Shown: positions 1-64,000 of the stretch, piece by piece
Numbering within the stretch: the stretch's first letter is position 1
How the letters are laid out: the number at the start of each line of letters is the position of its first letter
Assembly (NCBI GenBank): GCA_034419075.1
Contig: DAOULR010000001.1
Span: 1,766-65,765 of the forward strand
Direction: 5' to 3'
DNA length: 64,000 nt
Source: Dehalococcoidales bacterium
Lineage (GTDB): Bacteria > Chloroflexota > Dehalococcoidia > Dehalococcoidales > BS750m-G39
Notes under the pieces: generated by a model
The model's input: only the letters and a program-made list of their open reading frames with translations
What the model was told of the DNA's origin: nothing
Database searches by the model: none
Program-made: the position numbers and the translations under genes

Positions 1-920
1 CACCTCAATGCATTTCGGGGAGAACCAGCTATCACCGGGTTCGGTTGGCATTTCACCCCTACCCACAGCTCATCTGACAGTTTTGCATCACTGACCAGTT
101 CGGGCCTCCACTTCGATTTTATCGAAGCTTCACCCTGGCCATGGGTAGCTCACCCGGCTTCGGGTCTAATCCGTGCAACAAAGTCGCCCTGTTAGGACTC
201 GCTTTCGCTACGGCTTCGCAACGCAAGTTGCTTAACCAGCCACACAGATTAACTCACCGGCTCATTCTTCAATAGGCACGCCGTCAGAGCCCGAAGGCTC
301 CTCCGACTGCTTGTAAGCACATGGTTTCAGATTCTATTTCACTCCCCTCCCGGGGTGCTTTTCACCTTTCCCTCACGGTACTGGTTCACTATCGGTCATC
401 AAGGGTGTTTAGCCTTGCCCTGTGGTCAGGGCGGCTTCCCACAGGATTTCTCGTGTCCCGTGGTACTTAAGTACAGACCAGGAGCTTACCCCTTTCGTTT
501 ACGGGACTGTCACCCTCTATGGTTACCCTTTCCAGGGACCTTCAACTAGGGTTGGGTTTGTAACTCCTTGACCCATCCTGAGCTAAGTCCGGTCTGACTT
601 GCAACCCCCCATAAGCATAGGCCCCAGAGCCACTGAGCTTACAGGGTTTGGGCTGTTCCCTTTTCGTTCGCCACTACTTAGGGAATCTCTCTTGATTTCT
701 TTTCCTCAGGGTACTGAGATGTTTCACTTCCCCTGCTTACCTCCACCCAGCCTATGTGTTCAGCTGGGGGTACTCAAGGTTAACTTGAGTGGGTTACCCC
801 ATTCGGATATCCACGGTTAAGCTTGCTAGGCAGCTGACCGAGGCTTATCGCAGCCTTGCTACGTCCTTCATCGGCCCTTGATGCCAAGGCATTCACCATG
901 TGCCCTTTCCCGCTTGACCT
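1..920 (-). rRNA. rrl: 23S rRNA, 5' portion (continues beyond window start)
   Basis: The reverse complement of ~838-920 reads GGTCAAGCGGGAAAAGGGCACATGGTGAATGCCTTGGCATCAAGGGCCGATGAAGGACG, the conserved 23S 5' end. Conserved 23S segments continue to position 1. The 5' end is approximate. Confidence 0.97.
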
Positions 921-947
921 GCTTCAGATTTGATATTAGTCAGTCAA

Positions 948-1009
948 TATTCAATTGTTAAGGTGCTTAATACATAACTAAACGGCTTGGCGATTTGCAC
1001 CAAGCCGTT
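948..1009 (-). promoter_or_regulatory. rrn antitermination leader: boxB-like hairpin and boxA-like element
   Basis: Perfect 10-bp inverted repeat AACGGCTTGG (981-990) / CCAAGCCGTT (1000-1009), followed on the minus strand by GCACCTTAACAATTGAATA (boxA-like), just before the 23S 5' end. Confidence 0.6.
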
Positions 1010-1066
1010 CTTGGTTAAATCACCAAAGACCCTAGTTATGTATCAACGCCGTTCATAGGTAGCCAA

Positions 1067-1095
1067 ATACTAGCATAGTGGCGCCGCTTTGTCAA
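1067..1095 (-). promoter_or_regulatory. sigma70-type promoter for 23S rRNA
   Basis: Minus strand TTGACA (1095-1090), 17 nt spacer, TAGTAT (1072-1067), with an extended -10 TG. Confidence 0.75.
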
Positions 1096-1139
1096 GACGA
1101 TTTATTCATAAATTCCCCATGAATTTTAGGTATTGGTTG

Positions 1140-1169
1140 TTGACAGTTAGCCGCTGGCTGTGGTAGTAT
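1140..1169 (+). promoter_or_regulatory. sigma70-type promoter for the rpsL superoperon
   Basis: TTGACA (1140-1145), 18 nt spacer, TG-G-TAGTAT (1164-1169). Confidence 0.65.
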
Positions 1170-1306
1170 ATCAAGTTGCCGTTTGTTAGTTCGGCTGACA
1201 GTTAAAGATTGAAATTTTTTAGGGCTCAATCAGCAACGTCAGCTTGTGATGGATGAGCTATGGCTCATCCATTTAAATTGTATGCAGTGGAGGAATAACT
1301 AAAAAA

Positions 1307-1783
1307 GTGCCTACGGTTAACCAGTTAGTGCGCAAGGGACGCAGCCGGGCGGCTAAGAAGACTAAGGCGCCCGCGTTGCTGCTTAGCTATAATGCGCTGC
1401 GGAATAGAATGGTCACGGGGCGGGGTTCTCCCCAGAAGCGTGGGGTCTGCGTTCAGGTTAAGACCACCACCCCCAAGAAGCCTAATTCGGCATTGCGCAA
1501 GATAGCGCGCGTACGCCTGACCAATCAAATAGAGGTAACGGCTTATATCCCCGGTGAGGGGCATGAGCTTCAGGAACACTCGGTAGTGCTAATCCGCGGC
1601 GGGCGGGTCAAGGACCTGCCTGGCGTTCGCTATCATATTATCCGCGGCGCTCTGGACGCCACTGGTGTGGCTAATCGGCGTCAGGGGCGCAGTAAGTACG
1701 GAAGTAAACGGTCTGCTAGAGGCATAGTCGTGGAGGAGGCTCCGGTGGCGGAGGCGGCGACTGAAGCGGCGGCTGAGGAATAG
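1307..1783 (+). CDS. rpsL: 30S ribosomal protein S12 with acidic C-terminal tail
   Basis: [34 protein letters not shown] motifs; GTG start. Confidence 0.99.
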
Positions 1784-1794
1784 GAGAGAGAGAA

Positions 1795-2265
1795 ATGCCT
1801 AGGCGGTCTCGTGCCACCAGAAGAGAGATAATCCCTGACGCCAAGTACCACAACGAAATCGTCGCCCGGTTAATTAACCGATTGATGCGGTGGGGTAAGA
1901 AGAGTCGGGCAGAGGAGGTAGTCTACGGCGCCCTGGCTATTATGCAGAAGCAGGGTTCCAAGGAGCCGGCGGCTACTTTAGAGCAGGCGGTGAAGAACGC
2001 CACTCCCCAGCTTGAGGTCAAACCCCGACGTGTCGGCGGCGCTACCTACCAGGTGCCCGTCGAGGTCCGCCCGGAGCGGGCCCTGTCGCTGGCTTTGCGC
2101 TGGCTGGTAGCTTCGGCCCGGGCGCGTGGCGGCAAGTCTATGGCGGAGAAGCTAGCGGGGGAACTTAGTGAAGCCGCGCGGGGAGAGGGAACAACTATAA
2201 AGAAGCGTGAGGATACCCACAAGATGGCTGAGGCCAACCGGGCCTTTGCCCATTACCGGTGGTAG
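1795..2265 (+). CDS. rpsG: 30S ribosomal protein S7
   Basis: [27 protein letters not shown] motifs. Confidence 0.99.
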
Positions 2266-2276
2266 AGGATAGTAAG

Positions 2277-4355
2277 ATGTCGGAGCGTTTTCCTTTAGAT
2301 AAAATACGAAATATTGCTATTATCGCTCATATTGACGCGGGCAAGACCACCGTCACCGAGCGCATACTCTATCACACCGGTCGCACCTATAAGATCGGCG
2401 AGGTAGACGAGGGCACGGCGGTGATGGACTGGATGGAAGAGGAGAAGAAGCGGGGTATTACCATCACGGCGGCGGCGACCACCTGCTACTGGCAGGAGCA
2501 CCGCATCAACATCATCGATACCCCGGGCCATGTGGACTTCACCGCCGAGGTGGAGCGCAGCCTGAGGGTGCTCGATGGTGGGGTGGTGGTCTTCGATGCC
2601 GTGGCCGGCGTCGAGGCGCAGTCGGAGACGGTATGGCACCAGGCAGATAGATACAACGTTCCCCGCATCTGTTTCATAAATAAGATGGACCGGGTGGGGG
2701 CTAACTTTGAGCGCACGGTATCCATGATTGAAGAGATGCTGCGGGCTAAACCTCTGGTGGTGCAACTGCCCCTGGGCAGCGAGCCTTCCTTCGAGGGCGT
2801 CATCGACCTGGTGGAGAACAAGGCCTGGCGTTTCGAGGACGACCTTAAAGAGCCGCCCGTGGAGGTGGCCATACCCGAGTCGGAGCAGGCCAAGTGCGCC
2901 CAGGCCCGCCAGACTCTAATCGAGAAGCTGGCGGAGAGCGACGACCAGATACTGGCCCTCTATCTCGAAGGTGCCACCATTTCTCCCCAAGATTTGAGGC
3001 AGGCTTTAAGACGGGTGACCCTGGCGGTCAAAGGGGTGCCCGTTCTTTGCGGTAGTGCCCTGAAGAATAAGGGCGTGCGCCCCCTGCTCGATGCTATTGT
3101 TCACTACCTGCCTTCGCCGGAGGATATGCCGCCGGTGCGGGCTATCGATACCAGGGTGGGGGGTGAGGTTGCCCGTCCGCCCAAGGACGACGCCCCCTTT
3201 TCGGCGCTGGCCTTCAAGGTGGTTTCCGACCCCTTCGTCGGTCGGCTCGTCTATTTTAGAGTCTATTCGGGCACGGTAAAGGTCGGTGCCCAGGTGCTTA
3301 ATTCCACCCGCGGCAAGCGGGAGCGCATCGGGAGACTTTTGCGGATGCACGCCAACCGGCGGGAGGAGGAGGAAGAGGTGGGCGCCGGCGCTATTATCGC
3401 CACGCTGGGCTTAAAGAATACCTTTACCGGAGATACCCTTTGCCATTACTCCCAGCCCGTGCTCCTGGAGGCCATCCGCTTCCCCGAACCGGTCATCTCG
3501 GTATCCGTCGAGCCCAGGACCAGGGCTGACCAGGACAAGCTGGGGGGAGCGTTGCAGAGGCTGACCGAGGAAGACCCCACCTTCCGCGTCAACTACGACC
3601 AGGAGGCGGGACAGACGATTATTTCGGGCATGGGCGAGCTTCACATGGAGTTCCTGGTGAGCCGACTTATCAGCGAGTTCGGGGTGGAGGCCAAGATAGG
3701 CAAGCCCCGCGTATCCTACAAGGAAACGATTACCCAGCCCGTTGAGGTTGAGGGCAAGTTCATCCGCCAGAGCGGCGGGCACGGCCAGTACGGGCATGTC
3801 TTTATCAAGCTGGAACCAATGGAGCGGGGCGGCGGCTTCCAGTTCGTCGACCGCATCAAGGGCGGGGCGCTGCCCAAGCAGTTTATCCTGGCCGCCGAGG
3901 TCGGCATCAAAGAGGCTATGGAGACGGGGGTGGTGGCCGGCTATCCCGTAGTCGATGTCAAGGCCACCCTCTACGACGGCAGCTATCACGAAGTCGATTC
4001 TTCGGATATAGCCTTTAAGATGGCCGGTTCCATGGCGCTGCGGGACGGCGTGGCTAAGGCCAAGCCCATCCTGCTCGAGCCCATCATGAAACTGGAGATA
4101 GTTGCCCCTGAACAGTTCCTGGGTGATATAATGGGAGACCTCAACTCCAGACGGGGACATATTGTGTCCGTCGGGGCGCGTGAGACTATGTCGGTTATTC
4201 GCACCCTGGTACCGCTGGCGGAGACTTTTGGCTACGCCACTAATCTTCGTTCGCTGACGCAGGGTCGGGCGGCTTACTCACTGGAGTTCGACCACTATGA
4301 CCAGGTGCCGTCCGAGTTGGCTGACCAGATAACGGGCAAGGCGATGGCCCGATAA
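2277..4355 (+). CDS. fusA: elongation factor G
   Basis: [27 protein letters not shown] motifs. Start placed at ATG 2277 (MSERF), downstream of the rpsG stop. Confidence 0.98.
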
Positions 4356-4367
4356 AAGAGGTAGAGT

Positions 4368-4679
4368 ATGCCTAAACAAAGGATTCGCATCAAGCTAAAG
4401 GGTTACGACCACAAGATTCTCGACCTGTCGGTGGAACAGATTGTGGCCGCTGTGGAGAGGACAGGGGCGGTGGTGGTGGGGCCGGTGCCGCTGCCCACGC
4501 GCATCCAGAAGTACAGCGTCATCCGTTCCCCCTTTATCGACAAGGACTCTCAGGAGCAGTTCGAGATACGGACGCACAAGAGACTAATCGACATCGTGGA
4601 GATGACATCCAAGACTATCGATGCCCTGAGCAGCCTCAACCTCCCCGCCGGGGTGGAGATAGACATTAAATCTAATTAA
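4368..4679 (+). CDS. rpsJ: 30S ribosomal protein S10
   Basis: [30 protein letters not shown] motifs. Confidence 0.99.
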
Positions 4680-4698
4680 ATCTTAGGTTTATTAAACA

Positions 4699-5322
4699 AT
4701 GGTTAACGGTATTATTGGCAAAAAGTTGGGCATGGCGCAGGTCTTCGCCGAATCGGGTGAAGCCGAGGCGGTGACTGCTATCCAGGCGGGGCCCTGCGTG
4801 GTGACCCAGCTTAAGACGGATGATAAAGAAGGCTATAAGGCTGCCCAGCTCGGCTTCGGAGAAGCCAAAAGGCTCAACTCCCCCCGCAAGGGGCACCTCA
4901 AGAAGCTGGGGCAGTTCCAATATCTTCGGGAGTTCAGGGTGGCTGACACCGAAGGGATTAAGGTTGGTGATAAGATTGACGTGGGGCTGTTTAAAGAAGG
5001 CGACCTGGTCGATATTACCGGTGTCTCCAAGGGCAAGGGCTTTGCCGGCGTGGTGAAAAGGCACGGTTTTGCCGGCGGACCCAAGACCCACGGGCAGTCC
5101 GACCGCCACCGCGCCCCCGGCTCTATCGGGGCGACGACCTCGCCGGGTAGGGTGCTTAAGGGGAAGCGCATGGCGGGGCATATGGGTACCGATAAGGTGA
5201 CGGTGCGTCACCTCAAGGTATATAAGGCCGACCCCGAGCGCAACCTGTTGCTGGTTAAGGGGGCCGTTCCCGGCGCCAAGAACGGGCTGGTGCTTATCGA
5301 GAAACGGGAGGGGAAGAAATAA
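4699..5322 (+). CDS. rplC: 50S ribosomal protein L3
   Basis: [29 protein letters not shown] motifs. Confidence 0.99.
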
Positions 5323-5327
5323 AGACA

Positions 5328-5966
5328 GTGGAAGTTCCGGTTTACAACCTCGCTGGCGAGGTAGTGAAAAACATTGAGCTGAGCGACGAAGTCTTCGCCG
5401 TGCCCTTTAACGAGGCGGTGGTGCACCAGGCGCTGGTCAGGCAGCGGGCGAACGCCCGACAGGGCACGTCCAGCACCCAGACCCGCGGCGAGGTAACCGC
5501 CAGCACGGTCAAGCTCTTCCGGCAGAAGCACACCGGTATGGCGCGCGCCGGCAGCCGTAAGTCGCCGATAAGGCGAGGGGGCGGAGTTACCTTCGGGCCC
5601 AAGCCCAGGGACTACCGCCAGGACATGCCCAAGAAGATGCGCCAGCTGGCGATAAGGTGTGTGCTCTCGGCCAAGGCCAGGGACAAAGAGCTCAAGGTCT
5701 TTGAGGAGCCCAAGTTCGACCAGCCCAAGACCAAAGAGATGGCTGGGGTGCTGGCGGCACTGGGAATCAACTCCTCAGCCCTTATCGTTACCGATATGCC
5801 CGAGGAGAATCTAGTTAAGTCGGCGCGCAACCTGGCGGGGGTTAAGACCCTGCCCGCCCACATAATCAGCGTGGCCGACATTCTATCCTATAAGATGTTA
5901 CTGATGACGGAGTCGGCGGTGCGCCGCGCCGAACGGCTCTGGGGGGGTGGCCATGCATCTGTCTGA
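5328..5966 (+). CDS. rplD: 50S ribosomal protein L4
   Basis: RQKHTGMARAGSRKSPIRRGGGVTFGPKPR motif. Confidence 0.99.
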   Translation: MEVPVYNLAGEVVKNIELSDEVFAVPFNEAVVHQALVRQRANARQGTSSTQTRGEVTASTVKLFRQKHTGMARAGSRKSPIRRGGGVTFGPKPRDYRQDMPKKMRQLAIRCVLSAKARDKELKVFEEPKFDQPKTKEMAGVLAALGINSSALIVTDMPEENLVKSARNLAGVKTLPAHIISVADILSYKMLLMTESAVRRAERLWGGGHASV

Positions 5967-6240
5967 GGTATTGCGCCGTCCCCTGGTGACGGAGAAGAAT
6001 ACCGCCATCCAGGCGCCTCAGGGCAAGTACGCCTTCGAGGTCGCCGCGAGGGCGAACAAGGACCAGGTTAAGCTGGCCGTGGAGAAGGCTTTTAAGGTCG
6101 ATGTCACTCAGGTCAACGTGATGACCGTGCCGGGACGGAAGCGGATGATGCGGGGCAGAATGGTGATGACCCCGTCCTGGAGAAAGGCGATCGTCACTCT
6201 TAAACCTGGCGATAAAATAGAACTGTTCGAGGGGGTCTAG
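5953..6240 (+). CDS. rplW: 50S ribosomal protein L23
   Basis: RPLVTEK, KAVEKAFKVDV, WRKAIVTL motifs; operon position. Confidence 0.98.
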   Translation: MHLSEVLRRPLVTEKNTAIQAPQGKYAFEVAARANKDQVKLAVEKAFKVDVTQVNVMTVPGRKRMMRGRMVMTPSWRKAIVTLKPGDKIELFEGV

Positions 6241-7068
6241 GTGCCACTAAAGCAATATCGTCCCACATCTCCCGGCCGACGGGGCATGACCGGTTCCAGC
6301 TTTGAGGAAATAACCAAAGCCAAGCCGGAAAAGTCTCTGCTGGCCCCCAGGAAGAGGAAAGCGGGGCGAAGTAACCAGGGAAAGATAACGGTGCGTCACC
6401 GCGGCGGCGGCGCCAAGCGAAGACTGCGTGTACTGGACTTTAAGCGCAATAAGCTGGGCGTCCCTGGCCGCGTGGCTGCTATTGAATACGACCCCAATCG
6501 CTCGGCCCGTATCGCTCTCATCCACTATGCCGACGGGGACAAGCGCTATATACTCGCCCCCAACGAGCTTAAGGTGGACGACAGCATAAAATCGGGCCCC
6601 GATGCCGAGGTCAAACCGGGCAACGCCCTGCCCATGAAGCAAATCCCCACGGGCACCCTGATACATAACATCGAAATGGAGGTGGGAAAGGGGGGACAGC
6701 TGGTGCGCAGCGCCGGAGTCGCCGCCCAGCTGATGGCTAAGGAAGGAAACTACGCGCTGGTGCGCCTGCCCTCGGGTGAGATGCGGCGTATCAGCATCGA
6801 CTGCCTGGCTACTATCGGTCAGGTGGGTAATGTCGACCATCGCAGTGTTAATCTGGGCAAGGCAGGCCGCAAGCGCTGGTTGGGCTGGCGGCCTACAGTG
6901 AGGGGTTCGGCGATGACTCCCCGCGACCACCCCCACGGGGGTGGGGAGGGTAGAGCCCCCATAGGCTTGCCCGGACCGAAGACACCCTGGGGCAAGCCGG
7001 CCTTGGGCTACAGGACGCGCAAGGCCAAGGCTTCCGACAGAATGATTGTCAAGCGTAGGGGGAAGTGA
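6241..7068 (+). CDS. rplB: 50S ribosomal protein L2
   Basis: [34 protein letters not shown] motifs. Confidence 0.99.
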
Positions 7069-7072
7069 CATA

Positions 7073-7366
7073 ATGTCGAGGTCAACCAAAAAGGGTCCGG
7101 CGATTGACGCCAAGCTGCTTAAGAAAGTGGAGGCGCTGAACCGCTCTGGGGAGAAGGCGGTGATAAAGACCTGGTCGCGCTGGTCTACCGTCATGCCCCA
7201 GATGGTGGGTCTTACCATCGGCGTCCACGACGGGCGGCGGCACGTGCCCATCTTCATCACCGAGAATATGGTGGGGCATAAGCTGGGCGAGTTCGCCATA
7301 TCCCGAACCTTCCGGGGCCACGGCTCCAGGGGGGAAAAGGTGACCCAGGTAAGGAAGAGGCCTTAA
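7073..7366 (+). CDS. rpsS: 30S ribosomal protein S19
   Basis: [18 protein letters not shown] motifs; start at ATG 7073. Confidence 0.99.
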
Positions 7367-7374
7367 GAGTATAA

Positions 7375-7713
7375 ATGGAAGTAAGAGCCGTATCTAAAGA
7401 TACCGGCATATCGCCGCGCAAGGTGCGCCCGCTGGTGGATATGGTGCGGGGCAAGAAGGTGGACGAGGCATTAACCCTGCTTCAGTTCACGCCCACCCCC
7501 ACCGCCCGCGTGGTGGCCAAGGTGGTGAAATCAGCCGCGTCTAACGCGGAGAATAATTATCAGATGGAACCAGCCGACTTGAGAATCGTCAACATATTTA
7601 CCGGCGAGGCGAGGACGTTAAAGAGGTTTCGCGCCCGGGCCAGGGGGCGAGCCAGCCGTATTCTCAAGCGTTCCAGCCATATCACCGTCGTCGTCGCTGA
7701 GGAGGAAGAGTAA
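7375..7713 (+). CDS. rplV: 50S ribosomal protein L22
   Basis: ISPRKVR, SAASNAENN, KRSSHITVVV motifs. Confidence 0.99.
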   Translation: MEVRAVSKDTGISPRKVRPLVDMVRGKKVDEALTLLQFTPTPTARVVAKVVKSAASNAENNYQMEPADLRIVNIFTGEARTLKRFRARARGRASRILKRSSHITVVVAEEEE

Positions 7714-8859
7714 TTGGGTCGTAAGGTTCACCCGTTCGGTTTCAGGCTAGGGGTCGTGCGCAACTGGCAGGCCAAGTGGTATGCTGACAAGAGCTATCTC
7801 GACTTCCTGCAGGAAGACCTGCAGCTTCGGAAAGCTATTGCCGCCGGATATGCCGAGGCGGGTATTTCGCTGGTGGAAATCGAGCGCCAGGCGAATAAGG
7901 TAGCTATAACCATCCATACCGCCCGCCCCGGTGTCGTCATCGGACGAGGGGGGCAGCGGGTGGATGAGATGAGGGCGAAGCTGGAAGAGCTAATCGGCAA
8001 GAGGATTCAGCTGAGTATCCTGGAGGTACAGCAGCCCGAGCTGGATGCCCACCTGGTAGCCAAGTCGGTGGCCGAGCAAATCGAGCACCGGGTGGCTTTC
8101 CGACGGGCGATGAAGCAGGCCATGTTCCGCACCATGCAGGCCGGAGCCAAGGGCATGAGAATCAGTTGTTCGGGCCGGCTGGGTGGTGCCGAGATAGCCC
8201 GCCGCGAGGTTATGCATCAGGGGCAGGTGCCCCTGCATACGCTGCGGGCCGATATCGATTACGGCTTTACCGAGGCGCGCACCACGCTAGGGCGCATCGG
8301 GGTTAAGGCCTGGGTCTACCGGGGCGACATTCTCCCCGAGACCACCCGGCCCGAGGCTGAGGAAGCCCCCGAAGCCGCTGAAGAGGCAGTAAAGCCACCG
8401 GCAGCGCCGCCGAAGAGGGCTAAGGCAAAAGCAGAAGCAGTCGCTGAAGAAAAACCAGAAGCTAAACCGGAGGCGGTCGTAGAAGAGAAAGAAGAAGCGG
8501 TCGCTGAGGAAAAGCCAGAGGCAAAGGCGGAGGCTGTCGCTGAGGAAAAACCTAAGGCGAAAGCGAAAGCGGTCGCTGAAAAGAAACCTAAGGTAAAGGC
8601 GGAGGCGGTCGTCGAGGAGAAGCCGAAGAAGAAGACCGCCAAGCCGAAGAAAGCGGCAGCGAAGAAGGCAGAGAAACCGGTAGAGGAGGCTCCAAAAGCG
8701 GAGAAAAAAGCCGAAAAGCCAGCGGAACCTCCCAAGGCGGAGAAGAAGACGACCAAGCGCAAAACCAAGAAGACCACCGGGGAGAAAGCCCCCGTAGCCG
8801 AGGATAAAGAGGAGAAAGATGCTACAGCCCAAGAGGGTGAAGTACCGCAAGAGTCATAA
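7714..8859 (+). CDS. rpsC: 30S ribosomal protein S3 with ~170-aa low-complexity C-terminal extension
   Basis: [46 protein letters not shown] motifs; TTG start. Confidence 0.98.
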
Positions 8860-9259
8860 GGGACACCGCCGGGGCAGCGCCCAGTCGGGTAACAGCGTTG
8901 ACTTCGGTGATTTCGGCCTGAAGGCGCTGGAATCGGCCTGGCTTACCAGCCGGCAGATTGAGGCAGCGCGGCGGGCAATCACCCGTTATATACGCCGTGG
9001 CGGCAACGTCTGGGTGCGCGTCTATCCCGACAAACCGGTGACCAAGAAACCCGCCGAGACCCGGATGGGTGGGGGCAAAGGCGCCCCCGACCACTGGGTG
9101 GCGGTGGTTAAACCGGGCCGGATGCTCTTTGAGATGGGTGGAGTCAGCGAGGAGGTGGCCAAGGGAGCCATGCGCCTGGCGGCGCACAAGCTGCCCATAA
9201 GCACCAAGTTTGTGGCCAGGGATACCGGCGCCGTGGAGGCGGGGGGTGATGCTGGATGA
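8819..9259 (+). CDS. rplP: 50S ribosomal protein L16
   Basis: [29 protein letters not shown] motifs. Confidence 0.99.
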
Positions 9260-9453
9260 AGCTGGAGGAGATTAGGGCGCTGGGTAACGAGGCGTTAGCC
9301 AAGCAGCTGGAGGAGGCTCATCAAGAGCTGTTTAACCTCCGCTTTCGCCTGGAGACTAAGCAGCTGGTGAACCACCGCGAGCTTGCCCGGGCCCGAAAGC
9401 AGATTGCCAGAATCGAAACCGTAATCAAGGAAAGAGAACTGGGGATAAGGTGA
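9256..9453 (+). CDS. rpmC: 50S ribosomal protein L29
   Basis: [17 protein letters not shown] motifs; operon position. Confidence 0.97.
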
Positions 9454-9959
9454 TGACCGAAGAGACCAAGCGAAAAGTCAGGCTGGGGCATGTGGTCAGC
9501 GACCGTATGGATAAGACGGTGGTGGTGGAGGTCTCTGGCCCAAAGCGGCACCCTTTGTATAAGAAGACCATCCGCCGGGTGGTCAGGTATAAGGCTCACG
9601 ATGAGAAGAACGAGTGCCAGATAGGGGATAAAGTGCGAATTGTGGAGACCAGGCCCCTTTCCAAAGAGAAGCGGTGGCGGGTGGCGGAGATAATTACCAA
9701 GGGCGAAGTGGTCGAGGTTTCACCCGAAGAGATAACCCGGGAGGACCTGGAGAAGGTTATACCCGAGAAGAAGGCTAAGGAAGCCGCCGAGGTCAAAGCC
9801 GAAGCCAGCGAAGAACTGAAGGAAGAGGTCAAGCCCGAAGCTAAGGAAAAGGCCAAGAAAGAGGCCAAGGCCGAAGCCAAGGAAGAGGCTAAAGAAGAAA
9901 TCAAAGAAGACACTGAAGAAGAGAAGAAGGAAAAAGCCGATAAAGAAAGCTCGGAATAG
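9453..9959 (+). CDS. rpsQ: 30S ribosomal protein S17 with ~85-aa E/K-rich C-terminal extension
   Basis: [36 protein letters not shown] motifs. Confidence 0.98.
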
Positions 9960-9965
9960 ATAGCT

Positions 9966-10334
9966 ATGATTCAAGCCTATACCAGAATGAAAGCGGCCGA
10001 TAATACCGGGGCCAAGGAGATAATGTGCATCAACGTCCTGGGCGGCACCAGGCGCAAGTACGCCCGCGTGGGCGATATTATCGTGGCCTCGGTAAAGAAG
10101 GCGACGCCGAGAGGGGTGGTCAAGAAGGGGGAGGTGGTCAGGGCGGTGATTGTTCGCTGTGTCCAGCCCTATCGGCGGACTGACGGCTCTTACGTCAGGT
10201 TCGACGAGAACGCCGCCGTCATTCTAACCGATAAGAATAACCCGAAAGGGACGAGGATATTCGGGCCGGTAGCCAGGGAGCTGAGAGACAAGGACTTCAC
10301 CAAGATTATCTCGCTGGCGCCCGAGGTACTGTGA
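9966..10334 (+). CDS. rplN: 50S ribosomal protein L14
   Basis: [34 protein letters not shown] motifs. Confidence 0.99.
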
Positions 10335-10648
10335 AAATGAACATCAGAAAGAACGATACCGTGCTGGTTATCGCCGGTAAGGACCGGGGGAAAAGGGGCC
10401 GAGTGCGCTTTGCCTACCCCAAGAAGGAACGGCTGCTGGTAGAGGGTATCAACTTTGTCAAGAAACACAGCCGCGCCCAAGGCGCCGTCAGGCAGGCGGG
10501 TATCATTGAGCGCGAGGCGCCTATCCATATCTCGAACGTTATGCTGATATGTAATAAGTGCGATAAGCCAGTCCGGGTCGGGTCGCGCTTTCTGGCCGAT
10601 GGCCGTAAGGTCCGCTTCTGCCGGTCCTGTGGGGAGGTGGTTGATTAA
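10331..10648 (+). CDS. rplX: 50S ribosomal protein L24
   Basis: [15 protein letters not shown] (KOW), EAPIHISNV motifs. Confidence 0.99.
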
Positions 10649-11191
10649 ATGTCGGCGCTTAAAGAGAAATATAAGGCCGAGGTCGTGCCCGAGCTAATGA
10701 AGAGCTACGGCTACAAGAACGTAATGCAGGTACCGCGCCTGGAGAAGGTGGTGCTTAATATCGGCCTGGGCGAGGCGATACAGGACGCTAAGGCGCTGGA
10801 GTCGGCGGAGAAGGACCTGGCTGCCATTACGGGGCAGCACCCCATTACCACCCGTTCCAAAAAGTCTATCGCCGCCTTCCACTTAAGAGAGGGCATGACC
10901 ATCGGGATGAAGGTGACGCTGCGCGGGGAGCGCATGTACCACTTCTTCGATAAGCTGGTAAACGTGGCCTTGCCCCGAATACGCGAGTTTCACGGGGTCT
11001 CCCGCGATGCCTTCGACGGGCGGGGCAACTATACCCTGGGGTTTAAGGAGCAGGTCGCCTTCCCCGAAATAGATTACGATAAAATAGAAAAGGTGCGGGG
11101 GCTGGAGGTGTCAATCGGCACCACGGCTAAGACCGACGACGAAGGCAGGCAACTGCTGGAGATGTTGGGTATGCCCTTTGTTCGAGACTAA
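10649..11191 (+). CDS. rplE: 50S ribosomal protein L5
   Basis: [26 protein letters not shown] motifs. Confidence 0.99.
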
Positions 11192-11203
11192 AACGGAGTA
11201 GGA

Positions 11204-11389
11204 ATGGCCAAGAAGTCAAAAGTCGAAAAGTCAAAGCAATCGCCCAAATACAAGGTGCAGCAGCACAACCGCTGCCTGCTCTGTGGGCGACCCAGGGCCT
11301 ATATTCGCAAGTTTGGCTTGTGCCGGATTTGCTTTAGAAAGTTAGCTCTGGCCGGGCAGATTCCCGGAGTGAGAAAATCAAGCTGGTGA
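11204..11389 (+). CDS. rpsN: 30S ribosomal protein S14 type Z (zinc-binding)
   Basis: 61 aa; RCLLCGRPR...LCRICFR CxxC pairs. Confidence 0.98.
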
Positions 11390-11396
11390 AGTGGAT

Positions 11397-11795
11397 ATGA
11401 CTATCTCTGACCCAATAGCCGATATGTTGACCAGAATACGCAACGCCATTATGGCGCGGCACGATTCCGTGCTGGTGCCGACGTCGAGAATGAAGCTGGC
11501 TATCGCCCGCATCCTTAAAAAAGAGGGCTTTATCGCCGAATACGAGGTGATGAAGAGCAAACCGCAACGGGCGATACGCATCCACCTCAGGTACGACGAT
11601 AAGAATGAGTCCATCCTTTCCGGACTGGAGAGGGTGAGCAAGCCTGGCCTTCGGGTCTACGTGGGGCGGGACGAGATTGCCCGCGTTCACGGTGGCCTGG
11701 GCATCGCCATTCTCTCCACCTCTCAGGGCGTAATGACTGGACAGCAGGCCTGGAAAAAAGGAATCGGCGGAGAACTGCTATGTCACGTATGGTAA
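11397..11795 (+). CDS. rpsH: 30S ribosomal protein S8
   Basis: [29 protein letters not shown] motifs. Confidence 0.99.
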
Positions 11796-11813
11796 TAAAC
11801 AGGGGTGATAGCA

Positions 11814-12365
11814 ATGTCTAGAGTGGGCCTGATGCCGATAGAGGTGCCCGATGGAGTCAAGGTTGACCTCGGAGACACAGTCAAGGTGAGCGGCCCCAAG
11901 GGCGAACTCAGCCGCCGCTTTAACCCCGACATGAAAATAAAACTGAAGGATAACGTGCTCACGGTGTCGCGGCCCAGCGATAGTAAGGAACACCGCTCCC
12001 TGCACGGGCTGACGCGCAGCCTGCTGGCCAACATGGTGCAGGGGGTAACCACTGGCTTTGAGAAGCACCTCGACATCGTCGGGGTTGGCTACCGGGCGGA
12101 AAAGACGGGGGATAAGCTGACGCTGCGCATCGGCTATTCCCACCCCGTCGAGGTAACCCCTCTGCCTGGCCTGACGCTGGACGTGGAGGGGGGCAATCAC
12201 ATCAAGGTCAGCGGCATCGATAAAGAGGTCGTCGGCGAGATGGCCGCCGAAATCAGAGCCATCCGCCCGCCCGACCCCTATAAGGGTAAGGGCATCAGAT
12301 ATACCGGTGAGATTGTCCACCTCAAGGCGGGCAAGGCCGGTAAAGCGATAGGTCAGAAGGTATAA
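11814..12365 (+). CDS. rplF: 50S ribosomal protein L6
   Basis: [28 protein letters not shown] motifs. Confidence 0.99.
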
Positions 12366-12730
12366 TGGTTAAAGGTGGAACCAGAGCAGCCAGAGTAAGA
12401 AGGCACGCCCGGGTCAGGGCCAAGATGAAGGGCACTGCGGCTAGCCCGCGGCTCTGCGTTTTTCGCAGCCTGAACCACATCTATGCCCAGGTCATCGATG
12501 ACGAGAAGGGGCATACACTGGTGACGGCTTCGACGCTTGACCAGGAGATAAAGCCCAGTGTCAACGGCAAAGCCAAGTCGGCCAGGGCGGGGCTGGTCGG
12601 CACCCTGGTGGCCAAGCGTGCCCTGGATAAAGGCATAAAACAGGTCGTTTTCGACCGTGGCGGCTACAAATATCACGGGCGGATTAAGGCCCTGGCCGAG
12701 GCGGCCCGTGAGGCCGGACTCAAGTTTTAG
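12365..12730 (+). CDS. rplR: 50S ribosomal protein L18
   Basis: [24 protein letters not shown] motifs. Confidence 0.99.
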
Positions 12731-12747
12731 GGGGAGTTTTAGCCGAA

Positions 12748-13290
12748 GTGAAAGGACCCATAAGCAAGATAGACCCGACCGAGCTGACGCTAAACGATAA
12801 GCTGGTCTACATCAACCGCGTGACCAAGGTGGTGAAGGGGGGCAAACGCCTAAGCTTCAGCGCCCTGGCGGTGACCGGCGACGGTAACGGCATCGTGGGC
12901 ATCGGCGTGGGCAAGGCTAACACCGTGCCCGAAGCCATCAGCAAGGCCAACGCCATCGCCCGCAAGAACCTGCTCAAGGTGCCTTTGAGCGGGACGACTA
13001 TCCCCTACGAAATAACGGTCAAGTTCAGCGCCGCCAAGGTACTACTGAAACCCGCCGCCCCGGGCACGGGTATTATTGCTGGGGGCAGCATACGGGCGGT
13101 GGTGGAGGCGGCTGGCATCAAGGATATTCTGACCAAGTCGCTGGGAAGCGCCAACCGCATTAACACGGCTAAGGCGACCATAGTTGCCCTCAGCCAGCTT
13201 AAGGTTCCCGAAAAGGAGATAGCTAGGCGGCAGACCGGTATCGAGCCTGGTGAAGACAAGGAGGTTGAGGAGGAGGTCGTCGGTGGCTAA
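12748..13290 (+). CDS. rpsE: 30S ribosomal protein S5
   Basis: [28 protein letters not shown] motifs. Confidence 0.99.
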
Positions 13291-13465
13291 GCTGCGGGTA
13301 ACCCTGATTAAGAGCGGCATCGGCTATGCCCAGGACCAGAAGAAAACGTTAAAGGCCCTGGGGCTTAACCGCTTAAATAAGAGCATGGTGCATAACGACA
13401 ACTCCTCAATACGCGGTATGCTCGATAAAGTGAAGCACCTGGTTAAGGTGGAGGAAGCCAACTGA
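13283..13465 (+). CDS. rpmD: 50S ribosomal protein L30
   Basis: [28 protein letters not shown] motifs; GTG start at 13283. Confidence 0.97.
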
Positions 13466-13929
13466 TGTTACAGGAGAAACTTTCACCCTCTCCCGGCTCC
13501 AAGAAAGACCGCAAGAGAGTGGGCCGTGGGGATGGCAGCGGTAACGGCACCTATTCGGGACGGGGCTCGAAAGGGCAGAAGTCCCGTGCTGGTTACAAGA
13601 TGCGCCCTGGCTTTGAGGGGGGGCAGTTACCCTTAATCAAGCGCCTACCGCGTAAGCGCGGCTTCACCAACCCCTTTAAAGTGGACTACAGTCTGGTGAG
13701 GCTGGATAAGCTCAGCGTTTTCGAGCCCGACAGCGAGGTGACGCCAGAGAAGCTGATGGCCGCAGGTATAATAAAATCGTTGAAGAACCCGGTTAAGATT
13801 CTGGCCGGCGGCGAAATCAAACACGCCCTGACGGTGAAGGCCAACAAGTTTTCGGCGGCGGCTAAGGCCAAGATAGAAGCCGCCGGCGGCAAAGCCGAGG
13901 AGGTGGGCAGTGGCCCAGAAGCAAAGTAG
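13465..13929 (+). CDS. rplO: 50S ribosomal protein L15
   Basis: RVGRGDGSG, GRGSKGQKSR, FEGGQLPL motifs. Confidence 0.99.
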   Translation: MLQEKLSPSPGSKKDRKRVGRGDGSGNGTYSGRGSKGQKSRAGYKMRPGFEGGQLPLIKRLPRKRGFTNPFKVDYSLVRLDKLSVFEPDSEVTPEKLMAAGIIKSLKNPVKILAGGEIKHALTVKANKFSAAAKAKIEAAGGKAEEVGSGPEAK

Positions 13930-15220
13930 ACCGCGACTGCTGCAGGCCATGATTGACGCCTTCAGTCTGCCCGATTTGAGGCGGCGGATTCTGATTACCA
14001 TCGGCATCCTCATCATCTTCCGCTTCATCGCGCACGTACCCCTGCCCGGGGTTGACCTTGATGCCCTGAAAGAGCTGTTCGAGAGCAACGCCCTGCTGGG
14101 TATGCTCAACATGTTCAGCGGCGGTGCTATGAAGAGCTTAAGCGTGGCGGCAATGGGGGTATATCCTTATATCACGGCCTCCATCGTGATGACGCTGCTG
14201 GTGCCCATCATCCCCAAGCTGAGAGAGATTTCCCAGGAAGGGGAGGCGGGCCGGGACCGGATTAACCGCATTACCCACTGGCTGACCGTCCCCCTGGCCG
14301 GGCTTTCTGGCTACGGGCAGTTGGTCTACTTCCAGCACCAGGGCGTCATCGGCAGCACCGCCATCTTGCCCATGATAGCCATGATAGTGTCGATGATAGC
14401 CGGCACCATGTTCCTGGTCTGGCTGGGCGAACGTATCACCGAGCACGGCATCGGCAATGGGGTATCCATAATCATTTTTGCCGGCATTGTCGCCGGCTAT
14501 TGGGAAACGGCGGGAAATCTGTTCCTGACGGCGGAGCAAAATCTTTGGGGTGTGGCTGTTTTTGTTCTGATCGCTTTAGCCACCGTCGTCTTTATCGTCT
14601 ATTTTACCGAAGCCCACCGCCGCGTCCCCGTCCAGTATTCACGGAGCGTCTTTCGCGGCGGGCGTATGTACCGGCAGGCGGGCTCGACCCATATCCCCTT
14701 AAGGGTAAACACGGCGGGGATGATACCTCTTATCTTCGCCATGTCTCTGGTCATCTTCCCCGGCGTGGTGGCCAGCTACTTTATGAATCCGGCGGGTTCC
14801 GACCCTAACTTTGCCAACACGATATATAACCTGTTTAACGCTAGCAACGTTTTCTACTGGGGGCTCTATTTCCTGCTCACCATTGGTTTTGCCTTCTTCT
14901 ACACCATGGTCATCTTTGAGCAGCAGGACCTGCCCAATGCCCTGCAGCGGCAGGGAGGGTTTATCCCCGGCATCAGGCCGGGACCGCATACTAAGGAATA
15001 TCTGGACGGGGTGATAAAGCGCATTACCTGGGCCGGGGCTTTGTTCCTGGCTATAGTGGCCATAATGCCCTTTATCATCCAGCTTGTCAGCGGCATATCG
15101 GGAACGCAGGTACAGCTGTCCAGCATGGGTATGCTTATCGTCGTCGGTGTGGTTTTGGACACTATGAAGCAGATGGAGGCGCAGCTGGTGATGCGGCGCT
15201 ATGAGGGGTTCATTAAATAG
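13910..15220 (+). CDS. secY: preprotein translocase subunit SecY
   Basis: Multi-TM protein; PYITASI, GIGNGVSIIIFAGI, GGFIPGIRPG motifs. Confidence 0.99.
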   Translation: MAQKQSRPRLLQAMIDAFSLPDLRRRILITIGILIIFRFIAHVPLPGVDLDALKELFESNALLGMLNMFSGGAMKSLSVAAMGVYPYITASIVMTLLVPIIPKLREISQEGEAGRDRINRITHWLTVPLAGLSGYGQLVYFQHQGVIGSTAILPMIAMIVSMIAGTMFLVWLGERITEHGIGNGVSIIIFAGIVAGYWETAGNLFLTAEQNLWGVAVFVLIALATVVFIVYFTEAHRRVPVQYSRSVFRGGRMYRQAGSTHIPLRVNTAGMIPLIFAMSLVIFPGVVASYFMNPAGSDPNFANTIYNLFNASNVFYWGLYFLLTIGFAFFYTMVIFEQQDLPNALQRQGGFIPGIRPGPHTKEYLDGVIKRITWAGALFLAIVAIMPFIIQLVSGISGTQVQLSSMGMLIVVGVVLDTMKQMEAQLVMRRYEGFIK

Positions 15221-15225
15221 GGAGA

Positions 15226-15882
15226 ATGGTGTATATTGTCTTTCTGGGAGCCCCAGGCGCGGGCAAGGGAACACAAGCCGCCAGTGTGGCGCGCAGGTTG
15301 AAGCTGGACTATATCGCTACCGGTGACCTGTTTCGGCAGGCGTTGGAGCGGGGGACCGAGCTGGGCTTAAAGGCGAAGTCCTATATGGAGAATGGGGTGC
15401 TGGTCCCCGACCAGATAACGATAGATATGGTTCTGGAGAGGCTTTCGGCTCCAGATAGTGGGGGAGGGGCGGTCTTCGACGGCTTTCCCCGCAATCTGAA
15501 GCAGGCAGAGGCTCTGGATGAAGCCCTGGCTCGTCAGGGCAAATCAATAGATAAGGTGGTGTACATTAAGGTATCGGAGGCGGAGGTGTTAAAACGCTTA
15601 AGCGGGCGGCGGGTCTGCCGAGTTTGTCAGGCACCCTACCACCTCACCGATTCCCCTCCCAAGGTGGAGGGGCGGTGTGACCAGTGCGGCGGCGAGCTCT
15701 ATCAGCGCCCCGACGATACCGAGGAGAGCATTAAAAAGCGGCTGGAGGTCTACTCGAATGAGACCGCTCCGCTTATCGACTATTACCGCCGGGACGGCAA
15801 GCTGCTGGAGATAGCCGGCGAGGGAGGTGTCAAAGTGGTGGGGGAGAGGATAGTTGCTGCCCTGGGTGGAGAACGTTTATAG
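15226..15882 (+). CDS. adk: adenylate kinase (zinc-lid type)
   Basis: GAPGAGKGTQ, DGFPR, CRVC...CDQC lid, QRPDD motifs. Confidence 0.99.
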   Translation: MVYIVFLGAPGAGKGTQAASVARRLKLDYIATGDLFRQALERGTELGLKAKSYMENGVLVPDQITIDMVLERLSAPDSGGGAVFDGFPRNLKQAEALDEALARQGKSIDKVVYIKVSEAEVLKRLSGRRVCRVCQAPYHLTDSPPKVEGRCDQCGGELYQRPDDTEESIKKRLEVYSNETAPLIDYYRRDGKLLEIAGEGGVKVVGERIVAALGGERL

Positions 15883-15886
15883 TTAA

Positions 15887-16651
15887 ATGAGTATCATTAT
15901 TAAGTCGGAGCGAGAGATTGCTCTGATGCGCCAGGCGGGGAGGATTGTCAGCACGGTGCTTGACATCCTGAGCCGAAGGGTGAAAGCGGGTATGAAAACG
16001 AAGGAACTGGATATAATCGCCGCTAAAGAGGCGGAGAAGCTGGGGGGTACCCCCTCCTTTAAGGGATATCGGGGGTTCCCGGCCAACTTGTGCGTCTCGG
16101 TAAACGAAGAGGTGGTGCACGGCATACCTGGCGAGCGCATTTTGCGCCAAGGTGATATAGTATCACTAGACTTCGGCGCTATCTATAATGGTTTTCACGG
16201 CGACGGCGCCGTTACGGTGGGGGTGGGGGAGATAGACCCGAAGGCAAGGGAGCTTATGGAGACGACCAAGGGAGCTTTGGTGGCGGGTATCGCCGCCGCC
16301 CACGCCGGAGCCAGGCTGGGCGATGTTTCGGCGGCCATACAGGGCTATGCCGAGGGGAAGGACTATTCGGTGGTGCGCGAGTATACCGGGCACGGTATCG
16401 GGCGTGAGATGCACGAAGAGCCACAGATACCCAACTTCGGGGTGGTGGGGACGGGGCCGGTGTTAAAAAAGGGCATGACCATTGCCCTGGAGCCGATGTT
16501 AAATGCGGGCGACTGGCATACCCGGCTCGGCAGCGACCAGTGGACGGTGCTGACCGCCGATGGTAGTCTTTCCGCCCACTTTGAACATACGATTGCTATT
16601 GCTGGCGAGGAAGCCGAGGTGCTTACCGCCAGAGAAGGAGTTTATGCCTAA
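15887..16651 (+). CDS. map: methionine aminopeptidase type I
   Basis: [31 protein letters not shown] motifs. Confidence 0.99.
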
Positions 16652-16862
16652 GAAGGAGGCCATTGAGGTCGAAGGTACGGTGGTCGAGCCCCTGCCTAAC
16701 GCCATGTTCCGGGTCGAGCTGCCTGACGGCCACAAGGTTCTGGCCCACATCTCGGGCAAAATAAGATTGCATTACATCAGAATCCTGCCTGGGGATAAGG
16801 TCCTGGTGGAGCTTTCCCCCTACGACCTGAGCCGCGGGCGGATTACCTATCGCTTTAAGTAG
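16644..16862 (+). CDS. infA: translation initiation factor IF-1
   Basis: [33 protein letters not shown] motifs; start at ATG 16644. Confidence 0.99.
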
Positions 16863-16876
16863 TGCGGGGATGAGTT

Positions 16877-16990
16877 ATGAAAGTAAGAGCTTCAGTCAGA
16901 AAGATATGTGAAAAGTGCAAGATAGTGAAGCGGCGTGGGGTGGTCAGGGTTATCTGTTCCAACCCCAAGCATAAGCAGAGGCAGGGCTAA
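16877..16990 (+). CDS. rpmJ: 50S ribosomal protein L36 (not in the ORF track)
   Basis: Hand translation gives [37 protein letters not shown]. Confidence 0.99.
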
Positions 16991-17013
16991 GCCTTGCTGG
17001 AGGAGGCTTGTAG

Positions 17014-17403
17014 ATGGCGCGTATAGCCGGAGTTGATATACCGAAAAACAAGCAGGTCTTGTTCTCGCTGCAGTATATCTATGGCATCGGCCCTTCCCTA
17101 AGCCATAAGATTCTGGCCCAGGCCAAGGTCGACCCCTATACCAAAGTCAGCGACCTGGCCGAGGAAGAGGTCAACCGCCTGCGCGAGATTATCGACCGCG
17201 AACATAATGTCGAGGGCGAACTACGCAAAGAAGTCGACCTCAACATCAAACGCCTCATCGAAATCGGCAGCTACCGGGGCACCAGACACCGCCACGGGCT
17301 GCCGGTGAGGGGGCAGCGCACCCGCACCAATGCCCGCGCCAAGCGTGGTGCCCGCAAGACGGTAGCCGGTAGGGGGCAGCGGCGCGGCATGACCAAGAAG
17401 TAG
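17014..17403 (+). CDS. rpsM: 30S ribosomal protein S13
   Basis: [24 protein letters not shown] motifs. Confidence 0.99.
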
Positions 17404-17428
17404 TTGAGCTTGTCAGAGGAGAGATAGT

Positions 17429-17821
17429 ATGGCACAGAAGAAACGCAGCAAAGCCAGAAGGCGGGAGAAGAAGTCCGTACCGACAGGTAGGGCTTATATC
17501 CAGTCCAGCTTTAATAACACCATAGTCACCCTTACCGACCCCCAGGGCAATGTTATCGCCTGGGGCAGCTCGGGTTCGGCGCGCTTTAAGGGTTCGCGCA
17601 AGGGCACCCCTTATGCGGCGCAGCTGGCCGCCCGCGACGCGGTGCGCAAGGGTATGGAGCACGGTTTGCGCCAGGTTGAGGTCTTCGTTAAGGGGCCGGG
17701 CAGTGGCCGCGAGGCGGCCATTCGTTCCCTACAGGCTTCAGGGCTTAACGTTACCAGCATCCGGGACGTAACCCCGATACCGCATAACGGCTGTAGGCCG
17801 CGCAAGAGGAGGCGGGTCTAA
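17429..17821 (+). CDS. rpsK: 30S ribosomal protein S11
   Basis: [34 protein letters not shown] motifs. Confidence 0.99.
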
Positions 17822-18448
17822 ATGGCCAGATACGCATCGGCCGTTTGTCGCCTCTGTAGGCGCAGCGGCGAGAAGTTAATGCTCAAGGGCAGTCGCTGCT
17901 TCACCCCCAAGTGTGCCTTCGAACGGCGCGCCAAGCCGCCGGGGCAACAGCCCATTCGGCGGCGGCGGCTCTCCGACCGGGGGGGACAGCTTAGAGAGAA
18001 GCAGAAAGCCCGCTACAGCTACGGCATGATGGAAAGGCAGTTCCGCCGTCTCTTCGGGGAGGCGGAAAGGCAGATAGGTATCACCGGCGAGAACCTCTTG
18101 GTGCTTTTAGAAAGACGGCTGGATAACGTCGTCTATCGGCTGGGGTTCGCCGATTCACGCGCCCAGGCCCGCCAGGTGGTCCAGCACGGGCATATTATCA
18201 TAAACGGGCACAAGAACGATGTGCCTTCATCTCTGGTCAAGGAAGGCGACGTCATCGGCTGGAAGAAGAGCAGCACCAAGAGCAACTATTACCAGCAGGT
18301 TGCCGCCGCTATCGAAAGCAAGGTTATCCCCAGCTGGTTGAGTCTGGACGGGGAAAATCTGGTGGGTCGGGTCTTGTCTGTGCCCACCCCTGAAGATGTC
18401 GAGGCCAAATTCCAGGGGCAGAGCATAGTCGAGTTCTATTCACGGTAA
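17822..18448 (+). CDS. rpsD: 30S ribosomal protein S4
   Basis: CRLCRR, QLREKQK, LERRLDNVVYRLGF motifs. Confidence 0.99.
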   Translation: MARYASAVCRLCRRSGEKLMLKGSRCFTPKCAFERRAKPPGQQPIRRRRLSDRGGQLREKQKARYSYGMMERQFRRLFGEAERQIGITGENLLVLLERRLDNVVYRLGFADSRAQARQVVQHGHIIINGHKNDVPSSLVKEGDVIGWKKSSTKSNYYQQVAAAIESKVIPSWLSLDGENLVGRVLSVPTPEDVEAKFQGQSIVEFYSR

Positions 18449-18472
18449 GTCACCTGATAGGGAGGTAGCACA

Positions 18473-19426
18473 TTGTCTCGTTTGGCTATAGCCAATATAG
18501 AGTGTGTGGACAGCCAGGATAACTTCGGCCGTTTCTACGTCGAGCCGTTGGAGAAGGGCTTTGGCGTTACCCTGGGCAATGCCCTGCGGCGCGTGCTCCT
18601 GGGCTACCTTCCCGGAGCGGCGGTGACTAGGGTTAAAATCGAGGGGATTCAGCACGAATTCTCGACCATACCCTATGTCAAGGAAGACGTCACCGAATTT
18701 CTGCTCAACATTAAGGCGATTAGGCTGAAGTCCCTTTCCGAGCAGCCAGGCAAGCTGATACTGGAGGTGGAGGGTGAGAAGCGGGTTACCGCCGCCGACA
18801 TTGCCGCCTCCACCGACTTCGAGATTGCCAACCCCGAGCTTTACCTGGCCACGCTGGATTCGCCCGAGGCCAAGCTCTCGGTGGAACTCGATGTCGAGCT
18901 GGGCGAGGGCTATCGGGAGGCGGAGTCGGGCGACAACATGCCCGTGGGGACGATTCCCATCGACGCCGTCTTTACCCCGGTGCGCAAGGTCAACTTTAGC
19001 GTCGAGCCGGTGCACGTCAGCCGCGAGATGCGGCGGGAACGTTTGGACCTGGAGGTCTGGACGGACGGCACCATAACCCCGGTGGACGCCATCAGCCGCG
19101 GCGCCGAGATTCTGGTGGAACAGCTGACGCCCTTTATCGATTATGCCAAGGTCTCCCGACTGGAGGAGGAGAAGGAGATGATCCGCGCCTCCATCAGCGA
19201 GGAGAAATACGATATGCCCGTGGAACAGCTCGACCTCTCCGTGCGCACCATGAACTGCCTGCGGCGCGGCGGCATCGCCACCGTGGGCGAGCTGATAAGC
19301 CGCGGCGAGAAGGGGCTTTTGGCCCTGCACAACTTCGGGCAGAAGTCACGACAAGAGGTAGAGGAGAAGCTGGATTCGATGGGGCTTTCCCTGACGGCGG
19401 CGGTCAAAGAGGAAGAGGAGAGCTAG
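18473..19426 (+). CDS. rpoA: RNA polymerase alpha subunit
   Basis: [37 protein letters not shown] motifs; TTG start. Confidence 0.99.
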
Positions 19427-19431
19427 ACGAT

Positions 19432-19785
19432 ATGAGGCATAACGTGGCTGGGAGGAGACTGGGGCGGTCTTCGGCGCACCGCAAGGCGCTCTACCGCAAC
19501 CTGGTCACCGACCTTTTAAACCATGAGAAGATAACCACCACCGAGGCCAAGGCTAAAGAAGTGCGCAGCCTGGCGGAGAAAATGATTACCCTGGGCAAGG
19601 ACGGGAAACTCGCCGCCCGCCGGCAGGCACTGGCCTTTATCCTCGACGAGAATATAGTGGACAAGGTTTTCACCATGCTGGCACCGAGGTACGCCGAGCG
19701 CCCGGGTGGCTATACCCGTATCATCAAGCTCGGCCCGCGTTTAGGCGACGGGGCGCCGATGGTGCAACTGGAACTGGTCGAGTAG
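19432..19785 (+). CDS. rplQ: 50S ribosomal protein L17
   Basis: [30 protein letters not shown] motifs. Confidence 0.99.
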
Positions 19786-19795
19786 GGAGGTTTAT

Positions 19796-20575
19796 GTGGC
19801 CGAGACCACCAAGATTTTATTAGTCATGGAATACGACGGCAGCCGCTACCACGGCTTTCAGTGGCAGGACGGCCAGCCCTCTATTCAGGGGGAGGTCGAA
19901 AAGGCGCTGGCCAAGCTCACCGGGGAGAGGCGGCGGGTGATTAGCGCCAGCCGCACCGACGCCGGCGTCCACGCCAAAGGCCAGGTGGTCAGCTTCCGGA
20001 CAGGGTCGGCGCTTTCCACTGACAGCTTCGTCAGTGGCCTAAACCACTATCTGCCCCACGACATCGCCGTCAGGGAGGCTTACCGGATAGACGATAAGTT
20101 CCACGTACAGCGGGAGGCCATCAGCCGCGAATACAGCTACTACATCCTGAACCGCCCCACCCGTTCCCCGATGCGGAATGGCTTCAGCTATCAGGTGACG
20201 GGAGAGCTGGATATCGAGGCCATGAACCAGGCCTGCGCTATCCTGGTCGGCGAGCATGACTTCGCCTCTTTCGCCGCCCGCAACGGCACCGTCGATAAGA
20301 GCACGGTGCGGCGCATATTTAAAGCCGTGGTGGAGAGGGAGGGGGAGATGGTCATCTTCAACATTTCGGCCAACTCCTTCCTGATGCACCAGGTGCGCAA
20401 TACAATAGGGGCGCTTATCAAGGTGGGCCAGGGAAAGATGACCATAGAAGAATTTAGGAGTATACTCGAGGCCAGAGAGCCGGCGCTGGCGGGACCGACC
20501 GCCCCAGCCTGCGGGCTTTGTCTTAACCGGGTGAATTACCCCGAGCCTCTGGAGAATTATGATGAAAACCTATAG
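19796..20575 (+). CDS. truA: tRNA pseudouridine(38-40) synthase
   Basis: [30 protein letters not shown] motifs. Confidence 0.98.
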
Positions 20576-20993
20576 CACCAAGGCTTCGGAGATTGAGCGC
20601 CAGTGGCACGTGATTGACGCCTCGGATAAGATTCTGGGCAAGCTGGCTACTGAGGCGGCTAAGCTGCTCATGGGCAAGCACAAGCCGACCTTCAGCCGCC
20701 ACCTGGATACGGGCGATTTCGTCGTCATTATCAACGCCGAAAAGGTTCGCTTTACCGGTAAGAAGGCGGAGCAGAAGCTCTACCACAGCCATTCTGGATA
20801 CCCCGGGGGATTGAAGACCATCAATCTGGAGAGGATGATGGCGGACAACCCTGCCCGTGTCATTGAACATGCCGTCAAGGGCATGTTGCCCCATAATCGT
20901 CTGGGGGCTAAAATGCTGAAGAAACTCAAGGTCTATGCCGGTGAGGAGCACCCTCACCTGGCTCAGACCGGGGCTAGCTCGAAGGGGGATTAG
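20562..20993 (+). CDS. rplM: 50S ribosomal protein L13
   Basis: [29 protein letters not shown] motifs. Confidence 0.99.
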
Positions 20994-20999
20994 AGAAGA

Positions 21000-21407
21000 T
21001 TGGTTCAGACTGAGAAGAAACAGCGCTATTTCTACGGGACGGGACGGCGTAAGACGTCCATCGCCCGCGTGAGGCTGGTGCCGGGCACGGGCGAGATTAT
21101 CGTCAACGGCATCCCCTACGAGGAGATGTTTGTTCGCGCCGAGCACCGCCGCATAGTAACCAAGCCGCTGTTGGTTACCGAGAGCCTGGATAAGTATAAC
21201 ACCGTGGTCAAGGTGGCGGGGGGTGGCATAACCGGGCAGAGCGGCGCTATCTCTCACGGTATCGCCCGTGCCCTGGTAAAAGCCGACGAGAGTCTGAAGA
21301 CGGTGCTGCGCCAGAACGGACTGCTCACCAGAGACCCTCGTGTCAAAGAGAGGAAAAAGCCCGGGCTCAGGCGGGCGCGCAAGGCGCCTCAATACACCAA
21401 GCGCTAA
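21000..21407 (+). CDS. rpsI: 30S ribosomal protein S9
   Basis: GTGRRKTS, GGGITGQ, LTRDPRVKERKKPG, QYTKR motifs. Confidence 0.99.
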   Translation: MVQTEKKQRYFYGTGRRKTSIARVRLVPGTGEIIVNGIPYEEMFVRAEHRRIVTKPLLVTESLDKYNTVVKVAGGGITGQSGAISHGIARALVKADESLKTVLRQNGLLTRDPRVKERKKPGLRRARKAPQYTKR

Positions 21408-21429
21408 AATCGTCCCTCCCAGAATTTCC

Positions 21430-21458
21430 TTGACGCCCAAAGTTACGGCGGGTATAAT
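21430..21458 (+). promoter_or_regulatory. sigma70 promoter of the tRNA cluster
   Basis: TTGACG (21430-21435), 17 nt spacer, TATAAT (21453-21458), 16 nt before tRNA-Leu. Confidence 0.85.
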
Positions 21459-21474
21459 CCCTTTGTGTCGTGAT

Positions 21475-21560
21475 GCCGAAGTGGCGGAATGGCAGACGCG
21501 CTACGTTCAGGGCGTAGTGTCCGTAAGGGCGTGAGAGTTCAAATCTCTCCTTCGGCACCA
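21475..21560 (+). tRNA. tRNA-Leu(CAG)
   Basis: GCCGAAG/CTTCGGC acceptor stem, anticodon loop TTCAGGG, long variable arm, GTTCAAAT T-loop, encoded CCA. Confidence 0.96.
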
Positions 21561-21571
21561 TTTTCACCAGG

Positions 21572-21648
21572 GCGCTTGTAGCTCAGTAGGATAGAGCGCA
21601 GCCCTGCGGAGGCTGAGGCCGTGGGTTCGAGACCCGCCAAGCGCACCA
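21572..21648 (+). tRNA. tRNA-Arg(GCG)
   Basis: GCGCTTG/CAAGCGC acceptor stem, anticodon stem CAGCC/GGCTG around loop CTGCGGA, GTTCGAG T-loop, encoded CCA. Confidence 0.93.
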
Positions 21649-21653
21649 TCTTT

Positions 21654-21727
21654 GGGCGGTTAGCTCAGTTGGTTAGAGCATCTGCTTTACACGCAGGGGG
21701 TCAGAGGTTCGAGTCCTCTACCGCCCA
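21654..21727 (+). tRNA. tRNA-Val(TAC), CCA not encoded
   Basis: GGGCGGT/ACCGCCC acceptor stem, anticodon loop TTTACAC, GGTTCGAGTCC T-arm. Confidence 0.95.
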
Positions 21728-21803
21728 CATCCATCCCCTCCAGGACTTGCACATCTACACCTTTTCTCCTCGCACCTCCCGATGGTCGAGTCCTCTGCCG
21801 CCT
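21683..21803 (+). repeat. left copy (attL-like) of a 121-bp direct repeat: tRNA-Val 3' half plus downstream sequence
   Basis: Matches 30130-30250 with 5 mismatches by manual alignment. Confidence 0.93.
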
Positions 21804-21958
21804 AATACCCACAACCCGCTAAGCTTTGAAAGAAGGCCCTTCCGTATCCTCCTCATTAACAATTTGACAACTGGCTCGGAATAGGCATTGACAGGCACTG
21901 TATGGATGGGGGTAGAATTAGCCTAAAGAGGGCGTAATAGCTAATGAGGAGGGGGCCA

Positions 21959-24900
21959 ATGGGTAGATTAAAAATAGTTCTGCAGATACTAGTCATCGCA
22001 GTGCTGGTCACGGGCAGTGTTGTGCCGTTCTTCTTCAACACAGGCTCGGCGATGGCTCAGGAGACTAGGGCATCCCGACTGGCCCCGATTAACCCCGAGG
22101 CCCTTGAGCCAGCCAGTCCTTATGGTTACAGTCCCCCGACTATGGACTTAAGCCACCTCAGCGGATTCCAGATGCGGGAGACGAGTGCGTTACCGGCTCA
22201 GCCGGCTGCTTTTGACTGGAGGGATCAGGGCAAGGTAACTTCGGTGAAGAACCAGGACCCTTGCGGCACCTGCTGGACCTTTGGGACGACCTCCGTTCTG
22301 GAATCGGCGGTCTTGCTGGGCGAGAGTGTCGGCTACGATTTTTCCGAGCAGAGCGTGGCTCTGTGCGTTGACCGCTCCTGGGTCTACCTCTACGACGATT
22401 CTGATGAACCCTGTGGGCTGTTACCAGGTCATGGGGGCGGCAATAGTTTTAAAGCCAGCGAGGTCTTCATCAAGAAAGGGGCGGTTCTAGAATCGTGCAA
22501 TCCGTACAATGGTTCTGGTTTGCAGTGTGATGGGACTTGTGTCTGTGACAGTTGCCCTTCGGTTAAGAGGGTTACCGGTTACAGATATGTAACTGGTGAC
22601 GGGAGCCAAACTGCATTGATAAAAACGGCGGTATATAACCATGGGCCGGTAACCATGTCATTTTATTATACCCCGTCCGCATTATATGATGATTATGACC
22701 CAACTTACCCATATATTTATGACTACTACCCGTGTTCCACGAGCTCCAATCACTTGGTCACGATTATCGGCTGGGACGATGCTGTGCCCCATCCCGACCC
22801 TGACCATTCCGGAACCGGTGCTTGGCTAGTCAAGAACAGCTGGGGGACAACTTGGGGTAACAGTGGCTATTTCTGGCTTGCCTACGATTCAAGCTGCATG
22901 ACTGGGATAGCCTATCTCGAATACGGTGACTACAATCCCAATGAAACACTCTACTACTGGGACGAAGCCGGCTACGTGGTCGATGGTGGTTATTCCGATA
23001 CCTCAGCTTGGATGGCTAGCGTCTTTACCTCGGGGCAGGACGGCAACCTGACCCATGTCGATTTCTGGACAACGGATAACAATGCCGCCTACGAGATTTA
23101 CGTCTATAATGATGGTGACCCATCCGACGGTCTTCAAAACCAGCTCGCCTCCAAGACGGGTAGCTGCGCCGAGCTTGGCTACTACTCTATACCGCTCACC
23201 ACCCCTGTGCCGGTGACCAACGGTCAGCAGTTCACCGTTGCCGTCAAAATGACGACACCTGGCTACACCTATCCCTTGGCCATGGAATACGTGATAGCTG
23301 GCGATTGCGAGCCGCCTATACAGTCCGGTGTTTGTTACACAAGGTACCTGGGCACTGACCCCTGGGAGGACGCTGACGACTTTGCTGAGGTTGGCGTTAG
23401 TGTCTGCCTCCGGGCAAGAATAACCACTACCATGCCACCGCCCACCGAGGTCTGGGTGGACGATGACTTTGACGATTCCACCCCAGGCTGGGGCTACGAC
23501 CACTTTGCCACCATCCAGGAGGGCATTGACGCCGTCTCCGGCAGCACGGTGCACGTGGCGGCGGGATATTACACCGAGAACATCACCCTGGCTGACGGGG
23601 TGGAGGTGTTGGGGGCGGGGGCAAGTGTTACCACTATTGACGGCGACGCCAGCGGCCCGGTGGTGACCGCCGATGGTGTGGGTGCCACCACGGTGCTGGA
23701 TGGCTTCACCATTACCAACGGTTACACGTCTGACGCTGGCGGCGGTGGTATGCGCAACATCAATGGCTCCTCGCCAACGGTGACCGACTGCGTATTCTAT
23801 GACAACTCGACTTATTACCACGGTGGGGGGATGTACAACGTCAATAGCTCGCCGACGATAATCAACTGCACCTTCTCCAGCAACTCGGCTGGTTTTGACG
23901 GCGGCGGGATGCAAAACACCAATTCCGGGGTGACGATAATCAACTGCACCTTCATCGGTAACTCGGCTGGTGACGACGGCGGTGGGATGTATACCTACAA
24001 TAACTGCTCACCCACGGTAACCAACTGCACCTTCTACGGCAACTCAGCTGTTGGCAACGGTGGCGGTATGTACAATGAGAATAACGGCGCACCGACGGTG
24101 ACCAACTGCATACTTTGGGGTGACAGCCCAGATGAGATATACAATGATGGTTCGACACCGGTGGTTAGCTACTGCGACGTTCAGGGGGGATACACGGGAA
24201 CGGGCAACATTGATGCCGACCCCTTGTTTGTCGGTGGCGGCGACTACCACCTACAAGCGGATTCTCCTTGCATTGATGTTGGTGACAACTCGGCACCATC
24301 CATCCCCAGTACCGATTTTGAGGGCGACCCGCGGATTATGGATGGCGACGGCGACACCATAGCCGTGGTGGATATGGGCGTTGATGAGCGCCAGACGTTG
24401 GATAACAATCCACCCAACGCCCCCGACTCCCCAATCTGTGAGGGTGAAGCCAACCCCACCGGTGTCACCGACGACACCCCTGAGTTCGGCTGGACCTTCT
24501 CCGACCCCGACGGCGGAGACACACAGGGGGCCTATCAGATTCTGGTGGCTTCCAGCTCGGCTAACCTGACCGCCGACAACGGGGACATGTGGGACAGTGG
24601 CAAGGTGAGCGGCAGCGACATCGAGGTTTCTTATGACGGCCTGGCTCTTGACTGGTACCAGACCTACTACTGGAAGGTAAAGACCTGGGATAACTACAAT
24701 GCCGAGGGGCCATACTGCAGCGAGCAGCAGTTCACCACCGGTATGCTGTCACACGGACAACTCAGGGTGGAGACATCCCCGGCGGTGCCGACCACGATAT
24801 CTATTGACGGTATACCCAGAAGCGCCTGGGGGCTTAATTGGGTAAAGATGCCACCGGGAGAGTACACTCTATCCTTCACCGATACCTTCGGCTATCTTGC

Positions 24901-25516
24901 CCCGAGCGAGATTGAGGTGACCTATGAGGGTGAGGATGCGATTACTCAACCCGTAACCGACCCGATAACGGTCTATGCTGATGAGACTACCGAGGTTATG
25001 GTGCACTGCATCCAGTTAGGTAATTTGTGGGTGAGTACTGACCCAATGGTAGCCACCATTATCTCGCTTGACGGTGTTCCACCGTCCAACAACTGGGGCT
25101 TCTGGGTGGACTTGCTCCCCGGAGACTACAACCTCTCCATAAGCGATGTTATCGTCTATAAGACGCCGATAGAGGTCGAGGTCACCTATCCCGGGCAAGC
25201 GCCAGTTATTCAGGCCATAACCGCCCCGATAACAGTCGAGGCCGGGGGTACTACGGCCGTGGTCATCCACTTCATACGGCTGGGAAACCTGAAGGTGGAA
25301 ACATCGCCGAATCTTGCGGCCACGATATTCGTCGATGGCGAGCCGATGAACGACTGGGGGTTCTGGGTGGACCTGGAGGCGGGGGATTACACCGTATCCT
25401 TCGAGGATATGGACGGCTACCTGACGCCGCCCCCGACCGTGGTCACCATCACCGCGGGGGTGACGACCTATGTTACCGGAGATTACGACAACGGGGAAAC
25501 CATAGTAACTCCATAA
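21959..25516 (+). CDS. secreted multidomain protein: papain-like C1A cysteine peptidase, lectin-like domain, parallel beta-helix, Ig/Fn3-like domain, PEGA-like repeats
   Basis: Signal peptide; QDPCGTCWTF (catalytic Cys), NHLVTIIGW (His), KNSWG (Asn); GGGMYN repeats; three C-terminal repeats with WGLNW/WGFWVDL. ATG 21959 is preferred over 21944 because of the RBS. Confidence 0.88.
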   Translation: MGRLKIVLQILVIAVLVTGSVVPFFFNTGSAMAQETRASRLAPINPEALEPASPYGYSPPTMDLSHLSGFQMRETSALPAQPAAFDWRDQGKVTSVKNQDPCGTCWTFGTTSVLESAVLLGESVGYDFSEQSVALCVDRSWVYLYDDSDEPCGLLPGHGGGNSFKASEVFIKKGAVLESCNPYNGSGLQCDGTCVCDSCPSVKRVTGYRYVTGDGSQTALIKTAVYNHGPVTMSFYYTPSALYDDYDPTYPYIYDYYPCSTSSNHLVTIIGWDDAVPHPDPDHSGTGAWLVKNSWGTTWGNSGYFWLAYDSSCMTGIAYLEYGDYNPNETLYYWDEAGYVVDGGYSDTSAWMASVFTSGQDGNLTHVDFWTTDNNAAYEIYVYNDGDPSDGLQNQLASKTGSCAELGYYSIPLTTPVPVTNGQQFTVAVKMTTPGYTYPLAMEYVIAGDCEPPIQSGVCYTRYLGTDPWEDADDFAEVGVSVCLRARITTTMPPPTEVWVDDDFDDSTPGWGYDHFATIQEGIDAVSGSTVHVAAGYYTENITLADGVEVLGAGASVTTIDGDASGPVVTADGVGATTVLDGFTITNGYTSDAGGGGMRNINGSSPTVTDCVFYDNSTYYHGGGMYNVNSSPTIINCTFSSNSAGFDGGGMQNTNSGVTIINCTFIGNSAGDDGGGMYTYNNCSPTVTNCTFYGNSAVGNGGGMYNENNGAPTVTNCILWGDSPDEIYNDGSTPVVSYCDVQGGYTGTGNIDADPLFVGGGDYHLQADSPCIDVGDNSAPSIPSTDFEGDPRIMDGDGDTIAVVDMGVDERQTLDNNPPNAPDSPICEGEANPTGVTDDTPEFGWTFSDPDGGDTQGAYQILVASSSANLTADNGDMWDSGKVSGSDIEVSYDGLALDWYQTYYWKVKTWDNYNAEGPYCSEQQFTTGMLSHGQLRVETSPAVPTTISIDGIPRSAWGLNWVKMPPGEYTLSFTDTFGYLAPSEIEVTYEGEDAITQPVTDPITVYADETTEVMVHCIQLGNLWVSTDPMVATIISLDGVPPSNNWGFWVDLLPGDYNLSISDVIVYKTPIEVEVTYPGQAPVIQAITAPITVEAGGTTAVVIHFIRLGNLKVETSPNLAATIFVDGEPMNDWGFWVDLEAGDYTVSFEDMDGYLTPPPTVVTITAGVTTYVTGDYDNGETIVTP

Positions 25517-25539
25517 CTGGGCTATCTTAATTCAGCAGC

Positions 25540-26709
25540 GTGAAATTGAGAATAGGGATTCTACAAGAGACATTCCTGCCCTTTATCGGGGGGAGTTCCT
25601 ACCGATGCCACCAGGTGTTCAAGCGGCTGGCTAGGGCGGGCCATGAAATAGATGTCTATACCGCGCAGCTCTCCCCGGATTTTAAGAGCGAAGAGGAGAT
25701 AGACGGGCTGCACGTCTATCGCATCGCTACGCCCAAGGGCTTGTTGAAAGACGGGGGTGAATCGCGGGTGGTTTCTGATGCCCTGAGATTCACCATTGGT
25801 TCTTTTCTAAAAGCGGCCAGGAACGGGCGCTATGATATCTACGAAGTGAACCATTCGCCCCTTTTCCCCGCCTTTGCCGCCGAATTACTCTTAAAGATTA
25901 AACGGGTGCCGGTTTCCATCACCTTCCACGAGATCTGGAAGGAGCTCTGGTTTAAATACATCAGAAGCAAGCTTACCTGTCATGCCGGTATATTTTTAGA
26001 GCGGTTGACCACCAAAATGGGCAGTCACATCATCGCCGTGAGTGAAACCACTAAAGAGCGTCTAATAAATTGCTACAAAGTTAAACCCGAAAAAATCAGC
26101 GTCATCAGCAACGGGGTCGAGCTCGGTCTCTACCGGAGGGCAGCTCGCCCTAAAATACCCTATAAGATTGTCTATCTGGGCCGGTTGAACGAGCATAAAA
26201 AAGTCGACCTGCTTATCAAAGCCTTCCGGAGGGTCAAACAATCTATTCCCGAAGCGACACTGCAAATCGCAGGGGAGGGGCCCCAGAGGTCCAGGCTCGA
26301 AGGCTTAAGCCGAGGTACGCCCGGCATCACTTTTTGCGGGTCGGTATCAGAAGAAGAGAAAGCGAGAATCCCCAGCTCCGCCTGGCTTTACGTGCTGCCG
26401 AGTATCCGCGAAGGGCAGGGCATAACCCTGCTTGAGGCGATGGCCAGTCAAACACCTACCGTGGCTGCCTTTGTCGACGGCTCAGGTGTCATCAGCGTTA
26501 TTGAAGACGGTAGGAACGGGCTGCTGGTAAAGCCAGAGGCGGAACAGCTGGCCGAGGCCATCCTGAGATACAAACGCTCCCCTGCGCTCTACGCCCGCGT
26601 CCAGCGGGAGGGGCTGAAGTTCGTCGAACCTTTGGATTGGGACAGTATCGCCGCGCAGCACGAGAATCTCTACAGGAGTATGCTCACTGAAAAAGCCGCT
26701 CGTCTATAG
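25540..26709 (+). CDS. glycosyltransferase family 4 (GT-B)
   Basis: PFIGG, YLGRLNEHKKVD, PSIREGQGITLLEAMAS (EX7E) motifs. Confidence 0.93.
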   Translation: MKLRIGILQETFLPFIGGSSYRCHQVFKRLARAGHEIDVYTAQLSPDFKSEEEIDGLHVYRIATPKGLLKDGGESRVVSDALRFTIGSFLKAARNGRYDIYEVNHSPLFPAFAAELLLKIKRVPVSITFHEIWKELWFKYIRSKLTCHAGIFLERLTTKMGSHIIAVSETTKERLINCYKVKPEKISVISNGVELGLYRRAARPKIPYKIVYLGRLNEHKKVDLLIKAFRRVKQSIPEATLQIAGEGPQRSRLEGLSRGTPGITFCGSVSEEEKARIPSSAWLYVLPSIREGQGITLLEAMASQTPTVAAFVDGSGVISVIEDGRNGLLVKPEAEQLAEAILRYKRSPALYARVQREGLKFVEPLDWDSIAAQHENLYRSMLTEKAARL

Positions 26710-26749
26710 CATTCTGGCTGCCATCTGCCTGGCCAACTTCCTCTGGATA

Positions 26750-28735
26750 ATGCGCCTGAACAGCCTCTATTGCCTGCCACCCGGATCCGATTCCTTTCAC
26801 TGGTTGATGCACGCCAACGCCCTGGTTTCCGGCATGGGCTTCCCCATGTGGGACGAGGGGCTGTGGCAGTACCCGCCGCTGTCGCTGGTGTTCCTGGGGC
26901 TGTTCGCTAAGGTTTTCGGCGGTCTGTTCGGGCTAAAGATATTCGGGGCACTGGTGCTGGCCGTTCTGCCCTTCTCCTTCTTTGTCTTGGTGAGGAAGAT
27001 GTTCGGCTCTTCGGTCGGCTTGGCGGCGGCGGCGTTTATGGCCATCACCCCCATCTTTTACGAGATGTGGGGCTACGGTATGTACCCCAATCTTTTCGGT
27101 TTCTCCATTCTATTTCTTACCCTCTTTACCATTATCAAGTTTATGGAGGAGAAAAACCGAAAGTGGGGCATTATCGCCATAGCCATGAGCGTCATCCTCA
27201 TGTTTTCCCATCACCTGACCAGCATTGTTTTTCTGGTATCTGTAATCTTATGGACAGTGCTTTGCCTAGCGACAAGGCAACGCGTCCGGGAGCTGGCGTT
27301 GGTCAGCGTGGCCGCTTTTATAACCTTCGGTCTGTACCGCACCATTGTCACGCCGCAGTTCACCATATTTAATCCCAGCGCGCTCTTCGTACTTACTGTG
27401 GACTACGATAGATTCCTCTGGGTCTTTAAACACCTGTCCATTTTCATCGTAATCGGCCTGTGTATCGTTTACAGCTGCTATCGTATCTACAAGAGCAAGC
27501 CCGCTTACTCGCTTATGCTTATTTCGCTGGTGGCATCCTCATTTGCTATAGCCTACGGTCTGCCCTTATTCAGAATCGTCCTCGACCAGGCCAGGTTCTT
27601 AATCTTCAGCCTGCCCGCCTTTATTATCGGGGTGGCCTACCTCATCTATGAGATTAAGCCCTCGGCCCGAATCAAATCCCTGACTATAATTATCGTGGTG
27701 GTGGCGCTCTTGAGCGTCAGCGGCTATATCGGGGTGAGGACCAGCTGGGAAATAAATCGCTTCACCCGCTGCTCCAGCGCCGAGATTACCACGGCGCAGT
27801 GCGACGGCGACATCAAGGAAATGGTAGATTGGGTTAAGGCCAATACTGACGGAAACGATGTCTTTGTCGCCGAGCAGTATCTGTCCAAACCTATTATCGG
27901 GCTGGGGGAAAGGCGCGCCCTGGAGGCGATTAACCCTGCCTACCTTTTCATGGAAGGCGAAATCGAACGCTCAATAATTGCCGACAGCCTGCTCAACGCC
28001 AACTATGAGATTAACCACCCCTCCTTTAGAATTAGGGACCAGTACCCGTTGCAGAACCATAACCCTATTGTCGGGCTCTGGGAGCGCGGTTATTACCACG
28101 ATATCATCTATTTCTCAGACGAGTTACTTCAGGTGGAATTGATAGAGGACGGCTATACCTTCATTGAGTCACCCCGCGCCCAGTTATCGGAATTGGAGTC
28201 GCCGCTATCCGTCAGCTATTTTAATCCTCGCGTGACCATCAGCCGGACGGTCGAGATTGAGGAGGGGGGCGTGCGCGTCATCTTCTCCGCCGAGCCGCGG
28301 GGCCAGGATGTAACGCTGGTCAGTATGACGGTATACGGCTGGCGGCCCTGGCATAATTATAACCTGAGGGAAATCATCTTCAGCGAACCAGAGCTTATTT
28401 TGGTCGACGATGATGTCAACGCCCGCATCACCCCCCAGGGTTATACCCAGTTGGACTACTATCTGGCTGACCCGATTTATGAACAGGCGGGCTTCAGGGC
28501 CACCTTCGAGCCCGAAAATAACCATATCATAGCCGATTTCTTTATTCCCTACCGATATCACGCCGAGGGGGAGCCCCAGATATTTGAAGCAGAGAGGTTG
28601 ATTGAGGAATATGGCGTCGCTTATTTCGCCGTGCTCAACGGGGACGAAAGGCAGACTTGGTTTTTGGAGAATAATCAGTATACTATAGTATATAGTAATT
28701 CGTCGATAACTATTTACGGCGCCAGACGAGGATAG
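26750..28735 (+). CDS. polytopic membrane protein, GT-C (ArnT/PMT-like) glycosyltransferase; true start probably upstream (CTG 26687)
   Basis: About 11 hydrophobic segments, an early PGSDSFHW loop, YPPL motif, and a large soluble C-terminal domain. Confidence 0.65.
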   Translation: MRLNSLYCLPPGSDSFHWLMHANALVSGMGFPMWDEGLWQYPPLSLVFLGLFAKVFGGLFGLKIFGALVLAVLPFSFFVLVRKMFGSSVGLAAAAFMAITPIFYEMWGYGMYPNLFGFSILFLTLFTIIKFMEEKNRKWGIIAIAMSVILMFSHHLTSIVFLVSVILWTVLCLATRQRVRELALVSVAAFITFGLYRTIVTPQFTIFNPSALFVLTVDYDRFLWVFKHLSIFIVIGLCIVYSCYRIYKSKPAYSLMLISLVASSFAIAYGLPLFRIVLDQARFLIFSLPAFIIGVAYLIYEIKPSARIKSLTIIIVVVALLSVSGYIGVRTSWEINRFTRCSSAEITTAQCDGDIKEMVDWVKANTDGNDVFVAEQYLSKPIIGLGERRALEAINPAYLFMEGEIERSIIADSLLNANYEINHPSFRIRDQYPLQNHNPIVGLWERGYYHDIIYFSDELLQVELIEDGYTFIESPRAQLSELESPLSVSYFNPRVTISRTVEIEEGGVRVIFSAEPRGQDVTLVSMTVYGWRPWHNYNLREIIFSEPELILVDDDVNARITPQGYTQLDYYLADPIYEQAGFRATFEPENNHIIADFFIPYRYHAEGEPQIFEAERLIEEYGVAYFAVLNGDERQTWFLENNQYTIVYSNSSITIYGARRG

Positions 28736-28747
28736 CAAGGAGGTGGC

Positions 28748-28903
28748 ATGTCACTACAGATACAGCCATACTACGAGATACTCCCCCCTTTCTGGACGGC
28801 TAAGACGATAGGCTTTATCGCCCTGGGTGCTGCGGCTGTCTGTGCCATAGGTTACTTGATTTACCTCTACCATGATAGAATCGCCGACTTTTTCCGGCGC
28901 TGA
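28748..28903 (+). CDS. 51-aa single-TM small protein (not in the ORF track)
   Basis: AGGAGG RBS then ATG; translates as MSLQIQPYYEILPPFWTAKTIGFIALGAAAVCAIGYLIYLYHDRIADFFRR*; fills the gap in the operon. Confidence 0.7.
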   Translation: MSLQIQPYYEILPPFWTAKTIGFIALGAAAVCAIGYLIYLYHDRIADFFRR

Positions 28904-28930
28904 TAAGAAAGTTCTGTCTGGGGGAGCGAA

Positions 28931-29284
28931 ATGTTTGCCGTTTTGATTAACGTCTCCTTTGCCGTGCTGGCGGCGGTGGGTACAGTGAGCCTGGGGCTGG
29001 CTTTCCGACAGCGTGGGGCCCTGGAGCTGTCGGTGCCCTATCTCTGGTCGCTGGTGACCAATAAATGGTTCATATTGGCCCTGGTGCTGGGCTTTAGCTC
29101 GCTGTTTTTCCGCTACGCACTTTTGAAATTCCAGGGGCTGGCCCAGTCCTCCTACTATCTGCAAACATCCCTGATTGCCGTCTATATCCTATCCTTTTTC
29201 GTTTTGGGGGAGCAGTTTACGATTAAAATGGGTATCGGCGCTATCCTTATACTAGGTGGAGTTACCCTTATCGGTATAGGCTGA
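28931..29284 (+). CDS. small 4-TM DMT/EamA (SMR/ArnE-like) membrane protein
   Basis: 117 aa, four hydrophobic helices, LSFFVLGEQFT..GIGAILILGGV C-terminal pattern. Confidence 0.75.
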   Translation: MFAVLINVSFAVLAAVGTVSLGLAFRQRGALELSVPYLWSLVTNKWFILALVLGFSSLFFRYALLKFQGLAQSSYYLQTSLIAVYILSFFVLGEQFTIKMGIGAILILGGVTLIGIG

Positions 29285-29877
29285 TGACGGAGTGGGACGC
29301 TTTCTGGGAGAAGAGAACCAAGCGGGAAAAGACGTTAAACCGTCTGGGAGTTATTTTTAACCGCGCTTTTGCCCGACACATCGCCCGCTACATGAAGGCA
29401 AATTGCTCTGGTGGGCCGATCCTGGAGATAGGAGTGGGGCGGGGGGTCTGTTCCAAGACGCTCAGCCAAATGGGCTATGACTGCACCGGCGTCGATAATT
29501 CGGAGTTTGCCTTAAAACTAGCTAAGAAGGAAAACCTCAACGCCATTTTTGCCGATGCTCGCCAGCTTCCTTTCGGCTCGAAAACGTTTGAGGTGGCTTT
29601 CAGCCAGGGATTGCTGGAACACCTTTCTCCCAATGACAGGCTTGTCGTCTTGAGCGAGATGCGCCGCGTGGCCCATGTCGTCATCAATTCGGTGCCGATG
29701 AAATACGGGGTGATGGATATTGGGGAGAGGGCTTTCCGCTGTTTCGGCCGGAAGTGGCCTTATCCAGATGAGAAGAAGTATAAAAAATCCGAGTTTGTCG
29801 AATTGATGACAACCTGTTTTAAAACGGTGAGAGTTGAGCAGTTCTGGTGCGTGGACTGGATAGCCTATTGTAAGTGA
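29284..29877 (+). CDS. class I SAM-dependent methyltransferase
   Basis: ILEIGVGRG motif I, GVDNS, ADARQLPF, GLLEH motifs. Confidence 0.9.
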   Translation: MTEWDAFWEKRTKREKTLNRLGVIFNRAFARHIARYMKANCSGGPILEIGVGRGVCSKTLSQMGYDCTGVDNSEFALKLAKKENLNAIFADARQLPFGSKTFEVAFSQGLLEHLSPNDRLVVLSEMRRVAHVVINSVPMKYGVMDIGERAFRCFGRKWPYPDEKKYKKSEFVELMTTCFKTVRVEQFWCVDWIAYCK

Positions 29878-29963
29878 TTTTATATTTGATTTAGCCGTTA
29901 TATGAGGAAGGGCAGTCTTTTCCCTTGAATAAAAAAGTCCGTTTTGTTCAATTTCGCAATAGC

Positions 29964-29992
29964 TTGATTTAAACTACTACCATAGCTACAAT
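29964..29992 (+). promoter_or_regulatory. putative sigma70 promoter pointing into the right att repeat
   Basis: TTGATT (29964-29969), 17 nt spacer, TACAAT (29987-29992), followed by AAGGAGGT RBS and ATG 30033. Confidence 0.55.
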
Positions 29993-30032
29993 CCCATAAG
30001 GTAAATAAATACAGCTTAAGGAGGTAAAAAGG

Positions 30033-30383
30033 ATGAAACAAAGAGCACCTGCTTTACCAGATTCCCCAACCTTCCAACAGCTTTGGGATGCTCTTGGCTC
30101 AAAGCTAATTGAAGCCGCACAGGAGCGATTGCTTTACACGCAGGGGGTCAGAGGTTCAAGTCCTCTACCGCCCACATCCATCCCCTCCAGGACTTGCACA
30201 TCTACCCCTTTTCTCCTCGCACCTCCCGATGGTCAAGTCCCCTACCGCCTTTACTCACCACTCCACCAGGGATGCAAGTCCTCTACCGCCTCTCATCACT
30301 TGGGCCACCATCAGAAACGCAGTGTAGCCTGCCTTAAGAGATACCCAATGCTTGGGAAGCTTTTTCGATATCGGGTGGCTTAA
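30033..30383 (+). CDS. hypothetical ORF reading through the tRNA-Val-derived repeat (possible gene remnant)
   Basis: Strong RBS and promoter. Only the first ~32 codons are non-tRNA-derived sequence. Confidence 0.35.
   Translation: MKQRAPALPDSPTFQQLWDALGSKLIEAAQERLLYTQGVRGSSPLPPTSIPSRTCTSTPFLLAPPDGQVPYRLYSPLHQGCKSSTASHHLGHHQKRSVACLKRYPMLGKLFRYRVA
30130..30250 (+). repeat. right copy (attR-like) of the 121-bp direct repeat, includes a tRNA-Val 3' fragment
   Basis: TGCTTTACACGCAGGGGGTCAGAGGTTCAAGTCCTCTACCGCCCACATCCATCCCC..., matching 21683-21803. Confidence 0.93.
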
Positions 30384-30759
30384 CCCAGAGGATGGCTCCA
30401 TAACGCCAGTCGCCGGTGTCAATGGCTTGCATGGCTGTGATGTTGACCCCGGCTTGTTCTAGCTTGCCAAGTATGTCGGCGACAGCACCTACGTGTTCCC
30501 ACTCCCAAACCAGGAAAGCAACCTTTGGTCCCACCAGCTTGACCCCTGCTTTTTGTGCCGCCGCAACGAGGGCATCTCCGCTGGATGGCACGAGGTCGAG
30601 CTGACTACGCTGCTCGCTCAATGGGAAACCATTGAAAGCGATCAGATTGACACCTTGTCCCTTGAGTACCTTGAAAACCTTAGCCGCCGCTCCAGCCTTA
30701 TTGGGAACCACAGTGTAGTAGTAATTAATACGCTCAATACGCTGCTCAACACTGCTCAT
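30334..30759 (-). CDS. tandem ACT-like domain protein
   Basis: Two beta-alpha-beta repeats (VPNKAGAAAKVFKVLKGQGVNL; EHVGAVADILGKLEQAGVNI). AGGAGGT RBS supports the start at 30759. Confidence 0.7.
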   Translation of the reverse strand: MSSVEQRIERINYYYTVVPNKAGAAAKVFKVLKGQGVNLIAFNGFPLSEQRSQLDLVPSSGDALVAAAQKAGVKLVGPKVAFLVWEWEHVGAVADILGKLEQAGVNITAMQAIDTGDWRYGAILWVKPPDIEKASQALGIS

Positions 30760-31025
30760 GGCAGGCACCTCCTGTGAGGAAATCGGCTTGATTTATCTTA
30801 GCTTATCATAGGCGGGTCGGGTTGTGTAGTCAAGCAAAAGCGTTCTACATTTCTCCATCACTCAGAATGTTACTCATGAAAAATGCGGCATGGATGTGGC
30901 TTAATCCCGTTTCTCCTCGTATGCTATAATGGCTTTATCTCCAATTATGGTCGGAAATCATGGAAGAAAGCTTTTTATAACCAAATCATGGAAAGTTATT
31001 AAAGGAAGGATAAAATAATAAAGAG

Positions 31026-33125
31026 ATGAAAAGATTTGAAAAACTGCTCTCACCATACTACATAGGTAAGGTAAAGACCAGAAACCGGCTAATCAAATCA
31101 GGCGCGTCGACACTGTACTGGCACGACGATGAGCTCCATATGAACAAGACAATGCTAGCCTACTACGAGGCCATAGCCAGGGGCGGTGTCGGTCTATTGA
31201 TAGTAGAATCCCCAACTATTGATTATCCTTCGAGTTCCCGCTGGAGCCAGATATACCGCTTTGACGATGATAAATACATTGAGGGCATGAGCGAGCTGGT
31301 ACAGGTAATCCACAAGCACGGCTGCCCGACCTTCATGCAGATGGTCCACCTCGGCCCCTGGCAGAACCCGCTGTTCTCTAACCAACCACCTATTTCCAAC
31401 CTACCGCCAGTAGGAGCCTCGCCGGTCAAACTGGATTCACCGGGCGATTTTCAGCGTGACTTGATTAGAGAACTCACCATCCCCGAGATTAAGAAAATCG
31501 TGGATAAGTTTGCCTCTGCCGCAGTGCGGGCGCAAAAGGCTGGCTTTGATGGGATAGATATAAACGCCGGCAGCACCCATTTGATGCATAACTTCCTGTC
31601 TCCGTTCTGGAACCGAAGAAAGGATGCTTATGGTGGCAGCCGGGAAAACAGAGCCCGATTCTTAGCCGAAATCATCAAGGAAATCAAAAGTCGTTGTGGA
31701 CAGGACTTCCCGGTCGCGGTCTGTATGAACGGCATCGAAATCGGCCGGACCGTCGGTGTCGATGACAACCAGTGTATGACAGTTGAAGATAGCCAGGGGC
31801 TAGCCAGGATAATAGAGGCGGCTGGCGCCGACGCCATTCAGGTAAGAAATCAGTGGTTGGGCTACCACGTCGGCGGCTTTCTCCCTGACTACCTTTTCTA
31901 CCCGGAGCCTCCCATCCCCCTGAAAGACTTTCCCAAAGAGTACAACGCCAGCCATCGTGGGGATGGAGCTAATATATACCTGGCCGAAGGCATGAAAAAG
32001 ATACTATCCATTCCCATCATCGTGGTCGGCAGACTTGACGCTGAACTTGGGGAGAAAGTCCTGCGTAAAGGCCAGGCCGACTTTATCGCCACAACCCGGA
32101 ACATCTTCGCCGACACCGAGTTTCCCAACAAGATTGCCGCGGGAAGATTGGAGGATATTGCCCCCTGCACGCAATGCGGCACCTGTTTGGACCAGACTAT
32201 CCAGATGAAACGGCGCTGCCGGATTAATGCGGCTATAGCCACTGAGAAGTATACCGTCGACCCAGTAAAGAAGCGAAAACAGGTAGTCGTGGTTGGCGGT
32301 GGGCCAGCCGGTATGGAGGCGGCCAGGGTGGCGGTGCTGAGGGGACACGAAGTAACCCTTTACGAGAAATCGTCTAAGCTGGGCGGACTTCTCGACCTAG
32401 CGGCGCTGATAAAAGGAGTCGAGCTTGAAGACCTGCCCGGCATGGTCCGCTACCTTAGAACTCAGCTTAATAAACTTGGAGTAAAGATAAGGCTCGGCAA
32501 AGAGGTTGATAGCTCGATAATCGAGGAGACCAAGCCAGATGTGGTCATCGTAGCCAGTGGCGGCACGCTTACCGTACCGGAGATAACCGGCATAAACAAC
32601 AAGAATGTGGTCACGACTCCCGCTCTGCACCGTCGGGTGAAGCCATTCTTGAGACTTTTCGGGCCGAGACTGCTGGGCTGGCTGACCAAATTCTGGTTGC
32701 CCATCGGCCAGAGGGTCGTCGTCATCGGCAGTGGCATACACGGTTTTGAAACTGCCGAGTTCCTGGTCAAGCGCGGCCGGAAGGTCACCATCGTGGACAC
32801 CGCTGAGGAGCCGGGCGAAGGGATGATAGACTTCCGTCTGGGGTTATCTCTGGACTGGTTCGATAAAAAAGGGGTGACCCTGATTAACGGCGTTAAGTCT
32901 ATGGAGATAACGGCTAAAGGGCTGAGCTTCGTTAGCCGGAAAGGGAAGAAAGAGACCCTGGAAGCCGATAGCGTTATCCCCACCGCGCCGCTGACGGCAA
33001 ACACCAGCTTATTTAAGAGCCTTGAGGGGAAAGCCCCTGAGGTTTATGCCATTGGCGACTGTGGCCAGCCCCGCATGATAGTAGACGCCATTGCCGATGG
33101 CTGGCAAATCGGTAATAAGATATAA
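31026..33125 (+). CDS. NADH:flavin oxidoreductase (OYE-like TIM barrel + 4Fe-4S + FAD/NAD domains; FadH/BaiCD family)
   Basis: ARGGVGLLIVE, AGFDGIDIN, CTQCGTC...C, VVGGGPAGMEAA motifs. Confidence 0.92.
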   Translation: MKRFEKLLSPYYIGKVKTRNRLIKSGASTLYWHDDELHMNKTMLAYYEAIARGGVGLLIVESPTIDYPSSSRWSQIYRFDDDKYIEGMSELVQVIHKHGCPTFMQMVHLGPWQNPLFSNQPPISNLPPVGASPVKLDSPGDFQRDLIRELTIPEIKKIVDKFASAAVRAQKAGFDGIDINAGSTHLMHNFLSPFWNRRKDAYGGSRENRARFLAEIIKEIKSRCGQDFPVAVCMNGIEIGRTVGVDDNQCMTVEDSQGLARIIEAAGADAIQVRNQWLGYHVGGFLPDYLFYPEPPIPLKDFPKEYNASHRGDGANIYLAEGMKKILSIPIIVVGRLDAELGEKVLRKGQADFIATTRNIFADTEFPNKIAAGRLEDIAPCTQCGTCLDQTIQMKRRCRINAAIATEKYTVDPVKKRKQVVVVGGGPAGMEAARVAVLRGHEVTLYEKSSKLGGLLDLAALIKGVELEDLPGMVRYLRTQLNKLGVKIRLGKEVDSSIIEETKPDVVIVASGGTLTVPEITGINNKNVVTTPALHRRVKPFLRLFGPRLLGWLTKFWLPIGQRVVVIGSGIHGFETAEFLVKRGRKVTIVDTAEEPGEGMIDFRLGLSLDWFDKKGVTLINGVKSMEITAKGLSFVSRKGKKETLEADSVIPTAPLTANTSLFKSLEGKAPEVYAIGDCGQPRMIVDAIADGWQIGNKI

Positions 33126-33164
33126 GAAGAGAGCTAGCAAAAATTTCACGGAAAGAGGTGCGTC

Positions 33165-33671
33165 ATGACCTTAGAGGAAATGGGAAAAAGGCTGAAGGCG
33201 GCCGAGGGTGCTCTAGAGGAGTTGGGCAAGAGGGTCAGGGTTACCGAGGATATTCAGGAGATTCACGAGCTACAAAGGCGCTATATTAATGCCCTGATAT
33301 GCACCGAGTGGGACGATTGCGCCGACTGCTTTGCCGAAAACGCCAAGGTCGATGTCTACCTCCACGAACCAATCGAGGGCAACGCCGCCATTAGAAAGTG
33401 GTTCAAAGAGGAGCTTTCCAAGACACATGCCGGCAAGGAAGGTGACATTGTCGTTCACCCCGTTATCAAAGTCGACGGGGACAAGGCCACTGGTAAATGG
33501 CTGCTGTATATGATGTATTGCTACCCCCGCACCGGGCAATCGCTATTCTGGGTACAGGGATTCTATGATAATGAGTATGTAAGAGAGAACGGAAAATGGA
33601 AAATCAGCCTTATGTATTGGCGGGAGCGCATGGGGCTGCCCGGCAGCGGCCCGCCGGAGGGCCTTTGGTAA
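33165..33671 (+). CDS. SnoaL-like / NTF2-family protein
   Basis: DIQEIHELQRRY, W...F.ENA, YDNEYVRENGKWKIS motifs. Confidence 0.85.
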   Translation: MTLEEMGKRLKAAEGALEELGKRVRVTEDIQEIHELQRRYINALICTEWDDCADCFAENAKVDVYLHEPIEGNAAIRKWFKEELSKTHAGKEGDIVVHPVIKVDGDKATGKWLLYMMYCYPRTGQSLFWVQGFYDNEYVRENGKWKISLMYWRERMGLPGSGPPEGLW

Positions 33672-33690
33672 ATAAAACCGGGAGGGCACT

Positions 33691-34731
33691 ATGAAAGTTG
33701 CCGTGTATGAAGGAGAAAGGTCCCTAAAGTTGCAGGAGCGGCCAAAGCCAAAGGCCGCCCCCGGCGAGGTAATTGTCAAGATAAAGTACTGCGGCATCTG
33801 TGGCACCGATGTCCACGCTTATCTGCACGAAGGGCTGCTACCGCCAGGGCTGGTCCTGGGCCACGAGAACGTGGGTACTATCGCCGAAATGGGAGAGGGG
33901 GTCGAAGGCTGGAAGGTAGGTGAGCGCGTGGTAGCTGGCCCTCCCGGAATGTGCGGAGAATGCTACTACTGTAAGCATGGCTACCCCACCCTCTGTGAGA
34001 CCGGCTTCAGCCGGACCAACGGACTCGCCCCGGGTCACGACGGCGGCATGGCGGAGTATATGAAGGTGCGCGAGCCGAAGACCATGCTGCACCGGATTCC
34101 CGATGAAGTCTCCTTTGAGGATGCCGTCCTGATGGATACCATCGCCGTGGGCCTGCGCGGAGTCCTGCAGTCTAAGTTCCGCTTTGGGGATAACGTGGTG
34201 GTGGTCGGCGCTGGCTCTATCGGATTGGGGGTCATACAGTGGCTGAAATTGGGCGGGGCGAGGCATATTACCGTCCTCCAACCTTCCCCCCAGAAACGGG
34301 AGCTTGCCCTCAAGTTCGGTGCCGATGTGGCTTTGAACCCTCTGGAAGAAGGCGATGCCCTGGAGGGGAAGGTCAAAGCCTTCTACGGCGGCATCGGGGC
34401 CGATGTCGTCTTTGAGTGTGCCGGCACGCCCCAGGCAGTTAAGACAGCTCTAGAGGTCGTCAGGGGCGCTGGTCAGGTGCTGCTCCTCGGCGTAAGCGGC
34501 GAGGAGACGCCTTTAGTCGAGGCAATGCTGGTGCAGCGGGAAATAGAGCTTAAGGCCACTCTGGCCTATGGCGAGGATGAAATTCGCCTGTGCCTTGATT
34601 TTCTAGCGCGGCGTCGCTTCAATACCGAGGGCATGGTGTCGGACATTATCAGCCTTGATGACATCGTGGAGAAGGGGTTTGAAAGGCTGGCAACAACCAA
34701 GGGTCTGGTAAAGGTCCTGGTGGCTCCATAG
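33691..34731 (+). CDS. zinc-dependent medium-chain alcohol dehydrogenase
   Basis: CGICGTDVH, GHE, CGECYYC...C, GAGSIG motifs. Confidence 0.93.
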   Translation: MKVAVYEGERSLKLQERPKPKAAPGEVIVKIKYCGICGTDVHAYLHEGLLPPGLVLGHENVGTIAEMGEGVEGWKVGERVVAGPPGMCGECYYCKHGYPTLCETGFSRTNGLAPGHDGGMAEYMKVREPKTMLHRIPDEVSFEDAVLMDTIAVGLRGVLQSKFRFGDNVVVVGAGSIGLGVIQWLKLGGARHITVLQPSPQKRELALKFGADVALNPLEEGDALEGKVKAFYGGIGADVVFECAGTPQAVKTALEVVRGAGQVLLLGVSGEETPLVEAMLVQREIELKATLAYGEDEIRLCLDFLARRRFNTEGMVSDIISLDDIVEKGFERLATTKGLVKVLVAP

Positions 34732-34747
34732 CTTGGAGGCAACTAAT

Positions 34748-35668
34748 TTGGCCGAAACAAAGCAGCCCAAAATAATTGGCTTGTCATGTGGTAGAGTAAA
34801 CGGCAACTGCGAAATACTTCTAAAAGAGGCCTTGATGGCCGCTGAAGAGCTGGGGGTTCAATCTGAAATAATCCGTGCTATGGAGCTAAGAGTAAAACCA
34901 TGCAAAGGTTGTGAAGCCTGCACTATAGCACTGGGAAGGGGCAAAGAACCGAGGTGTGCCATCACCGACGATGATGTTCCCTGGATTTTGGACAAGGTTC
35001 TAGTGGAGGATTGCGCCTTGATAGTTAGTGCCCCAGTATATCACTTAAGAGCTAACTCATATTTTGAGGCAATTCACGAAAGAATGCTGCCAACCATGTT
35101 CCGGCACCCGGAAATTACTGAGAAAACAAGGATAGGTGGTATTATCTGCGTCGGCGGCGGAGAACCCGAGTGGACGCCCCTAGGTCTCACCTCGATTAAC
35201 ATTTTTATCCAGCATACCCGCAAGCTGGTCGACCAGATGCAGTCCAATTTTTATCAGCGACCGGGCTCAGTCCTGCTGGAGAAGAAATACATTGAACGAG
35301 CCAGAAAACTGGGACAGAATGTGGCCAGGGCGATGATGATGCCGATCGAAGAGGTGAAATACGTCGGCGAGGATACCGAAGCATCCTGTCCCGTCTGCCA
35401 CGGCGACGTCTGGAAGGTGCCGGGCGAACTCTCTGATGTCTACTGCCCAGTATGCTGGGTACACGGAACCATACATGCCGACGGAGACAAGCTGAAGGTT
35501 AAGTGGGACGAAGACAATGTAAAGAATCCCCGATTCTCCACAAAATTCATCGGCAAGCACCTGGATTTCATCACCGAATCGCACCAAAAATTCTTTACCG
35601 AAGGCCAAAACAAAATAAAAGGGCAGTTAGAGAAATACACCTCGTACGGTAAAATCATAAAGCCGTGA
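34748..35668 (+). CDS. flavodoxin-fold protein (NADPH-dependent FMN reductase / iron-sulfur flavoprotein family) with C-terminal CPVC..CPVC
   Basis: GRVNGNCE, PCKGCEAC, SAPVY motifs. TTG 34748 follows a GGAGG RBS. Confidence 0.8.
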   Translation: MAETKQPKIIGLSCGRVNGNCEILLKEALMAAEELGVQSEIIRAMELRVKPCKGCEACTIALGRGKEPRCAITDDDVPWILDKVLVEDCALIVSAPVYHLRANSYFEAIHERMLPTMFRHPEITEKTRIGGIICVGGGEPEWTPLGLTSINIFIQHTRKLVDQMQSNFYQRPGSVLLEKKYIERARKLGQNVARAMMMPIEEVKYVGEDTEASCPVCHGDVWKVPGELSDVYCPVCWVHGTIHADGDKLKVKWDEDNVKNPRFSTKFIGKHLDFITESHQKFFTEGQNKIKGQLEKYTSYGKIIKP

Positions 35669-35731
35669 TATTGATTCAGGTTTCAAGAATTACTAGCCCA
35701 GTTAGTAAATGGTTTGGAAAAGGGAGGGCCC

Positions 35732-36319
35732 ATGCTGTTCGAGGAAGTTAACCAGCTCTTAGAGCCAGGATATCTGCCCATGGAAACCGGCTATTGCCGC
35801 TTACCGAACGGGCAGTCGTTTGCCGCCACTCTGGTCAGGATGCCCGGCTGCCAGGCGAAAATGCTCGACTGGTGGTTTGGCTCTTTTCTTAGAGATACTG
35901 AGACCTATAAGCAATGGGACCCAAAAGCTCACCTGCGTTTTGAGTGGGACGATAAATGGAGTCCGGGACACTATATTGGTGCCAGCCACTATGGTGAGGA
36001 ACACTTGGCCGGAGAGGTGCTTAAGTTCGTAGTCAAATTTGATGACCCTGCCCTATTCTTCGACACCTCCAGGTTTAAGGAAGCCAGGGTGGGGGCTGTC
36101 GTCTGTGGCCAGGGCTTTCTCCCTGACGGAACGCCGGACGGGCGTTTTGTTCATCTTGCCCGCGATACCGACTATGGCTGCGAAGTACGCAGCCGATTCT
36201 GGATTTATAGTGGCGACGAGAAGATAGCCCGGGGGCATATGGAGCATTGTCTTTCTGAAATGGGTTATATGGCTGACTTGCTACCTAGTGTCTATCCCAA
36301 GGAGCCTGGTGACCAATAG
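35732..36319 (+). CDS. DAPG hydrolase PhlG-like protein
   Basis: METGYCRLPNG, MPGCQAKMLDWWF, WDPKAH, RSRFW, HCLSEM (HxxxE) motifs typical of PhlG-family domains. Confidence 0.8.
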   Translation: MLFEEVNQLLEPGYLPMETGYCRLPNGQSFAATLVRMPGCQAKMLDWWFGSFLRDTETYKQWDPKAHLRFEWDDKWSPGHYIGASHYGEEHLAGEVLKFVVKFDDPALFFDTSRFKEARVGAVVCGQGFLPDGTPDGRFVHLARDTDYGCEVRSRFWIYSGDEKIARGHMEHCLSEMGYMADLLPSVYPKEPGDQ

Positions 36320-36356
36320 TTATCAGTGGGCCGGTAACGGCAACGCGCTTACCGTT

Positions 36357-37136
36357 TTACTTTCCCAATACTATGCCCGCGGGGTCTATTTCCTCACGCA
36401 GTATTCTTAAATGCTCCTCTGAAGGCTCGGGACTGGTGGCAACCTTGTCAGGAATGATAATTTCAAAGCCGCTGTTCTCTTTTACCTCGGCTATACTCAC
36501 GCCCGGATGTAACGAGATTAATTTAAGCCTTTTTGTTTCCTCATCGAAGCCATAGATGCCCAGTTGGGTGATAACCCGATACGGTCCTGTGCCGGCCGGT
36601 AATCCGACCCTTTCCCTACCCCCCGGCCCGTCTAAGTAGCCGGGGGTGGTTAAGAAATCGACCTTGCTGACGAAGGTTCTCTTTGACTGATTGGTAATAG
36701 TGGTTATGAGCCTTTGCGAGAAAGAGGCTACATCATTAGCCCCGCCACTACCGGGCAAGCGAACTTTGGGCAAGTCATGGTCACCTATAACGGTAGTGTT
36801 GATATTTCCGTACCTGTCCATCTGGGCGGCGCCTAGGAATCCAAAATCTATATATCCCGCTTGGGAAATTGACATAACATCGTGCATGCTGGAGGCAGCT
36901 ATAGCTCGATGAAAGGTTCTGGATTCGCCAACCGATATGGCTAGTTCAGGTAGCTGAGGTCCTACCCCACCAGCCTCAAACACGATAAGTAAATTAGGGG
37001 CATGCGTTTTCTGCGCCAGTGTGGCGGCTATTATGGGAAGCCCCGTGCCCACAAAAACAGATTTTTTGTCCTCTAAGACACTGGCGCCACTGAATGCCAG
37101 GAATTCCCTTAGATTATATCTATCTTCTTTTATCAT
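36357..37136 (-). CDS. family I CoA-transferase beta subunit (glutaconate CoA-transferase B-like)
   Basis: VFVGTGLP, LIVFEAG, GAAQMDRYGNIN, RLPGSGGAND motifs. Confidence 0.9.
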   Translation of the reverse strand: MIKEDRYNLREFLAFSGASVLEDKKSVFVGTGLPIIAATLAQKTHAPNLLIVFEAGGVGPQLPELAISVGESRTFHRAIAASSMHDVMSISQAGYIDFGFLGAAQMDRYGNINTTVIGDHDLPKVRLPGSGGANDVASFSQRLITTITNQSKRTFVSKVDFLTTPGYLDGPGGRERVGLPAGTGPYRVITQLGIYGFDEETKRLKLISLHPGVSIAEVKENSGFEIIIPDKVATSPEPSEEHLRILREEIDPAGIVLGK

Positions 37137-37173
37137 ACATCTAAATCCCCGCTTTCCTAAGTAAGGCCGAAAC

Positions 37174-38184
37174 CTATTTCCGCCATGGAGCCCTCATTGG
37201 TTCTTTAAGGAATTCCCTCCTCTTCAAGTAGTCCAAGCGCTCTATGCCACCGCAAAGCTCCAGATAGTCCTCAAAGTTATTAACGCTAAAAACATATTTC
37301 TGCAGGTACTCATCCACACCCGGTGCGGTTTTACTCAGCTTGAGCCATTCCGCTATGTGGTCTTCGTCATAGTAATACATCCCGGGCATCTCAGTGGGGT
37401 GTGAGCCATACGGAGCTTCAACAACGGCATCGACGACAAAGAAGGGGATGCTTGTTTTCCAGGGTTCTCCCCGGATAGATTCATTATCTATTATTTCCTC
37501 GGTAGTAATTATTAGTCTCCGAGCGCACCTGGAGAGTTCAAAGTCTTCCACCAAGATGCCATCTATTTGAGCATTACCATATACGTCACAACGGTGGACA
37601 TGGATGAAGGCCACATCAGGATAAGCCGCCGGAATCAGATTGATTGGCTTGCCCGAGAAGGGGTCAGTGACTACCTTGCAACTACTATAACTACCGGTAT
37701 CAGTACCAAGCAGGTTACGACTGGGTATAAAGGGAAGCCCCATCATCGCCGCCAGCCACCGCCATTGGTAGCCGGCGTTGCTGGTTTCGGCAACTACCTT
37801 ACATTGGCCACTCTCTACCATCCTCCTCGAAGCCGGAGATAATCCCCTAAGCTCATGGCCGAAGGAATACGCCACCTCTACCTTATTTACACAGCCTGAA
37901 CCTACTAAAAGGTCAAGGTCATGGACGGCGGTTTTACCAGCCATACTCAGATTACGCTTCTTTTGCCTGATTATCTCGTAAATGATAGACATGGACACTC
38001 TTACGTGCCCGAACCCACCACTAGCGATAAAATCTCCATCATGAACAAATTTAGAGACGGTCTCCTGGGCTGACATGGTTTTATCCTTTAGCTCGCGAGA
38101 CTTGTTTTCAATCACCCATCTTCTAGCCTCATCCGGGTCGTGCCAACCCAAAAGTTCTCCTTTGCCTTCTTTTAGTACCTCCAT
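37174..38184 (-). CDS. family I CoA-transferase alpha subunit (glutaconate CoA-transferase A-like)
   Basis: VHDGDFIASGGF, AAMMGLPFIP, PDVAFIHVHRCD.YGNAQI motifs. Confidence 0.9.
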   Translation of the reverse strand: MEVLKEGKGELLGWHDPDEARRWVIENKSRELKDKTMSAQETVSKFVHDGDFIASGGFGHVRVSMSIIYEIIRQKKRNLSMAGKTAVHDLDLLVGSGCVNKVEVAYSFGHELRGLSPASRRMVESGQCKVVAETSNAGYQWRWLAAMMGLPFIPSRNLLGTDTGSYSSCKVVTDPFSGKPINLIPAAYPDVAFIHVHRCDVYGNAQIDGILVEDFELSRCARRLIITTEEIIDNESIRGEPWKTSIPFFVVDAVVEAPYGSHPTEMPGMYYYDEDHIAEWLKLSKTAPGVDEYLQKYVFSVNNFEDYLELCGGIERLDYLKRREFLKEPMRAPWRK

Positions 38185-38256
38185 CTTCGCCTCCTCAATT
38201 TAAATAACCTAACTCGAGCTAATTATAGCCGGCTCTCCTATCAAAAATACATTTTA

Positions 38257-40407
38257 TCACGCCTTATAGATCCTGCAGAGCAGCGCCCGGAATGTCACCG
38301 AGCCCATGGCCGGGTCGTAGGGAGGTTCGTTGCTGGTGAGGACGTTGGCGTTGCTTTTCCATAAACCATGGTCCGGGGCTGGGTCTTCAGGGTACCACCA
38401 TGATGCTTGGGCCGCCACCACTCTGGGGTCCAACCCGGCAAAAAGTTCAGCTAGTTGCTTTATTCTACCCCTCGGCGTTTCAATCCACACCCATTCTCCA
38501 TCCTTAATCCCCAGCTTTTCCGCAGTCTCAGGATGGATTTGCACTATTGGGTATGGCTGTCTTTCTCGCAACCGGGGTAGCTGACGGTATTGGGAATGAA
38601 AATAGTAGGGCGAGCGAGCGCCCGTAGAAAGGATAAAGGGATATTCCTGAGCCAGTTCTGGAGTTGAATAAGGGCTTTCGTTGGGTTCAATATAATAGGG
38701 CAGGGGGTCATAACCGAGCTTTTCCATTTTAGTCGAGTAGAGTTCCACTTTTCCTGTATTGGTGGCAAAGCCGCCCCCCTTTCTCCAGTAGTCTGTCTTA
38801 TATTTATAGTAGGGCTGCTCTTTGCCCATCTTGGCCAGAAATCCCAACCGACTAAATTCCTTCCAGGTTATATTGGCTTTTCTCAGTTCGTAATCAAGCA
38901 TCTCTTCAACGCTGTCAAACCAGTATTCGGGGGCAAGCCTTTTGCCAAGCTCATTGAATATCTTGTTGTCTGGCCAGGCTTCTCCCGGAGGGTCTACCAC
39001 TTTGTTTATGGCACCAATAATGAAACGAGGGTGCATATCATGAATGTCATCTGTCTCCAGCCAGTGGGCCGCCGGCAGGACTATGTCAGCATACTCGGCA
39101 GTGGGGGACATATAAAGGTCGACTACGGATAAAAACTCTACGTTTAATAGGGCCTCTTTTACTTCTTTAGTATTGGGGTAAGCCACCAGCGGGTTAGTTC
39201 CCTGGAGATGCATGACCCGGATGGGGGCAGTCCCTTCCTTCAACTGCTTAAACATGGTATGCATATGAGCCATGGCGAGAGAACCCAGTAGCTTAAATCT
39301 ATCGGCTCCGATGGCGGTCTCCTTCGGTGCCGGCACCTCCCTGGCGAAATCTTCCAGCGGACCGGTATCGGGGGGCACCCAGTTAATCATGCTGCCCGGT
39401 CTTTCTATATTTCCCGTAACCGCCATAAGGCAGACTATCGCCCTCAGGGTCTGTACGGAATTATTGTTGGCCTCCAGGGCTTCTCCCATCTGGATGCAGG
39501 CGGGCTTAACCGTAGCCAGTATCCTGGCGGCCTTTACGATTTTTTCCTGCGGGACCCAGCTTATTTCGGACACTCTTGCCGGAGGATAGTCTTGAACCCT
39601 TTGCTTAAGCTTGTCGAAGCCATACGTCCAGTTCTCGACGAACTCCCGGTCATACAGCTCCTCGTTGATTATCACGTTGAGCATGCCGAGGGCCAGGGCG
39701 GCATCGGTGCCGGGCCTGACCTGCAGCCATAGGTCGGCTCTGCCGGCCAGGCGGGTAGCCCTGGGGTCGATGAGTATCAAATGCTCCGCCTTCTTCAGCG
39801 AATTAAGAAACCAGACCGCCATCTCGCCGTCGGCGTTAGTGATTTCCAGTTGTTTTCCCCAGGAAATCTGAGTCTTGGGGTACTCCCCACCCCAGCCGTG
39901 GTAATCACAATACAGTCTGCCCCCGACCATCATGCCGAAAACGGCTAGCTTCGGGCCATAGCAGAAATCGGTGGGCGCGCCCATGTTTGGCGTGCCGATA
40001 GAGCGGGCAAACCTGAAGGTGTATCTATTGTAGCCCCGGCCGGTTCCCTGGCAGATAGCTACGGAACTGGCTCCTGATTCTTCAATACTGCCCTTTATTT
40101 TACCGGCAACTGTCTCTAAGGCTTCTTCCCAACTGATTCTTTGCCACTGACATCCTCCCCTCTCCCCTTTTCTCTTCATGGGATATAGAATCCGGTTGGG
40201 GTTGTAAACATCCTGAATGCTGGCCAGACCCTTGGCGCACATCGTTCCTCTGGTTGCTGAATCCGGGTTGCCTTCAACACGGGTTATCCTGCCGTTCTCC
40301 ACAGTAGCCAGTACCCCGCAGCCGCCGTGGCAGCTCTTGCAGGTAGTCTTGATAACGGCTTTATCAGTGCGTCCTTCCATACCGGCTGTCTCTATGACCC
40401 CAGTCAA
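38257..40407 (-). CDS. molybdopterin (bis-PGD) oxidoreductase, acetylene-hydratase-like clade
   Basis: CKSCHGGC...CAKG 4Fe-4S motif, RILYPMKR, PGTDAALALG, DIVLPAA, HSQYRQ motifs. No Tat signal. Confidence 0.88.
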   Translation of the reverse strand: MTGVIETAGMEGRTDKAVIKTTCKSCHGGCGVLATVENGRITRVEGNPDSATRGTMCAKGLASIQDVYNPNRILYPMKRKGERGGCQWQRISWEEALETVAGKIKGSIEESGASSVAICQGTGRGYNRYTFRFARSIGTPNMGAPTDFCYGPKLAVFGMMVGGRLYCDYHGWGGEYPKTQISWGKQLEITNADGEMAVWFLNSLKKAEHLILIDPRATRLAGRADLWLQVRPGTDAALALGMLNVIINEELYDREFVENWTYGFDKLKQRVQDYPPARVSEISWVPQEKIVKAARILATVKPACIQMGEALEANNNSVQTLRAIVCLMAVTGNIERPGSMINWVPPDTGPLEDFAREVPAPKETAIGADRFKLLGSLAMAHMHTMFKQLKEGTAPIRVMHLQGTNPLVAYPNTKEVKEALLNVEFLSVVDLYMSPTAEYADIVLPAAHWLETDDIHDMHPRFIIGAINKVVDPPGEAWPDNKIFNELGKRLAPEYWFDSVEEMLDYELRKANITWKEFSRLGFLAKMGKEQPYYKYKTDYWRKGGGFATNTGKVELYSTKMEKLGYDPLPYYIEPNESPYSTPELAQEYPFILSTGARSPYYFHSQYRQLPRLRERQPYPIVQIHPETAEKLGIKDGEWVWIETPRGRIKQLAELFAGLDPRVVAAQASWWYPEDPAPDHGLWKSNANVLTSNEPPYDPAMGSVTFRALLCRIYKA

Positions 40408-40417
40408 CAGGCGCTAT

Positions 40418-41335
40418 TTACTTCTTTTCTTTGTGCTTGCTTTTTTCCGTTTTCTTGCTCTCTTCAGCAAGCTTCTTGGCGCGTTCCTCATCGTGGAAAA
40501 GGACCTCTTTGCCGGCAAACCATTCTCTGGAGCTGATATTGGCATGCTCCACATTCTTGCAGAAGTCTCCGAACATTTCCGTGCCGAAGGTCATGTCAAG
40601 GTCGTCAACAATGCGCTGCTTCCAAGGTCTTTTAACAACCTGAGCGGTCAGGCGTCTGACGGTGCGGTGCCGGGCCATGATGAAATCGGCGATTTCATAC
40701 GCTCTGGGGATCAACCTGTCGTATGGAACCACTTCGTTTACCAAGCCATATTCCAGACACTGCTGTGCGGTGAGCTTCTGACTCATATACATGGCGTACG
40801 CGGCTCTCCGGATGCCCATAAGCTCAATTAAGCAGCTGTGGATGCCGTCCCCGGGGACGATATCATACAGGAAGTGTGGGTCAGCAATTACGGCATCTTC
40901 GGCCATAATGCAGATATCGCACATCAGCGCCAGTTCGGCGTGTCCGCCGGTCCCGTTCAGCACGCCAATCGTCGGAACCTCTACGTCCTGAATCATGGCG
41001 ATAAGCATCCGGCGACCGTCAATGAACATATGCTCATACCTGGTGTATTCCGGTTCTGTTATCTCCGGCTTCCAGCTTTCGGGCTCGAATTCGATAATCC
41101 AGTCTTTTCCTGTCCCGGTAAAGATTACCAACTCAATGTCAGAGTCGCTGCCTACAGTACGCCACATCTGGCCTATCGCCCGGTGCAGTTCCATACTCCA
41201 TAACTGCGGCCCTCCGTTTGTATGCATCCTGACCAGAAGTACGCCGTCATCGCGCTTTTCCATAATGAAGTGCTCTTTGAACATCTCCTTATAGTCTTCG
41301 TAATTTGGCCACTTCACGAACTTTGTCCGAGGCAT
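40418..41335 (-). CDS. crotonase-fold protein, 6-oxocamphor hydrolase-like beta-diketone hydrolase
   Basis: VLLVRMHTNGG, HAELALMCD, DPHF..IVPGDG, TEMF motifs. Confidence 0.8.
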   Translation of the reverse strand: MPRTKFVKWPNYEDYKEMFKEHFIMEKRDDGVLLVRMHTNGGPQLWSMELHRAIGQMWRTVGSDSDIELVIFTGTGKDWIIEFEPESWKPEITEPEYTRYEHMFIDGRRMLIAMIQDVEVPTIGVLNGTGGHAELALMCDICIMAEDAVIADPHFLYDIVPGDGIHSCLIELMGIRRAAYAMYMSQKLTAQQCLEYGLVNEVVPYDRLIPRAYEIADFIMARHRTVRRLTAQVVKRPWKQRIVDDLDMTFGTEMFGDFCKNVEHANISSREWFAGKEVLFHDEERAKKLAEESKKTEKSKHKEKK

Positions 41336-41441
41336 AATGATTCCTCCTTTATTTTAGGATTTATTTTGGCTCTTGATGGCTCGCTTCTTAAAACCAAGCA
41401 AAGACTTCCCGGTTTAAAAGCTCATACCGCACCGGTTGGAC

Positions 41442-42437
41442 CTATTTTATCTCGTCTTCCTCTTGGCCGCCGTTAATGCGGGGACGGATGACCTTACCCT
41501 TCCTCTCGGCTTTGCGAACCAGGTCGGCTTCTTCGTGAGCCCAGTGCCAGTAATTAACCTCGTGGGGCGAATGCTCGGTGGCGGTGACGTACATCTCGCT
41601 GGCAAAGGAGCCACGCACCTCGTTTGCGATATCTTCCTTCCAGGGCTTGCGGAGTATCTGGGTAGTAATACGCCGGGTTACTCTAGAACCGGTGCACATA
41701 ATGAGCTCAGCGATTTCCCAGGCGCGTTTGTAGCAGGATTCGAGGTCAGGGCAGATCTCATTGACCATACCGAGAGCAAGGGCCTTTCGGGCCGTGATGA
41801 TCTCTCCGGTTAGCTCAGCATAAGCGAATCTCTTGCGGCCCATGAGCTCGCGCCAGGGGATCTGAATGCCGTCACCGGGAACCATGTTGACGCGGAAATG
41901 CATATCCGTCGTCCAGGCATCCTCAGTGCAGAGGGTGATATCGCTTAACAGTACCAGGTCCGTGTGGAAGGCGGCGCCGTTCCAAATCCCGATGGTGGGA
42001 ACCTCAACGTCAAAAATCTGACCTTCTATGTCATTGGTGCCGTCATAGTACTGATATTCATACATCCTCCAGGCCACTTCCGGGTTCGAGGCAAACTCGG
42101 TAGCCGGTTCCCATTTTTGAGTCTTTTCATTGAACTTGCCGATGCCTTTAGTGAAATCCTTGCCCATGCCGCCCAGGATTATGACCTCATTGTCCGGGTC
42201 CCGGCCTGCCCAGTCGAAAAAGTAGTGCAGGGCTTGGTGGTGGGAAGCCCCCCACTGCATGCTGTCGCCGTTGGAATGAAGCCGCGCTTCGAGGATGCCA
42301 TTCTTCCGCTTCATCAGGAGGCAATGCTTGAGCTTTTCCGAGTACTCTTCAAAAGGCACATGGGGAATAGTCCCTATTTCCTCATGCGGCATCTCCTTGC
42401 GCTTTCCAGCATCGGATTCATAATTGGCTCTAATCAT
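41442..42437 (-). CDS. crotonase-fold protein, 6-oxocamphor hydrolase-like beta-diketone hydrolase (paralog)
   Basis: PFEEYSEK, LHSNGDS.QW..SHH, HTDLVLLSD, DMHF..MVPGDG, SEMY motifs. Confidence 0.8.
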   Translation of the reverse strand: MIRANYESDAGKRKEMPHEEIGTIPHVPFEEYSEKLKHCLLMKRKNGILEARLHSNGDSMQWGASHHQALHYFFDWAGRDPDNEVIILGGMGKDFTKGIGKFNEKTQKWEPATEFASNPEVAWRMYEYQYYDGTNDIEGQIFDVEVPTIGIWNGAAFHTDLVLLSDITLCTEDAWTTDMHFRVNMVPGDGIQIPWRELMGRKRFAYAELTGEIITARKALALGMVNEICPDLESCYKRAWEIAELIMCTGSRVTRRITTQILRKPWKEDIANEVRGSFASEMYVTATEHSPHEVNYWHWAHEEADLVRKAERKGKVIRPRINGGQEEDEIK

Positions 42438-42665
42438 TATTTTCTCCCTCCTTTTACTAACTTCACAGGAATTTTTGACCTGCCCTCACTAATGATACCA
42501 CTCTTTAAATAATTATTGACGAAATACACTCTCCTCCTGCAATGTGTCAAGCAACCACAATCCTTCTCAAATCAAAGCTCCGGCGATGCGCTGGGGTTAA
42601 TAGCCAAGCCAAATGAGCTTCCCTAAAGCAACCCAGTACACTGATGCCTACACTACTTTTCTATT

Positions 42666-43967
42666 TTACTGCATTGTGCCGGGTAACCACAGTGCGATTT
42701 GCGGGAGAGCGATGAGGACAGCTATACAAATAGCCTCCGCTATGAGGAACGGGACTATGCTCCGGAATATCTTGCCAACTTTGACATTAATGGCTCCAGA
42801 GAGCAAAAAGGCATCCATCCCCACCGGCGGGGTAACCAGCCCCATTTCTACAAGTATCACCACTATAATCCCAAACCATATCGGGTCAAAGCCGAGGGTA
42901 TGAACAACCAAGGGGAATATAACGGGGATGCTAAGGATAACCGCCGAGATAATGTCCAGGAACATACCCAGAATAATGTAAAGGACAACTACACCCAATA
43001 AAATGAGATAGCGCGAGACTTCCAGCCCGGCAATAAGCTCGCCCATCGCCGTGGTAAGCTGGCTGACGGCAAGGAACTTCATCAGGATATAAGCCCCGAT
43101 GATAAGCAGCATGATCATGGTGGTGGTCTGTGCGGTTTCTAGAATAGCGCTGCGGAACTTCTTGAAGTTAAGACGCCGCATGGAGACAGTGATAAAAAGA
43201 GCGCCGAAGGCACCAACGGCTCCCCCCTCGGTAGGAGTGAAGACCCCCATATAGATACCCCCCAATACCACTATGAACAGGAGCACAGTAGGCCAAGTGA
43301 GTTTCAGCGACACTATCTTCTTCATCCAGCTGGTCTTCGGCCCCGCCGGCCCCGCCTTGGGGTTACGTAGCGTGATAAGAAAGATGGCGAGTGCAAACAA
43401 ACCAGCCAGAAATATTCCCGGGATAAAACCGGCCATATAGAGCTTGCTGATAGAAGTCTCGGTTAGAATGCCGTATATGATGAGCACCACGCTGGGGGGG
43501 ATAAGGAAAGCCAGGCCGCCGGCGCAGGCAATAGAACCAAGCGCCAGATTATCGTCATAATTGTATTTCCTCATCGACGGCAGGGCTACCTTACCCATGG
43601 TGACCAGAGCCGGGGAACTGACGCCGGTGATAGCGGCGAAAGCGGCACAGGCGATAACGGTAGCCATCGCCAGCCCTCCCCGCAACTGTCCCACCCATCT
43701 ATAGGCGGTTTCGTAGAGGTCGGCACCAACCCCCGATTCGAAGAGAACCACCCCCATGAAGATATAGAGTGGGACCGTCGTCATCATGTAGGTAGCCATA
43801 GTGGTGAAGGGAATCAGCGATATTACCCCGCAGGCGGGGTCCCAGCCCCTGATGATGACATAGCCGAAAAAGCCGACCAGGGCCATAGCCGCGCCAACCC
43901 ACATCCGGGCAAAGATAAAGCCCACCAGCACAACCAGCCCGATAGCGCCAATAAGTTCTGGACTCAC
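42666..43967 (-). CDS. dctM: TRAP transporter large permease
   Basis: 433-aa polytopic protein; TVPLYIFMG, LIPPS, TPTEGG, TPPVG motifs. Confidence 0.93.
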   Translation of the reverse strand: MSPELIGAIGLVVLVGFIFARMWVGAAMALVGFFGYVIIRGWDPACGVISLIPFTTMATYMMTTVPLYIFMGVVLFESGVGADLYETAYRWVGQLRGGLAMATVIACAAFAAITGVSSPALVTMGKVALPSMRKYNYDDNLALGSIACAGGLAFLIPPSVVLIIYGILTETSISKLYMAGFIPGIFLAGLFALAIFLITLRNPKAGPAGPKTSWMKKIVSLKLTWPTVLLFIVVLGGIYMGVFTPTEGGAVGAFGALFITVSMRRLNFKKFRSAILETAQTTTMIMLLIIGAYILMKFLAVSQLTTAMGELIAGLEVSRYLILLGVVVLYIILGMFLDIISAVILSIPVIFPLVVHTLGFDPIWFGIIVVILVEMGLVTPPVGMDAFLLSGAINVKVGKIFRSIVPFLIAEAICIAVLIALPQIALWLPGTMQ

Positions 43968-44431
43968 TTCTTAAACGCCTCGGATACTCTCTTAACCAGC
44001 AGCGCTACTATTGATATGGAAAACATAGCCCAGCCCACTGCCATTACCCAATAAAAGGGGGCCTGTGGCACGCTAAGGAGGGAACTGACGTCACTAGAAT
44101 CTATAGCTGCCGGGAAGCTTTGCCAGGTTATGATAGCGAACATGCCCAGGGCAATAAGTAGCGTGATATTGTCAACAATCACCTGAACCCGTCGCGGAAA
44201 TCGATCCATTATAAAGTCTACCTTGATGTGTTTTTCTTCTAGCGCCGCCCATGCCAGCGCTGGAAAAACGATGATTATCATCATTAAACAGGCGAGTTCT
44301 GGGGTACCTAGTATCGGCGAGTTAAAAAAATAACGGCCACAGACATTGGCTGTGACCAGTAGCATCATTACGATTATTACTCCCGCTGATACATAACCCA
44401 TCCACCGGCTTAGCTTGTACAGTATCGTCAT
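43964..44431 (-). CDS. dctQ: TRAP transporter small permease
   Basis: Four TM segments; RYFFNSPI, HIKVDF motifs. Confidence 0.92.
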   Translation of the reverse strand: MTILYKLSRWMGYVSAGVIIVMMLLVTANVCGRYFFNSPILGTPELACLMMIIIVFPALAWAALEEKHIKVDFIMDRFPRRVQVIVDNITLLIALGMFAIITWQSFPAAIDSSDVSSLLSVPQAPFYWVMAVGWAMFSISIVALLVKRVSEAFKK

Positions 44432-44592
44432 TATCTGATCTCCCGACTAGCTCAGGCTAACGATAAACTATCCGCTTTAATAACAATCACCAGCAAGCTG
44501 GAGGGATGAAATGCGGAATAACTTGCCACCAATCCAGGCAATGCGCACCACCCCCCAGCTTGCTAAAGGAGAGACCATGAAGAATATTCTAT

Positions 44593-45633
44593 TTATTCGC
44601 TTAATTCGGCTACTAGCTCCAGAGTCCGGTCATATAGCTCTTGCCCGGGTAGCCCGGCAGCTTCGCAGTCCGCTATCCACTTATCGTGGATTGGCGCCTT
44701 AACCAGGTCACGCCAGACATCTAACTGCTCAGGAGTAAGATAGGTGATGGTATGCCCTTCGACCACAGCCATAGCTTCAACCATGCATATGTCATCCCAG
44801 CTTGTCTGGAACTCCAGCCACTTTGGACCTGAGTCTAAGAGTACCTGCTGAAGGCTATTGGGAAGGCCGTTAAAGAAATCCTTGTTCACAATGACGAACA
44901 TCGGGGTCATGTTAACGCCACTACCGCCGAACACAGTGTGACACTTCAGCACATCCAGCGCCCCGAAGATCCAGCAGACCGGGAAGTGATTGACAACCCC
45001 ATCAACAACTCCTGTCATCAGAGACGGGGTCATCTCCGGTATCGGTATGTCTGACGCTGTGGCGCCAGCTTCCGCTAGTGCCGCAACCGTCATCGCCTCA
45101 GTACTCATGATCCTCAGACCCTGAGCGTCTTCAGGAGTTACCACCACTTTGTCAATGGTGTGGAGGTGCGTCGGGGGCATCATCATAAAACTGAGGATCA
45201 TCAAATTATCATCCCATTCGTCTTCCATCTCGGAAAACTCGTCCATCAGGGTCTGGTAGGCAGCCTCGATGTGCTGTTCGGGCCAGCCCATGAAGGGCAG
45301 TGACATGACAAGGCCCAGCTGGAAACCCTGCTCGCTGTCAATAACGTAGTGGGCAATGTCACAAACGCCGTCTATCGTACCCTGATAAGCCTCGGCGTCA
45401 TTGGCGAGCAAAGCTCCACCATGGATAATATTTATATCAAGTAAGCCCTCACTTTGCTCCTCGACCCATGCTCCCCAATCATCCCAGGCCGCGGCCACGG
45501 TTGACTCCGCCGGATTGTGGTCGTTAACTGTAACCGTGATTGGCCCGGTGATCTCTTCTTCGCAGGCAGTGGCGCACAAAGGCAATGCAATTAACGCCAG
45601 AATTAACAAACCAAAAATTAGAGTCCTTTTCAT
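44593..45633 (-). CDS. dctP: TRAP substrate-binding lipoprotein
   Basis: Lipobox-like ATAC, SLMTGVVDG, VNKDFFNGLP..LQQ motifs; upstream of dctQ-dctM. Confidence 0.88.
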   Translation of the reverse strand: MKRTLIFGLLILALIALPLCATACEEEITGPITVTVNDHNPAESTVAAAWDDWGAWVEEQSEGLLDINIIHGGALLANDAEAYQGTIDGVCDIAHYVIDSEQGFQLGLVMSLPFMGWPEQHIEAAYQTLMDEFSEMEDEWDDNLMILSFMMMPPTHLHTIDKVVVTPEDAQGLRIMSTEAMTVAALAEAGATASDIPIPEMTPSLMTGVVDGVVNHFPVCWIFGALDVLKCHTVFGGSGVNMTPMFVIVNKDFFNGLPNSLQQVLLDSGPKWLEFQTSWDDICMVEAMAVVEGHTITYLTPEQLDVWRDLVKAPIHDKWIADCEAAGLPGQELYDRTLELVAELSE

Positions 45634-45754
45634 CTTTTGCCTCCTAACTATTTAGTGACTTAAAGATAATCCTTTTTTCCTACGATATTTCACCCCCTTC
45701 TCGCTTTAGTGGTGGGAGAGCCGAATTCTCTCCACATATTTTCCTGCCAGCTTG

Positions 45755-45832
45755 TTGCGGTAAGTCTAACAGATATTATATAATATTATAAAAATTGTCA
45801 AGGGGTTGATAATCCATAGCCGTATCAATTTT
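45755..45832 (-). repeat. 78-bp inverted repeat copy 1: promoter/operator module facing the TRAP operon
   Basis: Reverse complement of 49321-49398 with 4 mismatches. Contains TTGACA-17-TAATAT on the minus strand and TTGATA-N11-TATCAA. Confidence 0.92.
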
Positions 45833-45978
45833 TTGTACAAAGTATTCTAGGTACAACTTTAGAGATTGTCAATATCTATATCGGCAATATATAAGGGTGC
45901 CTGCATTCTGCTTGTTGAATGTTGGCTAGAATCTATATTACAATAATAGCCCCAATTAGTTTTGAAAGAGTGTAACAG

Positions 45979-47427
45979 ATGACAGGAATAGGGATCATTG
46001 CTTACGGTGTTCATATACCCCGATATCGGTTAAGCCGTAAGACTATCTCCGAAGCTATGGGCTGGCTGAGCCCTGGAGCCTTACCGGGGGAAAAGGCGGT
46101 GGCTAATTATGATGAGGACAGCCTTACTATGGCTGCCACCGCCGGTTTAGATTGCCTCAAGGAGGTCAACCGGGCCAGGGTTGATAGCCTCTGCTTCGCC
46201 TCCACCACCTTTCCCTATAAGGAGAGAGAGAGCGCCGCTATAATCGCTACAGCCCTTGACCTCAGCCCCAACATACGTACGGCTGACATGGCTAATTCCC
46301 TCAAGGCCGGGACCGAAGCTATCCTCTACGCCGGTGACTCCGTTAAAGCCAAAGGGGCCGGTAATATCTTGGTCTGCGGCGCCGATTACCGTCTGGGCAA
46401 GCCAGGTAGTCCCCAGGAGACAGTCTTCGGGGATGGGGCTGCCGCTTTTCTTCTTGGCAGCAACGGTGTGATTGCCAGCTTGGAGGGCTGGTATTCCACC
46501 TCGTACGATTTTTCGGATTACCGCCGGTCGGAAGGTGATAAATTCGTGCGAGCTGCCGAAGATAGATTCATACGGCAAGCAGGTTACACCAAGTTCATCC
46601 CTGAGGCTATTTCGGGCTTATTAAAGAAGTATAAGCTGGGAACCAAGGACTTTGCCAAAGTAGCTTACCCCTGCCTTAACTTTAGAGAACATGCCGCTAT
46701 AGGGGAAAGGCTGGGCTTTCAGCCGGAACAAATTCAGGAACCTTTGTTTGGCGTGATAGGCGAAACAGGGGTGGCTTCGCCGCTGATTTTGCTGGTGGCT
46801 ATGCTGGAGGAGGCTAAGGCCGGTGATAACATCCTCCTCGCCAGCTATGGAAACGGCGCCGAGGCTCTATTCTTCAAGGTGACCGAAGAGATAGCCAAGC
46901 TAAAGGATAGAGAAAGGCTGAAGAAGTCCCTGGCCGATAGGAGAGAACTAGCCAGCTACGAAAAGTATCTAGCCTTCCGCGGCATAATTCCGGTAGATGT
47001 GGGGGGAGGTGAGGGGGAAGTTGCCCCCACCAAGTTGCCGCTGACATGGAGGGAACGGAAAGCAATCCTGTCGCTTTATGGCTCCAAATGTAAACGCTGC
47101 GGCACTCCCCAGTACCCCCCACAAAGAATCTGCGTCAACCCTGACTGTGGGGCTGTTGATGAGATGGAGGATTACCGCTTCGCCGATAAGAAGGGGGTCG
47201 TTTTCAGTTATACTGCCGATAACGTGGCTTCCTCCATCAGCCCTCCGCTATTATACGGCATGATAGACTTTGAAGGCGGGGGCAGGTTTGTCTTTGAGCT
47301 TGCCGATTGCGATAAGGACTCAATCAGGATAGGTATGCCGGTGGAAATGAGCCTGCGCCGGAAATATATAGATGAGCTACGAGGTATCCATGGCTATTTC
47401 TGGAAGGCGATACCAATAAGAGAGTGA
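45979..47427 (+). CDS. fusion of HMG-CoA-synthase-like domain (no catalytic Cys) and DUF35 Zn-ribbon/OB-fold domain
   Basis: HIPRYRL, DEDSLTMA, NSLKAGT (in place of ACKAG), SYGNGAEA; C-terminal CKRCG..YPPQRIC..PDC and GMPVEM. Confidence 0.85.
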   Translation: MTGIGIIAYGVHIPRYRLSRKTISEAMGWLSPGALPGEKAVANYDEDSLTMAATAGLDCLKEVNRARVDSLCFASTTFPYKERESAAIIATALDLSPNIRTADMANSLKAGTEAILYAGDSVKAKGAGNILVCGADYRLGKPGSPQETVFGDGAAAFLLGSNGVIASLEGWYSTSYDFSDYRRSEGDKFVRAAEDRFIRQAGYTKFIPEAISGLLKKYKLGTKDFAKVAYPCLNFREHAAIGERLGFQPEQIQEPLFGVIGETGVASPLILLVAMLEEAKAGDNILLASYGNGAEALFFKVTEEIAKLKDRERLKKSLADRRELASYEKYLAFRGIIPVDVGGGEGEVAPTKLPLTWRERKAILSLYGSKCKRCGTPQYPPQRICVNPDCGAVDEMEDYRFADKKGVVFSYTADNVASSISPPLLYGMIDFEGGGRFVFELADCDKDSIRIGMPVEMSLRRKYIDELRGIHGYFWKAIPIRE

Positions 47428-47446
47428 TAAGTAAGAGGGAGCAGAA

Positions 47447-48658
47447 ATGCCAGAGGGGATAAAGGACAAGGTTGCCATCATAGGGATGGGGTGTACTAAA
47501 TTTGGCGAGCTTTGGGATAAGAGCGCCGAGGATTTGATGGTTGAAGCCTTTGAGGAAGCCCTTGAAGATGCTGGGATAGAGAAGAAAGATATTCAGGCAG
47601 CCTGGCAGGGCAACCAGTTCACCGAGGTCAATATAGGACACAGTGCCATCCCCTTGGCTACTACCCTTAAGCTACCCTTCATCCCGGTAACACGCGTCGA
47701 AAACCTGTGCGCCAGTGGTACGGAGGCCCTTAGAGCCGCCTGTTACGCTGTTGCCTCAGGCGCCTGCGATATCGCTCTGGCTCTTGGGGTGGAAAAGATT
47801 AAGGATCTGGGCTTCGGGGGTCTTCCCAGGGCTAACGAGGACATAGTGTCCCTCGGCACTAGGGGGAGAGTCATCTTCCCCAACTGGGTTAACCCCAACC
47901 CGGGAATGTTTGCCATGATGGCTAACAGGTATTTCGAGCGGTATGGTCTCAGCATCGAAGAGGGCAAGACAACACTGGCTAAGGTATCCGTCAAAAGCCA
48001 CCACAACGGCTCTATGAACCCCAAGGCCCACCTCCGCCGAGAAATCACCGTGGAAGATGTGCTAAAGGCCCCCATCATCGCCTGGCCTCTAGGCCTGTTC
48101 GACGCCTGTGGTGTAAGTGACGGGTCAGCGGCGGCCATCTTGGTGCGAGCCGATATGGCCAAGAATTTTAGGCCCGACCCGGTTTACATCAAGGCCCTCC
48201 AGGTTGCCGCTGAGTCTGGGGAAAGCCTGTTATACACCGATTATGATTATACTCATGTGGAGACAACCCGCCGCGCCGCTGCCAAGGCTTACCAGGAAGC
48301 CGGCGTTAAGAATCCGCGGGAAGAAATCAGCATGATAGAAGCCCATGACTGTTTCTCCATAACCGAGATGGTTACCTACGAAGACCTGATGATATCTCCC
48401 CCGGGGAAGGCCAAGGAGGATATTGACTCTGGTTTCTTTGAGCTTGATGGCAAGATTCCCTGCCAGCCCGATGGCGGTCTAAAGTGCTTTGGTCATCCCA
48501 TCGGTGCCTCAGGACTCAGGATGCTATATGAAATGTACAAACAGCTTCAAGGCAAAGCGGGGGAAAGACAGGTAAAGAATCCCCGGTTGGGACTCACCCA
48601 CAACCTGGGCGGCCAGCCACCCCTAAGTGTATGCAGTGTCTGTGTCGTAGGTCTTTAG
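47447..48658 (+). CDS. thiolase, SCP2/archaeal-type acetyl-CoA acetyltransferase-like
   Basis: VENLCASG (Cys), EAHDCF, DGGLKCFGHPIGASG motifs. Confidence 0.92.
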   Translation: MPEGIKDKVAIIGMGCTKFGELWDKSAEDLMVEAFEEALEDAGIEKKDIQAAWQGNQFTEVNIGHSAIPLATTLKLPFIPVTRVENLCASGTEALRAACYAVASGACDIALALGVEKIKDLGFGGLPRANEDIVSLGTRGRVIFPNWVNPNPGMFAMMANRYFERYGLSIEEGKTTLAKVSVKSHHNGSMNPKAHLRREITVEDVLKAPIIAWPLGLFDACGVSDGSAAAILVRADMAKNFRPDPVYIKALQVAAESGESLLYTDYDYTHVETTRRAAAKAYQEAGVKNPREEISMIEAHDCFSITEMVTYEDLMISPPGKAKEDIDSGFFELDGKIPCQPDGGLKCFGHPIGASGLRMLYEMYKQLQGKAGERQVKNPRLGLTHNLGGQPPLSVCSVCVVGL

Positions 48659-48695
48659 GTCCTTAAGAGAAATGAGGTAAGGGCGAAGGGAGACT

Positions 48696-48716
48696 TGAAG
48701 TGAAGCTCAGCGGTAA
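48696..48716 (+). repeat. duplicated 5' end of the downstream SDR gene
   Basis: TGAAGTGAAGCTCAGCGGTAA versus TGAAATGAAGCTCAGCGGTAA at 49594-49614 (20/21 identical). Confidence 0.8.
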
Positions 48717-48752
48717 TGAGGGCGTGCCTACCGAACCTCGGCATGTTGGCTA

Positions 48753-49265
48753 TCACTCCTCACTTTTGAAATCAACAAACTGATTAACTAGGTGCTTTCT
48801 AATCTTCCTTAAAGAAGCTGTTAACATCTGCACTTCCTCTTCACCCATTGTAGGCATAGCCGAATTCATAACCTCTAGAGTGTCTGGTAGGCTTGTTCTA
48901 ATTAATTCTAATCCCCTTTTGGTGACGATGATCCTTTTAGTCCTACGGTCTTGGCCGACTAATTCCCTTTTCACCAAACCGTCTCTCTCGAGGACATCAA
49001 TGATCTGGGTAATAGTCTGTTTGGACCGGAGTAACATCCTGCTTAAATCTGTCGGCTTCATTACCCCGCCGTGTATTATCAACGTATGCATGATATCAAA
49101 TCGGCTCCGGTTCTGGCCGATTGTCCTTGCTTTCGCAGTTATATACTTATCCAAGAGCCAGCCAGCATTGAGAAGTTGAACAACTAGTCTAAATCTCAAA
49201 TTATCACCTATCGCTCTAATATCCTCAGCTAAAGATGCCAAGTCGCCGTTGAATTTATCAGTCAT
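48753..49265 (-). CDS. MarR-family transcriptional regulator
   Basis: TITQIIDVLERDGLVKR..GQDRRTKRIIVTKRG winged-helix signature. An AGGAG RBS supports ATG 49265. Confidence 0.92.
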   Translation of the reverse strand: MTDKFNGDLASLAEDIRAIGDNLRFRLVVQLLNAGWLLDKYITAKARTIGQNRSRFDIMHTLIIHGGVMKPTDLSRMLLRSKQTITQIIDVLERDGLVKRELVGQDRRTKRIIVTKRGLELIRTSLPDTLEVMNSAMPTMGEEEVQMLTASLRKIRKHLVNQFVDFKSEE

Positions 49266-49320
49266 TGTATGTCTCCTTAGATTAACTGATTCCGTACTAT
49301 TCAATACACAATTTTAAAGC

Positions 49321-49398
49321 AAAATTGATACGGCTATGAATTATCAACCCCTTGACAATTCTTATATTATTATATAATATCTGTTAGACTTAGCGCAA
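49321..49398 (+). repeat. 78-bp inverted repeat copy 2: promoter/operator module facing the SDR operon
   Basis: TTGACA 49352-49357, TAATAT 49375-49380, TTGATA-N11-TATCAA 49325-49347. Confidence 0.92.
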
Positions 49399-49597
49399 TA
49401 TCAAGTTAGAAATTCAGGGACCCAGTGAAATCTGGGCAAACCGTATCACATCGCTAGCTGTTTTGCAAGTGGTGAAGAGTTTTCGATGGGCTTGGAGGTT
49501 AAGGCGATACCGGGCAAGAAGATAATGGCAGAAACAAGGTTGTTGCTGGAAGTTCTGCCTAGTTTCAGAAACGGTACTTAAGAAAGGGGAAGCTGAA

Positions 49598-50359
49598 ATG
49601 AAGCTCAGCGGTAAGGTAGCCGTTGTTACCGGCAGCAGCCGAGGGATAGGCAAAGCTATTGCCATAGGTTTGGCCAAGGAAGGTGCCAAGGTCGTTGTTG
49701 CCGCTCGAGCGGAAACAGAAAACGAAAAGTTACCGGGGACGATATACAAAACGGCCGACGAAATCCAGGCCTCGGGAGGCTCGGCACTGCCAATAAAGTG
49801 TGACGTGACTGACGAGCAGAGCGTCAATGATATGGTGCAAAAAGCTCTGGCGGAATTTGGCCGCCTGGATATTCTGGTCAACAACGCCGCGGTTGCCTTT
49901 TATTATCCGGTAATAGAAACGCCCCTGAAGCGCTGGGAACTGGTGCTGAGGGTTGGCTTAACTGGTGCCTTTCTCTGCTCAAAAGCAGTCCTGCCTAAAA
50001 TGATAGAACAAAAGAGTGGCAGCATCATTAACATCTCCTCGCTGGCGGCCGACCAGCGGGTTCTCAGAGAGGTCTCTACGGGTGTGGCCTATGCCGTCAC
50101 CAAAGCTGGACTCGACCGCTTCACCCGGGGTCTAGCCGCCGAGGTGGGGTGGTATAATATTGCCGCCAATGCCGTCAAGCCGGCGGGAGTAGTCGATACG
50201 GAGGGGATGAGATTATGGCAGCCGAATGCAGATAAGTCACGGTGGGAGCCGCCGGACCGGATGGTAAAAGTGGTAATTTTCTTGGCCGGACAGGATGCTA
50301 AAGGTGTTACCGGTGTCGTCGCCACCGATGAAGAATTTTGTGTCTGGCACGGACTATAA
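49598..50359 (+). CDS. short-chain dehydrogenase/reductase (SDR)
   Basis: VTGSSRGIG, LVNNAA, NISS, YAVTK (YxxxK) motifs. Confidence 0.95.
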   Translation: MKLSGKVAVVTGSSRGIGKAIAIGLAKEGAKVVVAARAETENEKLPGTIYKTADEIQASGGSALPIKCDVTDEQSVNDMVQKALAEFGRLDILVNNAAVAFYYPVIETPLKRWELVLRVGLTGAFLCSKAVLPKMIEQKSGSIINISSLAADQRVLREVSTGVAYAVTKAGLDRFTRGLAAEVGWYNIAANAVKPAGVVDTEGMRLWQPNADKSRWEPPDRMVKVVIFLAGQDAKGVTGVVATDEEFCVWHGL

Positions 50360-50375
50360 TAGAGAGGACTTTTAG

Positions 50376-51869
50376 ATGGCAATTAAAACACCGCAGGAGT
50401 ATATCGAGAGTATCAGGGATGACCGCGTGGTCTACTATCTCGGGGAGAGGGTCAAAGACGTTACCCAGCACCCTTTTCTGAAGATTTGTATTGACTGGAT
50501 GGCTACAGACTATGTCCTCTCGAATGACCCCCGATACCAGAGCCTACTCACCGAAAAAGATGAAGACGGTGAACTGGTGCCCTTCATCCTGAGTGCCCAG
50601 AAAAGCCGGGAAGACCTGCTCCGGCTGAGGGATATAGTGAAACTCATGGCCAGGGTTTGCTACGGCAAGCCGTCCGGGGCTAAGTTCGTGGGCAAGGATG
50701 GGCTGAATGCCGTGACCGTGGTCTCACAGCGCGTCGACAAGAAATACGGCACACACTATGCCAAAAACGTTGAGGCATATCGCCAATACCTGCAGAAAAA
50801 CGACCTATCCCTGGCCATGGGAATGACCGACGTCAAGGGCGACCGGAGCCTGCGTCCCTCAAAGCAACAGCCCCACCAGGACTATTATGTCCACATAGTC
50901 GACGAGCGTAAAGACGGAATCGTGGTCAGAGGGGCTAAGATGCACATCAGCGAGGCCCCCCTTTCCAACGAGATAATCGTTGTGCCCTGCCGGGCGATGC
51001 AGGAGGATGACAAGGACTACGCTGTTTCCTTCGGCATTAATGCCGATGCCAAGGGCATTACTATGGTCAGCCCTGAAGCAGAAACCAATGAGCCGGGTAA
51101 TTTCTTTGACCATCCCATCACTGCCAGCGTCTATATTAATGATGCCCTCATCGCCTTTGACGACGTATTTATACCTAATGAAAGAATATTTTTGAAGAGG
51201 GAATGGGAGTTCGCTGGCGATATCGCCTATATGTTCGGCGATTTTCATCGCCTCAGTGCCGAGACCTACAAAGCGGCCGAACTTGAAATCCTTACCGGCG
51301 CCGCCGTGTTGATGGCTGAATACAACGGGATTGACCAAGCCTCACACGTTAAGGAAAAACTCACTTGGCTAGCGCAATATACTGAGGCAGTTGAAATTCT
51401 GGGCAGCGCTGCCTGCGAACATTGTGTATCCGAACCTGATTCTGACCTAGTCTATCCCAACCCGATGATCGCCAACATATGCAAGCTCTACTTCGCCGAT
51501 AACTGGCACCAGGCTACCAAGTACGTTCAGGATATTGCCGGGGGTATCGTGGCCACCGTTCCCTCAGCCAAGGACTGGCAGAACCCGGTGACGCACAAAC
51601 TAATGGAAAAATACTTCGGCGGTAAGGAGGGCATTCCTACCGAACACAGGCTCAAGGTTATAAAGCTGATAAAAGATTCTACCTCTGTCTACGAAGACGT
51701 GCTCACTATTCATGCCGAGGGTTCCCCGGCGGCGCAGAAGCTTTCTATATACTCCTTGGCCGATTTTGAAAGGTATAAGGCAGCAGCCAAGAGAGCCGCC
51801 AGGATTAAGGACGGAACGGAACACCCCATCTTTAGCCAACTGCCAGAGTTCCCCCCAGGGATAGCCTAA
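50376..51869 (+). CDS. 4-hydroxybutyryl-CoA dehydratase (AbfD)/HpaB-family flavoprotein lacking the Fe-S cysteines
   Basis: MTDVKGDRSLRPS, GIVVRGAKMH, FDDVFIPNERIF, DIAGG, HAEGSPAAQ motifs. Confidence 0.85.
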   Translation: MAIKTPQEYIESIRDDRVVYYLGERVKDVTQHPFLKICIDWMATDYVLSNDPRYQSLLTEKDEDGELVPFILSAQKSREDLLRLRDIVKLMARVCYGKPSGAKFVGKDGLNAVTVVSQRVDKKYGTHYAKNVEAYRQYLQKNDLSLAMGMTDVKGDRSLRPSKQQPHQDYYVHIVDERKDGIVVRGAKMHISEAPLSNEIIVVPCRAMQEDDKDYAVSFGINADAKGITMVSPEAETNEPGNFFDHPITASVYINDALIAFDDVFIPNERIFLKREWEFAGDIAYMFGDFHRLSAETYKAAELEILTGAAVLMAEYNGIDQASHVKEKLTWLAQYTEAVEILGSAACEHCVSEPDSDLVYPNPMIANICKLYFADNWHQATKYVQDIAGGIVATVPSAKDWQNPVTHKLMEKYFGGKEGIPTEHRLKVIKLIKDSTSVYEDVLTIHAEGSPAAQKLSIYSLADFERYKAAAKRAARIKDGTEHPIFSQLPEFPPGIA

Positions 51870-51918
51870 TTCGGCCCGTGACTTGTTTGGTTATTTTTTG
51901 ATTGGAGGAGGAAAGCCA

Positions 51919-52779
51919 ATGGAAATCAAGAAAGTCGGTGTGGTCGGTTGCGGGTTGATGGGTAGTGGTATCGCCCAGGTCTGTGCCCAATCAGGCTACC
52001 AAGTAGTGGTCTCGGAAATAAACGATGACCTGCTGAATAAAGGGCTGGCATCAATCAATGCCCGGCTGGCTAAAAGTGTGGAAAAGGGGAAGCTCTCCGC
52101 TGAGGAAAGGGACAAAGCCCTCAACCGCATTAAAGGCACTACCAATAGTCAGGACTTCTCTGACTGCGGTCTAGTAATAGAAGCCATTATTGAGAAGGTG
52201 GAGCCGAAGAGGAAGGTATTTGCCAAGCTGGATAAAATATGCCCCAAAGATACCATCCTAGCTACGAATACGTCGGTCTTATCCATAATTGAAATCGCCG
52301 AGGCAACTAAGCGGCCGGACAAGGTGCTGGGGCTGCACTTCTTTAACCCGGTGCCAGTCATGGAACTGGTAGAGGCAATCAAGACCATCGCCACCAGTGA
52401 AGATACTCTTAGAATTGGCACTGAATTCGTTAAGTCCTTGGGAAAGACGGCCATTATCGCCAAGGATACTCCGGGCTTTGTGGTCAACCGCCAGCTGGAA
52501 CCTTTCCTAAACAATGCTATCCGCATGCTGGAAGACGGCGTTGCCACCAGGGAAGACATCGATGCCGGCGTAAAGCTGGGGCTAAATCACCCCATCGGCC
52601 CTCTAGAGCTGGCCGATTTAATTGGCCTGGACACCGTTTACTTTGGCGCCATTGACATGTATGATAAATTCAAAGAGCCCCAATATGCCCCGCCCGTTCT
52701 GCTGGGCAAGATGGTTGCCGCCGGCTGGCTGGGGCGTAAGACCGGAAAAGGCTTTTACGATTACGAAAAACCGGCCTGA
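51919..52779 (+). CDS. 3-hydroxyacyl-CoA (3-hydroxybutyryl-CoA) dehydrogenase
   Basis: VGVVGCGLMGSGIA, ATNTS, GLHFFNPVPVM, HPIGPLEL.D, GRKTGKGFYDY motifs. Confidence 0.95.
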   Translation: MEIKKVGVVGCGLMGSGIAQVCAQSGYQVVVSEINDDLLNKGLASINARLAKSVEKGKLSAEERDKALNRIKGTTNSQDFSDCGLVIEAIIEKVEPKRKVFAKLDKICPKDTILATNTSVLSIIEIAEATKRPDKVLGLHFFNPVPVMELVEAIKTIATSEDTLRIGTEFVKSLGKTAIIAKDTPGFVVNRQLEPFLNNAIRMLEDGVATREDIDAGVKLGLNHPIGPLELADLIGLDTVYFGAIDMYDKFKEPQYAPPVLLGKMVAAGWLGRKTGKGFYDYEKPA

Positions 52780-52839
52780 GTACGGATTAGGTTAGGGTTA
52801 GGGGCATCTTAACGACACCGGGAGTTCTTAAGGTGAGCT

Positions 52840-54360
52840 ATGGAAGCATTTTTTTGGTGGACTGATGAGCAGAAAAAACTGGCTGTCGAAGCCAGGGAGT
52901 TTGTCGATGACCTGATGCCCAGGGCTGAGGAGGCTTCCTGGAAGAAAGAGTTTCCCCGGGACATCGCTGATCGCATCGCCGGTAGAGGGTACTTCGGGGT
53001 TGGCATAGCCAAGGAGAACGGGGGTATGGGGCTGGGTATAACCGGGACCTGCATTGTTAACGAGGAGGTCAGCCGTATGCCGGCTTTGGGACCCGGTATA
53101 TTCACCTCGGCTATGCTGGGAGGGGTTCATCAGATTACCGAGTTCGGCACCGCTGAGCAGAAGGCCAGATTCTTAGCCAGGGTGGCTAAGGGGGAGCTGG
53201 GGGCAGTCGCTCTTACCGAGCCCTTTGTCGGTACCGATGCCGCTGGCATTGAGACTACCGCCCGGCGTGATGGCGACCGGTATATAATCAACGGCAAGAA
53301 GAGGTTCGTGACCGGAGCCGGCACCGCCAGCCGGTACATGCTCTACGCCCGGACCAGTGATGACGCCGAAGCTGTACGCCACAACCGCCACCTTACCGGC
53401 TTCATCGTGGAAAAGGGGATGCCCGGCTTCACTATAGAAAAAATAAACGAACTGATTGCCCTGGATAATATTCACAACGGCTATCTGAACCTGGATGAGG
53501 TGTCGGTGCCGGCAGATAACCGTGTCGGAGATGAGGGCCAGGGCTGGCAGATAATGATGTCGGGGCTTAACTATGAACGGTTAATCTGTGCTACACTGGC
53601 GGTTGGCGGCTTTCGCGAACTGCTTAAAAGCGTGGTTTCCTACGGGCAAAGGCGCGTCCAGTTCGGCCAGCCGACGATAAATATTACCACCAACCAGTTC
53701 AAGATTGCCGACATGCTCACGGAACTTAAGCTGGCCAGACTAGCCACCTACTACGCCGCCCACCTTATGGATTCGGGGCAGCCAGCGGTGGTAGAAGCCT
53801 CTATTGCCAAGCTCTACGGTGCTGATATGCTCATGCAAGCCAGCGTGGAGGCGACTCAGGTGATGGGGGGAGATGGTGCTACCAAATTCTATCCCCTGGA
53901 TAGAATAATGAGGGAGGCCAAGACGGCTCAGATAGCCGGCGGCACCAGCGAGGCGATGAAGCTCCTTATTTACCGGATGGGACTAAGAGAAATGGCCGAA
54001 GAGCTGAAGATGCCGCACCGGGTCATCCACGAGGAGCTGGGGGTGCCTATGCCGACAGCGGAGCCGGCTAAACAACACCAGATTGATGACGATAAGCTGC
54101 TGGGGGTGCTGGCCGAAGACTACCGGGTCAACCCAGGTCTGTACATGAGCCGGGAGGACTTGAAAGCGCGGTTTGACGTGGAGGATAAAGAATTAGACCG
54201 GGTACTGGTATCTCTGGAAGAGAAAGGGCTGGTTAAGCTGTACCGGAGGCGCGGTGCGATTGAGCTGGCTAAGGCGACCTACCAAGGGCTGAAGAAGGCT
54301 AATTCAGCAGAATACTACCGGTGGTTCCCACCGAGGGTCAGAAAAGAAGATATTTTCTAG
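52840..54360 (+). CDS. acyl-CoA dehydrogenase with a ~110-aa C-terminal winged-helix-like extension
   Basis: ALTEPFVGTDA, INGKKRFVT, NYERL, FGQP, QVMGGDG, AGGTSE motifs, then an extra domain. Confidence 0.9.
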   Translation: MEAFFWWTDEQKKLAVEAREFVDDLMPRAEEASWKKEFPRDIADRIAGRGYFGVGIAKENGGMGLGITGTCIVNEEVSRMPALGPGIFTSAMLGGVHQITEFGTAEQKARFLARVAKGELGAVALTEPFVGTDAAGIETTARRDGDRYIINGKKRFVTGAGTASRYMLYARTSDDAEAVRHNRHLTGFIVEKGMPGFTIEKINELIALDNIHNGYLNLDEVSVPADNRVGDEGQGWQIMMSGLNYERLICATLAVGGFRELLKSVVSYGQRRVQFGQPTINITTNQFKIADMLTELKLARLATYYAAHLMDSGQPAVVEASIAKLYGADMLMQASVEATQVMGGDGATKFYPLDRIMREAKTAQIAGGTSEAMKLLIYRMGLREMAEELKMPHRVIHEELGVPMPTAEPAKQHQIDDDKLLGVLAEDYRVNPGLYMSREDLKARFDVEDKELDRVLVSLEEKGLVKLYRRRGAIELAKATYQGLKKANSAEYYRWFPPRVRKEDIF

Positions 54361-54375
54361 AGAAGCGGCATAGGG

Positions 54376-54410
54376 CCGGAAAAGGCTTTTACGATTGCGA
54401 AAGACCCGCA
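54376..54410 (+). pseudogene. remnant 3' end of a 3-hydroxyacyl-CoA dehydrogenase gene
   Basis: Encodes GKGFYDCERPA* versus GKGFYDYEKPA*. 21-bp exact match to 52742-52762. Confidence 0.7.
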
Positions 54411-54434
54411 TAAAGATAGGAGGGCTTTAGACAT

Positions 54435-55106
54435 ATGTCGGAAACAGGGGAATACAAGGAACTTCTAAAAAGACTGGAAAAAGCCGAAAAAAACGCCCAG
54501 ATAGCCAGAGATTGGGTTGAGATTTCTAATCTGCACGGACGTTATAATCACCTTTGTTTAGGCCACTATTGGGAAAAAATCTGCGATGAGCTTTTTGCCA
54601 AGAAGACCCCCGGGGTCAAGGCAGAGATAGTTGAGAGCGGTGTTTTCCACGGCATTGAGGGCGTCAAAAAGGTTTTTATAGAGATGCTGGGCAAGCTCTA
54701 TAACTACGAAGGGAACTGCGCCATCCACGAGCTGACGACGCCGGTTATTCAGATACAACCGGATATGAAAACAGCCAAAGGGATGTGGTTCCATATCGGG
54801 CTTAACACATTTCTTGATCCGGTCAAGGGCGTGATTCCCATATGGCAAGTTATAAAATACAACCATATCTTCGTTAAAGAAGACGGACAGTGGAAGTTCT
54901 GGGACTACCGGGCTCATCTGATGCTACGCAGTTCCTACGAAAAGGCATGGGTTGAAGAACCAGTTATTCAGGGTAGTACTATCAAGGGCGCCAAGGAAGC
55001 CGAAGCGCCCAAACCCGATGAGCCGACCAGTTTCCATCAGCCCTACCCCGGGAAGAAAGGATACTGGGCAGGCCTGCCACTGCCACCGGAATACATTGAC
55101 CTTTAG
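54435..55106 (+). CDS. SnoaL-like / NTF2-family protein
   Basis: EISNLHGRY, IHELTTPVI, KYNHIFVKEDGQWKFW motifs. Confidence 0.85.
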   Translation: MSETGEYKELLKRLEKAEKNAQIARDWVEISNLHGRYNHLCLGHYWEKICDELFAKKTPGVKAEIVESGVFHGIEGVKKVFIEMLGKLYNYEGNCAIHELTTPVIQIQPDMKTAKGMWFHIGLNTFLDPVKGVIPIWQVIKYNHIFVKEDGQWKFWDYRAHLMLRSSYEKAWVEEPVIQGSTIKGAKEAEAPKPDEPTSFHQPYPGKKGYWAGLPLPPEYIDL

Positions 55107-55161
55107 GCTCGGCCTTTATCGGTAAGATAACATTGAGGGGCTTGGGTATAAGTGCTACGGT

Positions 55162-57249
55162 CTAAATAGCACGAGCAATGCGCGCCCCATCGGCAATAGC
55201 ATCTACTATCAGGTTTGGCTCCTTGCAGTCGCCAATGGCGTGGATTTCCGGGGCTAAACCCTTCAGCTCCTTGATAAGCTCTGTATTTGGCTGCAGGGGC
55301 AGCGCTGTCACTATCGTATCGGCTTCGATGGTCTGCCTCTCCCCATCCTTAGTCGTGATGGTCAGCCCTCTGTCGGTTATCTCCTCATAGTTAACCCCGG
55401 GTATCATGACTACCCCCTTTTCATCCAGCCAGTTAAGCAGGTGCGGCTTGATGAATATATCCAACAACCCGTCCCCAATTTCCTCGGCCGTGTCCACTAT
55501 GGTCACCTTCCTGCCTCGCTTAACCAGAAACTCAGCGGTCTGGCAGCCCTGTATATTACCCCCCATGATAACAACCCTTTTACCTAGGGGCATCCAGAAC
55601 CTAGTCAGCCATCTCAGCATCTTGGGGCTCAAGAACCTCAGGAAGCCCTTGAGCCTCTGGTGTAGAGCCTGGCTGGTGACTACATTACGCCTATCTATTC
55701 CCGGCACCTCCGGAATGTTATGTGTCCCTCCCGCGGCGATGATGAGCACATCGGGCTTGACCTCTTCGACAACTGACCGGTCTACCTCTTTACCCAGTTT
55801 TACCTCGACACCCAGCTTGATAAGCTGGGTTCTGTAGTATTTGACCAGGCCCAAGATATCCTCCCGGTCAAACCCCTTCACCAGGGCCGCCAGCACTGTT
55901 GAGCCGCCGAACCGGGGCTCTTTATCGTAGAGTATTACTTCATGCCCCCTCAAGGCGGCCACCTTGGCCGTCTCCATCCCCGCCGGCCCGCTGCCGACCA
56001 CCATAACCCTTTTCTTCTTCTTGGCCGGTTTAAGCTCGTATTCCTTCTCTTTGCCTATAGCCGCGTTTACCTGGCACAGCGGCGGGTTACCGTGTTCATT
56101 ATTATCAAAGCAGGTGGTACAGCCGGTGCAGGGGCGAATATCCTCTAATCTGCCTTCAGCAAGCTTGTTGGGAAGCTCCGGGTCGGCCATCAGACGCCGG
56201 TTGAAACTGATGAAGTCTACGGCACCACGGCGTAGCAATTTCTCACCGAGTTCCGGGTCAAGTCTGCCTATGGTAATGACTGGTATTGATACTACCTTCT
56301 TAACGGCGATGGCTGGAGGCACCCAGCCCCCCACCCCGTGACGGCTATCATCAACCTCTCCTCTCAATGGAAACGGGGTTTCCGGATAAAAAGCGATATC
56401 GGGGAACTGGGTGCTATCACGTTTAGCGGGATCTTTGGGCTTGTTATAAAACTCAACCCTCACGTGAATAGCATCGGCACCGGCGGCTTGCAATATTTGG
56501 GCAATCCCCTGGCACTCCTCAGGGGTTATACCTTTCTCCAGCCCCGGCTCGGCGCCATTAATAAGGGCGATGATGGCAAAGTCCTGGCCGTTGAGCCTTT
56601 TTACCTCTTTGATTATATCAACGACAATCTTGGCTCGGCTTTCCAGGCTGCCGACACCATAGGCGTCTTGGCGTTTATTCCAGGCGCGAGATAAGAAACT
56701 ATTCAGCAGGTGATTACAGCCGGCATTCAGCTCTATGCCCTGAAATCCAGCCCTCTTAGCCCTATTCACCAAGTCGCCGAAGGCTTCTACAATCCCCTCA
56801 ATCTCAACAACGGTCAGCTCCCGGCAAGGGGCTAAATGAGGGAGAGGCAGCTCGCTCTTGCTCAATGATGAAGCGGCTAACGGCTCCGCTCCTGCCTCTG
56901 CCAGAAACGGCGGTAACATCGGGCCTAAATGAAAGGTTTGTACGAAGGCGGGGCAATCATGTTTTCGGATAGCCTCAGCCAGTCTGGTCATATCGGGCAG
57001 ATATTTATCATCGTTCATCAGGTATCCTCGCCCGGGCGGGACACCAAGAGGGGCCGCCCCCACCGTTACAATACCAGCGCCACCTTTGGCTAAAACCTCG
57101 TAGCTATCTATTACTCCTTGCTGGATATGACCATCTTCCCAGGGATAAAAGCCCAGCGTTGAGCCTGTCTTTAATAGACGGTTTCTGGTGCGTACCGAAC
57201 CTATATAACCGGGTTCCAGGAGCTTACGAAACCTTCTGCTGCTAGGCAT
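55162..57249 (-). CDS. NADH:flavin oxidoreductase (OYE-like/FadH/BaiH family), paralog of 31026
   Basis: AKGGAGIVTVG, AGFQGIELN, CTGCTTC...CQVN, VVGSGPAGME motifs. Confidence 0.92.
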   Translation of the reverse strand: MPSSRRFRKLLEPGYIGSVRTRNRLLKTGSTLGFYPWEDGHIQQGVIDSYEVLAKGGAGIVTVGAAPLGVPPGRGYLMNDDKYLPDMTRLAEAIRKHDCPAFVQTFHLGPMLPPFLAEAGAEPLAASSLSKSELPLPHLAPCRELTVVEIEGIVEAFGDLVNRAKRAGFQGIELNAGCNHLLNSFLSRAWNKRQDAYGVGSLESRAKIVVDIIKEVKRLNGQDFAIIALINGAEPGLEKGITPEECQGIAQILQAAGADAIHVRVEFYNKPKDPAKRDSTQFPDIAFYPETPFPLRGEVDDSRHGVGGWVPPAIAVKKVVSIPVITIGRLDPELGEKLLRRGAVDFISFNRRLMADPELPNKLAEGRLEDIRPCTGCTTCFDNNEHGNPPLCQVNAAIGKEKEYELKPAKKKKRVMVVGSGPAGMETAKVAALRGHEVILYDKEPRFGGSTVLAALVKGFDREDILGLVKYYRTQLIKLGVEVKLGKEVDRSVVEEVKPDVLIIAAGGTHNIPEVPGIDRRNVVTSQALHQRLKGFLRFLSPKMLRWLTRFWMPLGKRVVIMGGNIQGCQTAEFLVKRGRKVTIVDTAEEIGDGLLDIFIKPHLLNWLDEKGVVMIPGVNYEEITDRGLTITTKDGERQTIEADTIVTALPLQPNTELIKELKGLAPEIHAIGDCKEPNLIVDAIADGARIARAI

Positions 57250-57297
57250 AAATATACCTCCCGTAGTTACCCCGCTATAGAGAATAGGCTCACGGCC

Positions 57298-58533
57298 TCA
57301 CTTACTCTGAAGAATCCCGCGGGCTATCGTTTCAAAGACGTCATCAGGAATAGACCACTTGCGTATGGAGCCTTCGTTCTTAACCGCCTTCACAATCTCA
57401 GCAATCTGCTCCTTGGTTGCCGAGAGCCCCAGCTCCTCCAGTTTCCTGGCCACCGCCGTCTTGCCGGTCATTTTGCCCAGAACGATATTGTAACCCTTTT
57501 TCCGCCCGATCATCTCAGGCAGACAGATGAAAGGAGCAAAGGGTCTATCGGTATTCTTCAAGCGCTCAATCGAGTCAACCACCATGCCCGATTCAAAGTC
57601 ATACTGGTTGGCCCCGGTTACGGGCTTATTCATGGGAATAGGTATTTTGGTCAGGTCGGAAACCAGCTGGCAAACTGGATAAATCTTATCAAGCTTGATA
57701 CCGGTATCAACACCGAGAAGCATTTCCAGGTCCAGTGCCACTTCCTCGGTAGCCGCATTGCCCGACCTCTCACCGAGGGCGTTTATTGACGTGTGAACCA
57801 CTGACGCGCCTCCGGCCACTGCTGCCAGCATATCCACGGTAGCCAAGCCATAATCATTATGGGCATGCATTTCTATGGGAGTGTCACCCACCCATTCCCT
57901 CAACTTGCCGATGATATAGACTGTAGTCCAGGGCAGACTAAAGCCGTGGGTATCAGCGATAACCACATGGTCAACCCCGGCGTCATTAACCAGGCTCTTA
58001 TACATCCGTTCCAGGAAAGGCATCGGCGCCAGGAAATCATCCCAGGGCATGGTGGCAGTGAAGATGCCGTTCTTCTTGGCGTAGGCGGCCACTCTGACCA
58101 GCCTTTCCAGCATGTCATCCTCGCTCATGCCAAAAAAGACCTTATTCAACCAAGGGTTGCCGGCACACTCAATAACGACACCGTCGGCTCCAGACTCCAG
58201 GGCATTATCGATTTCCCACTCGTTCCAGCGGCAGAGGAAGAACACCTTAGCCTTTCGGGGCATCTTGACCATCTCCTTAGCCACCTCTTTATCCTCATCG
58301 GATACGATGGGAAATATCTCCACACTATGGACTCCCAGTTCGTCCAGCGCCTTAAAGATGCGTATTTTTTCATCGGGGCGCAGGGCAACATGGGGCGCCT
58401 GCTCCGCCTCTCGCAGAGTCACGTCATGGATATAGACCCTGTCAGGCAGGTGGAACTGGTTCCTTACCTCGTCCAAATAATTGAAGTCCGTTATCCAGTA
58501 GTTATCGGTCAACCCGGAGAGTTTCTTCTTCAT
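57298..58533 (-). CDS. DRE-TIM metallolyase, homocitrate/isopropylmalate synthase-like (no regulatory domain)
   Basis: DVTLREAEQ, HAHNDYGLA, GERSGNA, ESG motifs. Confidence 0.88.
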   Translation of the reverse strand: MKKKLSGLTDNYWITDFNYLDEVRNQFHLPDRVYIHDVTLREAEQAPHVALRPDEKIRIFKALDELGVHSVEIFPIVSDEDKEVAKEMVKMPRKAKVFFLCRWNEWEIDNALESGADGVVIECAGNPWLNKVFFGMSEDDMLERLVRVAAYAKKNGIFTATMPWDDFLAPMPFLERMYKSLVNDAGVDHVVIADTHGFSLPWTTVYIIGKLREWVGDTPIEMHAHNDYGLATVDMLAAVAGGASVVHTSINALGERSGNAATEEVALDLEMLLGVDTGIKLDKIYPVCQLVSDLTKIPIPMNKPVTGANQYDFESGMVVDSIERLKNTDRPFAPFICLPEMIGRKKGYNIVLGKMTGKTAVARKLEELGLSATKEQIAEIVKAVKNEGSIRKWSIPDDVFETIARGILQSK

Positions 58534-58639
58534 CCAGTTACCCCCTATAAATTGCTACGATTGAAAGTATATAAGATTCATCGGCAAAAAAAAAGATAAA
58601 AAATTAACAAGATAATAAATTAACAATATACGGAGTAAC

Positions 58640-58668
58640 TTGACGCCGCTGATGGCGGCAGTTATTAT
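58640..58668 (+). promoter_or_regulatory. sigma70 promoter for the nitroreductase gene
   Basis: TTGACG (58640-58645), 17 nt spacer, TATTAT (58663-58668). Confidence 0.6.
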
Positions 58669-58737
58669 TTGCCCATACCTATTTATCCAAAAACGATTGA
58701 ACCGCTTCACCGGAAATAACACCGCAAAGGAGACGAG

Positions 58738-59295
58738 ATGGAAACACTGGAAGCAATAGAAAAGAGGGCCAGTCTAAAAACACATCTCTCAACGCGTGAA
58801 GTTGAACAGGACAAAATAATCAAGGTCCTGGAAGCCGCCAGACTGGCACCCTCAGCAACTAACGAACAGCCATGGCGATTCGTTGTGGTTAAGGGCAAAG
58901 AGAATGTTGAGAATGTGGTAACCAGAGCATCCAGAATGGGGAGAAAAGCGTTTGATGAAGCACCTGTCCTTATTCTCGTATTTGTTAATCCCAAGGACTA
59001 TGTTTTCCCTGATGGGAAAACATTTTATCTTCTTGACATAGGTCTAGCGATGGAAAACGTTCTCTTGGCGGCGACTGACCTTGGGCTAATTACTCATCCG
59101 ATGGCAAGTCTGGACGGGGACAAGCTGAAAGAAATGCTGGGTATTCCTGATGAAATGGAGTTTATCATCGCCACGCCTCTCGGATATCCGGTCGAGAGTT
59201 CCTACGAAGAGGCAGCTCAGGAAAGATTAAGCCAACGCAACCGGAAAGACCTCAAAGAATTGGTTTGTATGAACGCTTGGGGGAGGCCATTTTAG
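58738..59295 (+). CDS. nitroreductase family protein
   Basis: IEKRAS, AARLAPSATNEQPWRFVVV, AATDLGL motifs. Confidence 0.93.
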   Translation: METLEAIEKRASLKTHLSTREVEQDKIIKVLEAARLAPSATNEQPWRFVVVKGKENVENVVTRASRMGRKAFDEAPVLILVFVNPKDYVFPDGKTFYLLDIGLAMENVLLAATDLGLITHPMASLDGDKLKEMLGIPDEMEFIIATPLGYPVESSYEEAAQERLSQRNRKDLKELVCMNAWGRPF

Positions 59296-59481
59296 GCTTA
59301 TCTGCATCTGCGCTATTCACCTCAAGCGGAGGCCGGGCAGTGCACAAAACGGGCTTTTGTTGATAGTCCTTGAGCTACTTTTGAGTTCGGCATTGAAAAC
59401 AGTATGCTTGTATTGAATCTGCCCACTTTTTTAGTCCCCATTACCTTCCTCCCTACCATCAGAATTCTTCCGGCGTTGAGA

Positions 59482-60144
59482 CTAAAGCTCGATGTCTTTC
59501 AAATCCTCGGCCAGAATTAGTCTAGGCTCAGTAACAGCCTGTATCTCGTCCGCCGACCAGCCGGGGGCGACCTCTTTTAGCACCAGTCCCTCTTTGGTAA
59601 CTTCAATAACGGCGATATCGGTAACGATCAAGTCCACGCACTCTCTGGCGGTAAGAGGATAATCACACTCTTTAACAATCCGGTAGTTGCCGTCCTTGGT
59701 GGTGTGTAACATGGCTACAATCAGCTTTTTAGCACCAGCCGCCAGGTCCATGGCACCACCCATACCGATTCCATGCCTTGTTCCCGTTCGCCAGTTTGCC
59801 AAGTCCCCTTTCTCCGATACCTGATAGGCCCCCAGAACGGTGATATCAATATGACCACCTAATATCATGTCAAAGGCTTCAGCGCTGTTGAAAACAGACA
59901 TGCCAGGCGCGGGGGTGATAAACTGAGCTGAGGCGTTAATCAAATCCTCATCTCCTTCGCCCGGGGCAGCCAGTGGGCCAGCGCCAAGTAGTCCAATCTC
60001 ATATTGAAATAAAACAGTCCTGCCCTCGGGAATAAAGTCGGCGGCTAAACTAGGCATGCCATAGCCTAGATTGACCACGTCCCCGTCCTTAAATTCCTTG
60101 GCAACCCTGAGGGCAATCGTCCGTTCGTCGAGTCGCTCTTTCAT
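59482..60144 (-). CDS. 3-oxoacid CoA-transferase subunit B
   Basis: VNLGYGMP, GGHIDITVLGAYQVS..GDLANW, GMGGAMDL motifs. Confidence 0.93.
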   Translation of the reverse strand: MKERLDERTIALRVAKEFKDGDVVNLGYGMPSLAADFIPEGRTVLFQYEIGLLGAGPLAAPGEGDEDLINASAQFITPAPGMSVFNSAEAFDMILGGHIDITVLGAYQVSEKGDLANWRTGTRHGIGMGGAMDLAAGAKKLIVAMLHTTKDGNYRIVKECDYPLTARECVDLIVTDIAVIEVTKEGLVLKEVAPGWSADEIQAVTEPRLILAEDLKDIEL

Positions 60145-60872
60145 CCTCGGCCTCCTGTTGGGCGTATAGGTACTATCCGGTCAACATACAGGCAAGGGGT
60201 GTGAATGTGGTCAGGGTCAAGCTCACCGGGTTGCACCAGATGCTCAACCTCGGCGATAGTTACATCAGCAGCCGTGGCCATTACCGGGTTGAAGGTCCGG
60301 GCAGCTAAGCGATACACCAGGTTTCCCATGGTATCGGCCTTGTGCGCTTTGATAAGGGCGTAGTCTGCCCTCAGTGGGAGCTCAAAGAGATATTCTTGGC
60401 CATTAATTACCCTCTTTTCCTTCCCCTCTTCAATAACGGTGCCAATCCCAACTTTGGTATAGAAGCCACCCATACCCGCTCCCCCGGCCCGTATCCGGTG
60501 CACTAATGTTCCCTGCGGAACTATCTCCAACTCGACCTCGTCCTTATTGAACTGCACTTCAAAGGGTGAAATGGGTGGCAGGTTGCCCAGGGCGGGGAGA
60601 CACGAAATGGCTTTCTTAACCTGGTGATTCTCAAATAGTATCCCGTGGTCGGGGTAGCCATCAGGAGGTCTTACCAGCTTTGACTGTTCCAGCCCATGGC
60701 CCATATGAACCTGTACGAGGGTAAGGTTCTTAGCCCCCTGCCTGGCCAGCGCGTATATCAGATTATGTGGTAGACCCGCCGGCGGTCCAAAGCCACCTAT
60801 GAATATTACCGCTCCATCCGGTATATCAGCTACGGCGGCGTCACAGGAACTGTATATTTTATCTATAGGCAT
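60141..60872 (-). CDS. 3-oxoacid CoA-transferase subunit A
   Basis: IPDGAVIFIGGFG, PQGTL..RIRAGGAG, ADTMGNL, ARTFNP motifs. Confidence 0.93.
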   Translation of the reverse strand: MPIDKIYSSCDAAVADIPDGAVIFIGGFGPPAGLPHNLIYALARQGAKNLTLVQVHMGHGLEQSKLVRPPDGYPDHGILFENHQVKKAISCLPALGNLPPISPFEVQFNKDEVELEIVPQGTLVHRIRAGGAGMGGFYTKVGIGTVIEEGKEKRVINGQEYLFELPLRADYALIKAHKADTMGNLVYRLAARTFNPVMATAADVTIAEVEHLVQPGELDPDHIHTPCLYVDRIVPIRPTGGRG

Positions 60873-60921
60873 CTAGACTGACCTCCTTAATATAGATTTA
60901 GCCCGGCACCTTGAAGGAACA

Positions 60922-62052
60922 CTATAACCCTAACTCCCGGGCTATCTTCTCGCGATGGAAATCAGCATCGCCAAATGCAATCTCGGCGGCCTTGGCCCGC
61001 CTGGTGTATAGCTCTAAGTCTAAGTCTTTAGTCCAGCCAATAGCGCCATGGATCTGGTGACTTAAGGCGGTAACCCGGCGATAGGCCTCACTGCACCAAG
61101 CCTTGGCTATAGCCACCTCTTTTGAACAGGGAAGTCCTTCATCTATCATCCAGGCTGCCTTATAGGTATGGAACCTAGAGGCATCAACATCTATGGCTAT
61201 ATTGACACAATAATGCTGGATGGCCTGAAAACTGCCGATGGGACGTCCGAATTGGGTCCTTTCTTTGGCATAACTAACCGTCATATCCAGAACCCGCTGG
61301 GCCCCACCTACCATATCAGCGCATTTGGCCACAGCTGCCCGCTCCAGAATTTTCCCCACACCCTTCCCAGCCCGGCCGACTTCCCCGATTACACTTTCTC
61401 GTGGCACCTTTATGCTATTAAAGTTGACCTCAAACTGCTTGTCACCGGCTATAGTCTTAAGCAGCGTGTAATCTATGCCGGGGCTCTTGGCATCGACCAG
61501 GAAAAGGCTAACGCCTTGATCCGCCCTACTGCCCTCAGTTCGGGCACTAACAACCAGATAATCAGCGATGTGGGCATCAGGAACAAAGAGCTTGGTGCCG
61601 GTAAGGAGGTATCCGTCTTCATCGGCAATAGCCTGACAGCTAATATCAGCCGGGTCATAACTATCGCTTGGTTCAACTAGAGCTAAGGTGCAGACTATAT
61701 CCCCCCTAGCTATGCGGGGCAAGAGCTTCCCTTTTTGTTCTTCACTGCCCATATCCAGGATAGTCAGACCACCCAGAACTACTGTGGGTAGGAAAGGAGA
61801 GGGCAGGCAAGCTCGTCCCATTTCCTCAAGCAGTACAACCAAGTCTGAAAAGCTGCCCCCATTTCCTTCGTACCTTTCCGGGAATGGTAGTGCCATCCAA
61901 CCCAACTCCGCCATGCTGTGCCATAGCTGGGCTGAATACCCTATCTCATCTTCTTCCATCTCCCTAACCAGCTTCTTAGGGCACTCTTTCTCCAGAAAAT
62001 CACGAGCCGTTCTCTTTAATAGCTCCTGCCCTTCAGAAAGGGAAAAATCCAC
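60922..62052 (-). CDS. acyl-CoA dehydrogenase, short subunit of a heteromeric pair (FadE27/ChsE-like)
   Basis: RTQFGRPIGSFQAIQH, HQIHGAIG, AFGDADFHRE motifs; lacks the catalytic-Glu motifs. Confidence 0.88.
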   Translation of the reverse strand: MDFSLSEGQELLKRTARDFLEKECPKKLVREMEEDEIGYSAQLWHSMAELGWMALPFPERYEGNGGSFSDLVVLLEEMGRACLPSPFLPTVVLGGLTILDMGSEEQKGKLLPRIARGDIVCTLALVEPSDSYDPADISCQAIADEDGYLLTGTKLFVPDAHIADYLVVSARTEGSRADQGVSLFLVDAKSPGIDYTLLKTIAGDKQFEVNFNSIKVPRESVIGEVGRAGKGVGKILERAAVAKCADMVGGAQRVLDMTVSYAKERTQFGRPIGSFQAIQHYCVNIAIDVDASRFHTYKAAWMIDEGLPCSKEVAIAKAWCSEAYRRVTALSHQIHGAIGWTKDLDLELYTRRAKAAEIAFGDADFHREKIARELGL

Positions 62053-62088
62053 CTCTTACCTCCTTAATTCGGGGTTGAACCCTTCAGA

Positions 62089-63270
62089 CTAACCTCGGGG
62101 CAGTCCCAGACCCCTAGTAGCCACGATATTCCTCTGGATTTCTGATGTGCCCGTGAAAAGAGTAAAGGCAAAGGTCTCTAGGTACCAGCGCTCTATTAAA
62201 CCTTGGAGCACCGCCCATTTGGAGCCCTCCGCTAGCTGGCCGAATGAGCCCAAGAGCTTCATGGCCGCATTGGCAGCTCGCTGCTGAGCTTCATAGCTGA
62301 ACGCCTTGCTCATGGATACTTGCGCCGTAGTGGGGAGTCCCCGGCTAGCCAGCCAAGCTCCTCGATAGGAAAGCAAGCGCGCTGTCTCTATTTCGATTTC
62401 TATATCGGCTAGACGCTGCCGAACCAGCGGGTTTCTCCCTTTACCCTCCTCTTTCACATATCGCACCAGCATCTCGAAAAGCCGCCGCATGGTTGCGATT
62501 GGCCCTATATCTAGCCCTCGCTCGAAGTCCAGCAGTGTCATAGCCACCTCCCAACCTTGGTCCTTTTGCCCCAAGATGTTCTTCCGGGGAACCCTTACTT
62601 CATCGAGGAAAACCTCACATAGATTGCCACCACCCCCCATATCGGTTATGGTGCGAACCGTGATACCTGGCGTTGTCATATCTAACAAGAGGAATGTGAT
62701 GCCCATATGCTTTTTGGGGGGAGACGGGTCTGTTCGTACCAAAAGGAAGCACCAGTCCGTCTTGTGGGCACCGCTTGTCCAAAGCTTCCGGCCGTTAATA
62801 ATCAGGCTGTTGCCATCCTCCCGAGCTAAGGTTTGAATTGAGGCTAGGTCAGAGCCTGTTTCGGGCTCGCTAAATCCCTCACACCAGAACCTCTCCCCCT
62901 GGGCAATGGGGGGCAGGTGTTGCTTCTTCTGTTCTTCAGTTCCAAAGCGAATAATGGTGGGAGCAAGCATACCCACCGTGAACCCATCCCAACCAGGGGC
63001 ACCCCGGTAGTGAATCTCCTCCTGCAGAATGGTACCCAGCAAAGGACTACCTTCTCTACCACCGTATTCCTTAGGCCAGCCCAGGGTGAGCCACCCCTTC
63101 TCTCCAAATTTACGCGCCATAACCTTCTGTAGTTCCCATACTCCGTCACGATAACGGTCTTCCGCCGGATTTATCACCGCCAGTTCATGCTCTAAAGGCA
63201 GTTCTTTTTCCAAAAAGTCCCGGACTTCCCGGCGGAAGGATTCCTCTTCAGCACTAAAGCCGAATTCCAT
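62089..63270 (-). CDS. acyl-CoA dehydrogenase, catalytic subunit of a heteromeric pair (FadE26/ChsE-like)
   Basis: WPKEYGG, FSEPETGSDLASI, NGRKLWTS, LDFERG, GTSEIQRNIVA motifs. Confidence 0.92.
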   Translation of the reverse strand: MEFGFSAEEESFRREVRDFLEKELPLEHELAVINPAEDRYRDGVWELQKVMARKFGEKGWLTLGWPKEYGGREGSPLLGTILQEEIHYRGAPGWDGFTVGMLAPTIIRFGTEEQKKQHLPPIAQGERFWCEGFSEPETGSDLASIQTLAREDGNSLIINGRKLWTSGAHKTDWCFLLVRTDPSPPKKHMGITFLLLDMTTPGITVRTITDMGGGGNLCEVFLDEVRVPRKNILGQKDQGWEVAMTLLDFERGLDIGPIATMRRLFEMLVRYVKEEGKGRNPLVRQRLADIEIEIETARLLSYRGAWLASRGLPTTAQVSMSKAFSYEAQQRAANAAMKLLGSFGQLAEGSKWAVLQGLIERWYLETFAFTLFTGTSEIQRNIVATRGLGLPRG

Positions 63271-63273
63271 GGT

Positions 63274-63999
63274 TTATTGGCCTTCCTTAGACTGTTTTAT
63301 CGTTTGGGTAAGTAACGGCACTACCTGATGCAGGTCAGCCACTATGCCGTAGTCGGCAATTTGAAATACCGGAGCCTCGGGGTCGCTATTTATAGCAACT
63401 ATGGTCTCAGATTCCCTCATCCCGGCGAGGTGCTGGACAGCCCCGGATATGCCACAGGCAATATATAGCTTTGGTCTTACAGTTTTTCCCGTTTGACCTA
63501 CCTGATGGGTGCTTGATATCCATCCAGCGTCAACTACGTCCCGCGAGGCGCCAACCTCACCGCCCAAGGCCTTGGCCAACTCTTCGATTAACTCAAATTT
63601 TTCCGGTGTTCCCACCCCCCTACCGCCGGAGACAATAATATCAGCCTCCTCCAGGTTAACGCTCTTTTCTCCCTCTTTGACTATCTCCACTATCCTGACC
63701 ATTGTACTCTTCGGGTCAATATCTAAGGGTATCTTTATTACCTCACCCTTTCTGGCTACATCCCTATCCAGAGCCTTCATAACCCTGGGCCTGACCGTCG
63801 CCATTTGAGGTCTGTTTATTGGCGTTACAATAGAGGCCATAATGTTGCCGCCGAAGGCTGGCCTGGTCTGCACCAACAGACGCGCCTCCTTATCAATGCT
63901 AAGCCCGGTACAATCCGCGGTTAATCCTGTCCCTATCCTCCGGGCGATTCGTGGGGCTAGATCCCTACCCAGGTAAGTTGCCCCTATAAGGAATATCTC
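63274..63999 (-). CDS. etfA: electron transfer flavoprotein alpha subunit (5' truncated by the window end)
   Basis: The frame is open to the window end (GLTADCT, QTRPAFGGN, GGRG, QVGQTG, GISGAVQH, AINSD). Confidence 0.95.
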   Translation of the reverse strand, partial: EIFLIGATYLGRDLAPRIARRIGTGLTADCTGLSIDKEARLLVQTRPAFGGNIMASIVTPINRPQMATVRPRVMKALDRDVARKGEVIKIPLDIDPKSTMVRIVEIVKEGEKSVNLEEADIIVSGGRGVGTPEKFELIEELAKALGGEVGASRDVVDAGWISSTHQVGQTGKTVRPKLYIACGISGAVQHLAGMRESETIVAINSDPEAPVFQIADYGIVADLHQVVPLLTQTIKQSKEGQ

Positions 64000-64000
64000 C

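Follow-up and report, generated by a model that had tools for sequence, protein, structure and literature searches.

A 33-kb gene island of an uncultured Dehalococcoidia bacterium that most likely directs anaerobic breakdown of plant flavonoids and the phloroglucinol ring

Homology and gene neighbourhoods indicate that a 33-kb island of an uncultured Dehalococcoidia bacterium most likely serves the anaerobic breakdown of plant flavonoids and the phloroglucinol ring. The stretch of DNA analysed here (the window) is 64,000 nucleotides long, and its genes at 31026-64000 were inventoried by Pfam and NCBIfam profile searches. They are arranged, over the two strands, in no fewer than seven transcription units, which we regard as probably constituting one catabolic supra-operon for flavonoid, dihydrochalcone or phloroglucinol-type plant polyphenols. 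The original prediction, made from the sequence, spoke of an undescribed pathway, which is too strong: the island follows the described flavonoid-to-phloroglucinol-to-acetyl-CoA route in a variant form, and key steps are taken by non-orthologous enzymes. It is most likely a non-canonical version of the gut-Firmicutes route, in which unusual ring-opening hydrolases and an uncharacterised Mo/W enzyme would replace the gut-bacterial enzymes.

The gene types named in the original prediction are all present, and its overall logic of import, redox tailoring, hydrolytic C-C cleavage, CoA transfer and beta-oxidation-like steps holds. The proposed Dehalococcoidia origin is upheld by RpoA, which is 92% identical to a protein of a "Dehalococcoidia bacterium" MAG. 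The substrate, in contrast, was said to be unreadable from the sequence, and it can be narrowed to the polyphenols named above for three reasons. A flavone reductase (FLR) homologue has a phloretin-hydrolase homologue and an enoate-reductase-type OYE as its neighbours; the Mo/W enzyme occurs inside canonical phloroglucinol clusters of Archaeoglobus and Deltaproteobacteria-labelled MAGs; and OCH-like hydrolase genes lie beside BKACE in Firmicutes-type loci.

Genes of the flavonoid end

The known flavonoid pathway consists of Flr, Fcr/enoate reductase, CHI and Phy (PMC8398226, PMC10470551). In the island, the FLR homologue (34733-35668, plus strand, 311 residues) lies directly upstream of the phloretin-hydrolase homologue, in an operon shared with an OYE/FAD enzyme and a SnoaL_4 protein. 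Its sole PDB match is 7D38, the FLR of Flavonifractor plautii (95 bits, residues 13-282 on 2-277), and orthologues of 77-84% identity are found in loci L012 and L016. The phloretin-hydrolase homologue (35714-36319, plus strand) is a short C-C hydrolase of the phloretin-hydrolase/PhlG family with 201 residues (Pfam DAPG_hydrolase, 145.6 bits). About 50 N-terminal residues are missing, both HxxxE stretches are kept in the alignment, and L012 contains a 91% orthologue with a tblastn match of about 199 residues. The original prediction called it PhlG-like, but phloretin hydrolase 5XE5 is a closer match (107 bits) than PhlG 3HWP (63 bits). Both the FLR and the phloretin-hydrolase homologies are distant, and this counts against the flavonoid reading.

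The OYE (FMN) plus FAD/NAD(P) flavoenzyme of this operon (31026-33125, plus strand, 699 residues, Pfam Oxidored_FMN and Pyr_redox_2) matches the NCBIfam BaiCD model with 337 bits, under the cut-off. It belongs to the 2,4-dienoyl-CoA reductase/BaiCD/enoate-reductase type and is a candidate chalcone- or flavanone-reducing ene-reductase; its orthologues of 75-82% identity adjoin the Mo/W enzyme gene in L012, L013, L015, L016 and L019. Its constant partner is the NTF2-like SnoaL_4 protein (33165-33671, plus strand, 168 residues, 85.7 bits), whose 83-89% orthologues adjoin the orthologues of the OYE gene. This protein may be an eliminase or isomerase, acting for example in C-ring opening. A Zn-dependent medium-chain alcohol dehydrogenase follows (33691-34731, plus strand, 346 residues, Pfam ADH_N and ADH_zinc_N; 86-90% orthologues in L012 and L101). 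Further along the island are a second SnoaL_4 protein (54435-55106, plus strand, 223 residues, Pfam; 83-96% orthologues in L012, L096, L097 and L101) and a second OYE plus FAD flavoenzyme (55162-57249, minus strand, 695 residues, Pfam; 71-81% orthologues in L005, L013, L022 and L101). The FLR homologue, the two SnoaL_4 genes (33165 and 54435) and an HMGL-like gene (57298) are additions to the original gene list.

The step-by-step roles proposed for the island enzymes are deduced from these homologies. The flavone C2=C3 bond would first be reduced by the FLR homologue. The C-ring would then be opened by a SnoaL_4 protein and reduced by an OYE/FAD ene-reductase to a dihydrochalcone, whose aryl-ketone C-C bond would be cut by the short phloretin-hydrolase homologue to leave a phloroglucinol-type ring. 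The roles given to the SnoaL_4 and HMGL-like proteins are purely conjectural. Neither a chalcone isomerase homologue nor a glycosidase was seen, which also counts against the flavonoid reading.

Ring-opening hydrolases and the Mo/W enzyme

Two beta-diketone hydrolase candidates of the 6-oxocamphor hydrolase/ABDH clade of the crotonase superfamily are encoded on the minus strand. OCH1 (40418-41335, 305 residues) matches 1O8U with 125 bits and 2J5G with 122 bits, versus 66 bits for the next crotonase in the PDB. OCH2 (41442-42437, 331 residues, 106 bits to 1O8U) is a second, divergent member with 35% identity to OCH1. The OCH-like assignment made originally is borne out for both: their scores against 1O8U (6-oxocamphor hydrolase) and 2J5G (a beta-diketone hydrolase from Anabaena) are 106-125 bits, whereas ordinary enoyl-CoA hydratases reach at most 66 bits. 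The catalytic residues His122, His145 and Asp154 are invariant in OCH1 and OCH2. Among 33 metagenome loci with OCH genes, OCH2 adjoins OCH1 in 11, and an OCH1-like gene stands beside BKACE in 13, including Aminipila and Sedimentibacter-type loci.

The most novel element of the island is a cytoplasmic Mo/W bis-MGD enzyme of the acetylene-hydratase-like (AH-like) family, with 707 residues from its likely start (38257-40407, minus strand). Its best PDB match is 2E7Z (369 bits versus 226 bits for the runner-up). Compared with acetylene hydratase, Cys141 is kept, Asp13 is replaced by His and Ile142 by Tyr. The His at the position of the catalytic Asp13 belongs to a C-x2-C-H-G-x-C motif that is family-wide in AH-like proteins, and an identity as acetylene hydratase is thereby ruled out. 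Homologues of 64-91% identity are spread across phyla. The close orthologues are accompanied by an NAD(P)H-reductase-like (Pyr_redox_2) flavoprotein and a ferredoxin-like (Fer4) partner, both absent from the window, which counts against the main reading; a Fer4 neighbour is present in 70 of 80 AH-like loci. Our best guess is accessory funnelling on a polyphenol ring by reductive dehydroxylation or by transfer of a hydroxyl group, with hydration as the alternative, so that the hydrolases would receive a ring of the phloroglucinol or resorcinol type.

Related loci in Chloroflexota, Desulfobacterota-type MAGs, Bathyarchaeia and Archaeoglobus present the AH-like gene in two settings, the published phloroglucinol cluster and an OCH-like pair with an HMGL-like gene. 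In the first, AH-like enzymes of 70-77% identity lie within canonical SDR, cyclase, 3HCDH and BKACE clusters, namely in Archaeoglobus fulgidus (L002, L025), Deltaproteobacteria-labelled MAGs (L006, L021) and a Proteobacteria-labelled MAG (L020). Archaeoglobus has been named as a carrier of the phloroglucinol cluster (PMC10470551), and the BKACE of A. fulgidus scores 452.7 bits with the NCBIfam model of 3,5-dioxohexanoate:acetyl-CoA transferase, above the cut-off of 430. In the second setting (L022, L065, L107, L109), OCH1, OCH2 and the HMGL-like gene flank the same Cupin and AH-like genes where the first has cyclase and BKACE. Cyclase, BKACE, Cupin and the conserved "SDR271" gene are all absent from the window, which counts against the main reading. 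OCH and cyclase genes never share a locus, neither among the 33 OCH loci nor among the 7 AH-like loci with either gene. The marker genes are found in 10 of 13 loci whose AH-like protein is at least 70% identical, versus 1 of 67 below that level (Fisher p = 1.8e-9). The AH-like gene is also linked to phloretin-hydrolase or FLR genes in L012, L016 and L023; in L012 it is clustered with OYE, two SnoaL, Zn-ADH, Phy and FLR genes, and L016 shows the same clustering.

In the proposed route, OCH1 and OCH2 would open the keto or dihydro ring in place of the cyclase-family dihydrophloroglucinol cyclohydrolase, and the linear 3,5-diketo acid so formed may in turn be cleaved by one of the two. The C-C cleavage role of the canonical BKACE would be taken by the HMGL-like (DRE-TIM) lyase/synthase (57298-58533, minus strand, 411 residues, Pfam HMGL-like, 184.6 bits). 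This protein, of the isopropylmalate/citramalate-synthase type, lacks the regulatory domain. Its NCBIfam matches are under the cut-offs, and in L022, L065, L107 and L109 a 62% orthologue separates the OCH genes from the AH-like gene.

An unlikely alternative is that the ring is of the resorcinol type. It would be reduced by the OYE/FAD enzymes, possibly after dehydration of a hydroxy-diketone by SnoaL_4; OCH would convert cyclohexane-1,3-dione to 5-oxohexanoate, and CoA activation and beta-oxidation by ACADs, ETF, Hbd and thiolase would give acetyl-CoA, with the AH-like enzyme supplying resorcinol-type rings by dehydroxylation or hydrating resorcinol. OYE, SnoaL_4 and ACAD pairs are the most constant AH-like neighbours in Chloroflexota loci, and L010 and L011 carry OYE, OCH-like, ADP-forming acyl-CoA synthetase and SnoaL_4 genes in a row. 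Such a route also accounts for the three ACADs and ETF, which a direct phloroglucinol route does not need. However, BKACE requires a beta-keto acid, which 5-oxohexanoate is not, so its adjacency to OCH-like genes is left unexplained, as is the substitution pattern within otherwise canonical phloroglucinol clusters. Pfam shows no ordinary enoyl-CoA hydratase in the window that could serve beta-oxidation, and the FLR and Phy homologues indicate phloroglucinol-type A-rings. The sequence from resorcinol through cyclohexanedione to 5-oxohexanoate is itself established in fermenting clostridia, as cited in PMC10470551.

Transport, CoA activation and downstream genes

A TRAP transporter (42666-45633, minus strand; DctP 44593-45633, DctQ 43964-44431, DctM 42666-43967, by Pfam) heads the operon of the OCH and AH-like genes. 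The system also stands before OCH genes in L105, L106 and L096, and it is present in phloroglucinol clusters L006, L021 and L107. TRAP binding proteins usually take carboxylate ligands. An aromatic acid would therefore be a better fit than a neutral aglycone or phloroglucinol, which counts against the main reading. The place of the TRAP genes here and in those clusters agrees with a quite improbable alternative in which gallate or another hydroxybenzoate is imported and decarboxylated, the AH-like enzyme is a non-canonical hydroxyl-transferase that converts pyrogallol or hydroxyhydroquinone to phloroglucinol, and the OCH operon is a module for tannin monomers whose position beside the flavonoid genes is incidental. 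The Amidohydro_2 family includes hydroxybenzoate decarboxylases, and in L006 and L021 a gene of this family comes after the AH-like gene (Pfam), but the window contains no decarboxylase gene. The known transhydroxylase likewise belongs to the bis-MGD enzymes and has an Fe-S beta subunit (PMC10100899), which recalls the frequent Fer4 neighbours of AH-like genes. Yet the AH-like family has a Cys ligand and is distant from the transhydroxylase PgtL, which is Ser-ligated (PMC10100899) and is not among the best 60 PDB matches listed for the AH-like protein. The NAD(P)H-reductase-like flavoprotein of close orthologues suggests net redox chemistry, and the ties to Phy and FLR genes in L012, L016 and L023 also speak against this alternative.

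Continuing with the flavonoid and phloroglucinol route, 3-hydroxy-5-oxohexanoate, triacetate or acetoacetate would be activated by Gct-like and ScoAB-type CoA-transferases. The glutaconate-CoA-transferase-like pair comprises a beta subunit (36357-37136, minus strand, 259 residues, Pfam CoA_trans) and a GctA-like alpha subunit (37174-38184, minus strand, 336 residues), which matches GctA 1POI with 151 bits, AibA with 107 bits and IpdA with 63 bits. The pair is 65% (alpha) and 61% (beta) identical to that of the Archaeoglobus phloroglucinol cluster, and the alpha subunit is 90% identical in L101. The 3-oxoacid CoA-transferase (59482-60872, minus strand; A 60141-60872, B 59482-60144) passes both NCBIfam models (pcaI_scoA_fam 234 bits, cut-off 128.5; pcaJ_scoB_fam 271 bits, cut-off 243.6). 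In orthologous loci, an AMP-binding/ACAS_N ligase that we read as probably acetoacetyl-CoA-synthetase-like takes the CoA-transferase position.

Hbd, SDR, thiolase, ACADs and ETF would then yield acetyl-CoA and possibly butyryl-CoA. The thiolase (47447-48658, plus strand, 403 residues) is of the SCP-x/PhlC type with Cys88 and passes NCBIfam PRK06157 (614 bits); its 89-93% orthologues stand beside OCH1 in L096 and L101. Upstream of it, a PhlA/HMG-CoA-synthase-like domain is fused to a DUF35 (PhlB-like) Zn-ribbon/OB domain (45979-47427, plus strand, 482 residues, Pfam). The PhlABC-like set proposed originally is confirmed by the matches of this fusion to the "DAPG biosynthesis protein" 9SKH (145 bits), archaeal HMGCS 6ESQ (128 bits) and PhlA 5M3K (122 bits), with 60 bits for the DUF35 part to 6ESQ_E. 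It has no Cys or Glu at what we take to be the HMGCS catalytic positions. Hbd, a 3-hydroxybutyryl-CoA dehydrogenase (51883-52779, plus strand, 298 residues), matches PRK07819 with 369 bits (cut-off 319). The only SDR of the window (49598-50359, plus strand, 253 residues, Pfam) is of the (3R)-hydroxyacyl-CoA dehydrogenase/HSDL2 type, with best PDB matches to 3E03, HSDL2 and MFE-2. It is not recognisable as a phloroglucinol reductase, being 31-34% identical to the PGR-like SDRs of canonical clusters, and the window has no phloroglucinol reductase orthologue, which counts against the proposed route.

An acyl-CoA dehydrogenase with a C-terminal extension (52840-54360, plus strand, 506 residues, Pfam ACAD domains) is AcrC-like at 275 bits, under the NCBIfam cut-off. 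A pair of acyl-CoA dehydrogenases (60922-63270, minus strand, Pfam) is PimD-like (60922-62052, 209 bits) and PimC-like (62089-63270, 232 bits), both under the NCBIfam cut-offs, and the resemblance suggests a heteromeric enzyme. Its 47-57% orthologues follow AH-like and Fer4 genes in L003 and L005. The ETF alpha gene (63274-64000, minus strand, Pfam ETF_alpha) is open to base 64000 and continues past the window end.

These genes bear on the terpenoid or steroid substrates that the original prediction also allowed and that have no specific support. A steroid, bile-acid-like or camphor-type terpenoid ketone would be tailored as a polycyclic enone by BaiCD-like OYE and BaiE-like SnoaL_4 proteins, cut as a bicyclic beta-diketone by the OCH-like enzymes, and have its side chains handled by heteromeric ACADs and the DUF35/thiolase pair. 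The 337-bit BaiCD match, weak IpdE2/PimCD-like matches of the ACAD pair, 6-oxocamphor hydrolase as the closest solved relative of the OCH-like proteins, and the Pfam names OB_ChsH2_C and zf-ChsH2 of the DUF35 domains all accord with this. However, its NCBIfam matches are all far under their cut-offs, the CoA-transferase is GctA-like rather than IpdA-like (151 versus 63 bits), and the ring-A hydrolase characterised for anaerobic steroid degradation is an Amidohydro_2 protein outside the crotonase family (PMC11780191). None of the related loci has recognisable steroid genes, and phloroglucinol-cluster, FLR and Phy genes are found there instead, which makes such a substrate very improbable.

The claim that a CoA ligase and an oxygenase are lacking holds for the ligase, as Pfam and NCBIfam detect no AMP-binding ligase in 31026-64000, but the oxygenase part is less than fully certain with an HpaB/AbfD-family flavoprotein present (50376-51869, plus strand, 497 residues, Pfam HpaB_N and HpaB). 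HpaB is formally an oxygenase family whose members are often O2-dependent, and this counts against an anaerobic reading. The CX3C Fe-S motif of 4-hydroxybutyryl-CoA dehydratase is absent from the sequence. Orthologues of 74-90% are found in L005, L096 and L101, and a 33% relative in the Bathyarchaeia locus L023. Along with this gene, a MarR-family regulator (48753-49304, minus strand, Pfam MarR_2) and a nitroreductase-family flavoprotein (58738-59295, plus strand, 185 residues, Pfam; 66-70% orthologues in L013 and L096) add to the genes listed originally.

Recurrence of the island in other lineages

The original prediction named a lack of conserved linkage as something that would refute it, but linkage is conserved across phyla. 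The island genes recur in differing order in Archaeoglobus, Bathyarchaeia, Desulfobacterota-type MAGs and Chloroflexota, and since rearranged loci of other lineages bring them together again, their co-location goes beyond chance. This recurrence, and the concentration of marker genes only around close AH-like orthologues (p = 1.8e-9), argue against unrelated redox and beta-oxidation operons juxtaposed by chance or genome compaction, the least probable of the readings considered. In favour of such a juxtaposition are the division of the island into seven or more transcription units, encoded on both strands, and the fact that many top-similarity loci (75-96% identity) may be close relatives, whose synteny is then not independent evidence. 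L101 also shows that not all parts are obligatorily linked: the AH-like, OCH2, TRAP, FLR and Phy genes are missing there. L101 nevertheless carries the rest of the island and, like L096, repeats nearly the whole gene set in 20 kb, so the AH-like enzyme and OCH2 may be part of a side branch.

Gene content and host of the island

The island at 31026-64000 contains the gene types listed in the original prediction, as an ORF listing and Pfam and NCBIfam scans confirm, and the ORF listing shows at least seven transcription units. Unit A lies on the forward strand and encodes an OYE/FAD flavoenzyme (OYE699, starting at 31026), a SnoaL_4 protein (SnoaL168, 33165), a Zn-ADH (33691), a 311-residue protein (34733-35668) and a protein with a DAPG_hydrolase domain (35714-36319). 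Unit B is transcribed on the reverse strand from 45633 to 36357 and encodes DctP, DctQ and DctM, two 6-oxocamphor hydrolase-like proteins of the crotonase fold, OCH2 (41442-42437) and OCH1 (40418-41335), a Mo/W bis-MGD enzyme (38257-40407), and CoA-transferase alpha and beta subunits. Unit C, on the forward strand, consists of an HMGCS/PhlA-like protein fused to DUF35, followed by a thiolase. After a MarR gene on the reverse strand, Unit D runs forward with an SDR, an HpaB-family protein, Hbd, an ACAD of 506 residues and a second SnoaL_4 protein (SnoaL223, 54435). Unit E, on the reverse strand, comprises an HMGL-like protein and the second OYE/FAD enzyme (OYE695, 55162). A single nitroreductase gene is on the forward strand, and Unit G, on the reverse strand, encodes ETF alpha (an intact frame that runs off the end of the window), two ACADs and a 3-oxoacid CoA-transferase A and B pair. 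The two SnoaL_4 proteins, the HMGL-like protein, the nitroreductase, MarR, the HpaB-family protein and the nature of the 311-residue protein had gone unmentioned before.

Upstream of the island, the window contains ribosomal-protein genes and rpoA. With RpoA sharing 92% identity with a protein recorded under 'Dehalococcoidia bacterium', the assignment of the DNA to Dehalococcoidia also holds. The G+C content is 0.56-0.61 in the upstream ribosomal-protein region and falls to 0.48-0.55 across the island. On contigs labelled 'Deltaproteobacteria bacterium' (L012 and L013; L-numbers denote genome or metagenome loci fetched as homologue neighbourhoods), as well as in Dehalococcoidales (L016), there are genes 82-91% identical to those of the island. 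The drop in G+C and the Deltaproteobacteria-labelled matches suggest that the island was transferred laterally or that MAG contigs were mis-binned. The stretch at 21944-28735, which separates the housekeeping genes from the island, encodes a protein of 1190 residues that combines a papain-family protease domain with a lectin-like domain and a Rha78A-type Ig domain, followed by GT4 and PMT_2-type glycosyltransferases.

Putative ring-opening enzymes and CoA-linked enzymes

Both OCH1 and OCH2 have the crotonase fold (Pfam ECH_1) and are closer to 6-oxocamphor hydrolase from Rhodococcus (OCH; 1O8U) and the Anabaena beta-diketone hydrolase (ABDH; 2J5G/2J5S) than to CoA-dependent enoyl-CoA hydratases. 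OCH1 scores 125 bits with 1O8U and 122 bits with 2J5G, compared with 66 bits for the best ordinary crotonase; for OCH2 the values are 106 bits with each structure and 47 bits. These best structural-database matches are ~34-35% identical to the window proteins. The OCH/ABDH clade comprises CoA-independent enzymes of the crotonase superfamily that carry out retro-Claisen cleavage of beta-diketones. An alignment of OCH1, OCH2, three homologues, OCH and ABDH shows no variation in the columns of the OCH catalytic residues His122, His145 and Asp154 (OCH numbering). In OCH1 the matching positions are H132, H154 and D163, within the motif VPGDG, which the window proteins keep. The alignment of the window proteins to OCH ends at residue 241, short of Glu244. 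Extensions at both the N and the C terminus make the window proteins 50-75 residues longer than OCH and ABDH, from which they also differ in occurring as two diverged paralogues in tandem. Alicyclic ketone degradation is a rival reading of the island; the nearest structures include a camphor-pathway hydrolase, and the context in the window is polyphenol catabolism, not camphor. An analogy with the anaerobic steroid ring-A beta-diketone hydrolase was set aside, as that enzyme is an Amidohydro_2 protein.

Neighbourhoods of OCH1 were collected from 33 metagenome loci of at least 5 kb retrieved with OCH1. BKACE occurs in 13 of the 33, all from a clade of 58-71% identity whose members include one from the complete genome of Aminipila luticellarii and a protein assigned by name to Sedimentibacter saalensis. 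OCH2 is found in 11 and an HMGL-like gene in seven, and none of the 33 contains a cyclase gene. No description of a crotonase-type hydrolase of the phloroglucinol pathway was found in the literature searched. In the Firmicutes-type clade, an HSP90/HtpG-like gene (HATPase_c_3 and HSP90, ~615 residues) is situated directly beside the OCH1-like and BKACE genes, at L008 10942-12810, L009 7984-9825 and in 11 of the 33 metagenome loci (L130-L151). OCH genes in six loci are joined by an SDR of 271 residues that is conserved at 72-89% identity in the two OCH clades (seen at L022 7817-8632, and in L093, L107, L109, L131, L135 and L138). The window has no orthologue of this SDR, which is a candidate for the missing ring reductase or for a hydroxy-acid dehydrogenase.

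The first protein of Unit C, of 482 residues with a DUF35 tail, has as its best PDB match the 'DAPG biosynthesis protein' 9SKH (145 bits), and scores near-equally with archaeal HMGCS (128 bits) and PhlA (122 bits). With the NCBIfam archaeal HMGCS model it reaches 228.6 bits, under the cut-off of 244. There is no Cys or Glu at the expected places in ADMANSLKAGTEA and FASTTFPY, the stretches presumed to hold the HMGCS catalytic Cys and Glu motifs, and this rules out an HMG-CoA synthase. The nucleophilic cysteine of the partner thiolase, Cys88, lies in NLCASG. Because of these scores, the lack of the HMGCS Cys and Glu, and the thiolase cysteine, 'PhlABC-like' was a fair description of the set. 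As in PhlABC (5M3K, 9SKH) and the archaeal thiolase/HMGCS/DUF35 complex (6ESQ), a KAS-III/HMGCS-like domain, a DUF35 Zn-ribbon/OB module and an SCP-x-type thiolase are all present; in contrast to these complexes, the A-like and B-like parts are fused into one protein. The set may serve either acyl transfer or thiolysis of 3,5-dioxohexanoyl-CoA, roles that look alike in sequence.

The first CoA-transferase pair is glutaconate-CoA-transferase-like (1POI GctA, 151 bits); an IpdAB-type steroid ring-opening 'CoA-transferase' is ruled out by the 63 bits obtained with IpdA. The second pair exceeds the NCBIfam cut-offs for 3-oxoacid CoA-transferase A and B, and Hbd exceeds that for 3-hydroxybutyryl-CoA dehydrogenase. 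The SDR of Unit D resembles (3R)-hydroxyacyl-CoA dehydrogenase-type SDRs. The HpaB-family protein (50376-51869) is far under the HpaB oxygenase models, with 195 bits against a cut-off of 480, and it could be O2-dependent. It lacks the CX3C Fe-S motif, which we take to be the signature of AbfD (4-hydroxybutyryl-CoA dehydratase), and that identity was rejected. Its gene is kept beside OCH1 and thiolase genes in L096 and L101, and a relative occurs in a phloroglucinol-type locus of Bathyarchaeia (L023).

The acetylene hydratase-like Mo/W family and its neighbours

The best solved relative of the Mo/W enzyme is acetylene hydratase (AH; 2E7Z), with 369 bits, the next match having 226 bits. The AH-like enzyme shares the bis-MGD fold (Pfam Molybdop_Fe4S4, Molybdopterin and Molydop_binding) and the N-terminal [4Fe-4S] cysteine motif, it has a cysteine aligned with the metal ligand Cys141 of AH, and it is likewise a cytoplasmic protein of ~710 residues without a signal peptide. 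In AH, Asp13 adjoins the second cluster cysteine and activates a water molecule. This residue is a histidine in the AH-like enzyme (CKSCHGGC versus CQSCDINC in AH). Of the hydrophobic ring of AH, Ile142 is replaced by tyrosine and Trp179 is not conserved. The loss of Asp13 and of the ring rules out that the protein is an acetylene hydratase. All 102 database homologues with an N terminus carry the motif C-x2-C-H-G-x-C, as do 76 of 80 genome loci, and since it is family-wide, the AH-like proteins form a distinct family. An exact database look-up of the protein from its TTG start gave no match; the database form (P0001) begins nine codons later and is found only on a 5.8-kb Logan fragment.

Whereas AH is a stand-alone, non-redox enzyme, most AH-like relatives have a ferredoxin-like (Fer4) partner, and many Dehalococcoidia paralogues also have an NrfD membrane subunit. 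A Fer4 gene lies near the AH-like gene in 70 of the 80 genome loci, and the order Fer4, NrfD-type membrane protein, catalytic subunit is seen in 53. These 53 loci are mostly Dehalococcoidales paralogues, 58-64% identical, in MAGs from peat, fen and groundwater. They look like a membrane-bound reductase family that has expanded in Dehalococcoidia. Such loci (within L026-L091; for example L053 287-1174 and L047 8343-9065) often occur in several copies per genome, and the genes that recur around them encode a carboxylesterase, a URO-D-like protein, a ThDP enzyme, a Zn-ADH and a LuxR-type regulator. The closest orthologues of the window protein are arranged as Pyr_redox_2 flavoprotein, AH-like, Fer4 and AMP-binding/ACAS_N ligase, which suggests an NAD(P)H-linked electron chain. 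All three partners are absent beside the AH-like gene of the window, where the position of the ligase is taken by the Gct-like CoA-transferase.

Homologues at 64-91% identity are distributed over Chloroflexota, Deltaproteobacteria-labelled MAGs, Spirochaetia, Bacillota, Bathyarchaeia, Promethearchaeota and Archaeoglobus fulgidus. In A. fulgidus DSM 8774, a 70%-identical AH-like gene is found among BKACE, Cupin, SDR, 3HCDH, cyclase, a CoA-transferase pair and thiolase. The BKACE passes the NCBIfam model for 3,5-dioxohexanoate:acetyl-CoA transferase, and the CoA-transferases are 65% and 61% identical to the Gct-like pair of the window. The same canonical arrangement with AH-like is present in MAGs labelled Deltaproteobacteria or Proteobacteria (L006, L007, L020 and L021). 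In L022, L065, L107 and L109, the cyclase and BKACE are replaced, and Cupin and AH-like are accompanied by OCH1 (86-90%), OCH2 (77-90%) and HMGL-like (62%) orthologues; in L131 they occur with OCH1, OCH2 and BKACE. In a further group (L012, L013, L015, L016 and L019), AH-like adjoins orthologues of OYE699, SnoaL168, SnoaL223, Zn-ADH, the FLR-like 311-residue protein, the Phy-like DAPG_hydrolase-domain protein, OYE695, nitroreductase and ACADs. Bathyarchaeia locus L023 brings together Phy-like, HpaB-family, cyclase and AH-like genes, and in L101 and L096 nearly the whole island is repeated in 20 kb, with OCH1 directly before the CoA-transferase pair.

Among loci with an AH-like protein of 70% identity or more, 10 of 13 carry marker genes, compared with one of 67 below this value (Fisher p = 1.8e-9), with similar flank lengths in both groups; the single exception is at 69.8% identity. 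This distribution speaks against the rival view that the genes are juxtaposed by chance. A weak point is that the loci with the highest similarity may in many cases belong to related organisms.

Comparison with phloroglucinol clusters and a putative route

The phloroglucinol cluster known from the literature combines an SDR (PGR), a cyclase (DPGC), a 3HCDH (TfD) and a BKACE (TAL) (PMC10470551), and Zhou et al. reported it in Archaeoglobus (PMC10470551). Searches of the window by tblastn with Archaeoglobus and Deltaproteobacteria-type proteins found neither a DPGC cyclase nor a TAL BKACE, and the window also has no clear PGR orthologue and no Cupin. The window SDR is 31-34% identical to the canonical-cluster SDRs, phloroglucinol reductase is not among its PDB matches at E <= 1e-30, which are other SDR types, and its assignment as PGR is unsupported. 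Hbd is 36-39% identical to the TfD-type 3HCDH proteins. Because DPGC and TAL are absent, the island is not a canonical phloroglucinol cluster. It resembles the Clostridium scatologenes pathway (PMC10470551) in its inferred intermediates and end products, acetoacetate, acetoacetyl-CoA and acetyl-CoA, and in the accessory CoA-transferase, thiolase and Hbd. Clusters of this type in Archaeoglobus contain counterparts of the AH-like enzyme and the Gct-like pair. It differs in having no DPGC, no TAL and no clear PGR or TfD, and in related loci OCH-like hydrolases and the HMGL-like lyase occupy the places of DPGC and TAL. A resorcinol/cyclohexanedione route, likewise with a beta-diketone hydrolase of the OCH type, is a less likely rival.

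The 311-residue protein has a single PDB match, 7D38 (E = 3e-26), which aligns over nearly its full length (residues 13-282 with 2-277 of 310) and is the flavone reductase FLR of Flavonifractor plautii (PMC7862272). The Phy-like protein has a DAPG_hydrolase domain (145.6 bits; Pfam cut-off 22.7) and scores higher against the Mycobacterium phloretin hydrolase 5XE5 (107 bits) than against PhlG (3HWP, 63 bits). Both HxxxE stretches common to 5XE5 are present (SHYGEE and EHCLSE). With 201 residues it is shorter than the ~280-300 of the family: its residue 10 aligns with residue 60 of 5XE5, and ~50 N-terminal residues are missing. The short form appears to be characteristic of a subfamily rather than the result of truncation, because a 91% orthologue in L012 gave a tblastn match of similar span (~199 residues). 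As in the gut flavone/flavonol pathway of F. plautii and Eubacterium ramulus (Flr, CHI, Fcr/enoate reductase and Phy), FLR-like and Phy-like genes lie side by side with an OYE/FAD ene-reductase-type enzyme, and the same order of chemistry would give phloroglucinol and phenylpropionate. Unlike in that pathway, both homologies are distant, Phy-like is ~80 residues shorter, a CHI homologue is absent and SnoaL_4 proteins are the constant partners instead, the operon includes a Zn-ADH, and the organism is a Dehalococcoidia member from the environment instead of a Firmicute from the gut. The AF2 model of SnoaL_4, made without an alignment, had a mean pLDDT of 44.9, too low to use.

From these homologies and linkages we infer the following roles. 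By analogy, the island would work like the known anaerobic route from flavonoids through phloroglucinol to acetyl-CoA. The FLR-, ene-reductase- and Phy-type genes of Unit A would convert flavones, flavanones or dihydrochalcones to a phloroglucinol-type ring and phenylpropionate, modelled on the Flr/CHI/Fcr/Phy route (PMC8398226), with the SnoaL_4 proteins plausibly taking the C-ring-opening (beta-elimination) role. The OCH-like hydrolases would replace DPGC as the retro-Claisen ring opener, because they hold the place of the cyclase next to identical partners, Cupin and AH-like, are never found together with it, and are elsewhere followed by BKACE. The two paralogues may form a heteromer or perform sequential cleavages, of the ring and then of the linear 3,5-diketo acid. 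More speculatively, direct hydrolysis of the triketo tautomer of phloroglucinol to triacetate is chemically conceivable and would explain loci without PGR/TfD-type genes, such as L008. Because the HMGL-like protein appears where BKACE is missing, it is assigned as a putative C-C lyase. The Gct-like or ScoAB-type CoA-transferases, Hbd, SDR and thiolase would then take 3-hydroxy-5-oxohexanoate, triacetate or acetoacetate to acetyl-CoA, a CoA-dependent conversion that early work had already put forward for Pelobacter and Eubacterium (summarised in PMC10470551). A butyrate branch, or else beta-oxidation of the aryl-alkanoate product, could be the task of the ACADs and ETF. The AH-like enzyme would be accessory and act upstream on the polyphenol ring, since it lies beside complete canonical clusters and is absent from L101. 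Since the binding proteins of TRAP systems usually take up carboxylates, an aromatic acid may be what is imported. Entry through gallate or pyrogallol is a rival at this step: an aromatic acid could suit it, and the FLR-like and Phy-like genes point to flavonoids.

The AH-like family may be a new enzyme class. A broader joint reading, which we consider unlikely to hold as a whole, is that proteins with C-x2-C-H-G-x-C are a new functional class of Mo/W enzymes acting on polyphenol rings, by reductive dehydroxylation, hydroxyl transfer or hydration of a resorcinol/phloroglucinol tautomer. In it, the soluble form found in the window would feed phloroglucinol-type catabolism in Bacteria and Archaea, the membrane paralogues with Fer4 and NrfD would let non-dehalogenating Dehalococcoidia respire polyphenols, comparable to Eggerthella with catechols, and OCH-type hydrolases would replace DPGC, possibly converting phloroglucinol directly to triacetate without the detour of reduction and re-oxidation. 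If true, this would amount to a second, widespread system for anaerobic polyphenol mineralisation in peat, sediments and aquifers. To our knowledge, the sole genetically defined anaerobic phloroglucinol route is from Firmicutes. Together with related loci in MAGs from peat, fen, groundwater and marine sites, the island suggests a differently built route in abundant uncultured Dehalococcoidia, as well as in Desulfobacterota, Bathyarchaeia and Archaeoglobus, which surveys using PGR, DPGC, TfD and TAL as marker genes would miss. When peat and sediments are anoxic, polyphenols are believed to lock carbon away in them (the 'enzyme latch' idea, discussed in PMC10470551). Candidate activities are crotonase-fold hydrolases for phloroglucinol-derived diketones, a short type of phloretin hydrolase, and a Mo/W enzyme family that is 64-91% conserved across domains.

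No function for the AH-like family in phloroglucinol clusters was found in the literature searched. 'Acetylene hydratase-like' genes were noted on sediment Chloroflexi scaffolds, with nothing beyond that (Hug et al. 2013), and AH is the closest characterised relative of the catechol dehydroxylases Dadh and Cldh from gut Actinobacteria (PMC7028382). By analogy, this tie offers a lead to AH-like chemistry, not a test of it. Downstream of AH-like and Fer4, an IclR-type regulator and an aldehyde:ferredoxin oxidoreductase are encoded in two unrelated genomes, an Anaerolineales MAG (L003 16080-19731, called by Pfam) and a Bacillota MAG (L018 7505-10426, identified by eye from the sequences). The Amidohydro_2 family includes hydroxybenzoate decarboxylases. 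A gene of this family (Pfam) directly follows AH-like at 12160-13155 in L006/L021, where its product could add a third kind of partner for ring opening or decarboxylation, and a gene at L017 12680-13561 resembles it by eye.

Follow-up and report, generated by a model that had tools for sequence, protein, structure and literature searches.

The P. fluorescens complex PfACAT/HMGS-DUF35 was characterised in 2026 as a thiolase complex that cleaves acetoacetyl-CoA (Nat Commun 2026;17:2196, PMC12960953). It is the only enzyme of this architecture that has been assayed, acetoacetyl-CoA was the only substrate tested, and no acetoacetyl-CoA was obtained from acetyl-CoA (PMC12960953). The HMGS of P. fluorescens lacks the E-C-H-N residues and the ACAT has the Cys, HDxF and GHx motifs; loss of HDxF divides the C-acyltransferases PhlC and MucB from true thiolases (PMC12960953). 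Altogether, 1,001 of the 1,030 bacterial loci with HMGS, ACAT and DUF35 are without secondary-metabolism partners, and the bacterial complex with its dead HMGS has been proposed to be an "evolutionary intermediate" (PMC12960953).

We analysed a stretch of 64,000 nucleotides from a Dehalococcoidales bacterium (here called the window). It contains two adjacent genes of this kind, separated by 19 nt:

45979-47427, plus strand: fused HMGS-like/DUF35 protein, 482 aa
47447-48658, plus strand: SCP2-type thiolase, 403 aa (NCBIfam PRK06157)

We regard it as probable (roughly 70%) that the pair is a bacterial ACAT/HMGS-DUF35 complex which cleaves 3-oxoacyl-CoA in a beta-oxidation-like route.

The HMGS-like domain has lost its catalytic residues and the thiolase has kept its own

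The fused protein consists of an HMGS-like domain with a thiolase fold (aa 1-338), a low-confidence linker (aa 340-359), a zinc ribbon with the four cysteines C371, C374, C385 and C390, and an OB fold (aa 402-479). Pfam identifies zf-ChsH2 and OB_ChsH2_C (DUF35) at aa 364-459, which bears out the fusion to a DUF35 Zn-ribbon/OB domain described in the sequence-only reading. The NCBIfam model of archaeal-type HMG-CoA synthase (PRK04262) is matched with an E of 1e-67 and 228.6 bits, slightly under its cutoff of 244 bits. In the PDB sequence search the best match is the PhlA homologue 9skh_A (3e-41); archaeal HMGS 6esq_I (5e-36), PhlA 5m3k_A (2e-34) and the DUF35 protein 6esq_E (1e-15) are found as well. 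An AlphaFold2 model was obtained with a pLDDT of 80.7 and a pTM of 0.85. Its top fold matches in Foldseek are PhlA homologues (9skh, 5mg5), which are placed first, archaeal HMGS 6et9_I (TM 0.87, rmsd 2.4 A) and MucA.

Leu108, which is part of N-S-L-K-A-G, aligns with the catalytic Cys114 of 6esq_I, as had been read from the sequence. In the same alignment the entire E-C-H-N set is gone: E82, C114, H238 and N270 are replaced by T, L, P and E, and E82 and C114 were found in none of 73 relatives. An alignment of 27 sequences showed that the zinc-ribbon cysteines are invariant and that the residues surrounding the dead site (S107, K109, G111 and T112) are highly conserved, perhaps because the HMGS-like pocket still binds a ligand.

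The thiolase scores 614 bits against PRK06157, over the cutoff of 403. Cys88 (C-A-S), His300-Asp-Cys-Phe (HDxF) and Gly-His350-Pro are all present, confirming that its Cys and His are intact, and Cys, HDxF and GH are retained in 69 of 71 family members. The best PDB match is the archaeal acetoacetyl-CoA thiolase 6esq_A (8e-62); BbsAB 7pxp_C (1e-44) and Ltp2 6ok1_A (1.5e-21) are more distant, and PhlC reaches just about 1e-17 to 3e-20. A thiolase next to a dead HMGS-like/DUF35 fusion supports the earlier proposal of a two-chain complex, which the two proteins presumably form.

The gene pair is surrounded by genes for CoA-ester metabolism

The following genes are located downstream of the pair:

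48753-49304, minus strand: MarR-family regulator (Pfam MarR_2), between the thiolase and SDR genes
49598-50359, plus strand: SDR, 253 aa (Pfam adh_short)
50376-51869, plus strand: AbfD/HpaB-family flavoprotein, 497 aa (PDB 1u8v 7e-78, 6vjr 1e-68)
51883-52779, plus strand: 3-hydroxybutyryl-CoA dehydrogenase (Hbd), 298 aa (NCBIfam PRK07819, 369 bits, cutoff 319)

In the close relatives L084-L086 the pair, SDR, the AbfD-like gene and Hbd form a single operon, in which SDR comes straight after the thiolase. Hbd also shares an operon with the pair in L001, and the AbfD-like gene adjoins the pair in L001 (81% identical) and L025. The MarR-family regulator is particular to the window locus; it was not found at this position in L084-L086, and the 80 related loci contain no homologue of it. 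SDR may be a 3-hydroxyacyl-CoA dehydrogenase or a 3-oxoacyl-CoA reductase, and the AbfD-like flavoprotein is a candidate enoyl-CoA isomerase or (de)hydratase. In the latter His292 of 1u8v is retained; C99, C103 and C299, the [4Fe-4S] ligands of AbfD, are replaced by S, F and Y. Thus, a simple route from 4-hydroxybutyrate to acetyl-CoA should not be assumed.

An operon on the minus strand (36357-45633) is transcribed divergently from the pair (Pfam assignments unless stated):

42666-45633, minus strand: TRAP transporter DctPQM
41442-42437, minus strand: crotonase
40418-41335, minus strand: crotonase
38257-40407, minus strand: acetylene-hydratase-like Mo/W enzyme (PDB 2e7z, 3e-109)
37174-38184, minus strand: CoA-transferase subunit A
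36357-37136, minus strand: CoA-transferase subunit B

From this operon the syntenic L084 retains only the CoA-transferase and one crotonase. Among the Pfam-scanned ORFs the window also encodes ETF and several acyl-CoA dehydrogenases (ACADs).

The HMGS-DUF35 fusion family comprises at least 636 clusters (50% identity, E<=1e-30). The 80 related loci belong to Dehalococcoidia, Bacillota, Desulfobacterota, Syntrophales and others, in line with the earlier remark that such fusions occur in other anaerobes. In 54 of these loci a thiolase gene follows the fused gene immediately, and in a further 11 one lies within 3.5 kb; 12 of the others, where no thiolase was seen, are too short to hold one. Of the 63 related loci that span 6 kb or more, 47 have a gene for ACAD, SDR, MaoC, crotonase, acyl-CoA ligase or CoA-transferase. 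Frequent neighbours are acyl-CoA dehydrogenases, acyl-CoA ligases, CoA-transferases and also MaoC genes. A homologue of the window SDR is found in the flanks of 27 of the 80 loci, and in some relatives HMGS-DUF35 is fused to SDR+SCP2, to two SCP2 domains or to SDR.

The PhlG-like gene is part of a different operon

The PhlG-like gene is the last gene of an operon that is a transcription unit separate from the pair:

31026-33125, plus strand: OYE ene-reductase
33165-33671, plus strand: SnoaL_4
33691-34731, plus strand: Zn-ADH
34733-35668, plus strand: FMN_red
35732-36319, plus strand: zinc C-C hydrolase of the PhlG/phloretin hydrolase family, 195 aa (Pfam PF18089, E 2e-42)

Its true start is the ATG at 35732, which matches homologues of 195 aa. 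The sequence-only reading had noted a PhlG-like gene with an HxxxE motif 10 kb from the pair; family, motif and distance (9.66 kb, with the convergent minus-strand operon in between) hold, and the reading is to be corrected in that the gene encodes a short form, is nearer to phloretin hydrolase and belongs to another operon. HxxxE is H172-C-L-S-E176, which together with H67 and E90 gives all four zinc ligands of PhlG, and these are conserved. In the PDB search phloretin hydrolase 5xe5 (9e-30) is a better match for the protein than PhlG 3hwp (4e-16), and its 57.6 bits against the NCBIfam PhlG model are far under the cutoff of 600. With both structures it shares the Bet v1-like zinc C-C hydrolase domain PF18089 and the four ligands. 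It differs from them in size (195 aa compared with 280-300), lacking about 60 N-terminal residues and an insertion of about 20 residues that precedes the HxxxE helix. It is a member of a distinct short subfamily from anaerobes.

The same OYE-SnoaL-ADH-PhlG-like operon is present in one other locus (L087), and FMN_red and SnoaL_4 neighbour PhlG-like genes in two more (L082 and L083). The operon possibly serves polyphenols. The cluster contains two OYE-type reductases (BaiCD-like) and SnoaL proteins, which for the thiolase pair hint at a more unusual substrate, cyclic or unsaturated.

The proposed link to Phl enzymes predicted that the pair and PhlG-like genes occur together, and this was seen in neither direction: the 836 kb flanking 80 related pairs contain no PhlG-like gene, and the 559 kb of 80 PhlG-like loci (gene plus flanks) contain no HMGS-DUF35 gene. 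In the syntenic L084 cluster, where the fused protein is 81% identical, an acyl-CoA dehydrogenase stands in the position of FMN_red and the PhlG-like gene. No link between the pair and the PhlG-like gene was detected, and we do not count this gene as part of the thiolase system.

Alternative functions

The sequence-only reading had suggested that the complex may remove the acyl groups of acylphenols or diketones, as a PhlACB-like Friedel-Crafts C-acyltransferase that works in reverse and is tied to the PhlG-like hydrolase. It fits that the HMGS-like domain is slightly nearer to a PhlA homologue than to archaeal HMGS, that PhlA homologues rank first in Foldseek, that the tetrad is lost as in PhlA, and that a PhlG-family gene whose product keeps its zinc ligands is found at a distance of 9.7 kb. 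However, the thiolase retains HDxF, the motif by whose loss PhlC and MucB are defined (PMC12960953). ACAT is also a far closer match for the thiolase than PhlC, no linked case was seen among 80 loci in either direction, the syntenic L084 cluster lacks the PhlG-like gene, the transcription units are separate, and the neighbours are CoA-ester enzymes instead of PKS genes; the Phl reading is not supported, and we consider this function very unlikely. Also very unlikely is a retro-aldolase like Ltp2/Sal, in which an aldolase with a thiolase fold sits on DUF35 and cleaves a 3-hydroxyacyl-CoA side chain. In steroid side-chain degradation DUF35 docks thiolase-like aldolases (PMC12329534, PMC11321319), and the BaiCD-like reductases and SnoaL proteins of the cluster would suit such a pathway. 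Against it, the complete thiolase set is retained, the match to Ltp2 is far behind that to ACAT, and the partner domain of DUF35 is HMGS-like and not a MaoC hydratase.

A complex that forms HMG-CoA for an archaeal-type mevalonate pathway is virtually out of the question. In its favour, the pair resembles the archaeal proteins (HMGS, thiolase and DUF35) overall, and several sources annotate homologues as "hydroxymethylglutaryl-CoA synthase". But the archaeal complex no longer forms HMG-CoA when the tetrad is mutated (PMC12960953), the score for the HMGS model is below its cutoff, and no mevalonate-pathway genes were seen in the window ORFs scanned with Pfam. With the whole tetrad replaced here and its E82 and C114 absent from the relatives, an active HMG-CoA synthase is refuted at the sequence level. 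Condensation in reverse beta-oxidation or ACP-independent fatty-acid synthesis is unlikely. In this model, based on the KT/DUF35/ACR/MaoC assembly of Sulfolobus, a docked SDR (and hydratase) would pull the endergonic Claisen condensation forward. An archaeal thiolase/DUF35 pair that acts in the direction of synthesis binds both a reductase (SDR) and a dehydratase (MaoC) (bioRxiv 10.1101/2024.07.05.601840), and the SDR gene directly after the pair in close relatives, the HMGS-DUF35-SDR fusions and the frequent MaoC genes agree with this. The P. fluorescens complex of the same architecture did not condense acetyl-CoA (PMC12960953); since thiolase condensation is endergonic unless coupled, this result leaves the physiological direction unfixed. 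The frequent acyl-CoA dehydrogenase, acyl-CoA ligase and CoA-transferase neighbours are typical of degradation, the window encodes a TRAP importer, ETF and several ACADs, and no MDR-type enoyl-CoA reductase was found beside the pair.

Proposed function

For the cleavage of 3-oxoacyl-CoA, the SCP2-type thiolase would be the sole catalytic subunit. Cys88 would act as the nucleophile that takes up the acyl group, and His300 (HDxF) and His350 (GHP) might provide the acid/base and oxyanion residues. The dead HMGS-like domain with the fused DUF35 zinc ribbon and OB fold would be the structural partner of the thiolase; if the archaeal and Phl/Muc complexes are a guide, it may keep the thiolase soluble and help to build a shared CoA-binding chamber. 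Most likely, short or medium 3-oxoacyl-CoA would be split using CoA with release of acetyl-CoA, and this thiolysis would be the final step of a beta-oxidation-like route. The putative dehydrogenases of the route adjoin the pair (SDR, 3-hydroxybutyryl-CoA dehydrogenase, acyl-CoA dehydrogenases/ETF), and Hbd would supply the thiolase with its 3-oxoacyl-CoA substrate. The CoA-transferase and crotonase that might serve the same route are transcribed divergently from the pair. The place of the pair in an operon of beta-oxidation type, with SDR, AbfD-like and Hbd genes, speaks for a functioning role in catabolism and not for an "evolutionary intermediate".

Comparison with known systems

The archaeal thiolase/HMGS/DUF35 complex (6esq/6et9) has the same three modules, its thiolase also carries Cys, HDxF and GH, and the HMGS-like domain of the window superposes best on 6et9_I. 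In contrast to the archaeal complex, the HMGS module of the window pair is dead; it therefore yields no HMG-CoA, and nothing pulls the condensation forward. In addition, DUF35 is a chain of its own in archaea and fused in the window.

PhlACB (PpATase, 5M3K/5MG5) and MucABC (SmaATase, 9VBO) likewise combine a dead HMGS-like protein (PhlA/MucA), DUF35 (PhlB/MucC) and a thiolase-like subunit with a catalytic Cys, and the HMGS-like domain of the window resembles PhlA about as much as it resembles archaeal HMGS. Unlike the window thiolase, PhlC and MucB are without HDxF and use phenolic or tetramic-acid acceptors. The HMGS-like and DUF35 components are separate in Phl and Muc, and unlike their loci that of the pair has no NRPS or PKS genes nearby; a type III PKS (PhlD) is absent from the Pfam-scanned ORFs, as had been noted before. 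BbsAB of Geobacter metallireducens (7PXP) shares the combination of an SCP2-type HDxF thiolase with a DUF35 zinc-ribbon/OB partner and works in an anaerobic pathway of CoA-ester degradation. BbsA, however, consists of DUF35 alone, with no HMGS-like domain, and BbsAB acts on benzoylsuccinyl-CoA.

PfACAT/HMGS-DUF35, as far as its published description goes, agrees with the window pair in consisting of two genes, for an HMGS-DUF35 fusion with the tetrad lost and for a thiolase with the catalytic Cys, HDxF and GHx. Like the majority class of loci, both lack a PKS or NRPS gene nearby. They differ in the host, which is a pseudomonad in one case and an anaerobe-like member of the Dehalococcoidia (Chloroflexota) in the other. 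The pair thus belongs to a known and widespread class, first assayed in 2026, which is found here in a Dehalococcoidia-like catabolic cluster.

Organization of the region

Three transcription units adjoin each other in the region around the gene pair, which consists of the HMGS-like/DUF35 fusion and its thiolase, and the PhlG-like gene:

31026-33125 (+), OYE/2,4-dienoyl-CoA-reductase-like Fe-S flavoenzyme, first gene listed for the PhlG-like operon
33165-33671 (+), SnoaL_4 protein, PhlG-like operon
33691-34731 (+), Zn-ADH, PhlG-like operon
34733-35668 (+), FMN_red-like protein of 311 aa with a Cys-rich C-terminus, PhlG-like operon
35732-36319 (+), PhlG-like gene, closing its operon
36357-38184 (-), CoA-transferase subunits B and A, in an operon convergent with the PhlG-like operon
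38257-40407 (-), cytoplasmic Mo/W-bisPGD enzyme, 716 aa, CoA-transferase operon
40418-42437 (-), two crotonases (40418-41335 and 41442-42437), CoA-transferase operon
42666-45633 (-), TRAP transporter, CoA-transferase operon
45979-47427 (+), HMGS-like/DUF35 fusion, divergent from the CoA-transferase/TRAP operon
47447-48658 (+), thiolase, 19 nt 3′ of the fusion gene
between thiolase and SDR (-), MarR gene
49598-50359 (+), SDR
50376-51869 (+), AbfD/HpaB-family (AbfD-like) protein
51883-52779 (+), 3-hydroxybutyryl-CoA dehydrogenase (Hbd)
following Hbd (+), acyl-CoA dehydrogenase and SnoaL protein

Farther to the right, the window encodes a second OYE-type enzyme, an HMGL-like protein, a nitroreductase, another CoA-transferase, two acyl-CoA dehydrogenases (ACADs) and ETF-alpha; its left end (21 kb) is taken up by a block of ribosomal protein, EF-G, SecY and RpoA genes. 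The closest named homologues come from Dehalococcoidia/Chloroflexota MAGs. Pfam scans of the larger ORFs in the window revealed no PKS or NRPS genes, and no type III PKS (PhlD) among them, as the sequence-only reading had stated. Scans for promoters and terminators in 35500-49700 yielded no more hits than shuffled sequence did and are thus uninformative.

The two OYE/FAD Fe-S flavoenzymes (31026-33125, plus strand; 55162-57249, minus strand) are approximately 700 aa long, and a SnoaL_4 protein is encoded near each. They resemble BaiCD and bilirubin reductase with every match below cutoff, and they are likely to act on an enoate or enone that is cyclic or conjugated. A gene at 21944-25516 (+) codes for a 1190-aa protein with papain-like cysteine protease, lectin-like and Ig-like domains; it is located directly 3′ of a tRNA-Leu/Arg/Val cluster (21475-21728) and 5′ of glycosyltransferase genes.

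The fused protein has lost the HMGS catalytic residues

Pfam and NCBIfam place the HMGS-like domain and DUF35 (zf-ChsH2 and OB_ChsH2_C) on a single ORF of 482 aa. The protein matches the archaeal-type HMGS family PRK04262 with an E-value of 1e-67, scoring 228.6 bits against a cutoff of 244, and reaches 156.8 against a cutoff of 353 for TIGR00748. The HMGS-like part has PDB matches in a PhlA homologue (9skh_A, 3e-41), archaeal HMGS (6esq_I, 5e-36) and PhlA (5m3k_A, 2e-34), and the C-terminus matches archaeal DUF35 (6esq_E, 1e-15). Alignment showed that the catalytic tetrad of 6esq_I, E82/C114/H238/N270, is replaced by T/L/P/E; the 6esq_I sequence was rebuilt from the PDB-match alignment and the tetrad is numbered as in PMC12960953. 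The position of the catalytic Cys is occupied by Leu108 in N-S-L-K-A-G; the replaced motif and the fusion to DUF35 noticed previously are both real. With the catalytic residues gone and the scores below the curated cutoffs, the protein does not qualify as an archaeal-type HMG-CoA synthase.

In the AlphaFold2 model of the single chain (pLDDT 80.7, pTM 0.85), a domain with the thiolase fold is joined to a zinc-ribbon/OB domain through a disordered linker at aa 340-359. The structures closest to the model are PhlA homologues, archaeal HMGS (TM 0.87, rmsd 2.4 Å) and MucA. The fold alone thus assigns the HMGS-like domain neither to the Phl nor to the archaeal side, and it is the thiolase that decides.

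The thiolase is intact

The 403-aa thiolase has kept Cys88 (C-A-S), His300-Asp-Cys-Phe (HDxF) and Gly-His350-Pro, so that the intact Cys and His described from the sequence are indeed present. It matches archaeal acetoacetyl-CoA thiolase 6esq_A with 8e-62 and BbsB with 1e-44 in the PDB, PhlC with about 1e-17 to 3e-20 (overall score), and NCBIfam PRK06157 with 614 bits, above the cutoff of 403. By score it is much nearer to ACAT and BbsB than to PhlC. In PhlC, acceptor binding and proton relay involve His56, Glu116, Tyr124, Thr132, Asp137, His144 and Trp211.

A 2026 paper sets three groups side by side: the thiolase/HMGS/DUF35 complex of archaea, the Friedel-Crafts acyltransferases PhlACB and MucABC, and a third one, by far the commonest bacterial type with 1,001 of 1,030 loci (PMC12960953). 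In the assayed member of this third group, from P. fluorescens, the HMGS-DUF35 fusion lacks the E-C-H-N tetrad and the thiolase retains Cys, HDxF and GHx. Its complex produces no HMG-CoA, nor does it form acetoacetyl-CoA from acetyl-CoA; it cleaves acetoacetyl-CoA, and an exchange of His for Tyr in HDxF abolishes activity. Loss of HDxF sets PhlC and MucB apart (PMC12960953). The scores of the window thiolase agree with placing the pair in the third group.

The fusion is widespread and conserved beside beta-oxidation genes

The fusion has at least 4,500 matches at E<=1e-10 among the proteins of a 90%-identity collection; of the clusters at 50% identity, at least 636 reach E<=1e-30. Among the best 150 of these at least 636 cluster representatives, almost all are full-length fusions of approximately 470-490 aa; the others are partial sequences or longer multi-domain fusions. 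For 80 loci from Dehalococcoidia, other Chloroflexota, Bacillota, Desulfobacterota, Syntrophales, Planctomycetes, Nitrospirales and Hippea we analyzed the flanks up to 10 kb, with many contigs being short. This sample bears out the earlier statement that such fusions occur in other anaerobes, for instance in Bacillota, Desulfobacterota and Syntrophales. Glu at position 82 and Cys at 114 are each absent from all 73 full-length relatives, and 69 of 71 partner thiolases retain Cys, HDxF and GH. The thiolase gene is located directly 3′ of the fusion in 54 of the 80 loci and at most 3.5 kb away in another 11; the contig ends before any thiolase in 12, and in only three is it missing despite sufficient room.

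Clustering of all ORFs flanking the 80 fusions identified as recurrent neighbors acyl-CoA dehydrogenase (31 loci), SDR (27), acyl-CoA ligase (14), CaiB-type CoA-transferase (13), crotonase (10) and three groups of MaoC hot-dog hydratases (9 loci each). At least one of these is present in 47 of the 63 loci that span 6 kb or more. Three relatives carry the dead HMGS-DUF35 part fused with SDR and SCP2 (P0245, 911 aa), two SCP2 (P0246, 722 aa) or SDR (P0318, 800 aa), an arrangement that recalls the eukaryotic beta-oxidation enzymes MFE-2 and SCPx. Both the neighbors and the SDR/SCP2 fusions fit a functioning thiolase complex of the beta-oxidation type. Fusion of thiolase to HMGS-DUF35 as Rosetta-stone evidence was dismissed, since the long relatives P0245 and P0318 join SDR/SCP2 and not a thiolase. 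The relative P0312 (HMGS-like, ATP-grasp and Molydop_binding) looks like a chimeric gene call.

A sub-clade from Syntrophales/Deltaproteobacteria (L048, L051, L053, L056-L058, L060 and L063) has an SDR gene between the fusion and thiolase genes, often a second SDR upstream and often an ACAD downstream, giving the fixed order (SDR), fusion, SDR, thiolase, ACAD.

Syntenic relatives and the AbfD-like protein

The closest long contigs are L084/L085, whose fused protein is 81% identical, and L086. There, the pair heads a single operon (pair, SDR, AbfD-like, Hbd, SnoaL), crotonase and CoA-transferase are divergently transcribed, and the region has the two OYE-type genes on its flanks. Relative to L084, the window additionally contains MarR, the TRAP transporter, the second crotonase, the Mo/W enzyme and ACAD506, and L084 has an acyl-CoA dehydrogenase in the place of FMN_red and the PhlG-like gene. 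Both window crotonases are unusually long (40418-41335, 305 aa; 41442-42437, 331 aa) and have N-terminal extensions, and one carries a Lys-rich C-terminal tail; L084 and L086 have a counterpart (304 aa) only for the first.

In L001 the genes for AbfD-like protein (81%), fusion, thiolase (79%) and Hbd (64%) are consecutive, and in a Syntrophomonas locus (L025) the AbfD-like gene is likewise directly upstream. Hbd exceeds its NCBIfam cutoff. The AbfD-like protein matches 4-hydroxybutyryl-CoA dehydratase AbfD (1u8v, 7e-78) and has kept His292; the [4Fe-4S] ligands C99, C103 and C299 are replaced by Ser, Phe and Tyr. This cluster-less clade of the AbfD family is conserved beside the pair in L084-L086, L001 and L025. 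A C4 route from 4-hydroxybutyryl-CoA via crotonyl-CoA and acetoacetyl-CoA to acetyl-CoA was considered, prompted by this conserved AbfD homologue beside the pair, and is weakened by the lack of all three cluster Cys, so that we do not claim it. The AbfD-like protein may isomerize or (de)hydrate another enoyl-CoA in an FAD-dependent reaction.

The PhlG-like gene is an accessory of the window genome

The PhlG-like ORF contains PF18089 (Pfam, 2e-42). The ORF really begins with the ATG at 35732 and encodes 195 aa, the length of its homologues. Residues H67, E90, H172 and E176 align with H129, E160, H270 and E274 of PhlG, which we take to be the zinc ligands (the numbering follows He et al., 2010, and agrees with the 3hwp alignment), and are at least 90% conserved in the subfamily; the HxxxE motif reported earlier (H172, E176) is real. 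PhlG itself has approximately 294 aa when full-length, and the match to its family NF047887 reaches 57.6 bits against a cutoff of 600 (profile positions 66-233), below equivalog-level similarity; phloretin hydrolase is nearer. The short subfamily (approximately 195 aa) is found in Deltaproteobacteria/Thermodesulfobacteriota and Chloroflexota MAGs.

The sequence-only reading had considered a Phl link, as unproven, between this gene and the pair, which is located approximately 10 kb away. No statistical linkage emerged in either direction (0 of 80 loci each, flanks up to 10 kb): 836 kb flanking 80 pairs contained no PhlG-like match (E<1e-3), and 559 kb at 80 PhlG-like metagenome loci contained no HMGS-DUF35 match and a single unrelated thiolase 9 kb away. 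Since the syntenic L084 cluster does without the gene, it is an accessory of the window genome rather than part of the conserved unit and, whatever its role, is not tied to the thiolase complex.

Its own relatives have other company. L087 carries a 91% identical PhlG-like protein with the OYE-SnoaL-ADH operon (partners 82-88% identical), a trio that L084 shares; FMN_red and SnoaL_4 accompany the gene in L082 and L083. In L081 (5708-11400) it follows a Fer4_11/NrfD/Mo-oxidoreductase set and precedes a protein with a bacterial chalcone-isomerase N-domain. In L166 (398-5174) a 76% identical, acetylene-hydratase-like copy of the window Mo/W enzyme heads an operon that continues with Fer4_11 and Pyr_redox_2 flavoprotein genes and ends with the PhlG-like gene. 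Wider neighbors include LivK-type ABC transporters, aldehyde:ferredoxin oxidoreductase, Amidohydro_2 and isochorismatase-like genes. Gut bacteria degrade flavonoids with chalcone isomerase, enoate reductase and phloretin hydrolase; by analogy, it is a reasonable guess that the PhlG-like protein helps to break down acylated or chalcone-type polyphenols under anaerobic conditions, and a link of PhlG-like genes with Mo enzymes in such metabolism is possible. This short subfamily of zinc C-C hydrolases in anaerobes, found with ene-reductases, SnoaL proteins, Mo enzymes and decarboxylase-like genes, is thus a separate lead, possibly to anaerobic polyphenol breakdown.

The Mo/W enzyme matches acetylene hydratase best in the PDB (2e7z, 3e-109, full length). 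Its FeS motif, C-K-S-C-H-G-G-C, has His (C-x-x-C-H) at the site of the essential Asp13 of acetylene hydratase. Because of this His, and because the gene is not in the syntenic L084 cluster, we rejected acetylene hydratase as an assignment.

Function of the pair

We consider it probable (approximately 0.7) that the pair is a thiolase that would cleave 3-oxoacyl-CoA produced by the adjacent dehydrogenases, with the dead HMGS-DUF35 chain as its obligatory structural partner. That the two proteins form a complex is something we infer, as are the reaction direction and the substrate. Throughout the family the HMGS is dead, the thiolase is intact (69 of 71) and the gene company is that of beta-oxidation, which argues for a working catabolic complex of anaerobes.

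An SDR adjoins the pair and SDR fusions exist, as would suit a condensing complex resembling the Sulfolobus thiolase/DUF35/SDR/MaoC assembly; the degradative neighbors and the P. fluorescens data speak against condensation, which we regard as unlikely. The sequence-only reading had proposed a two-chain acyltransferase/thiolase complex that may strip acyl groups from acylphenols or diketones. Its thiolase complex stands as the probable reading; the Phl-type acyltransferase does not, since HDxF is retained and linkage with PhlG-like genes is lacking in flanks of up to 10 kb, and we give it a very small chance despite the resemblance of the parts to PhlACB. An aldolase of the Ltp2/Sal type, against which the complete set of thiolase residues speaks, is about as improbable, and the loss of the tetrad leaves practically no room for an active HMGS.

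The conserved gene order and the fusions suggest that the cleaving thiolase serves in beta-oxidation and is no evolutionary leftover. We argue that the fusion family is more than a step on the way to acyltransferases that make antibiotics. A wider proposal is tentative: the pair might be the dedicated thiolase of an undescribed MFE-2/SCPx-like beta-oxidation system of anaerobes, not an 'evolutionary intermediate'. The other components of this system would be SDR, MaoC hydratases, SCP2 domains and the AbfD homologue that lacks the cluster, joined in the window by ene-reductases of the OYE type and proteins resembling SnoaL. The HMGS pocket, though inactive, might then have been retained to bind or gate bulky, branched or cyclic acyl-CoA, and the substrate here might be an imported carboxylate activated by the divergent CoA-transferase.

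The practical value is the correct annotation of HMGS-DUF35 fusions. Thousands are labeled 'hydroxymethylglutaryl-CoA synthase' or 'OB-fold protein' in genomes of Chloroflexota, Desulfobacterota, Syntrophales and Bacillota; the former label would falsely imply a mevalonate pathway or, here, a Phl-like acyltransferase.

Comparison with known systems

The pair belongs to a recently described kind that is very common in anaerobes; our literature searches found no other characterized anaerobe member of the fused family. Like PhlACB and MucABC, the window encodes a dead HMGS-like part, DUF35 and a Cys-bearing thiolase-like part. The differences are that HMGS-like and DUF35 parts are fused here and separate there, that the window thiolase retains the conserved H300-D-C-F, the loss of which characterizes PhlC and MucB, and that the PhlD or NRPS-PKS biosynthetic setting has no match in the window. 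Judged on the published criteria, the pair has every sequence feature of the PfACAT type (PMC12960953): HMGS and DUF35 in one polypeptide, an HMGS part devoid of the E-C-H-N tetrad, an adjacent thiolase with CxS, HDxF and GHx, and surroundings free of PKS/NRPS genes among the Pfam-scanned larger ORFs.

Follow-up and report, generated by a model that had tools for sequence, protein, structure and literature searches.

An old, conserved promoter present in two inverted copies around a marR-containing gene segment of a Dehalococcoidales bacterium, with plausible joint control of two operons

A nearly identical inverted repeat that encloses a few genes may mark a recent promoter duplication, the ends of an invertible or mobile segment, or two copies of one regulatory region kept alike by selection, and the locus described here raises the question of which applies. 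The window, that is, the whole analysed stretch of 64,000 nucleotides from a Dehalococcoidales bacterium (contig DAOULR010000001.1), had been described in a first-pass annotation as carrying such a repeat, with 74 of 78 positions identical, and this description was borne out by a repeat search and by direct comparison of the arms. The left (T) arm (45755..45832, minus strand) and the right (S) arm (49321..49398, plus strand) are 78 nt long, 95% complementary, and separated by 3488 nt, with exact runs of 18, 21, 5, 25, and 5 nt. When a 68-nt core pattern was searched with a tolerance of 3 mismatches, only the two arms matched in the window, and 0 matches were expected from 100 shuffles. The homology between T and S stops within ~15 nt of the arm, extended flank homology is not significant save for 14 nt in one relative (L002), and the proteins encoded downstream, DctP (PF03480) and SDR (PF00106), are non-paralogous. 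On the available data an assembly artefact is refuted: an independent Logan assembly (SRR14802572; L001, 13.7 kb) matches the window at 100% identity across both arms, and no exact stretch of at least 31 bases is common to the two arms, which argues against collapsing or mis-joining of copies by the assembler.

The genes assigned to the enclosed segment were confirmed by Pfam. They are an HMGCS-DUF35 fusion (45979-47427, plus strand; a KAS-III/HMGCS-like domain with a ChsH2 zinc-ribbon/OB domain), a thiolase (47447-48658, plus strand), the two structural genes thus spanning 45979..48658, and marR (48753..49265, minus strand). The marR gene encodes a 170-aa MarR/MarR_2 winged-helix protein (PF12802, 1.6e-10; PF01047, 4.1e-8; both above the gathering cut-offs); it starts at the ATG at 49265 and not at the TTG at 49304, has the ribosome-binding site AAGGAGA, and lies 55 nt from the S arm, divergent from it. 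No close characterised MarR homologue was found, the best PDB and NCBIfam matches having E ~1e-9 and scores far below the family cut-offs. Behind the T arm lies a putative minus-strand operon (36357..45633) with dctP (44593-45633), dctQ (43964-44431), dctM (42666-43967), two crotonase-family genes (41442-42437 and 40418-41335), a molybdopterin oxidoreductase (38257-40407), and two CoA-transferase subunits (37174-38184 and 36357-37136). The TRAP transporter (DctPQM) of what had been called a TRAP/hydrolase operon is supported by Pfam; the supposed hydrolases are crotonase-fold (ECH_1) proteins. The Pfam-supported putative plus-strand operon behind the S arm (49598..55106) contains an SDR (49598-50359), an HpaB/4-hydroxybutyryl-CoA-dehydratase-family flavoprotein (50376-51869), a 3-hydroxyacyl-CoA dehydrogenase (51883-52779), an acyl-CoA dehydrogenase (52840-54360), and a SnoaL_4 protein (54435-55106).

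A promoter scan agreed with the outward TTGACA-17-TAATAT promoter claimed for each arm, at 45801..45773 on the minus strand toward dctP and at 49352..49380 on the plus strand toward SDR. The S arm, which appears to be the native promoter/operator of a marR module, has the half-sites TTGATA (49325-49330) and TATCAA (49342-49347), the -35 box TTGACA (49352-49357), the -10 box TAATAT (49375-49380), and a predicted start near 49387, all on the plus strand. In the T arm, apparently a secondary copy, the palindrome (45806-45828), the -35 box (45801-45796), and the -10 box (45778-45773) are on the minus strand. The T arm is located at -122..-199 from the dctP ATG, and the S arm at -200..-277 from the SDR ATG. 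In the shared architecture, TTGATA-N11-TATCAA-N4-TTGACA, the dyads TTGATA-N11-TATCAA and ATTATCAA-N4-TTGACAAT are adjacent to the -35 box or extend into it. Measured from centre to centre, the half-sites TTGATA/TATCAA lie 17 bp apart. Typical single-dimer MarR sites in solved MarR-DNA complexes are narrower than this, so the exact operator is uncertain. An alternative dyad of 20 bp extends into the -35 box, which would be conserved in any case. A literature search for the half-site sequences together with MarR returned no relevant report. A second promoter-like site upstream of dctP (P2; 45844..45872, minus strand; TTGACA-17-TAGAAT, 11/12) is kept in 5/5 T intergenic regions, and its predicted start falls a few bases before the T arm, which places the arm palindrome at about +5 to +27 of P2. 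The HMGCS-DUF35/thiolase pair has a promoter-like site of its own outside the repeat (45915..45944, plus strand; TTGAAT-18-TACAAT).

The arm pair is present, in the same order and orientation as in the window, in four other related metagenomic genomes (L002, L003/L004, L006, and L102), and further S arms were found in L005, L016-L018, and L103. The flanking genes differ from those of the window at dS 0.26-0.94 and the coding divergence of the relatives is 14-20%, so their assemblies do not represent the same strain as the window. Arms are 91-97% identical to their orthologues, whereas the adjoining intergenic DNA on both sides is 62-88% identical; orthologous arms are 6-10 times less diverged than their flanks. 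This contrast is significant for the T arm (Fisher p = 4e-10 for L003 and 3e-7 for L006) and for the S arm (0.008 for L003 and 0.002 for L006), and it is not significant against the closer relative L002 (p = 0.17). Across 12 arms, 57 of the 78 positions are invariant; the -35 box never varies, the -10 box is either retained or improved (as TATCAT, in the T arm of L002), and conservation extends to the AT-rich spacer and to the first ~11 transcribed bases. Overall, the pattern indicates that the 78-bp core is held almost invariant by purifying selection. The dS of marR itself is oddly low (0.05-0.15), so part of the S-arm conservation could reflect a recent shared ancestry of the module instead of selection; the T arm is exempt from this caveat because it lies 3.4 kb away between diverged flanks. 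An antisense gene within marR was rejected as the cause of the low dS, since its stop-free frame of 131-141 codons is expected from synonymous-codon shuffles (mean 79-91, P 0.04-0.15), and since antisense wobble positions coincide with those of marR, such a frame would not constrain the latter.

The region around marR retains a scar. Directly behind the thiolase stop lies a relic of an SDR start (48686..48733, plus strand; P<=5e-4), consisting of a decayed ribosome-binding site and the first ~11 codons with ATG changed to GTG, and it is 75% identical to the functional copy with the ribosome-binding site and the start of SDR (49584..49631, plus strand). These two copies form a target duplication of ~48-65 nt that brackets the entire marR module rather than either arm. 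The inferred module of ~850 bp (48734..49583), bounded by these direct repeats, comprises marR, its upstream spacer, the S arm, and a leader. In a marR-less relative (L022), thiolase and SDR are separated by only 101 nt and the HMGCS-DUF35/thiolase pair has the same neighbours; the relics of L016 and L102 align to this native spacer. Moreover, the part of the window from 48736 to 49536 is found again at an unrelated locus in L019/L020, where a 90%-identical MarR lies beside four tRNA genes and an MFS transporter with arm and leader retained; in that arm the half-sites and the -35 box are kept and the 11-nt spacer is changed. The scar and these relatives point to insertion of the marR module within the 5' end of SDR in a formerly continuous operon, and to the S arm as a part of the module. 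Neither the arm nor this marR occurs at any of the 80 GTDB loci with thiolase homologues, the nearest of which are labelled as Dehalococcoidia and Deltaproteobacteria MAGs, and the arm is absent from a 67%-identical dctPQM elsewhere. As to the origin of the T copy, neither a target duplication nor flank homology was detected around the arms. The long 5' leader of the SDR operon (49399..49583, plus strand) is conserved at about 49412-49536 in the window, L016-L018, L019/L020, and L102, and is deleted in L002, L003, and L006. Neither the arms nor the SDR leader matched Rfam at E<=1, and a riboswitch or sRNA in the arms or leader was rejected for lack of support, the leader fold having z = -0.5 and the alignment fold a covariation term that is positive, with a single compensatory pair.

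The first-pass annotation had taken the duplication to be recent, and the high identity of the arms and their sharp borders would suit a promoter copied within this genome, the 95% identity then reflecting youth and not constraint. That reading is left with almost no probability, because both copies occupy orthologous sites in five genomes whose flanks have diverged to dS 0.26-0.94, and the T arm of the window differs at 2 positions from the T arm of L006 and at 1 from that of L102, but at 4 from its own S arm. At arm position 47, all T arms of the syntenic cluster have A and all S arms have T, a fixed difference common to 5/5 genomes. The same pair at orthologous sites, with orthologous arms closer to each other than the arms within a genome, indicates that the duplication is old and arose before at least five related lineages split. 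It might be proposed that gene conversion, as concerted evolution, has kept the arms alike in place of base-wise selection; in L002 a derived T occupies position 4 of either arm, and the homology between the two is 14 nt longer (93 nt; P<0.001). However, mean differences are 2.0 among T arms and 3.5 among S arms, and the T-S distance within a genome (4.75) is no smaller than that between genomes (5.1), T-specific and S-specific states persist in all genomes, and conversion would not explain why orthologous arms are so much less diverged than their flanks. It is therefore considered very unlikely as the source of the near-identity. Inversion of the cassette by recombination had also been raised as a possibility. 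Recombination between the arms, homologous or site-specific, could in principle flip the 3.5-kb segment as a phase-variation switch, since the genes are flanked by inverted repeats and an inversion, being nearly silent, might be tolerable. A single orientation is seen in 5/5 two-arm genomes, however, and marR adjoins the S arm in all further contigs. The longest exact identity between the arms is 25 nt, which is about the minimum for RecA-dependent exchange. In agreement with the earlier remark that no invertase is present, a scan of the 20 long ORFs (>=183 aa) located from 36357 to 59295 revealed no domain of a recombinase, integrase, or invertase. Since the promoters lie within the arms and point outward, orientation would not alter their output, as had been correctly anticipated, and an inversion switch is scarcely to be believed.

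The arms could also be copies or terminal repeats of a MITE or Correia-like element, or the ends of a composite transposon with the three enclosed genes. Short promoter-bearing repeats are present in other bacteria (PMC3575422), and the marR module does occur in two unrelated contexts. Against this, there are two copies in the 64-kb window and two per 10-21 kb of each relative, always at the same sites; no transposase, target-site duplication around the pair, or flank homology was found, and the HMGCS-DUF35/thiolase pair keeps its neighbours where marR is missing. No exact match to the pattern turned up in 185,579 GTDB genomes or in the JGI metagenome collection, the syntenic relatives evidently lying outside both. 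The many-copy element that had been named as the outcome fatal to the promoter-duplication reading was thus not encountered in the 64 kb of the source genome covered, and a MITE, which two copies at fixed orthologous sites refute within the data available, is highly improbable. A different kind of mobility may be considered, albeit doubtfully: marR, its divergent promoter/operator, and the leader may form a self-contained cassette, mobile between loci and genomes, that rewires its target, with the promoter/operator able to propagate separately. On this view, recent horizontal transfer and fast re-tuning of the regulator would explain why the dS of marR is low relative to all its neighbours and why dN/dS across its family is 0.3-0.7, and if this were true, separate propagation of the promoter/operator part would account for the T arm. 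Alternatively, the arms may be functional promoters under a factor other than MarR, or under none, and their conservation may reflect contacts of RNA polymerase, another regulator, or a role in DNA structure. The conserved AT-rich spacer and first ~11 transcribed bases, for which MarR binding alone need not account, and the atypical half-site spacing favour this possibility, yet the arm accompanies marR at the unrelated locus and is missing from every marR-less relative of the cluster. In addition, the dyad shows covariation in a paralogue of 62% identity (L009), where TTGACT-N11-AGTCAA-N4-TTGACA-17-TATATT lies at a similar distance from its marR, with the same architecture as the window arm and compensatory changes in the half-sites. 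MarR homologues at this distance (62%) occur in other genomic contexts and were used for operator comparison only; upstream of a 69%-identical MarR (L015) the arm was undetectable (by-eye alignment, P = 0.43). Control by something other than MarR is accordingly regarded as rather unlikely.

Overall, it is probable that each arm is a copy of a single complete sigma-70-type promoter and operator, both being targets of the MarR encoded between them, that S is native to the inserted module and T a later copy, and that both events are old and the core is held by selection. The repeat, its conservation and age, the scar, and the link to marR can be read from the sequences; promoter activity, MarR binding, repression, and the effector are predictions. 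The probable scheme can be described as follows. An ancestral co-directional operon would have contained HMGCS-DUF35, thiolase, SDR, the HpaB-family flavoprotein, 3-hydroxyacyl-CoA dehydrogenase, and acyl-CoA dehydrogenase. Insertion of the ~850-bp marR module into the 5' end of SDR would have duplicated about 48-65 nt of target and split the operon, placing the distal half behind a MarR-controlled promoter. Subsequently, a copy of the promoter/operator only (78 nt; 93 nt in one relative) would have been placed, inverted, just downstream of P2, the presumed older dctP promoter. MarR dimers bound to the TTGATA-N11-TATCAA or ATTATCAA-N4-TTGACAAT dyads at the -35 box would repress both outward promoters and would block P2 as well. 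An effector, probably the carboxylate that is taken up or one of the pathway's CoA thioesters, would free MarR, and uptake and catabolism would be induced together. Of the earlier proposal that two operons stand under one regulator, the part concerning copies of a complete promoter/operator is supported as a probable reading, and control of the TRAP operon and the SDR/HpaB-family operon by one MarR is plausible from the conservation, the dyad architecture, and the linkage of arm and marR elsewhere.

The locus resembles known systems to different degrees. A genome survey of putative mobile promoters (Matus-Garcia, Nijveen & van Passel 2012; commentary PMC3575422) reported more than 4000 families, mostly pairs, with a mean identity of 92%, among upstream regions of one genome (>=80% identity over >=50 nt; -150..-50 from the start codon), and left open whether selection or recent duplication explains them. 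The present pair likewise consists of highly similar sequences before unrelated genes. It differs in that its age and selection can be determined and the source of the copy identified as the promoter of the inserted marR module, and in that the S arm, 200-277 nt upstream of its gene, lies outside the range surveyed; the pair agrees with the idea behind the survey but not with its operational range. As in MarR/marRAB of E. coli, MexR, OhrR, MepR, and HucR, a winged-helix marR is divergent from a target operon, dyads abut or overlap the -35/-10 region, and the targets are a transporter and catabolic enzymes. In contrast to those systems, MarR binding here is putative, the half-sites are 17 bp apart, and the second operon has a near-full-length promoter copy and not just a ~20-bp operator. 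The invertons fimS, hin, and those of Bacteroides are also DNA segments flanked by inverted repeats; however, they have a promoter inside the segment, short recombinase-site repeats, and a recombinase encoded nearby, whereas here the repeats themselves are the promoters, facing outward, with no recombinase found in the 20 ORFs and no second orientation in the five genomes. Correia, ERIC, and REPIN elements are short repeated intergenic DNA able to carry a promoter, but they are multi-copy and strain-polymorphic with terminal inverted repeats, unlike the two fixed copies at orthologous sites.

The locus is thus an ordinary though well-documented case of promoter reuse and not a DNA switch, and no new mechanism is revealed by it. 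For one case, the survey question of whether near-identical upstream regions are young or constrained is answered: they are old and constrained. The locus also keeps the scars of regulon building, in which a regulator-promoter module appears to have split an operon and its promoter/operator to have been copied before a transporter operon. It provides a candidate MarR regulon of two operons, open to experimental test, in uncultured anaerobes that are most closely related to Dehalococcoidia and Desulfobacterota MAGs, and the defined 78-bp promoter/operator could become a sensor part once the effector is known.

The two arms of the inverted repeat lie at 45755-45832 and 49321-49398, where the first-pass annotation had placed them; they are 78 nt long and 95% complementary, with 3488 nt between them, and 74 of 78 positions are identical, in exact runs of 18, 21, 5, 25, and 5 nt. 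A promoter scan found the outward TTGACA-17-TAATAT promoter that had been read in each arm, on the minus strand at 45801..45773 towards dctP and on the plus strand at 49352..49380 towards the SDR gene. A 68-nt core (at most 3 mismatches) and three sub-patterns each matched the two arms and nothing else in the 64-kb window, with 0 matches expected from shuffles. An assembly artefact, which had been named as a possible explanation of the pair, is contradicted by a Logan contig from SRR14802572, an independent assembly that is 100% identical across 13.7 kb, both arms included. Direct comparison found no exact stretch of at least 31 bases common to both arms, which also makes it unlikely that an assembler collapsed or mis-joined the copies.

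Gene identities were taken from Pfam and NCBIfam. To the left, on the minus strand, are dctP, dctQ, dctM, two crotonase-family genes, a molybdopterin oxidoreductase gene, and genes for two CoA-transferase subunits. The arms enclose an HMGCS-like/DUF35 fusion, a thiolase, and marR, as was proposed earlier. To the right, on the plus strand, are genes for the SDR, an HpaB/4-hydroxybutyryl-CoA-dehydratase-family flavoprotein, a 3-hydroxyacyl-CoA dehydrogenase, an acyl-CoA dehydrogenase, and a SnoaL_4 protein. The true start of marR (48753-49265) is the ATG at 49265, and structure- and family-level comparison found no close characterised relative of its product.

A MarR protein search returned a graded series of homologues. 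Contigs of related metagenomes or genomes that encode a 90-93% identical MarR (L002, L003/L004, and L006) keep the gene order of the window, as does L102, which was reached via DctP. In all of these the inverted pair is found in the two intergenic regions that hold it in the window (93 nt at 87% identity in L002, 82 nt at 96% in L003/L004, 77 nt at 94% in L006, and 78 nt in L102), and the orientation of the cassette is identical to that in the window. Additional copies of the right arm, which faces the SDR operon (S arm), are found on the shorter contigs L005, L016-L018, and L103. The relatives with the pair are clearly different lineages from the window; their neighbouring genes differ from its own by a dS of 0.26-0.94, at 78-92% nucleotide identity.

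Across 12 arms, 57 of the 78 positions are invariant. The arms of L003 and L006 match those of the window at 95-97% identity, whereas the rest of the intergenic DNA that holds them falls to 62-86% and has many indels (Fisher p of 4e-10 and 3e-7, respectively, for the left or T arm, which faces dctP, and of 0.008 and 0.002 for the S arm). The closer relative L002 shows no significant contrast (91% in the arm, 86% in the flanks, p = 0.17). With the divergent L002 excluded, mean differences are 2.0 for T-T, 3.5 for S-S, 4.75 for T-S within a genome, and 5.1 for T-S between genomes, and position 47 is A in all T arms and T in all S arms of the syntenic cluster. Thus, the arms group by type rather than by genome, which indicates that the duplication is older than the split of these lineages, that no homogenisation of the copies is going on, and that purifying selection maintains their identity. 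The suggestion that the duplication is recent is therefore refuted.

The origin of the right arm may be reconstructed from L022, a relative with an 89% identical thiolase and without marR. Its genes, all co-directional, are HMGL, HMGCS-DUF35, thiolase, and, after a 101-nt spacer, SDR, HpaB-family, 3HCDH, and ACAD. In the window, a decayed copy of the SDR start (RBS and first ~11 codons, ATG changed to GTG) lies directly behind the thiolase stop at 48686-48733 and matches the functional copy at 49584-49631 as a direct repeat (P<=5e-4). Stretches of L016 and L102 that correspond to this relic align to the native thiolase-SDR spacer of L022 (55-nt alignment, P<=5e-4). Therefore, the relic and the L022 arrangement indicate that a segment of ~850 bp was inserted in the 5' end of SDR. 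The inserted segment spans about 48734-49583 and comprises marR, a spacer, the S arm, and a leader, with a target duplication of about 50-65 nt. Trimming since then has differed by lineage; it has affected the relic, ~100 nt of the leader, and, in the interval from marR to the arm, a block of 57 nt. The arm and this marR were not found in GTDB loci with thiolase homologues.

When the S intergenic regions of L002 (1805-2088), L016 (754-1155), and L102 (6002-6404) are compared with window 49266-49320, the ~57-nt block is present in L002, L016-L020, and L102, whereas the window, L003, and L006 lack it. Imperfect direct repeats, TATCAATACGCAAGTGT and TATTAAATACACAATTGT, border the block, which suggests a repeat-mediated deletion. 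The motif ATACGCAAG(T/C)GTTTT beside marR is conserved down to 62%-identical paralogues and may be part of the marR promoter.

The segment at window 48736-49536 is found again in two independent metagenomes (L019 and L020), at a locus unrelated to that of the window, with marR at 93% DNA identity and a left border that agrees within 3 nt. There, the segment has a YggS-like gene on one side, next to marR, and on the other side four tRNA genes and then an MFS transporter gene. Both half-sites of the arm (TTGATA and TATCAA) are retained, as are the -35 box (TTGACG) and CTGTTA; the 11 nt that separate the half-sites depart from the cluster consensus. Since the arm is retained with marR at an unrelated locus, the S arm appears to be the native target promoter of this marR. 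In this second context of the module (L019:2068-3333 and L020:583-1848), the arm promoter is aimed at the transporter gene across the tRNA genes (Phe, Gly, Leu, and Gln), in antisense orientation to them. Part of the long SDR leader (window 49399-49583; L016:750-971, L018:1-208, L019:2400-2633, L102:6002-6213), ~130 nt, is conserved wherever the module occurs, L019/L020 included, and is cleanly deleted in L002, L003, and L006; this stretch gave no Rfam match, no significant fold, and no conserved small ORF.

The T arm copies the promoter/operator part alone; its borders are sharp, and similarity between its flanks and those of the S arm is not significant. Immediately upstream of the T arm is P2, a second conserved promoter-like site of dctP (TTGACA-17-TAGAAT, 45872..45844), so that the palindrome of the arm would fall at about +5 to +27 of P2, where a bound repressor would shut off both P2 and the promoter in the arm. 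A dctPQM of 67% identity, set among other genes, comes with neither the arm nor marR. A G+C-rich hairpin (GGGAGAGCCGAATTCTCTCC) in the dctP 5' leader, at 45714-45733, is flagged as terminator-like on the plus (opposite) strand; it is kept in L002 and L102 and replaced in L003 and L006.

The arm sequence is AAAA-TTGATA-CGGCTATGAAT-TATCAA-CCCC-TTGACA-17 nt-TAATAT-CTGTTAGACTTACCGCAA, with two overlapping dyads, TTGATA-N11-TATCAA and ATTATCAA-N4-TTGACAAT (7 of 8 half-site positions symmetric). The half-sites are invariant across arms, whereas variation occurs in the promoter spacer and at the first of the 4 nt after the second half-site. A paralogue of 62% protein identity in a different gene context (L009) has, about as far from its own marR, TTGACT-N11-AGTCAA-N4-TTGACA-17-TATATT, the same layout with both half-sites altered complementarily, which is the best sequence-level evidence for the predicted dyad operator. 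The 17-bp centre-to-centre half-site spacing is wider than is typical of solved MarR-DNA complexes.

Control of the arms by a regulator other than the adjacent MarR is unlikely, as the arm occurs only together with this marR. Gene conversion, as the process that keeps the arms identical, is less probable again: the sole hints of exchange are in L002 (a derived base common to both arms at position 4 and a repeat 14 nt longer), and the distance pattern gives no support. It is highly improbable that the arms are MITE or transposon ends, since there are two fixed copies in the 64-kb window, pattern scans of GTDB and JGI gave no hits, and neither a transposase nor a target duplication lies around the pair. 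An inversion switch of the cassette, also raised in the first-pass annotation, is the least credible of these: every contig examined has the same orientation, the longest exact arm identity is 25 nt, and, as noted there, no invertase is present (no recombinase among 20 long ORFs scanned, 36357 to 59295) and outward promoters would be unaffected.

The divergence of marR was compared among the window, L002, L003, L006, L102, L016, L019, and, with more distant homologues, L015, L007, L009, and L012. Its dS is 0.05-0.15 vs 0.26-0.94 for every neighbour, with a dN/dS of 0.24-1.0. The central 360 nt hardly vary from lineage to lineage, with 0 synonymous and 12 non-synonymous differences between L003 and L016, and family members at 62-69% protein identity still have a dS of only 0.25-0.77. 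An overlapping antisense gene was tested and does not account for the low dS; the module may have spread horizontally in recent times while its protein changed rapidly.

Gene content of both operons varies among close relatives: the acyl-CoA dehydrogenase gene (52840-54360) is missing at the matching place in L003, L006, and L102 and present in L022, and the second crotonase gene (40418-41335) is missing in L002 and L003 and present in L102. Two ~700-aa OYE/FMN + FAD/NAD(P) oxidoreductases of the 2,4-dienoyl-CoA-reductase/BaiCD-like family are encoded at 31026-33125 and 55162-57249; the latter adjoins an HMGL-like gene, and in L022 HMGL is directly upstream of HMGCS-DUF35. An HMGCS-DUF35/thiolase pair with 86% DNA identity to window 45958-48657 occurs by itself in a GTDB Dehalococcoidia MAG (L021:181-3080, JASFEJ010000097.1), between an apparent tRNA gene and, on the opposite side, PlsY-family (G3P_acyltransf), rhomboid, and other genes. 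This isolated setting shows the pair to be a portable two-gene unit in its own right and the window cluster to be a mosaic.

The arm pair can be placed under promoter reuse, or 'putative mobile promoters', for which a survey described >4000 families in front of unrelated genes, most of them pairs, with a mean identity of 92%, and left undecided whether selection or youth caused the identity (PMC3575422). It is equally in keeping with the usual arrangement of a MarR regulator, in which a divergent promoter carries the operator. Overall, the arm pair is a well-documented case of known kinds rather than a new kind.
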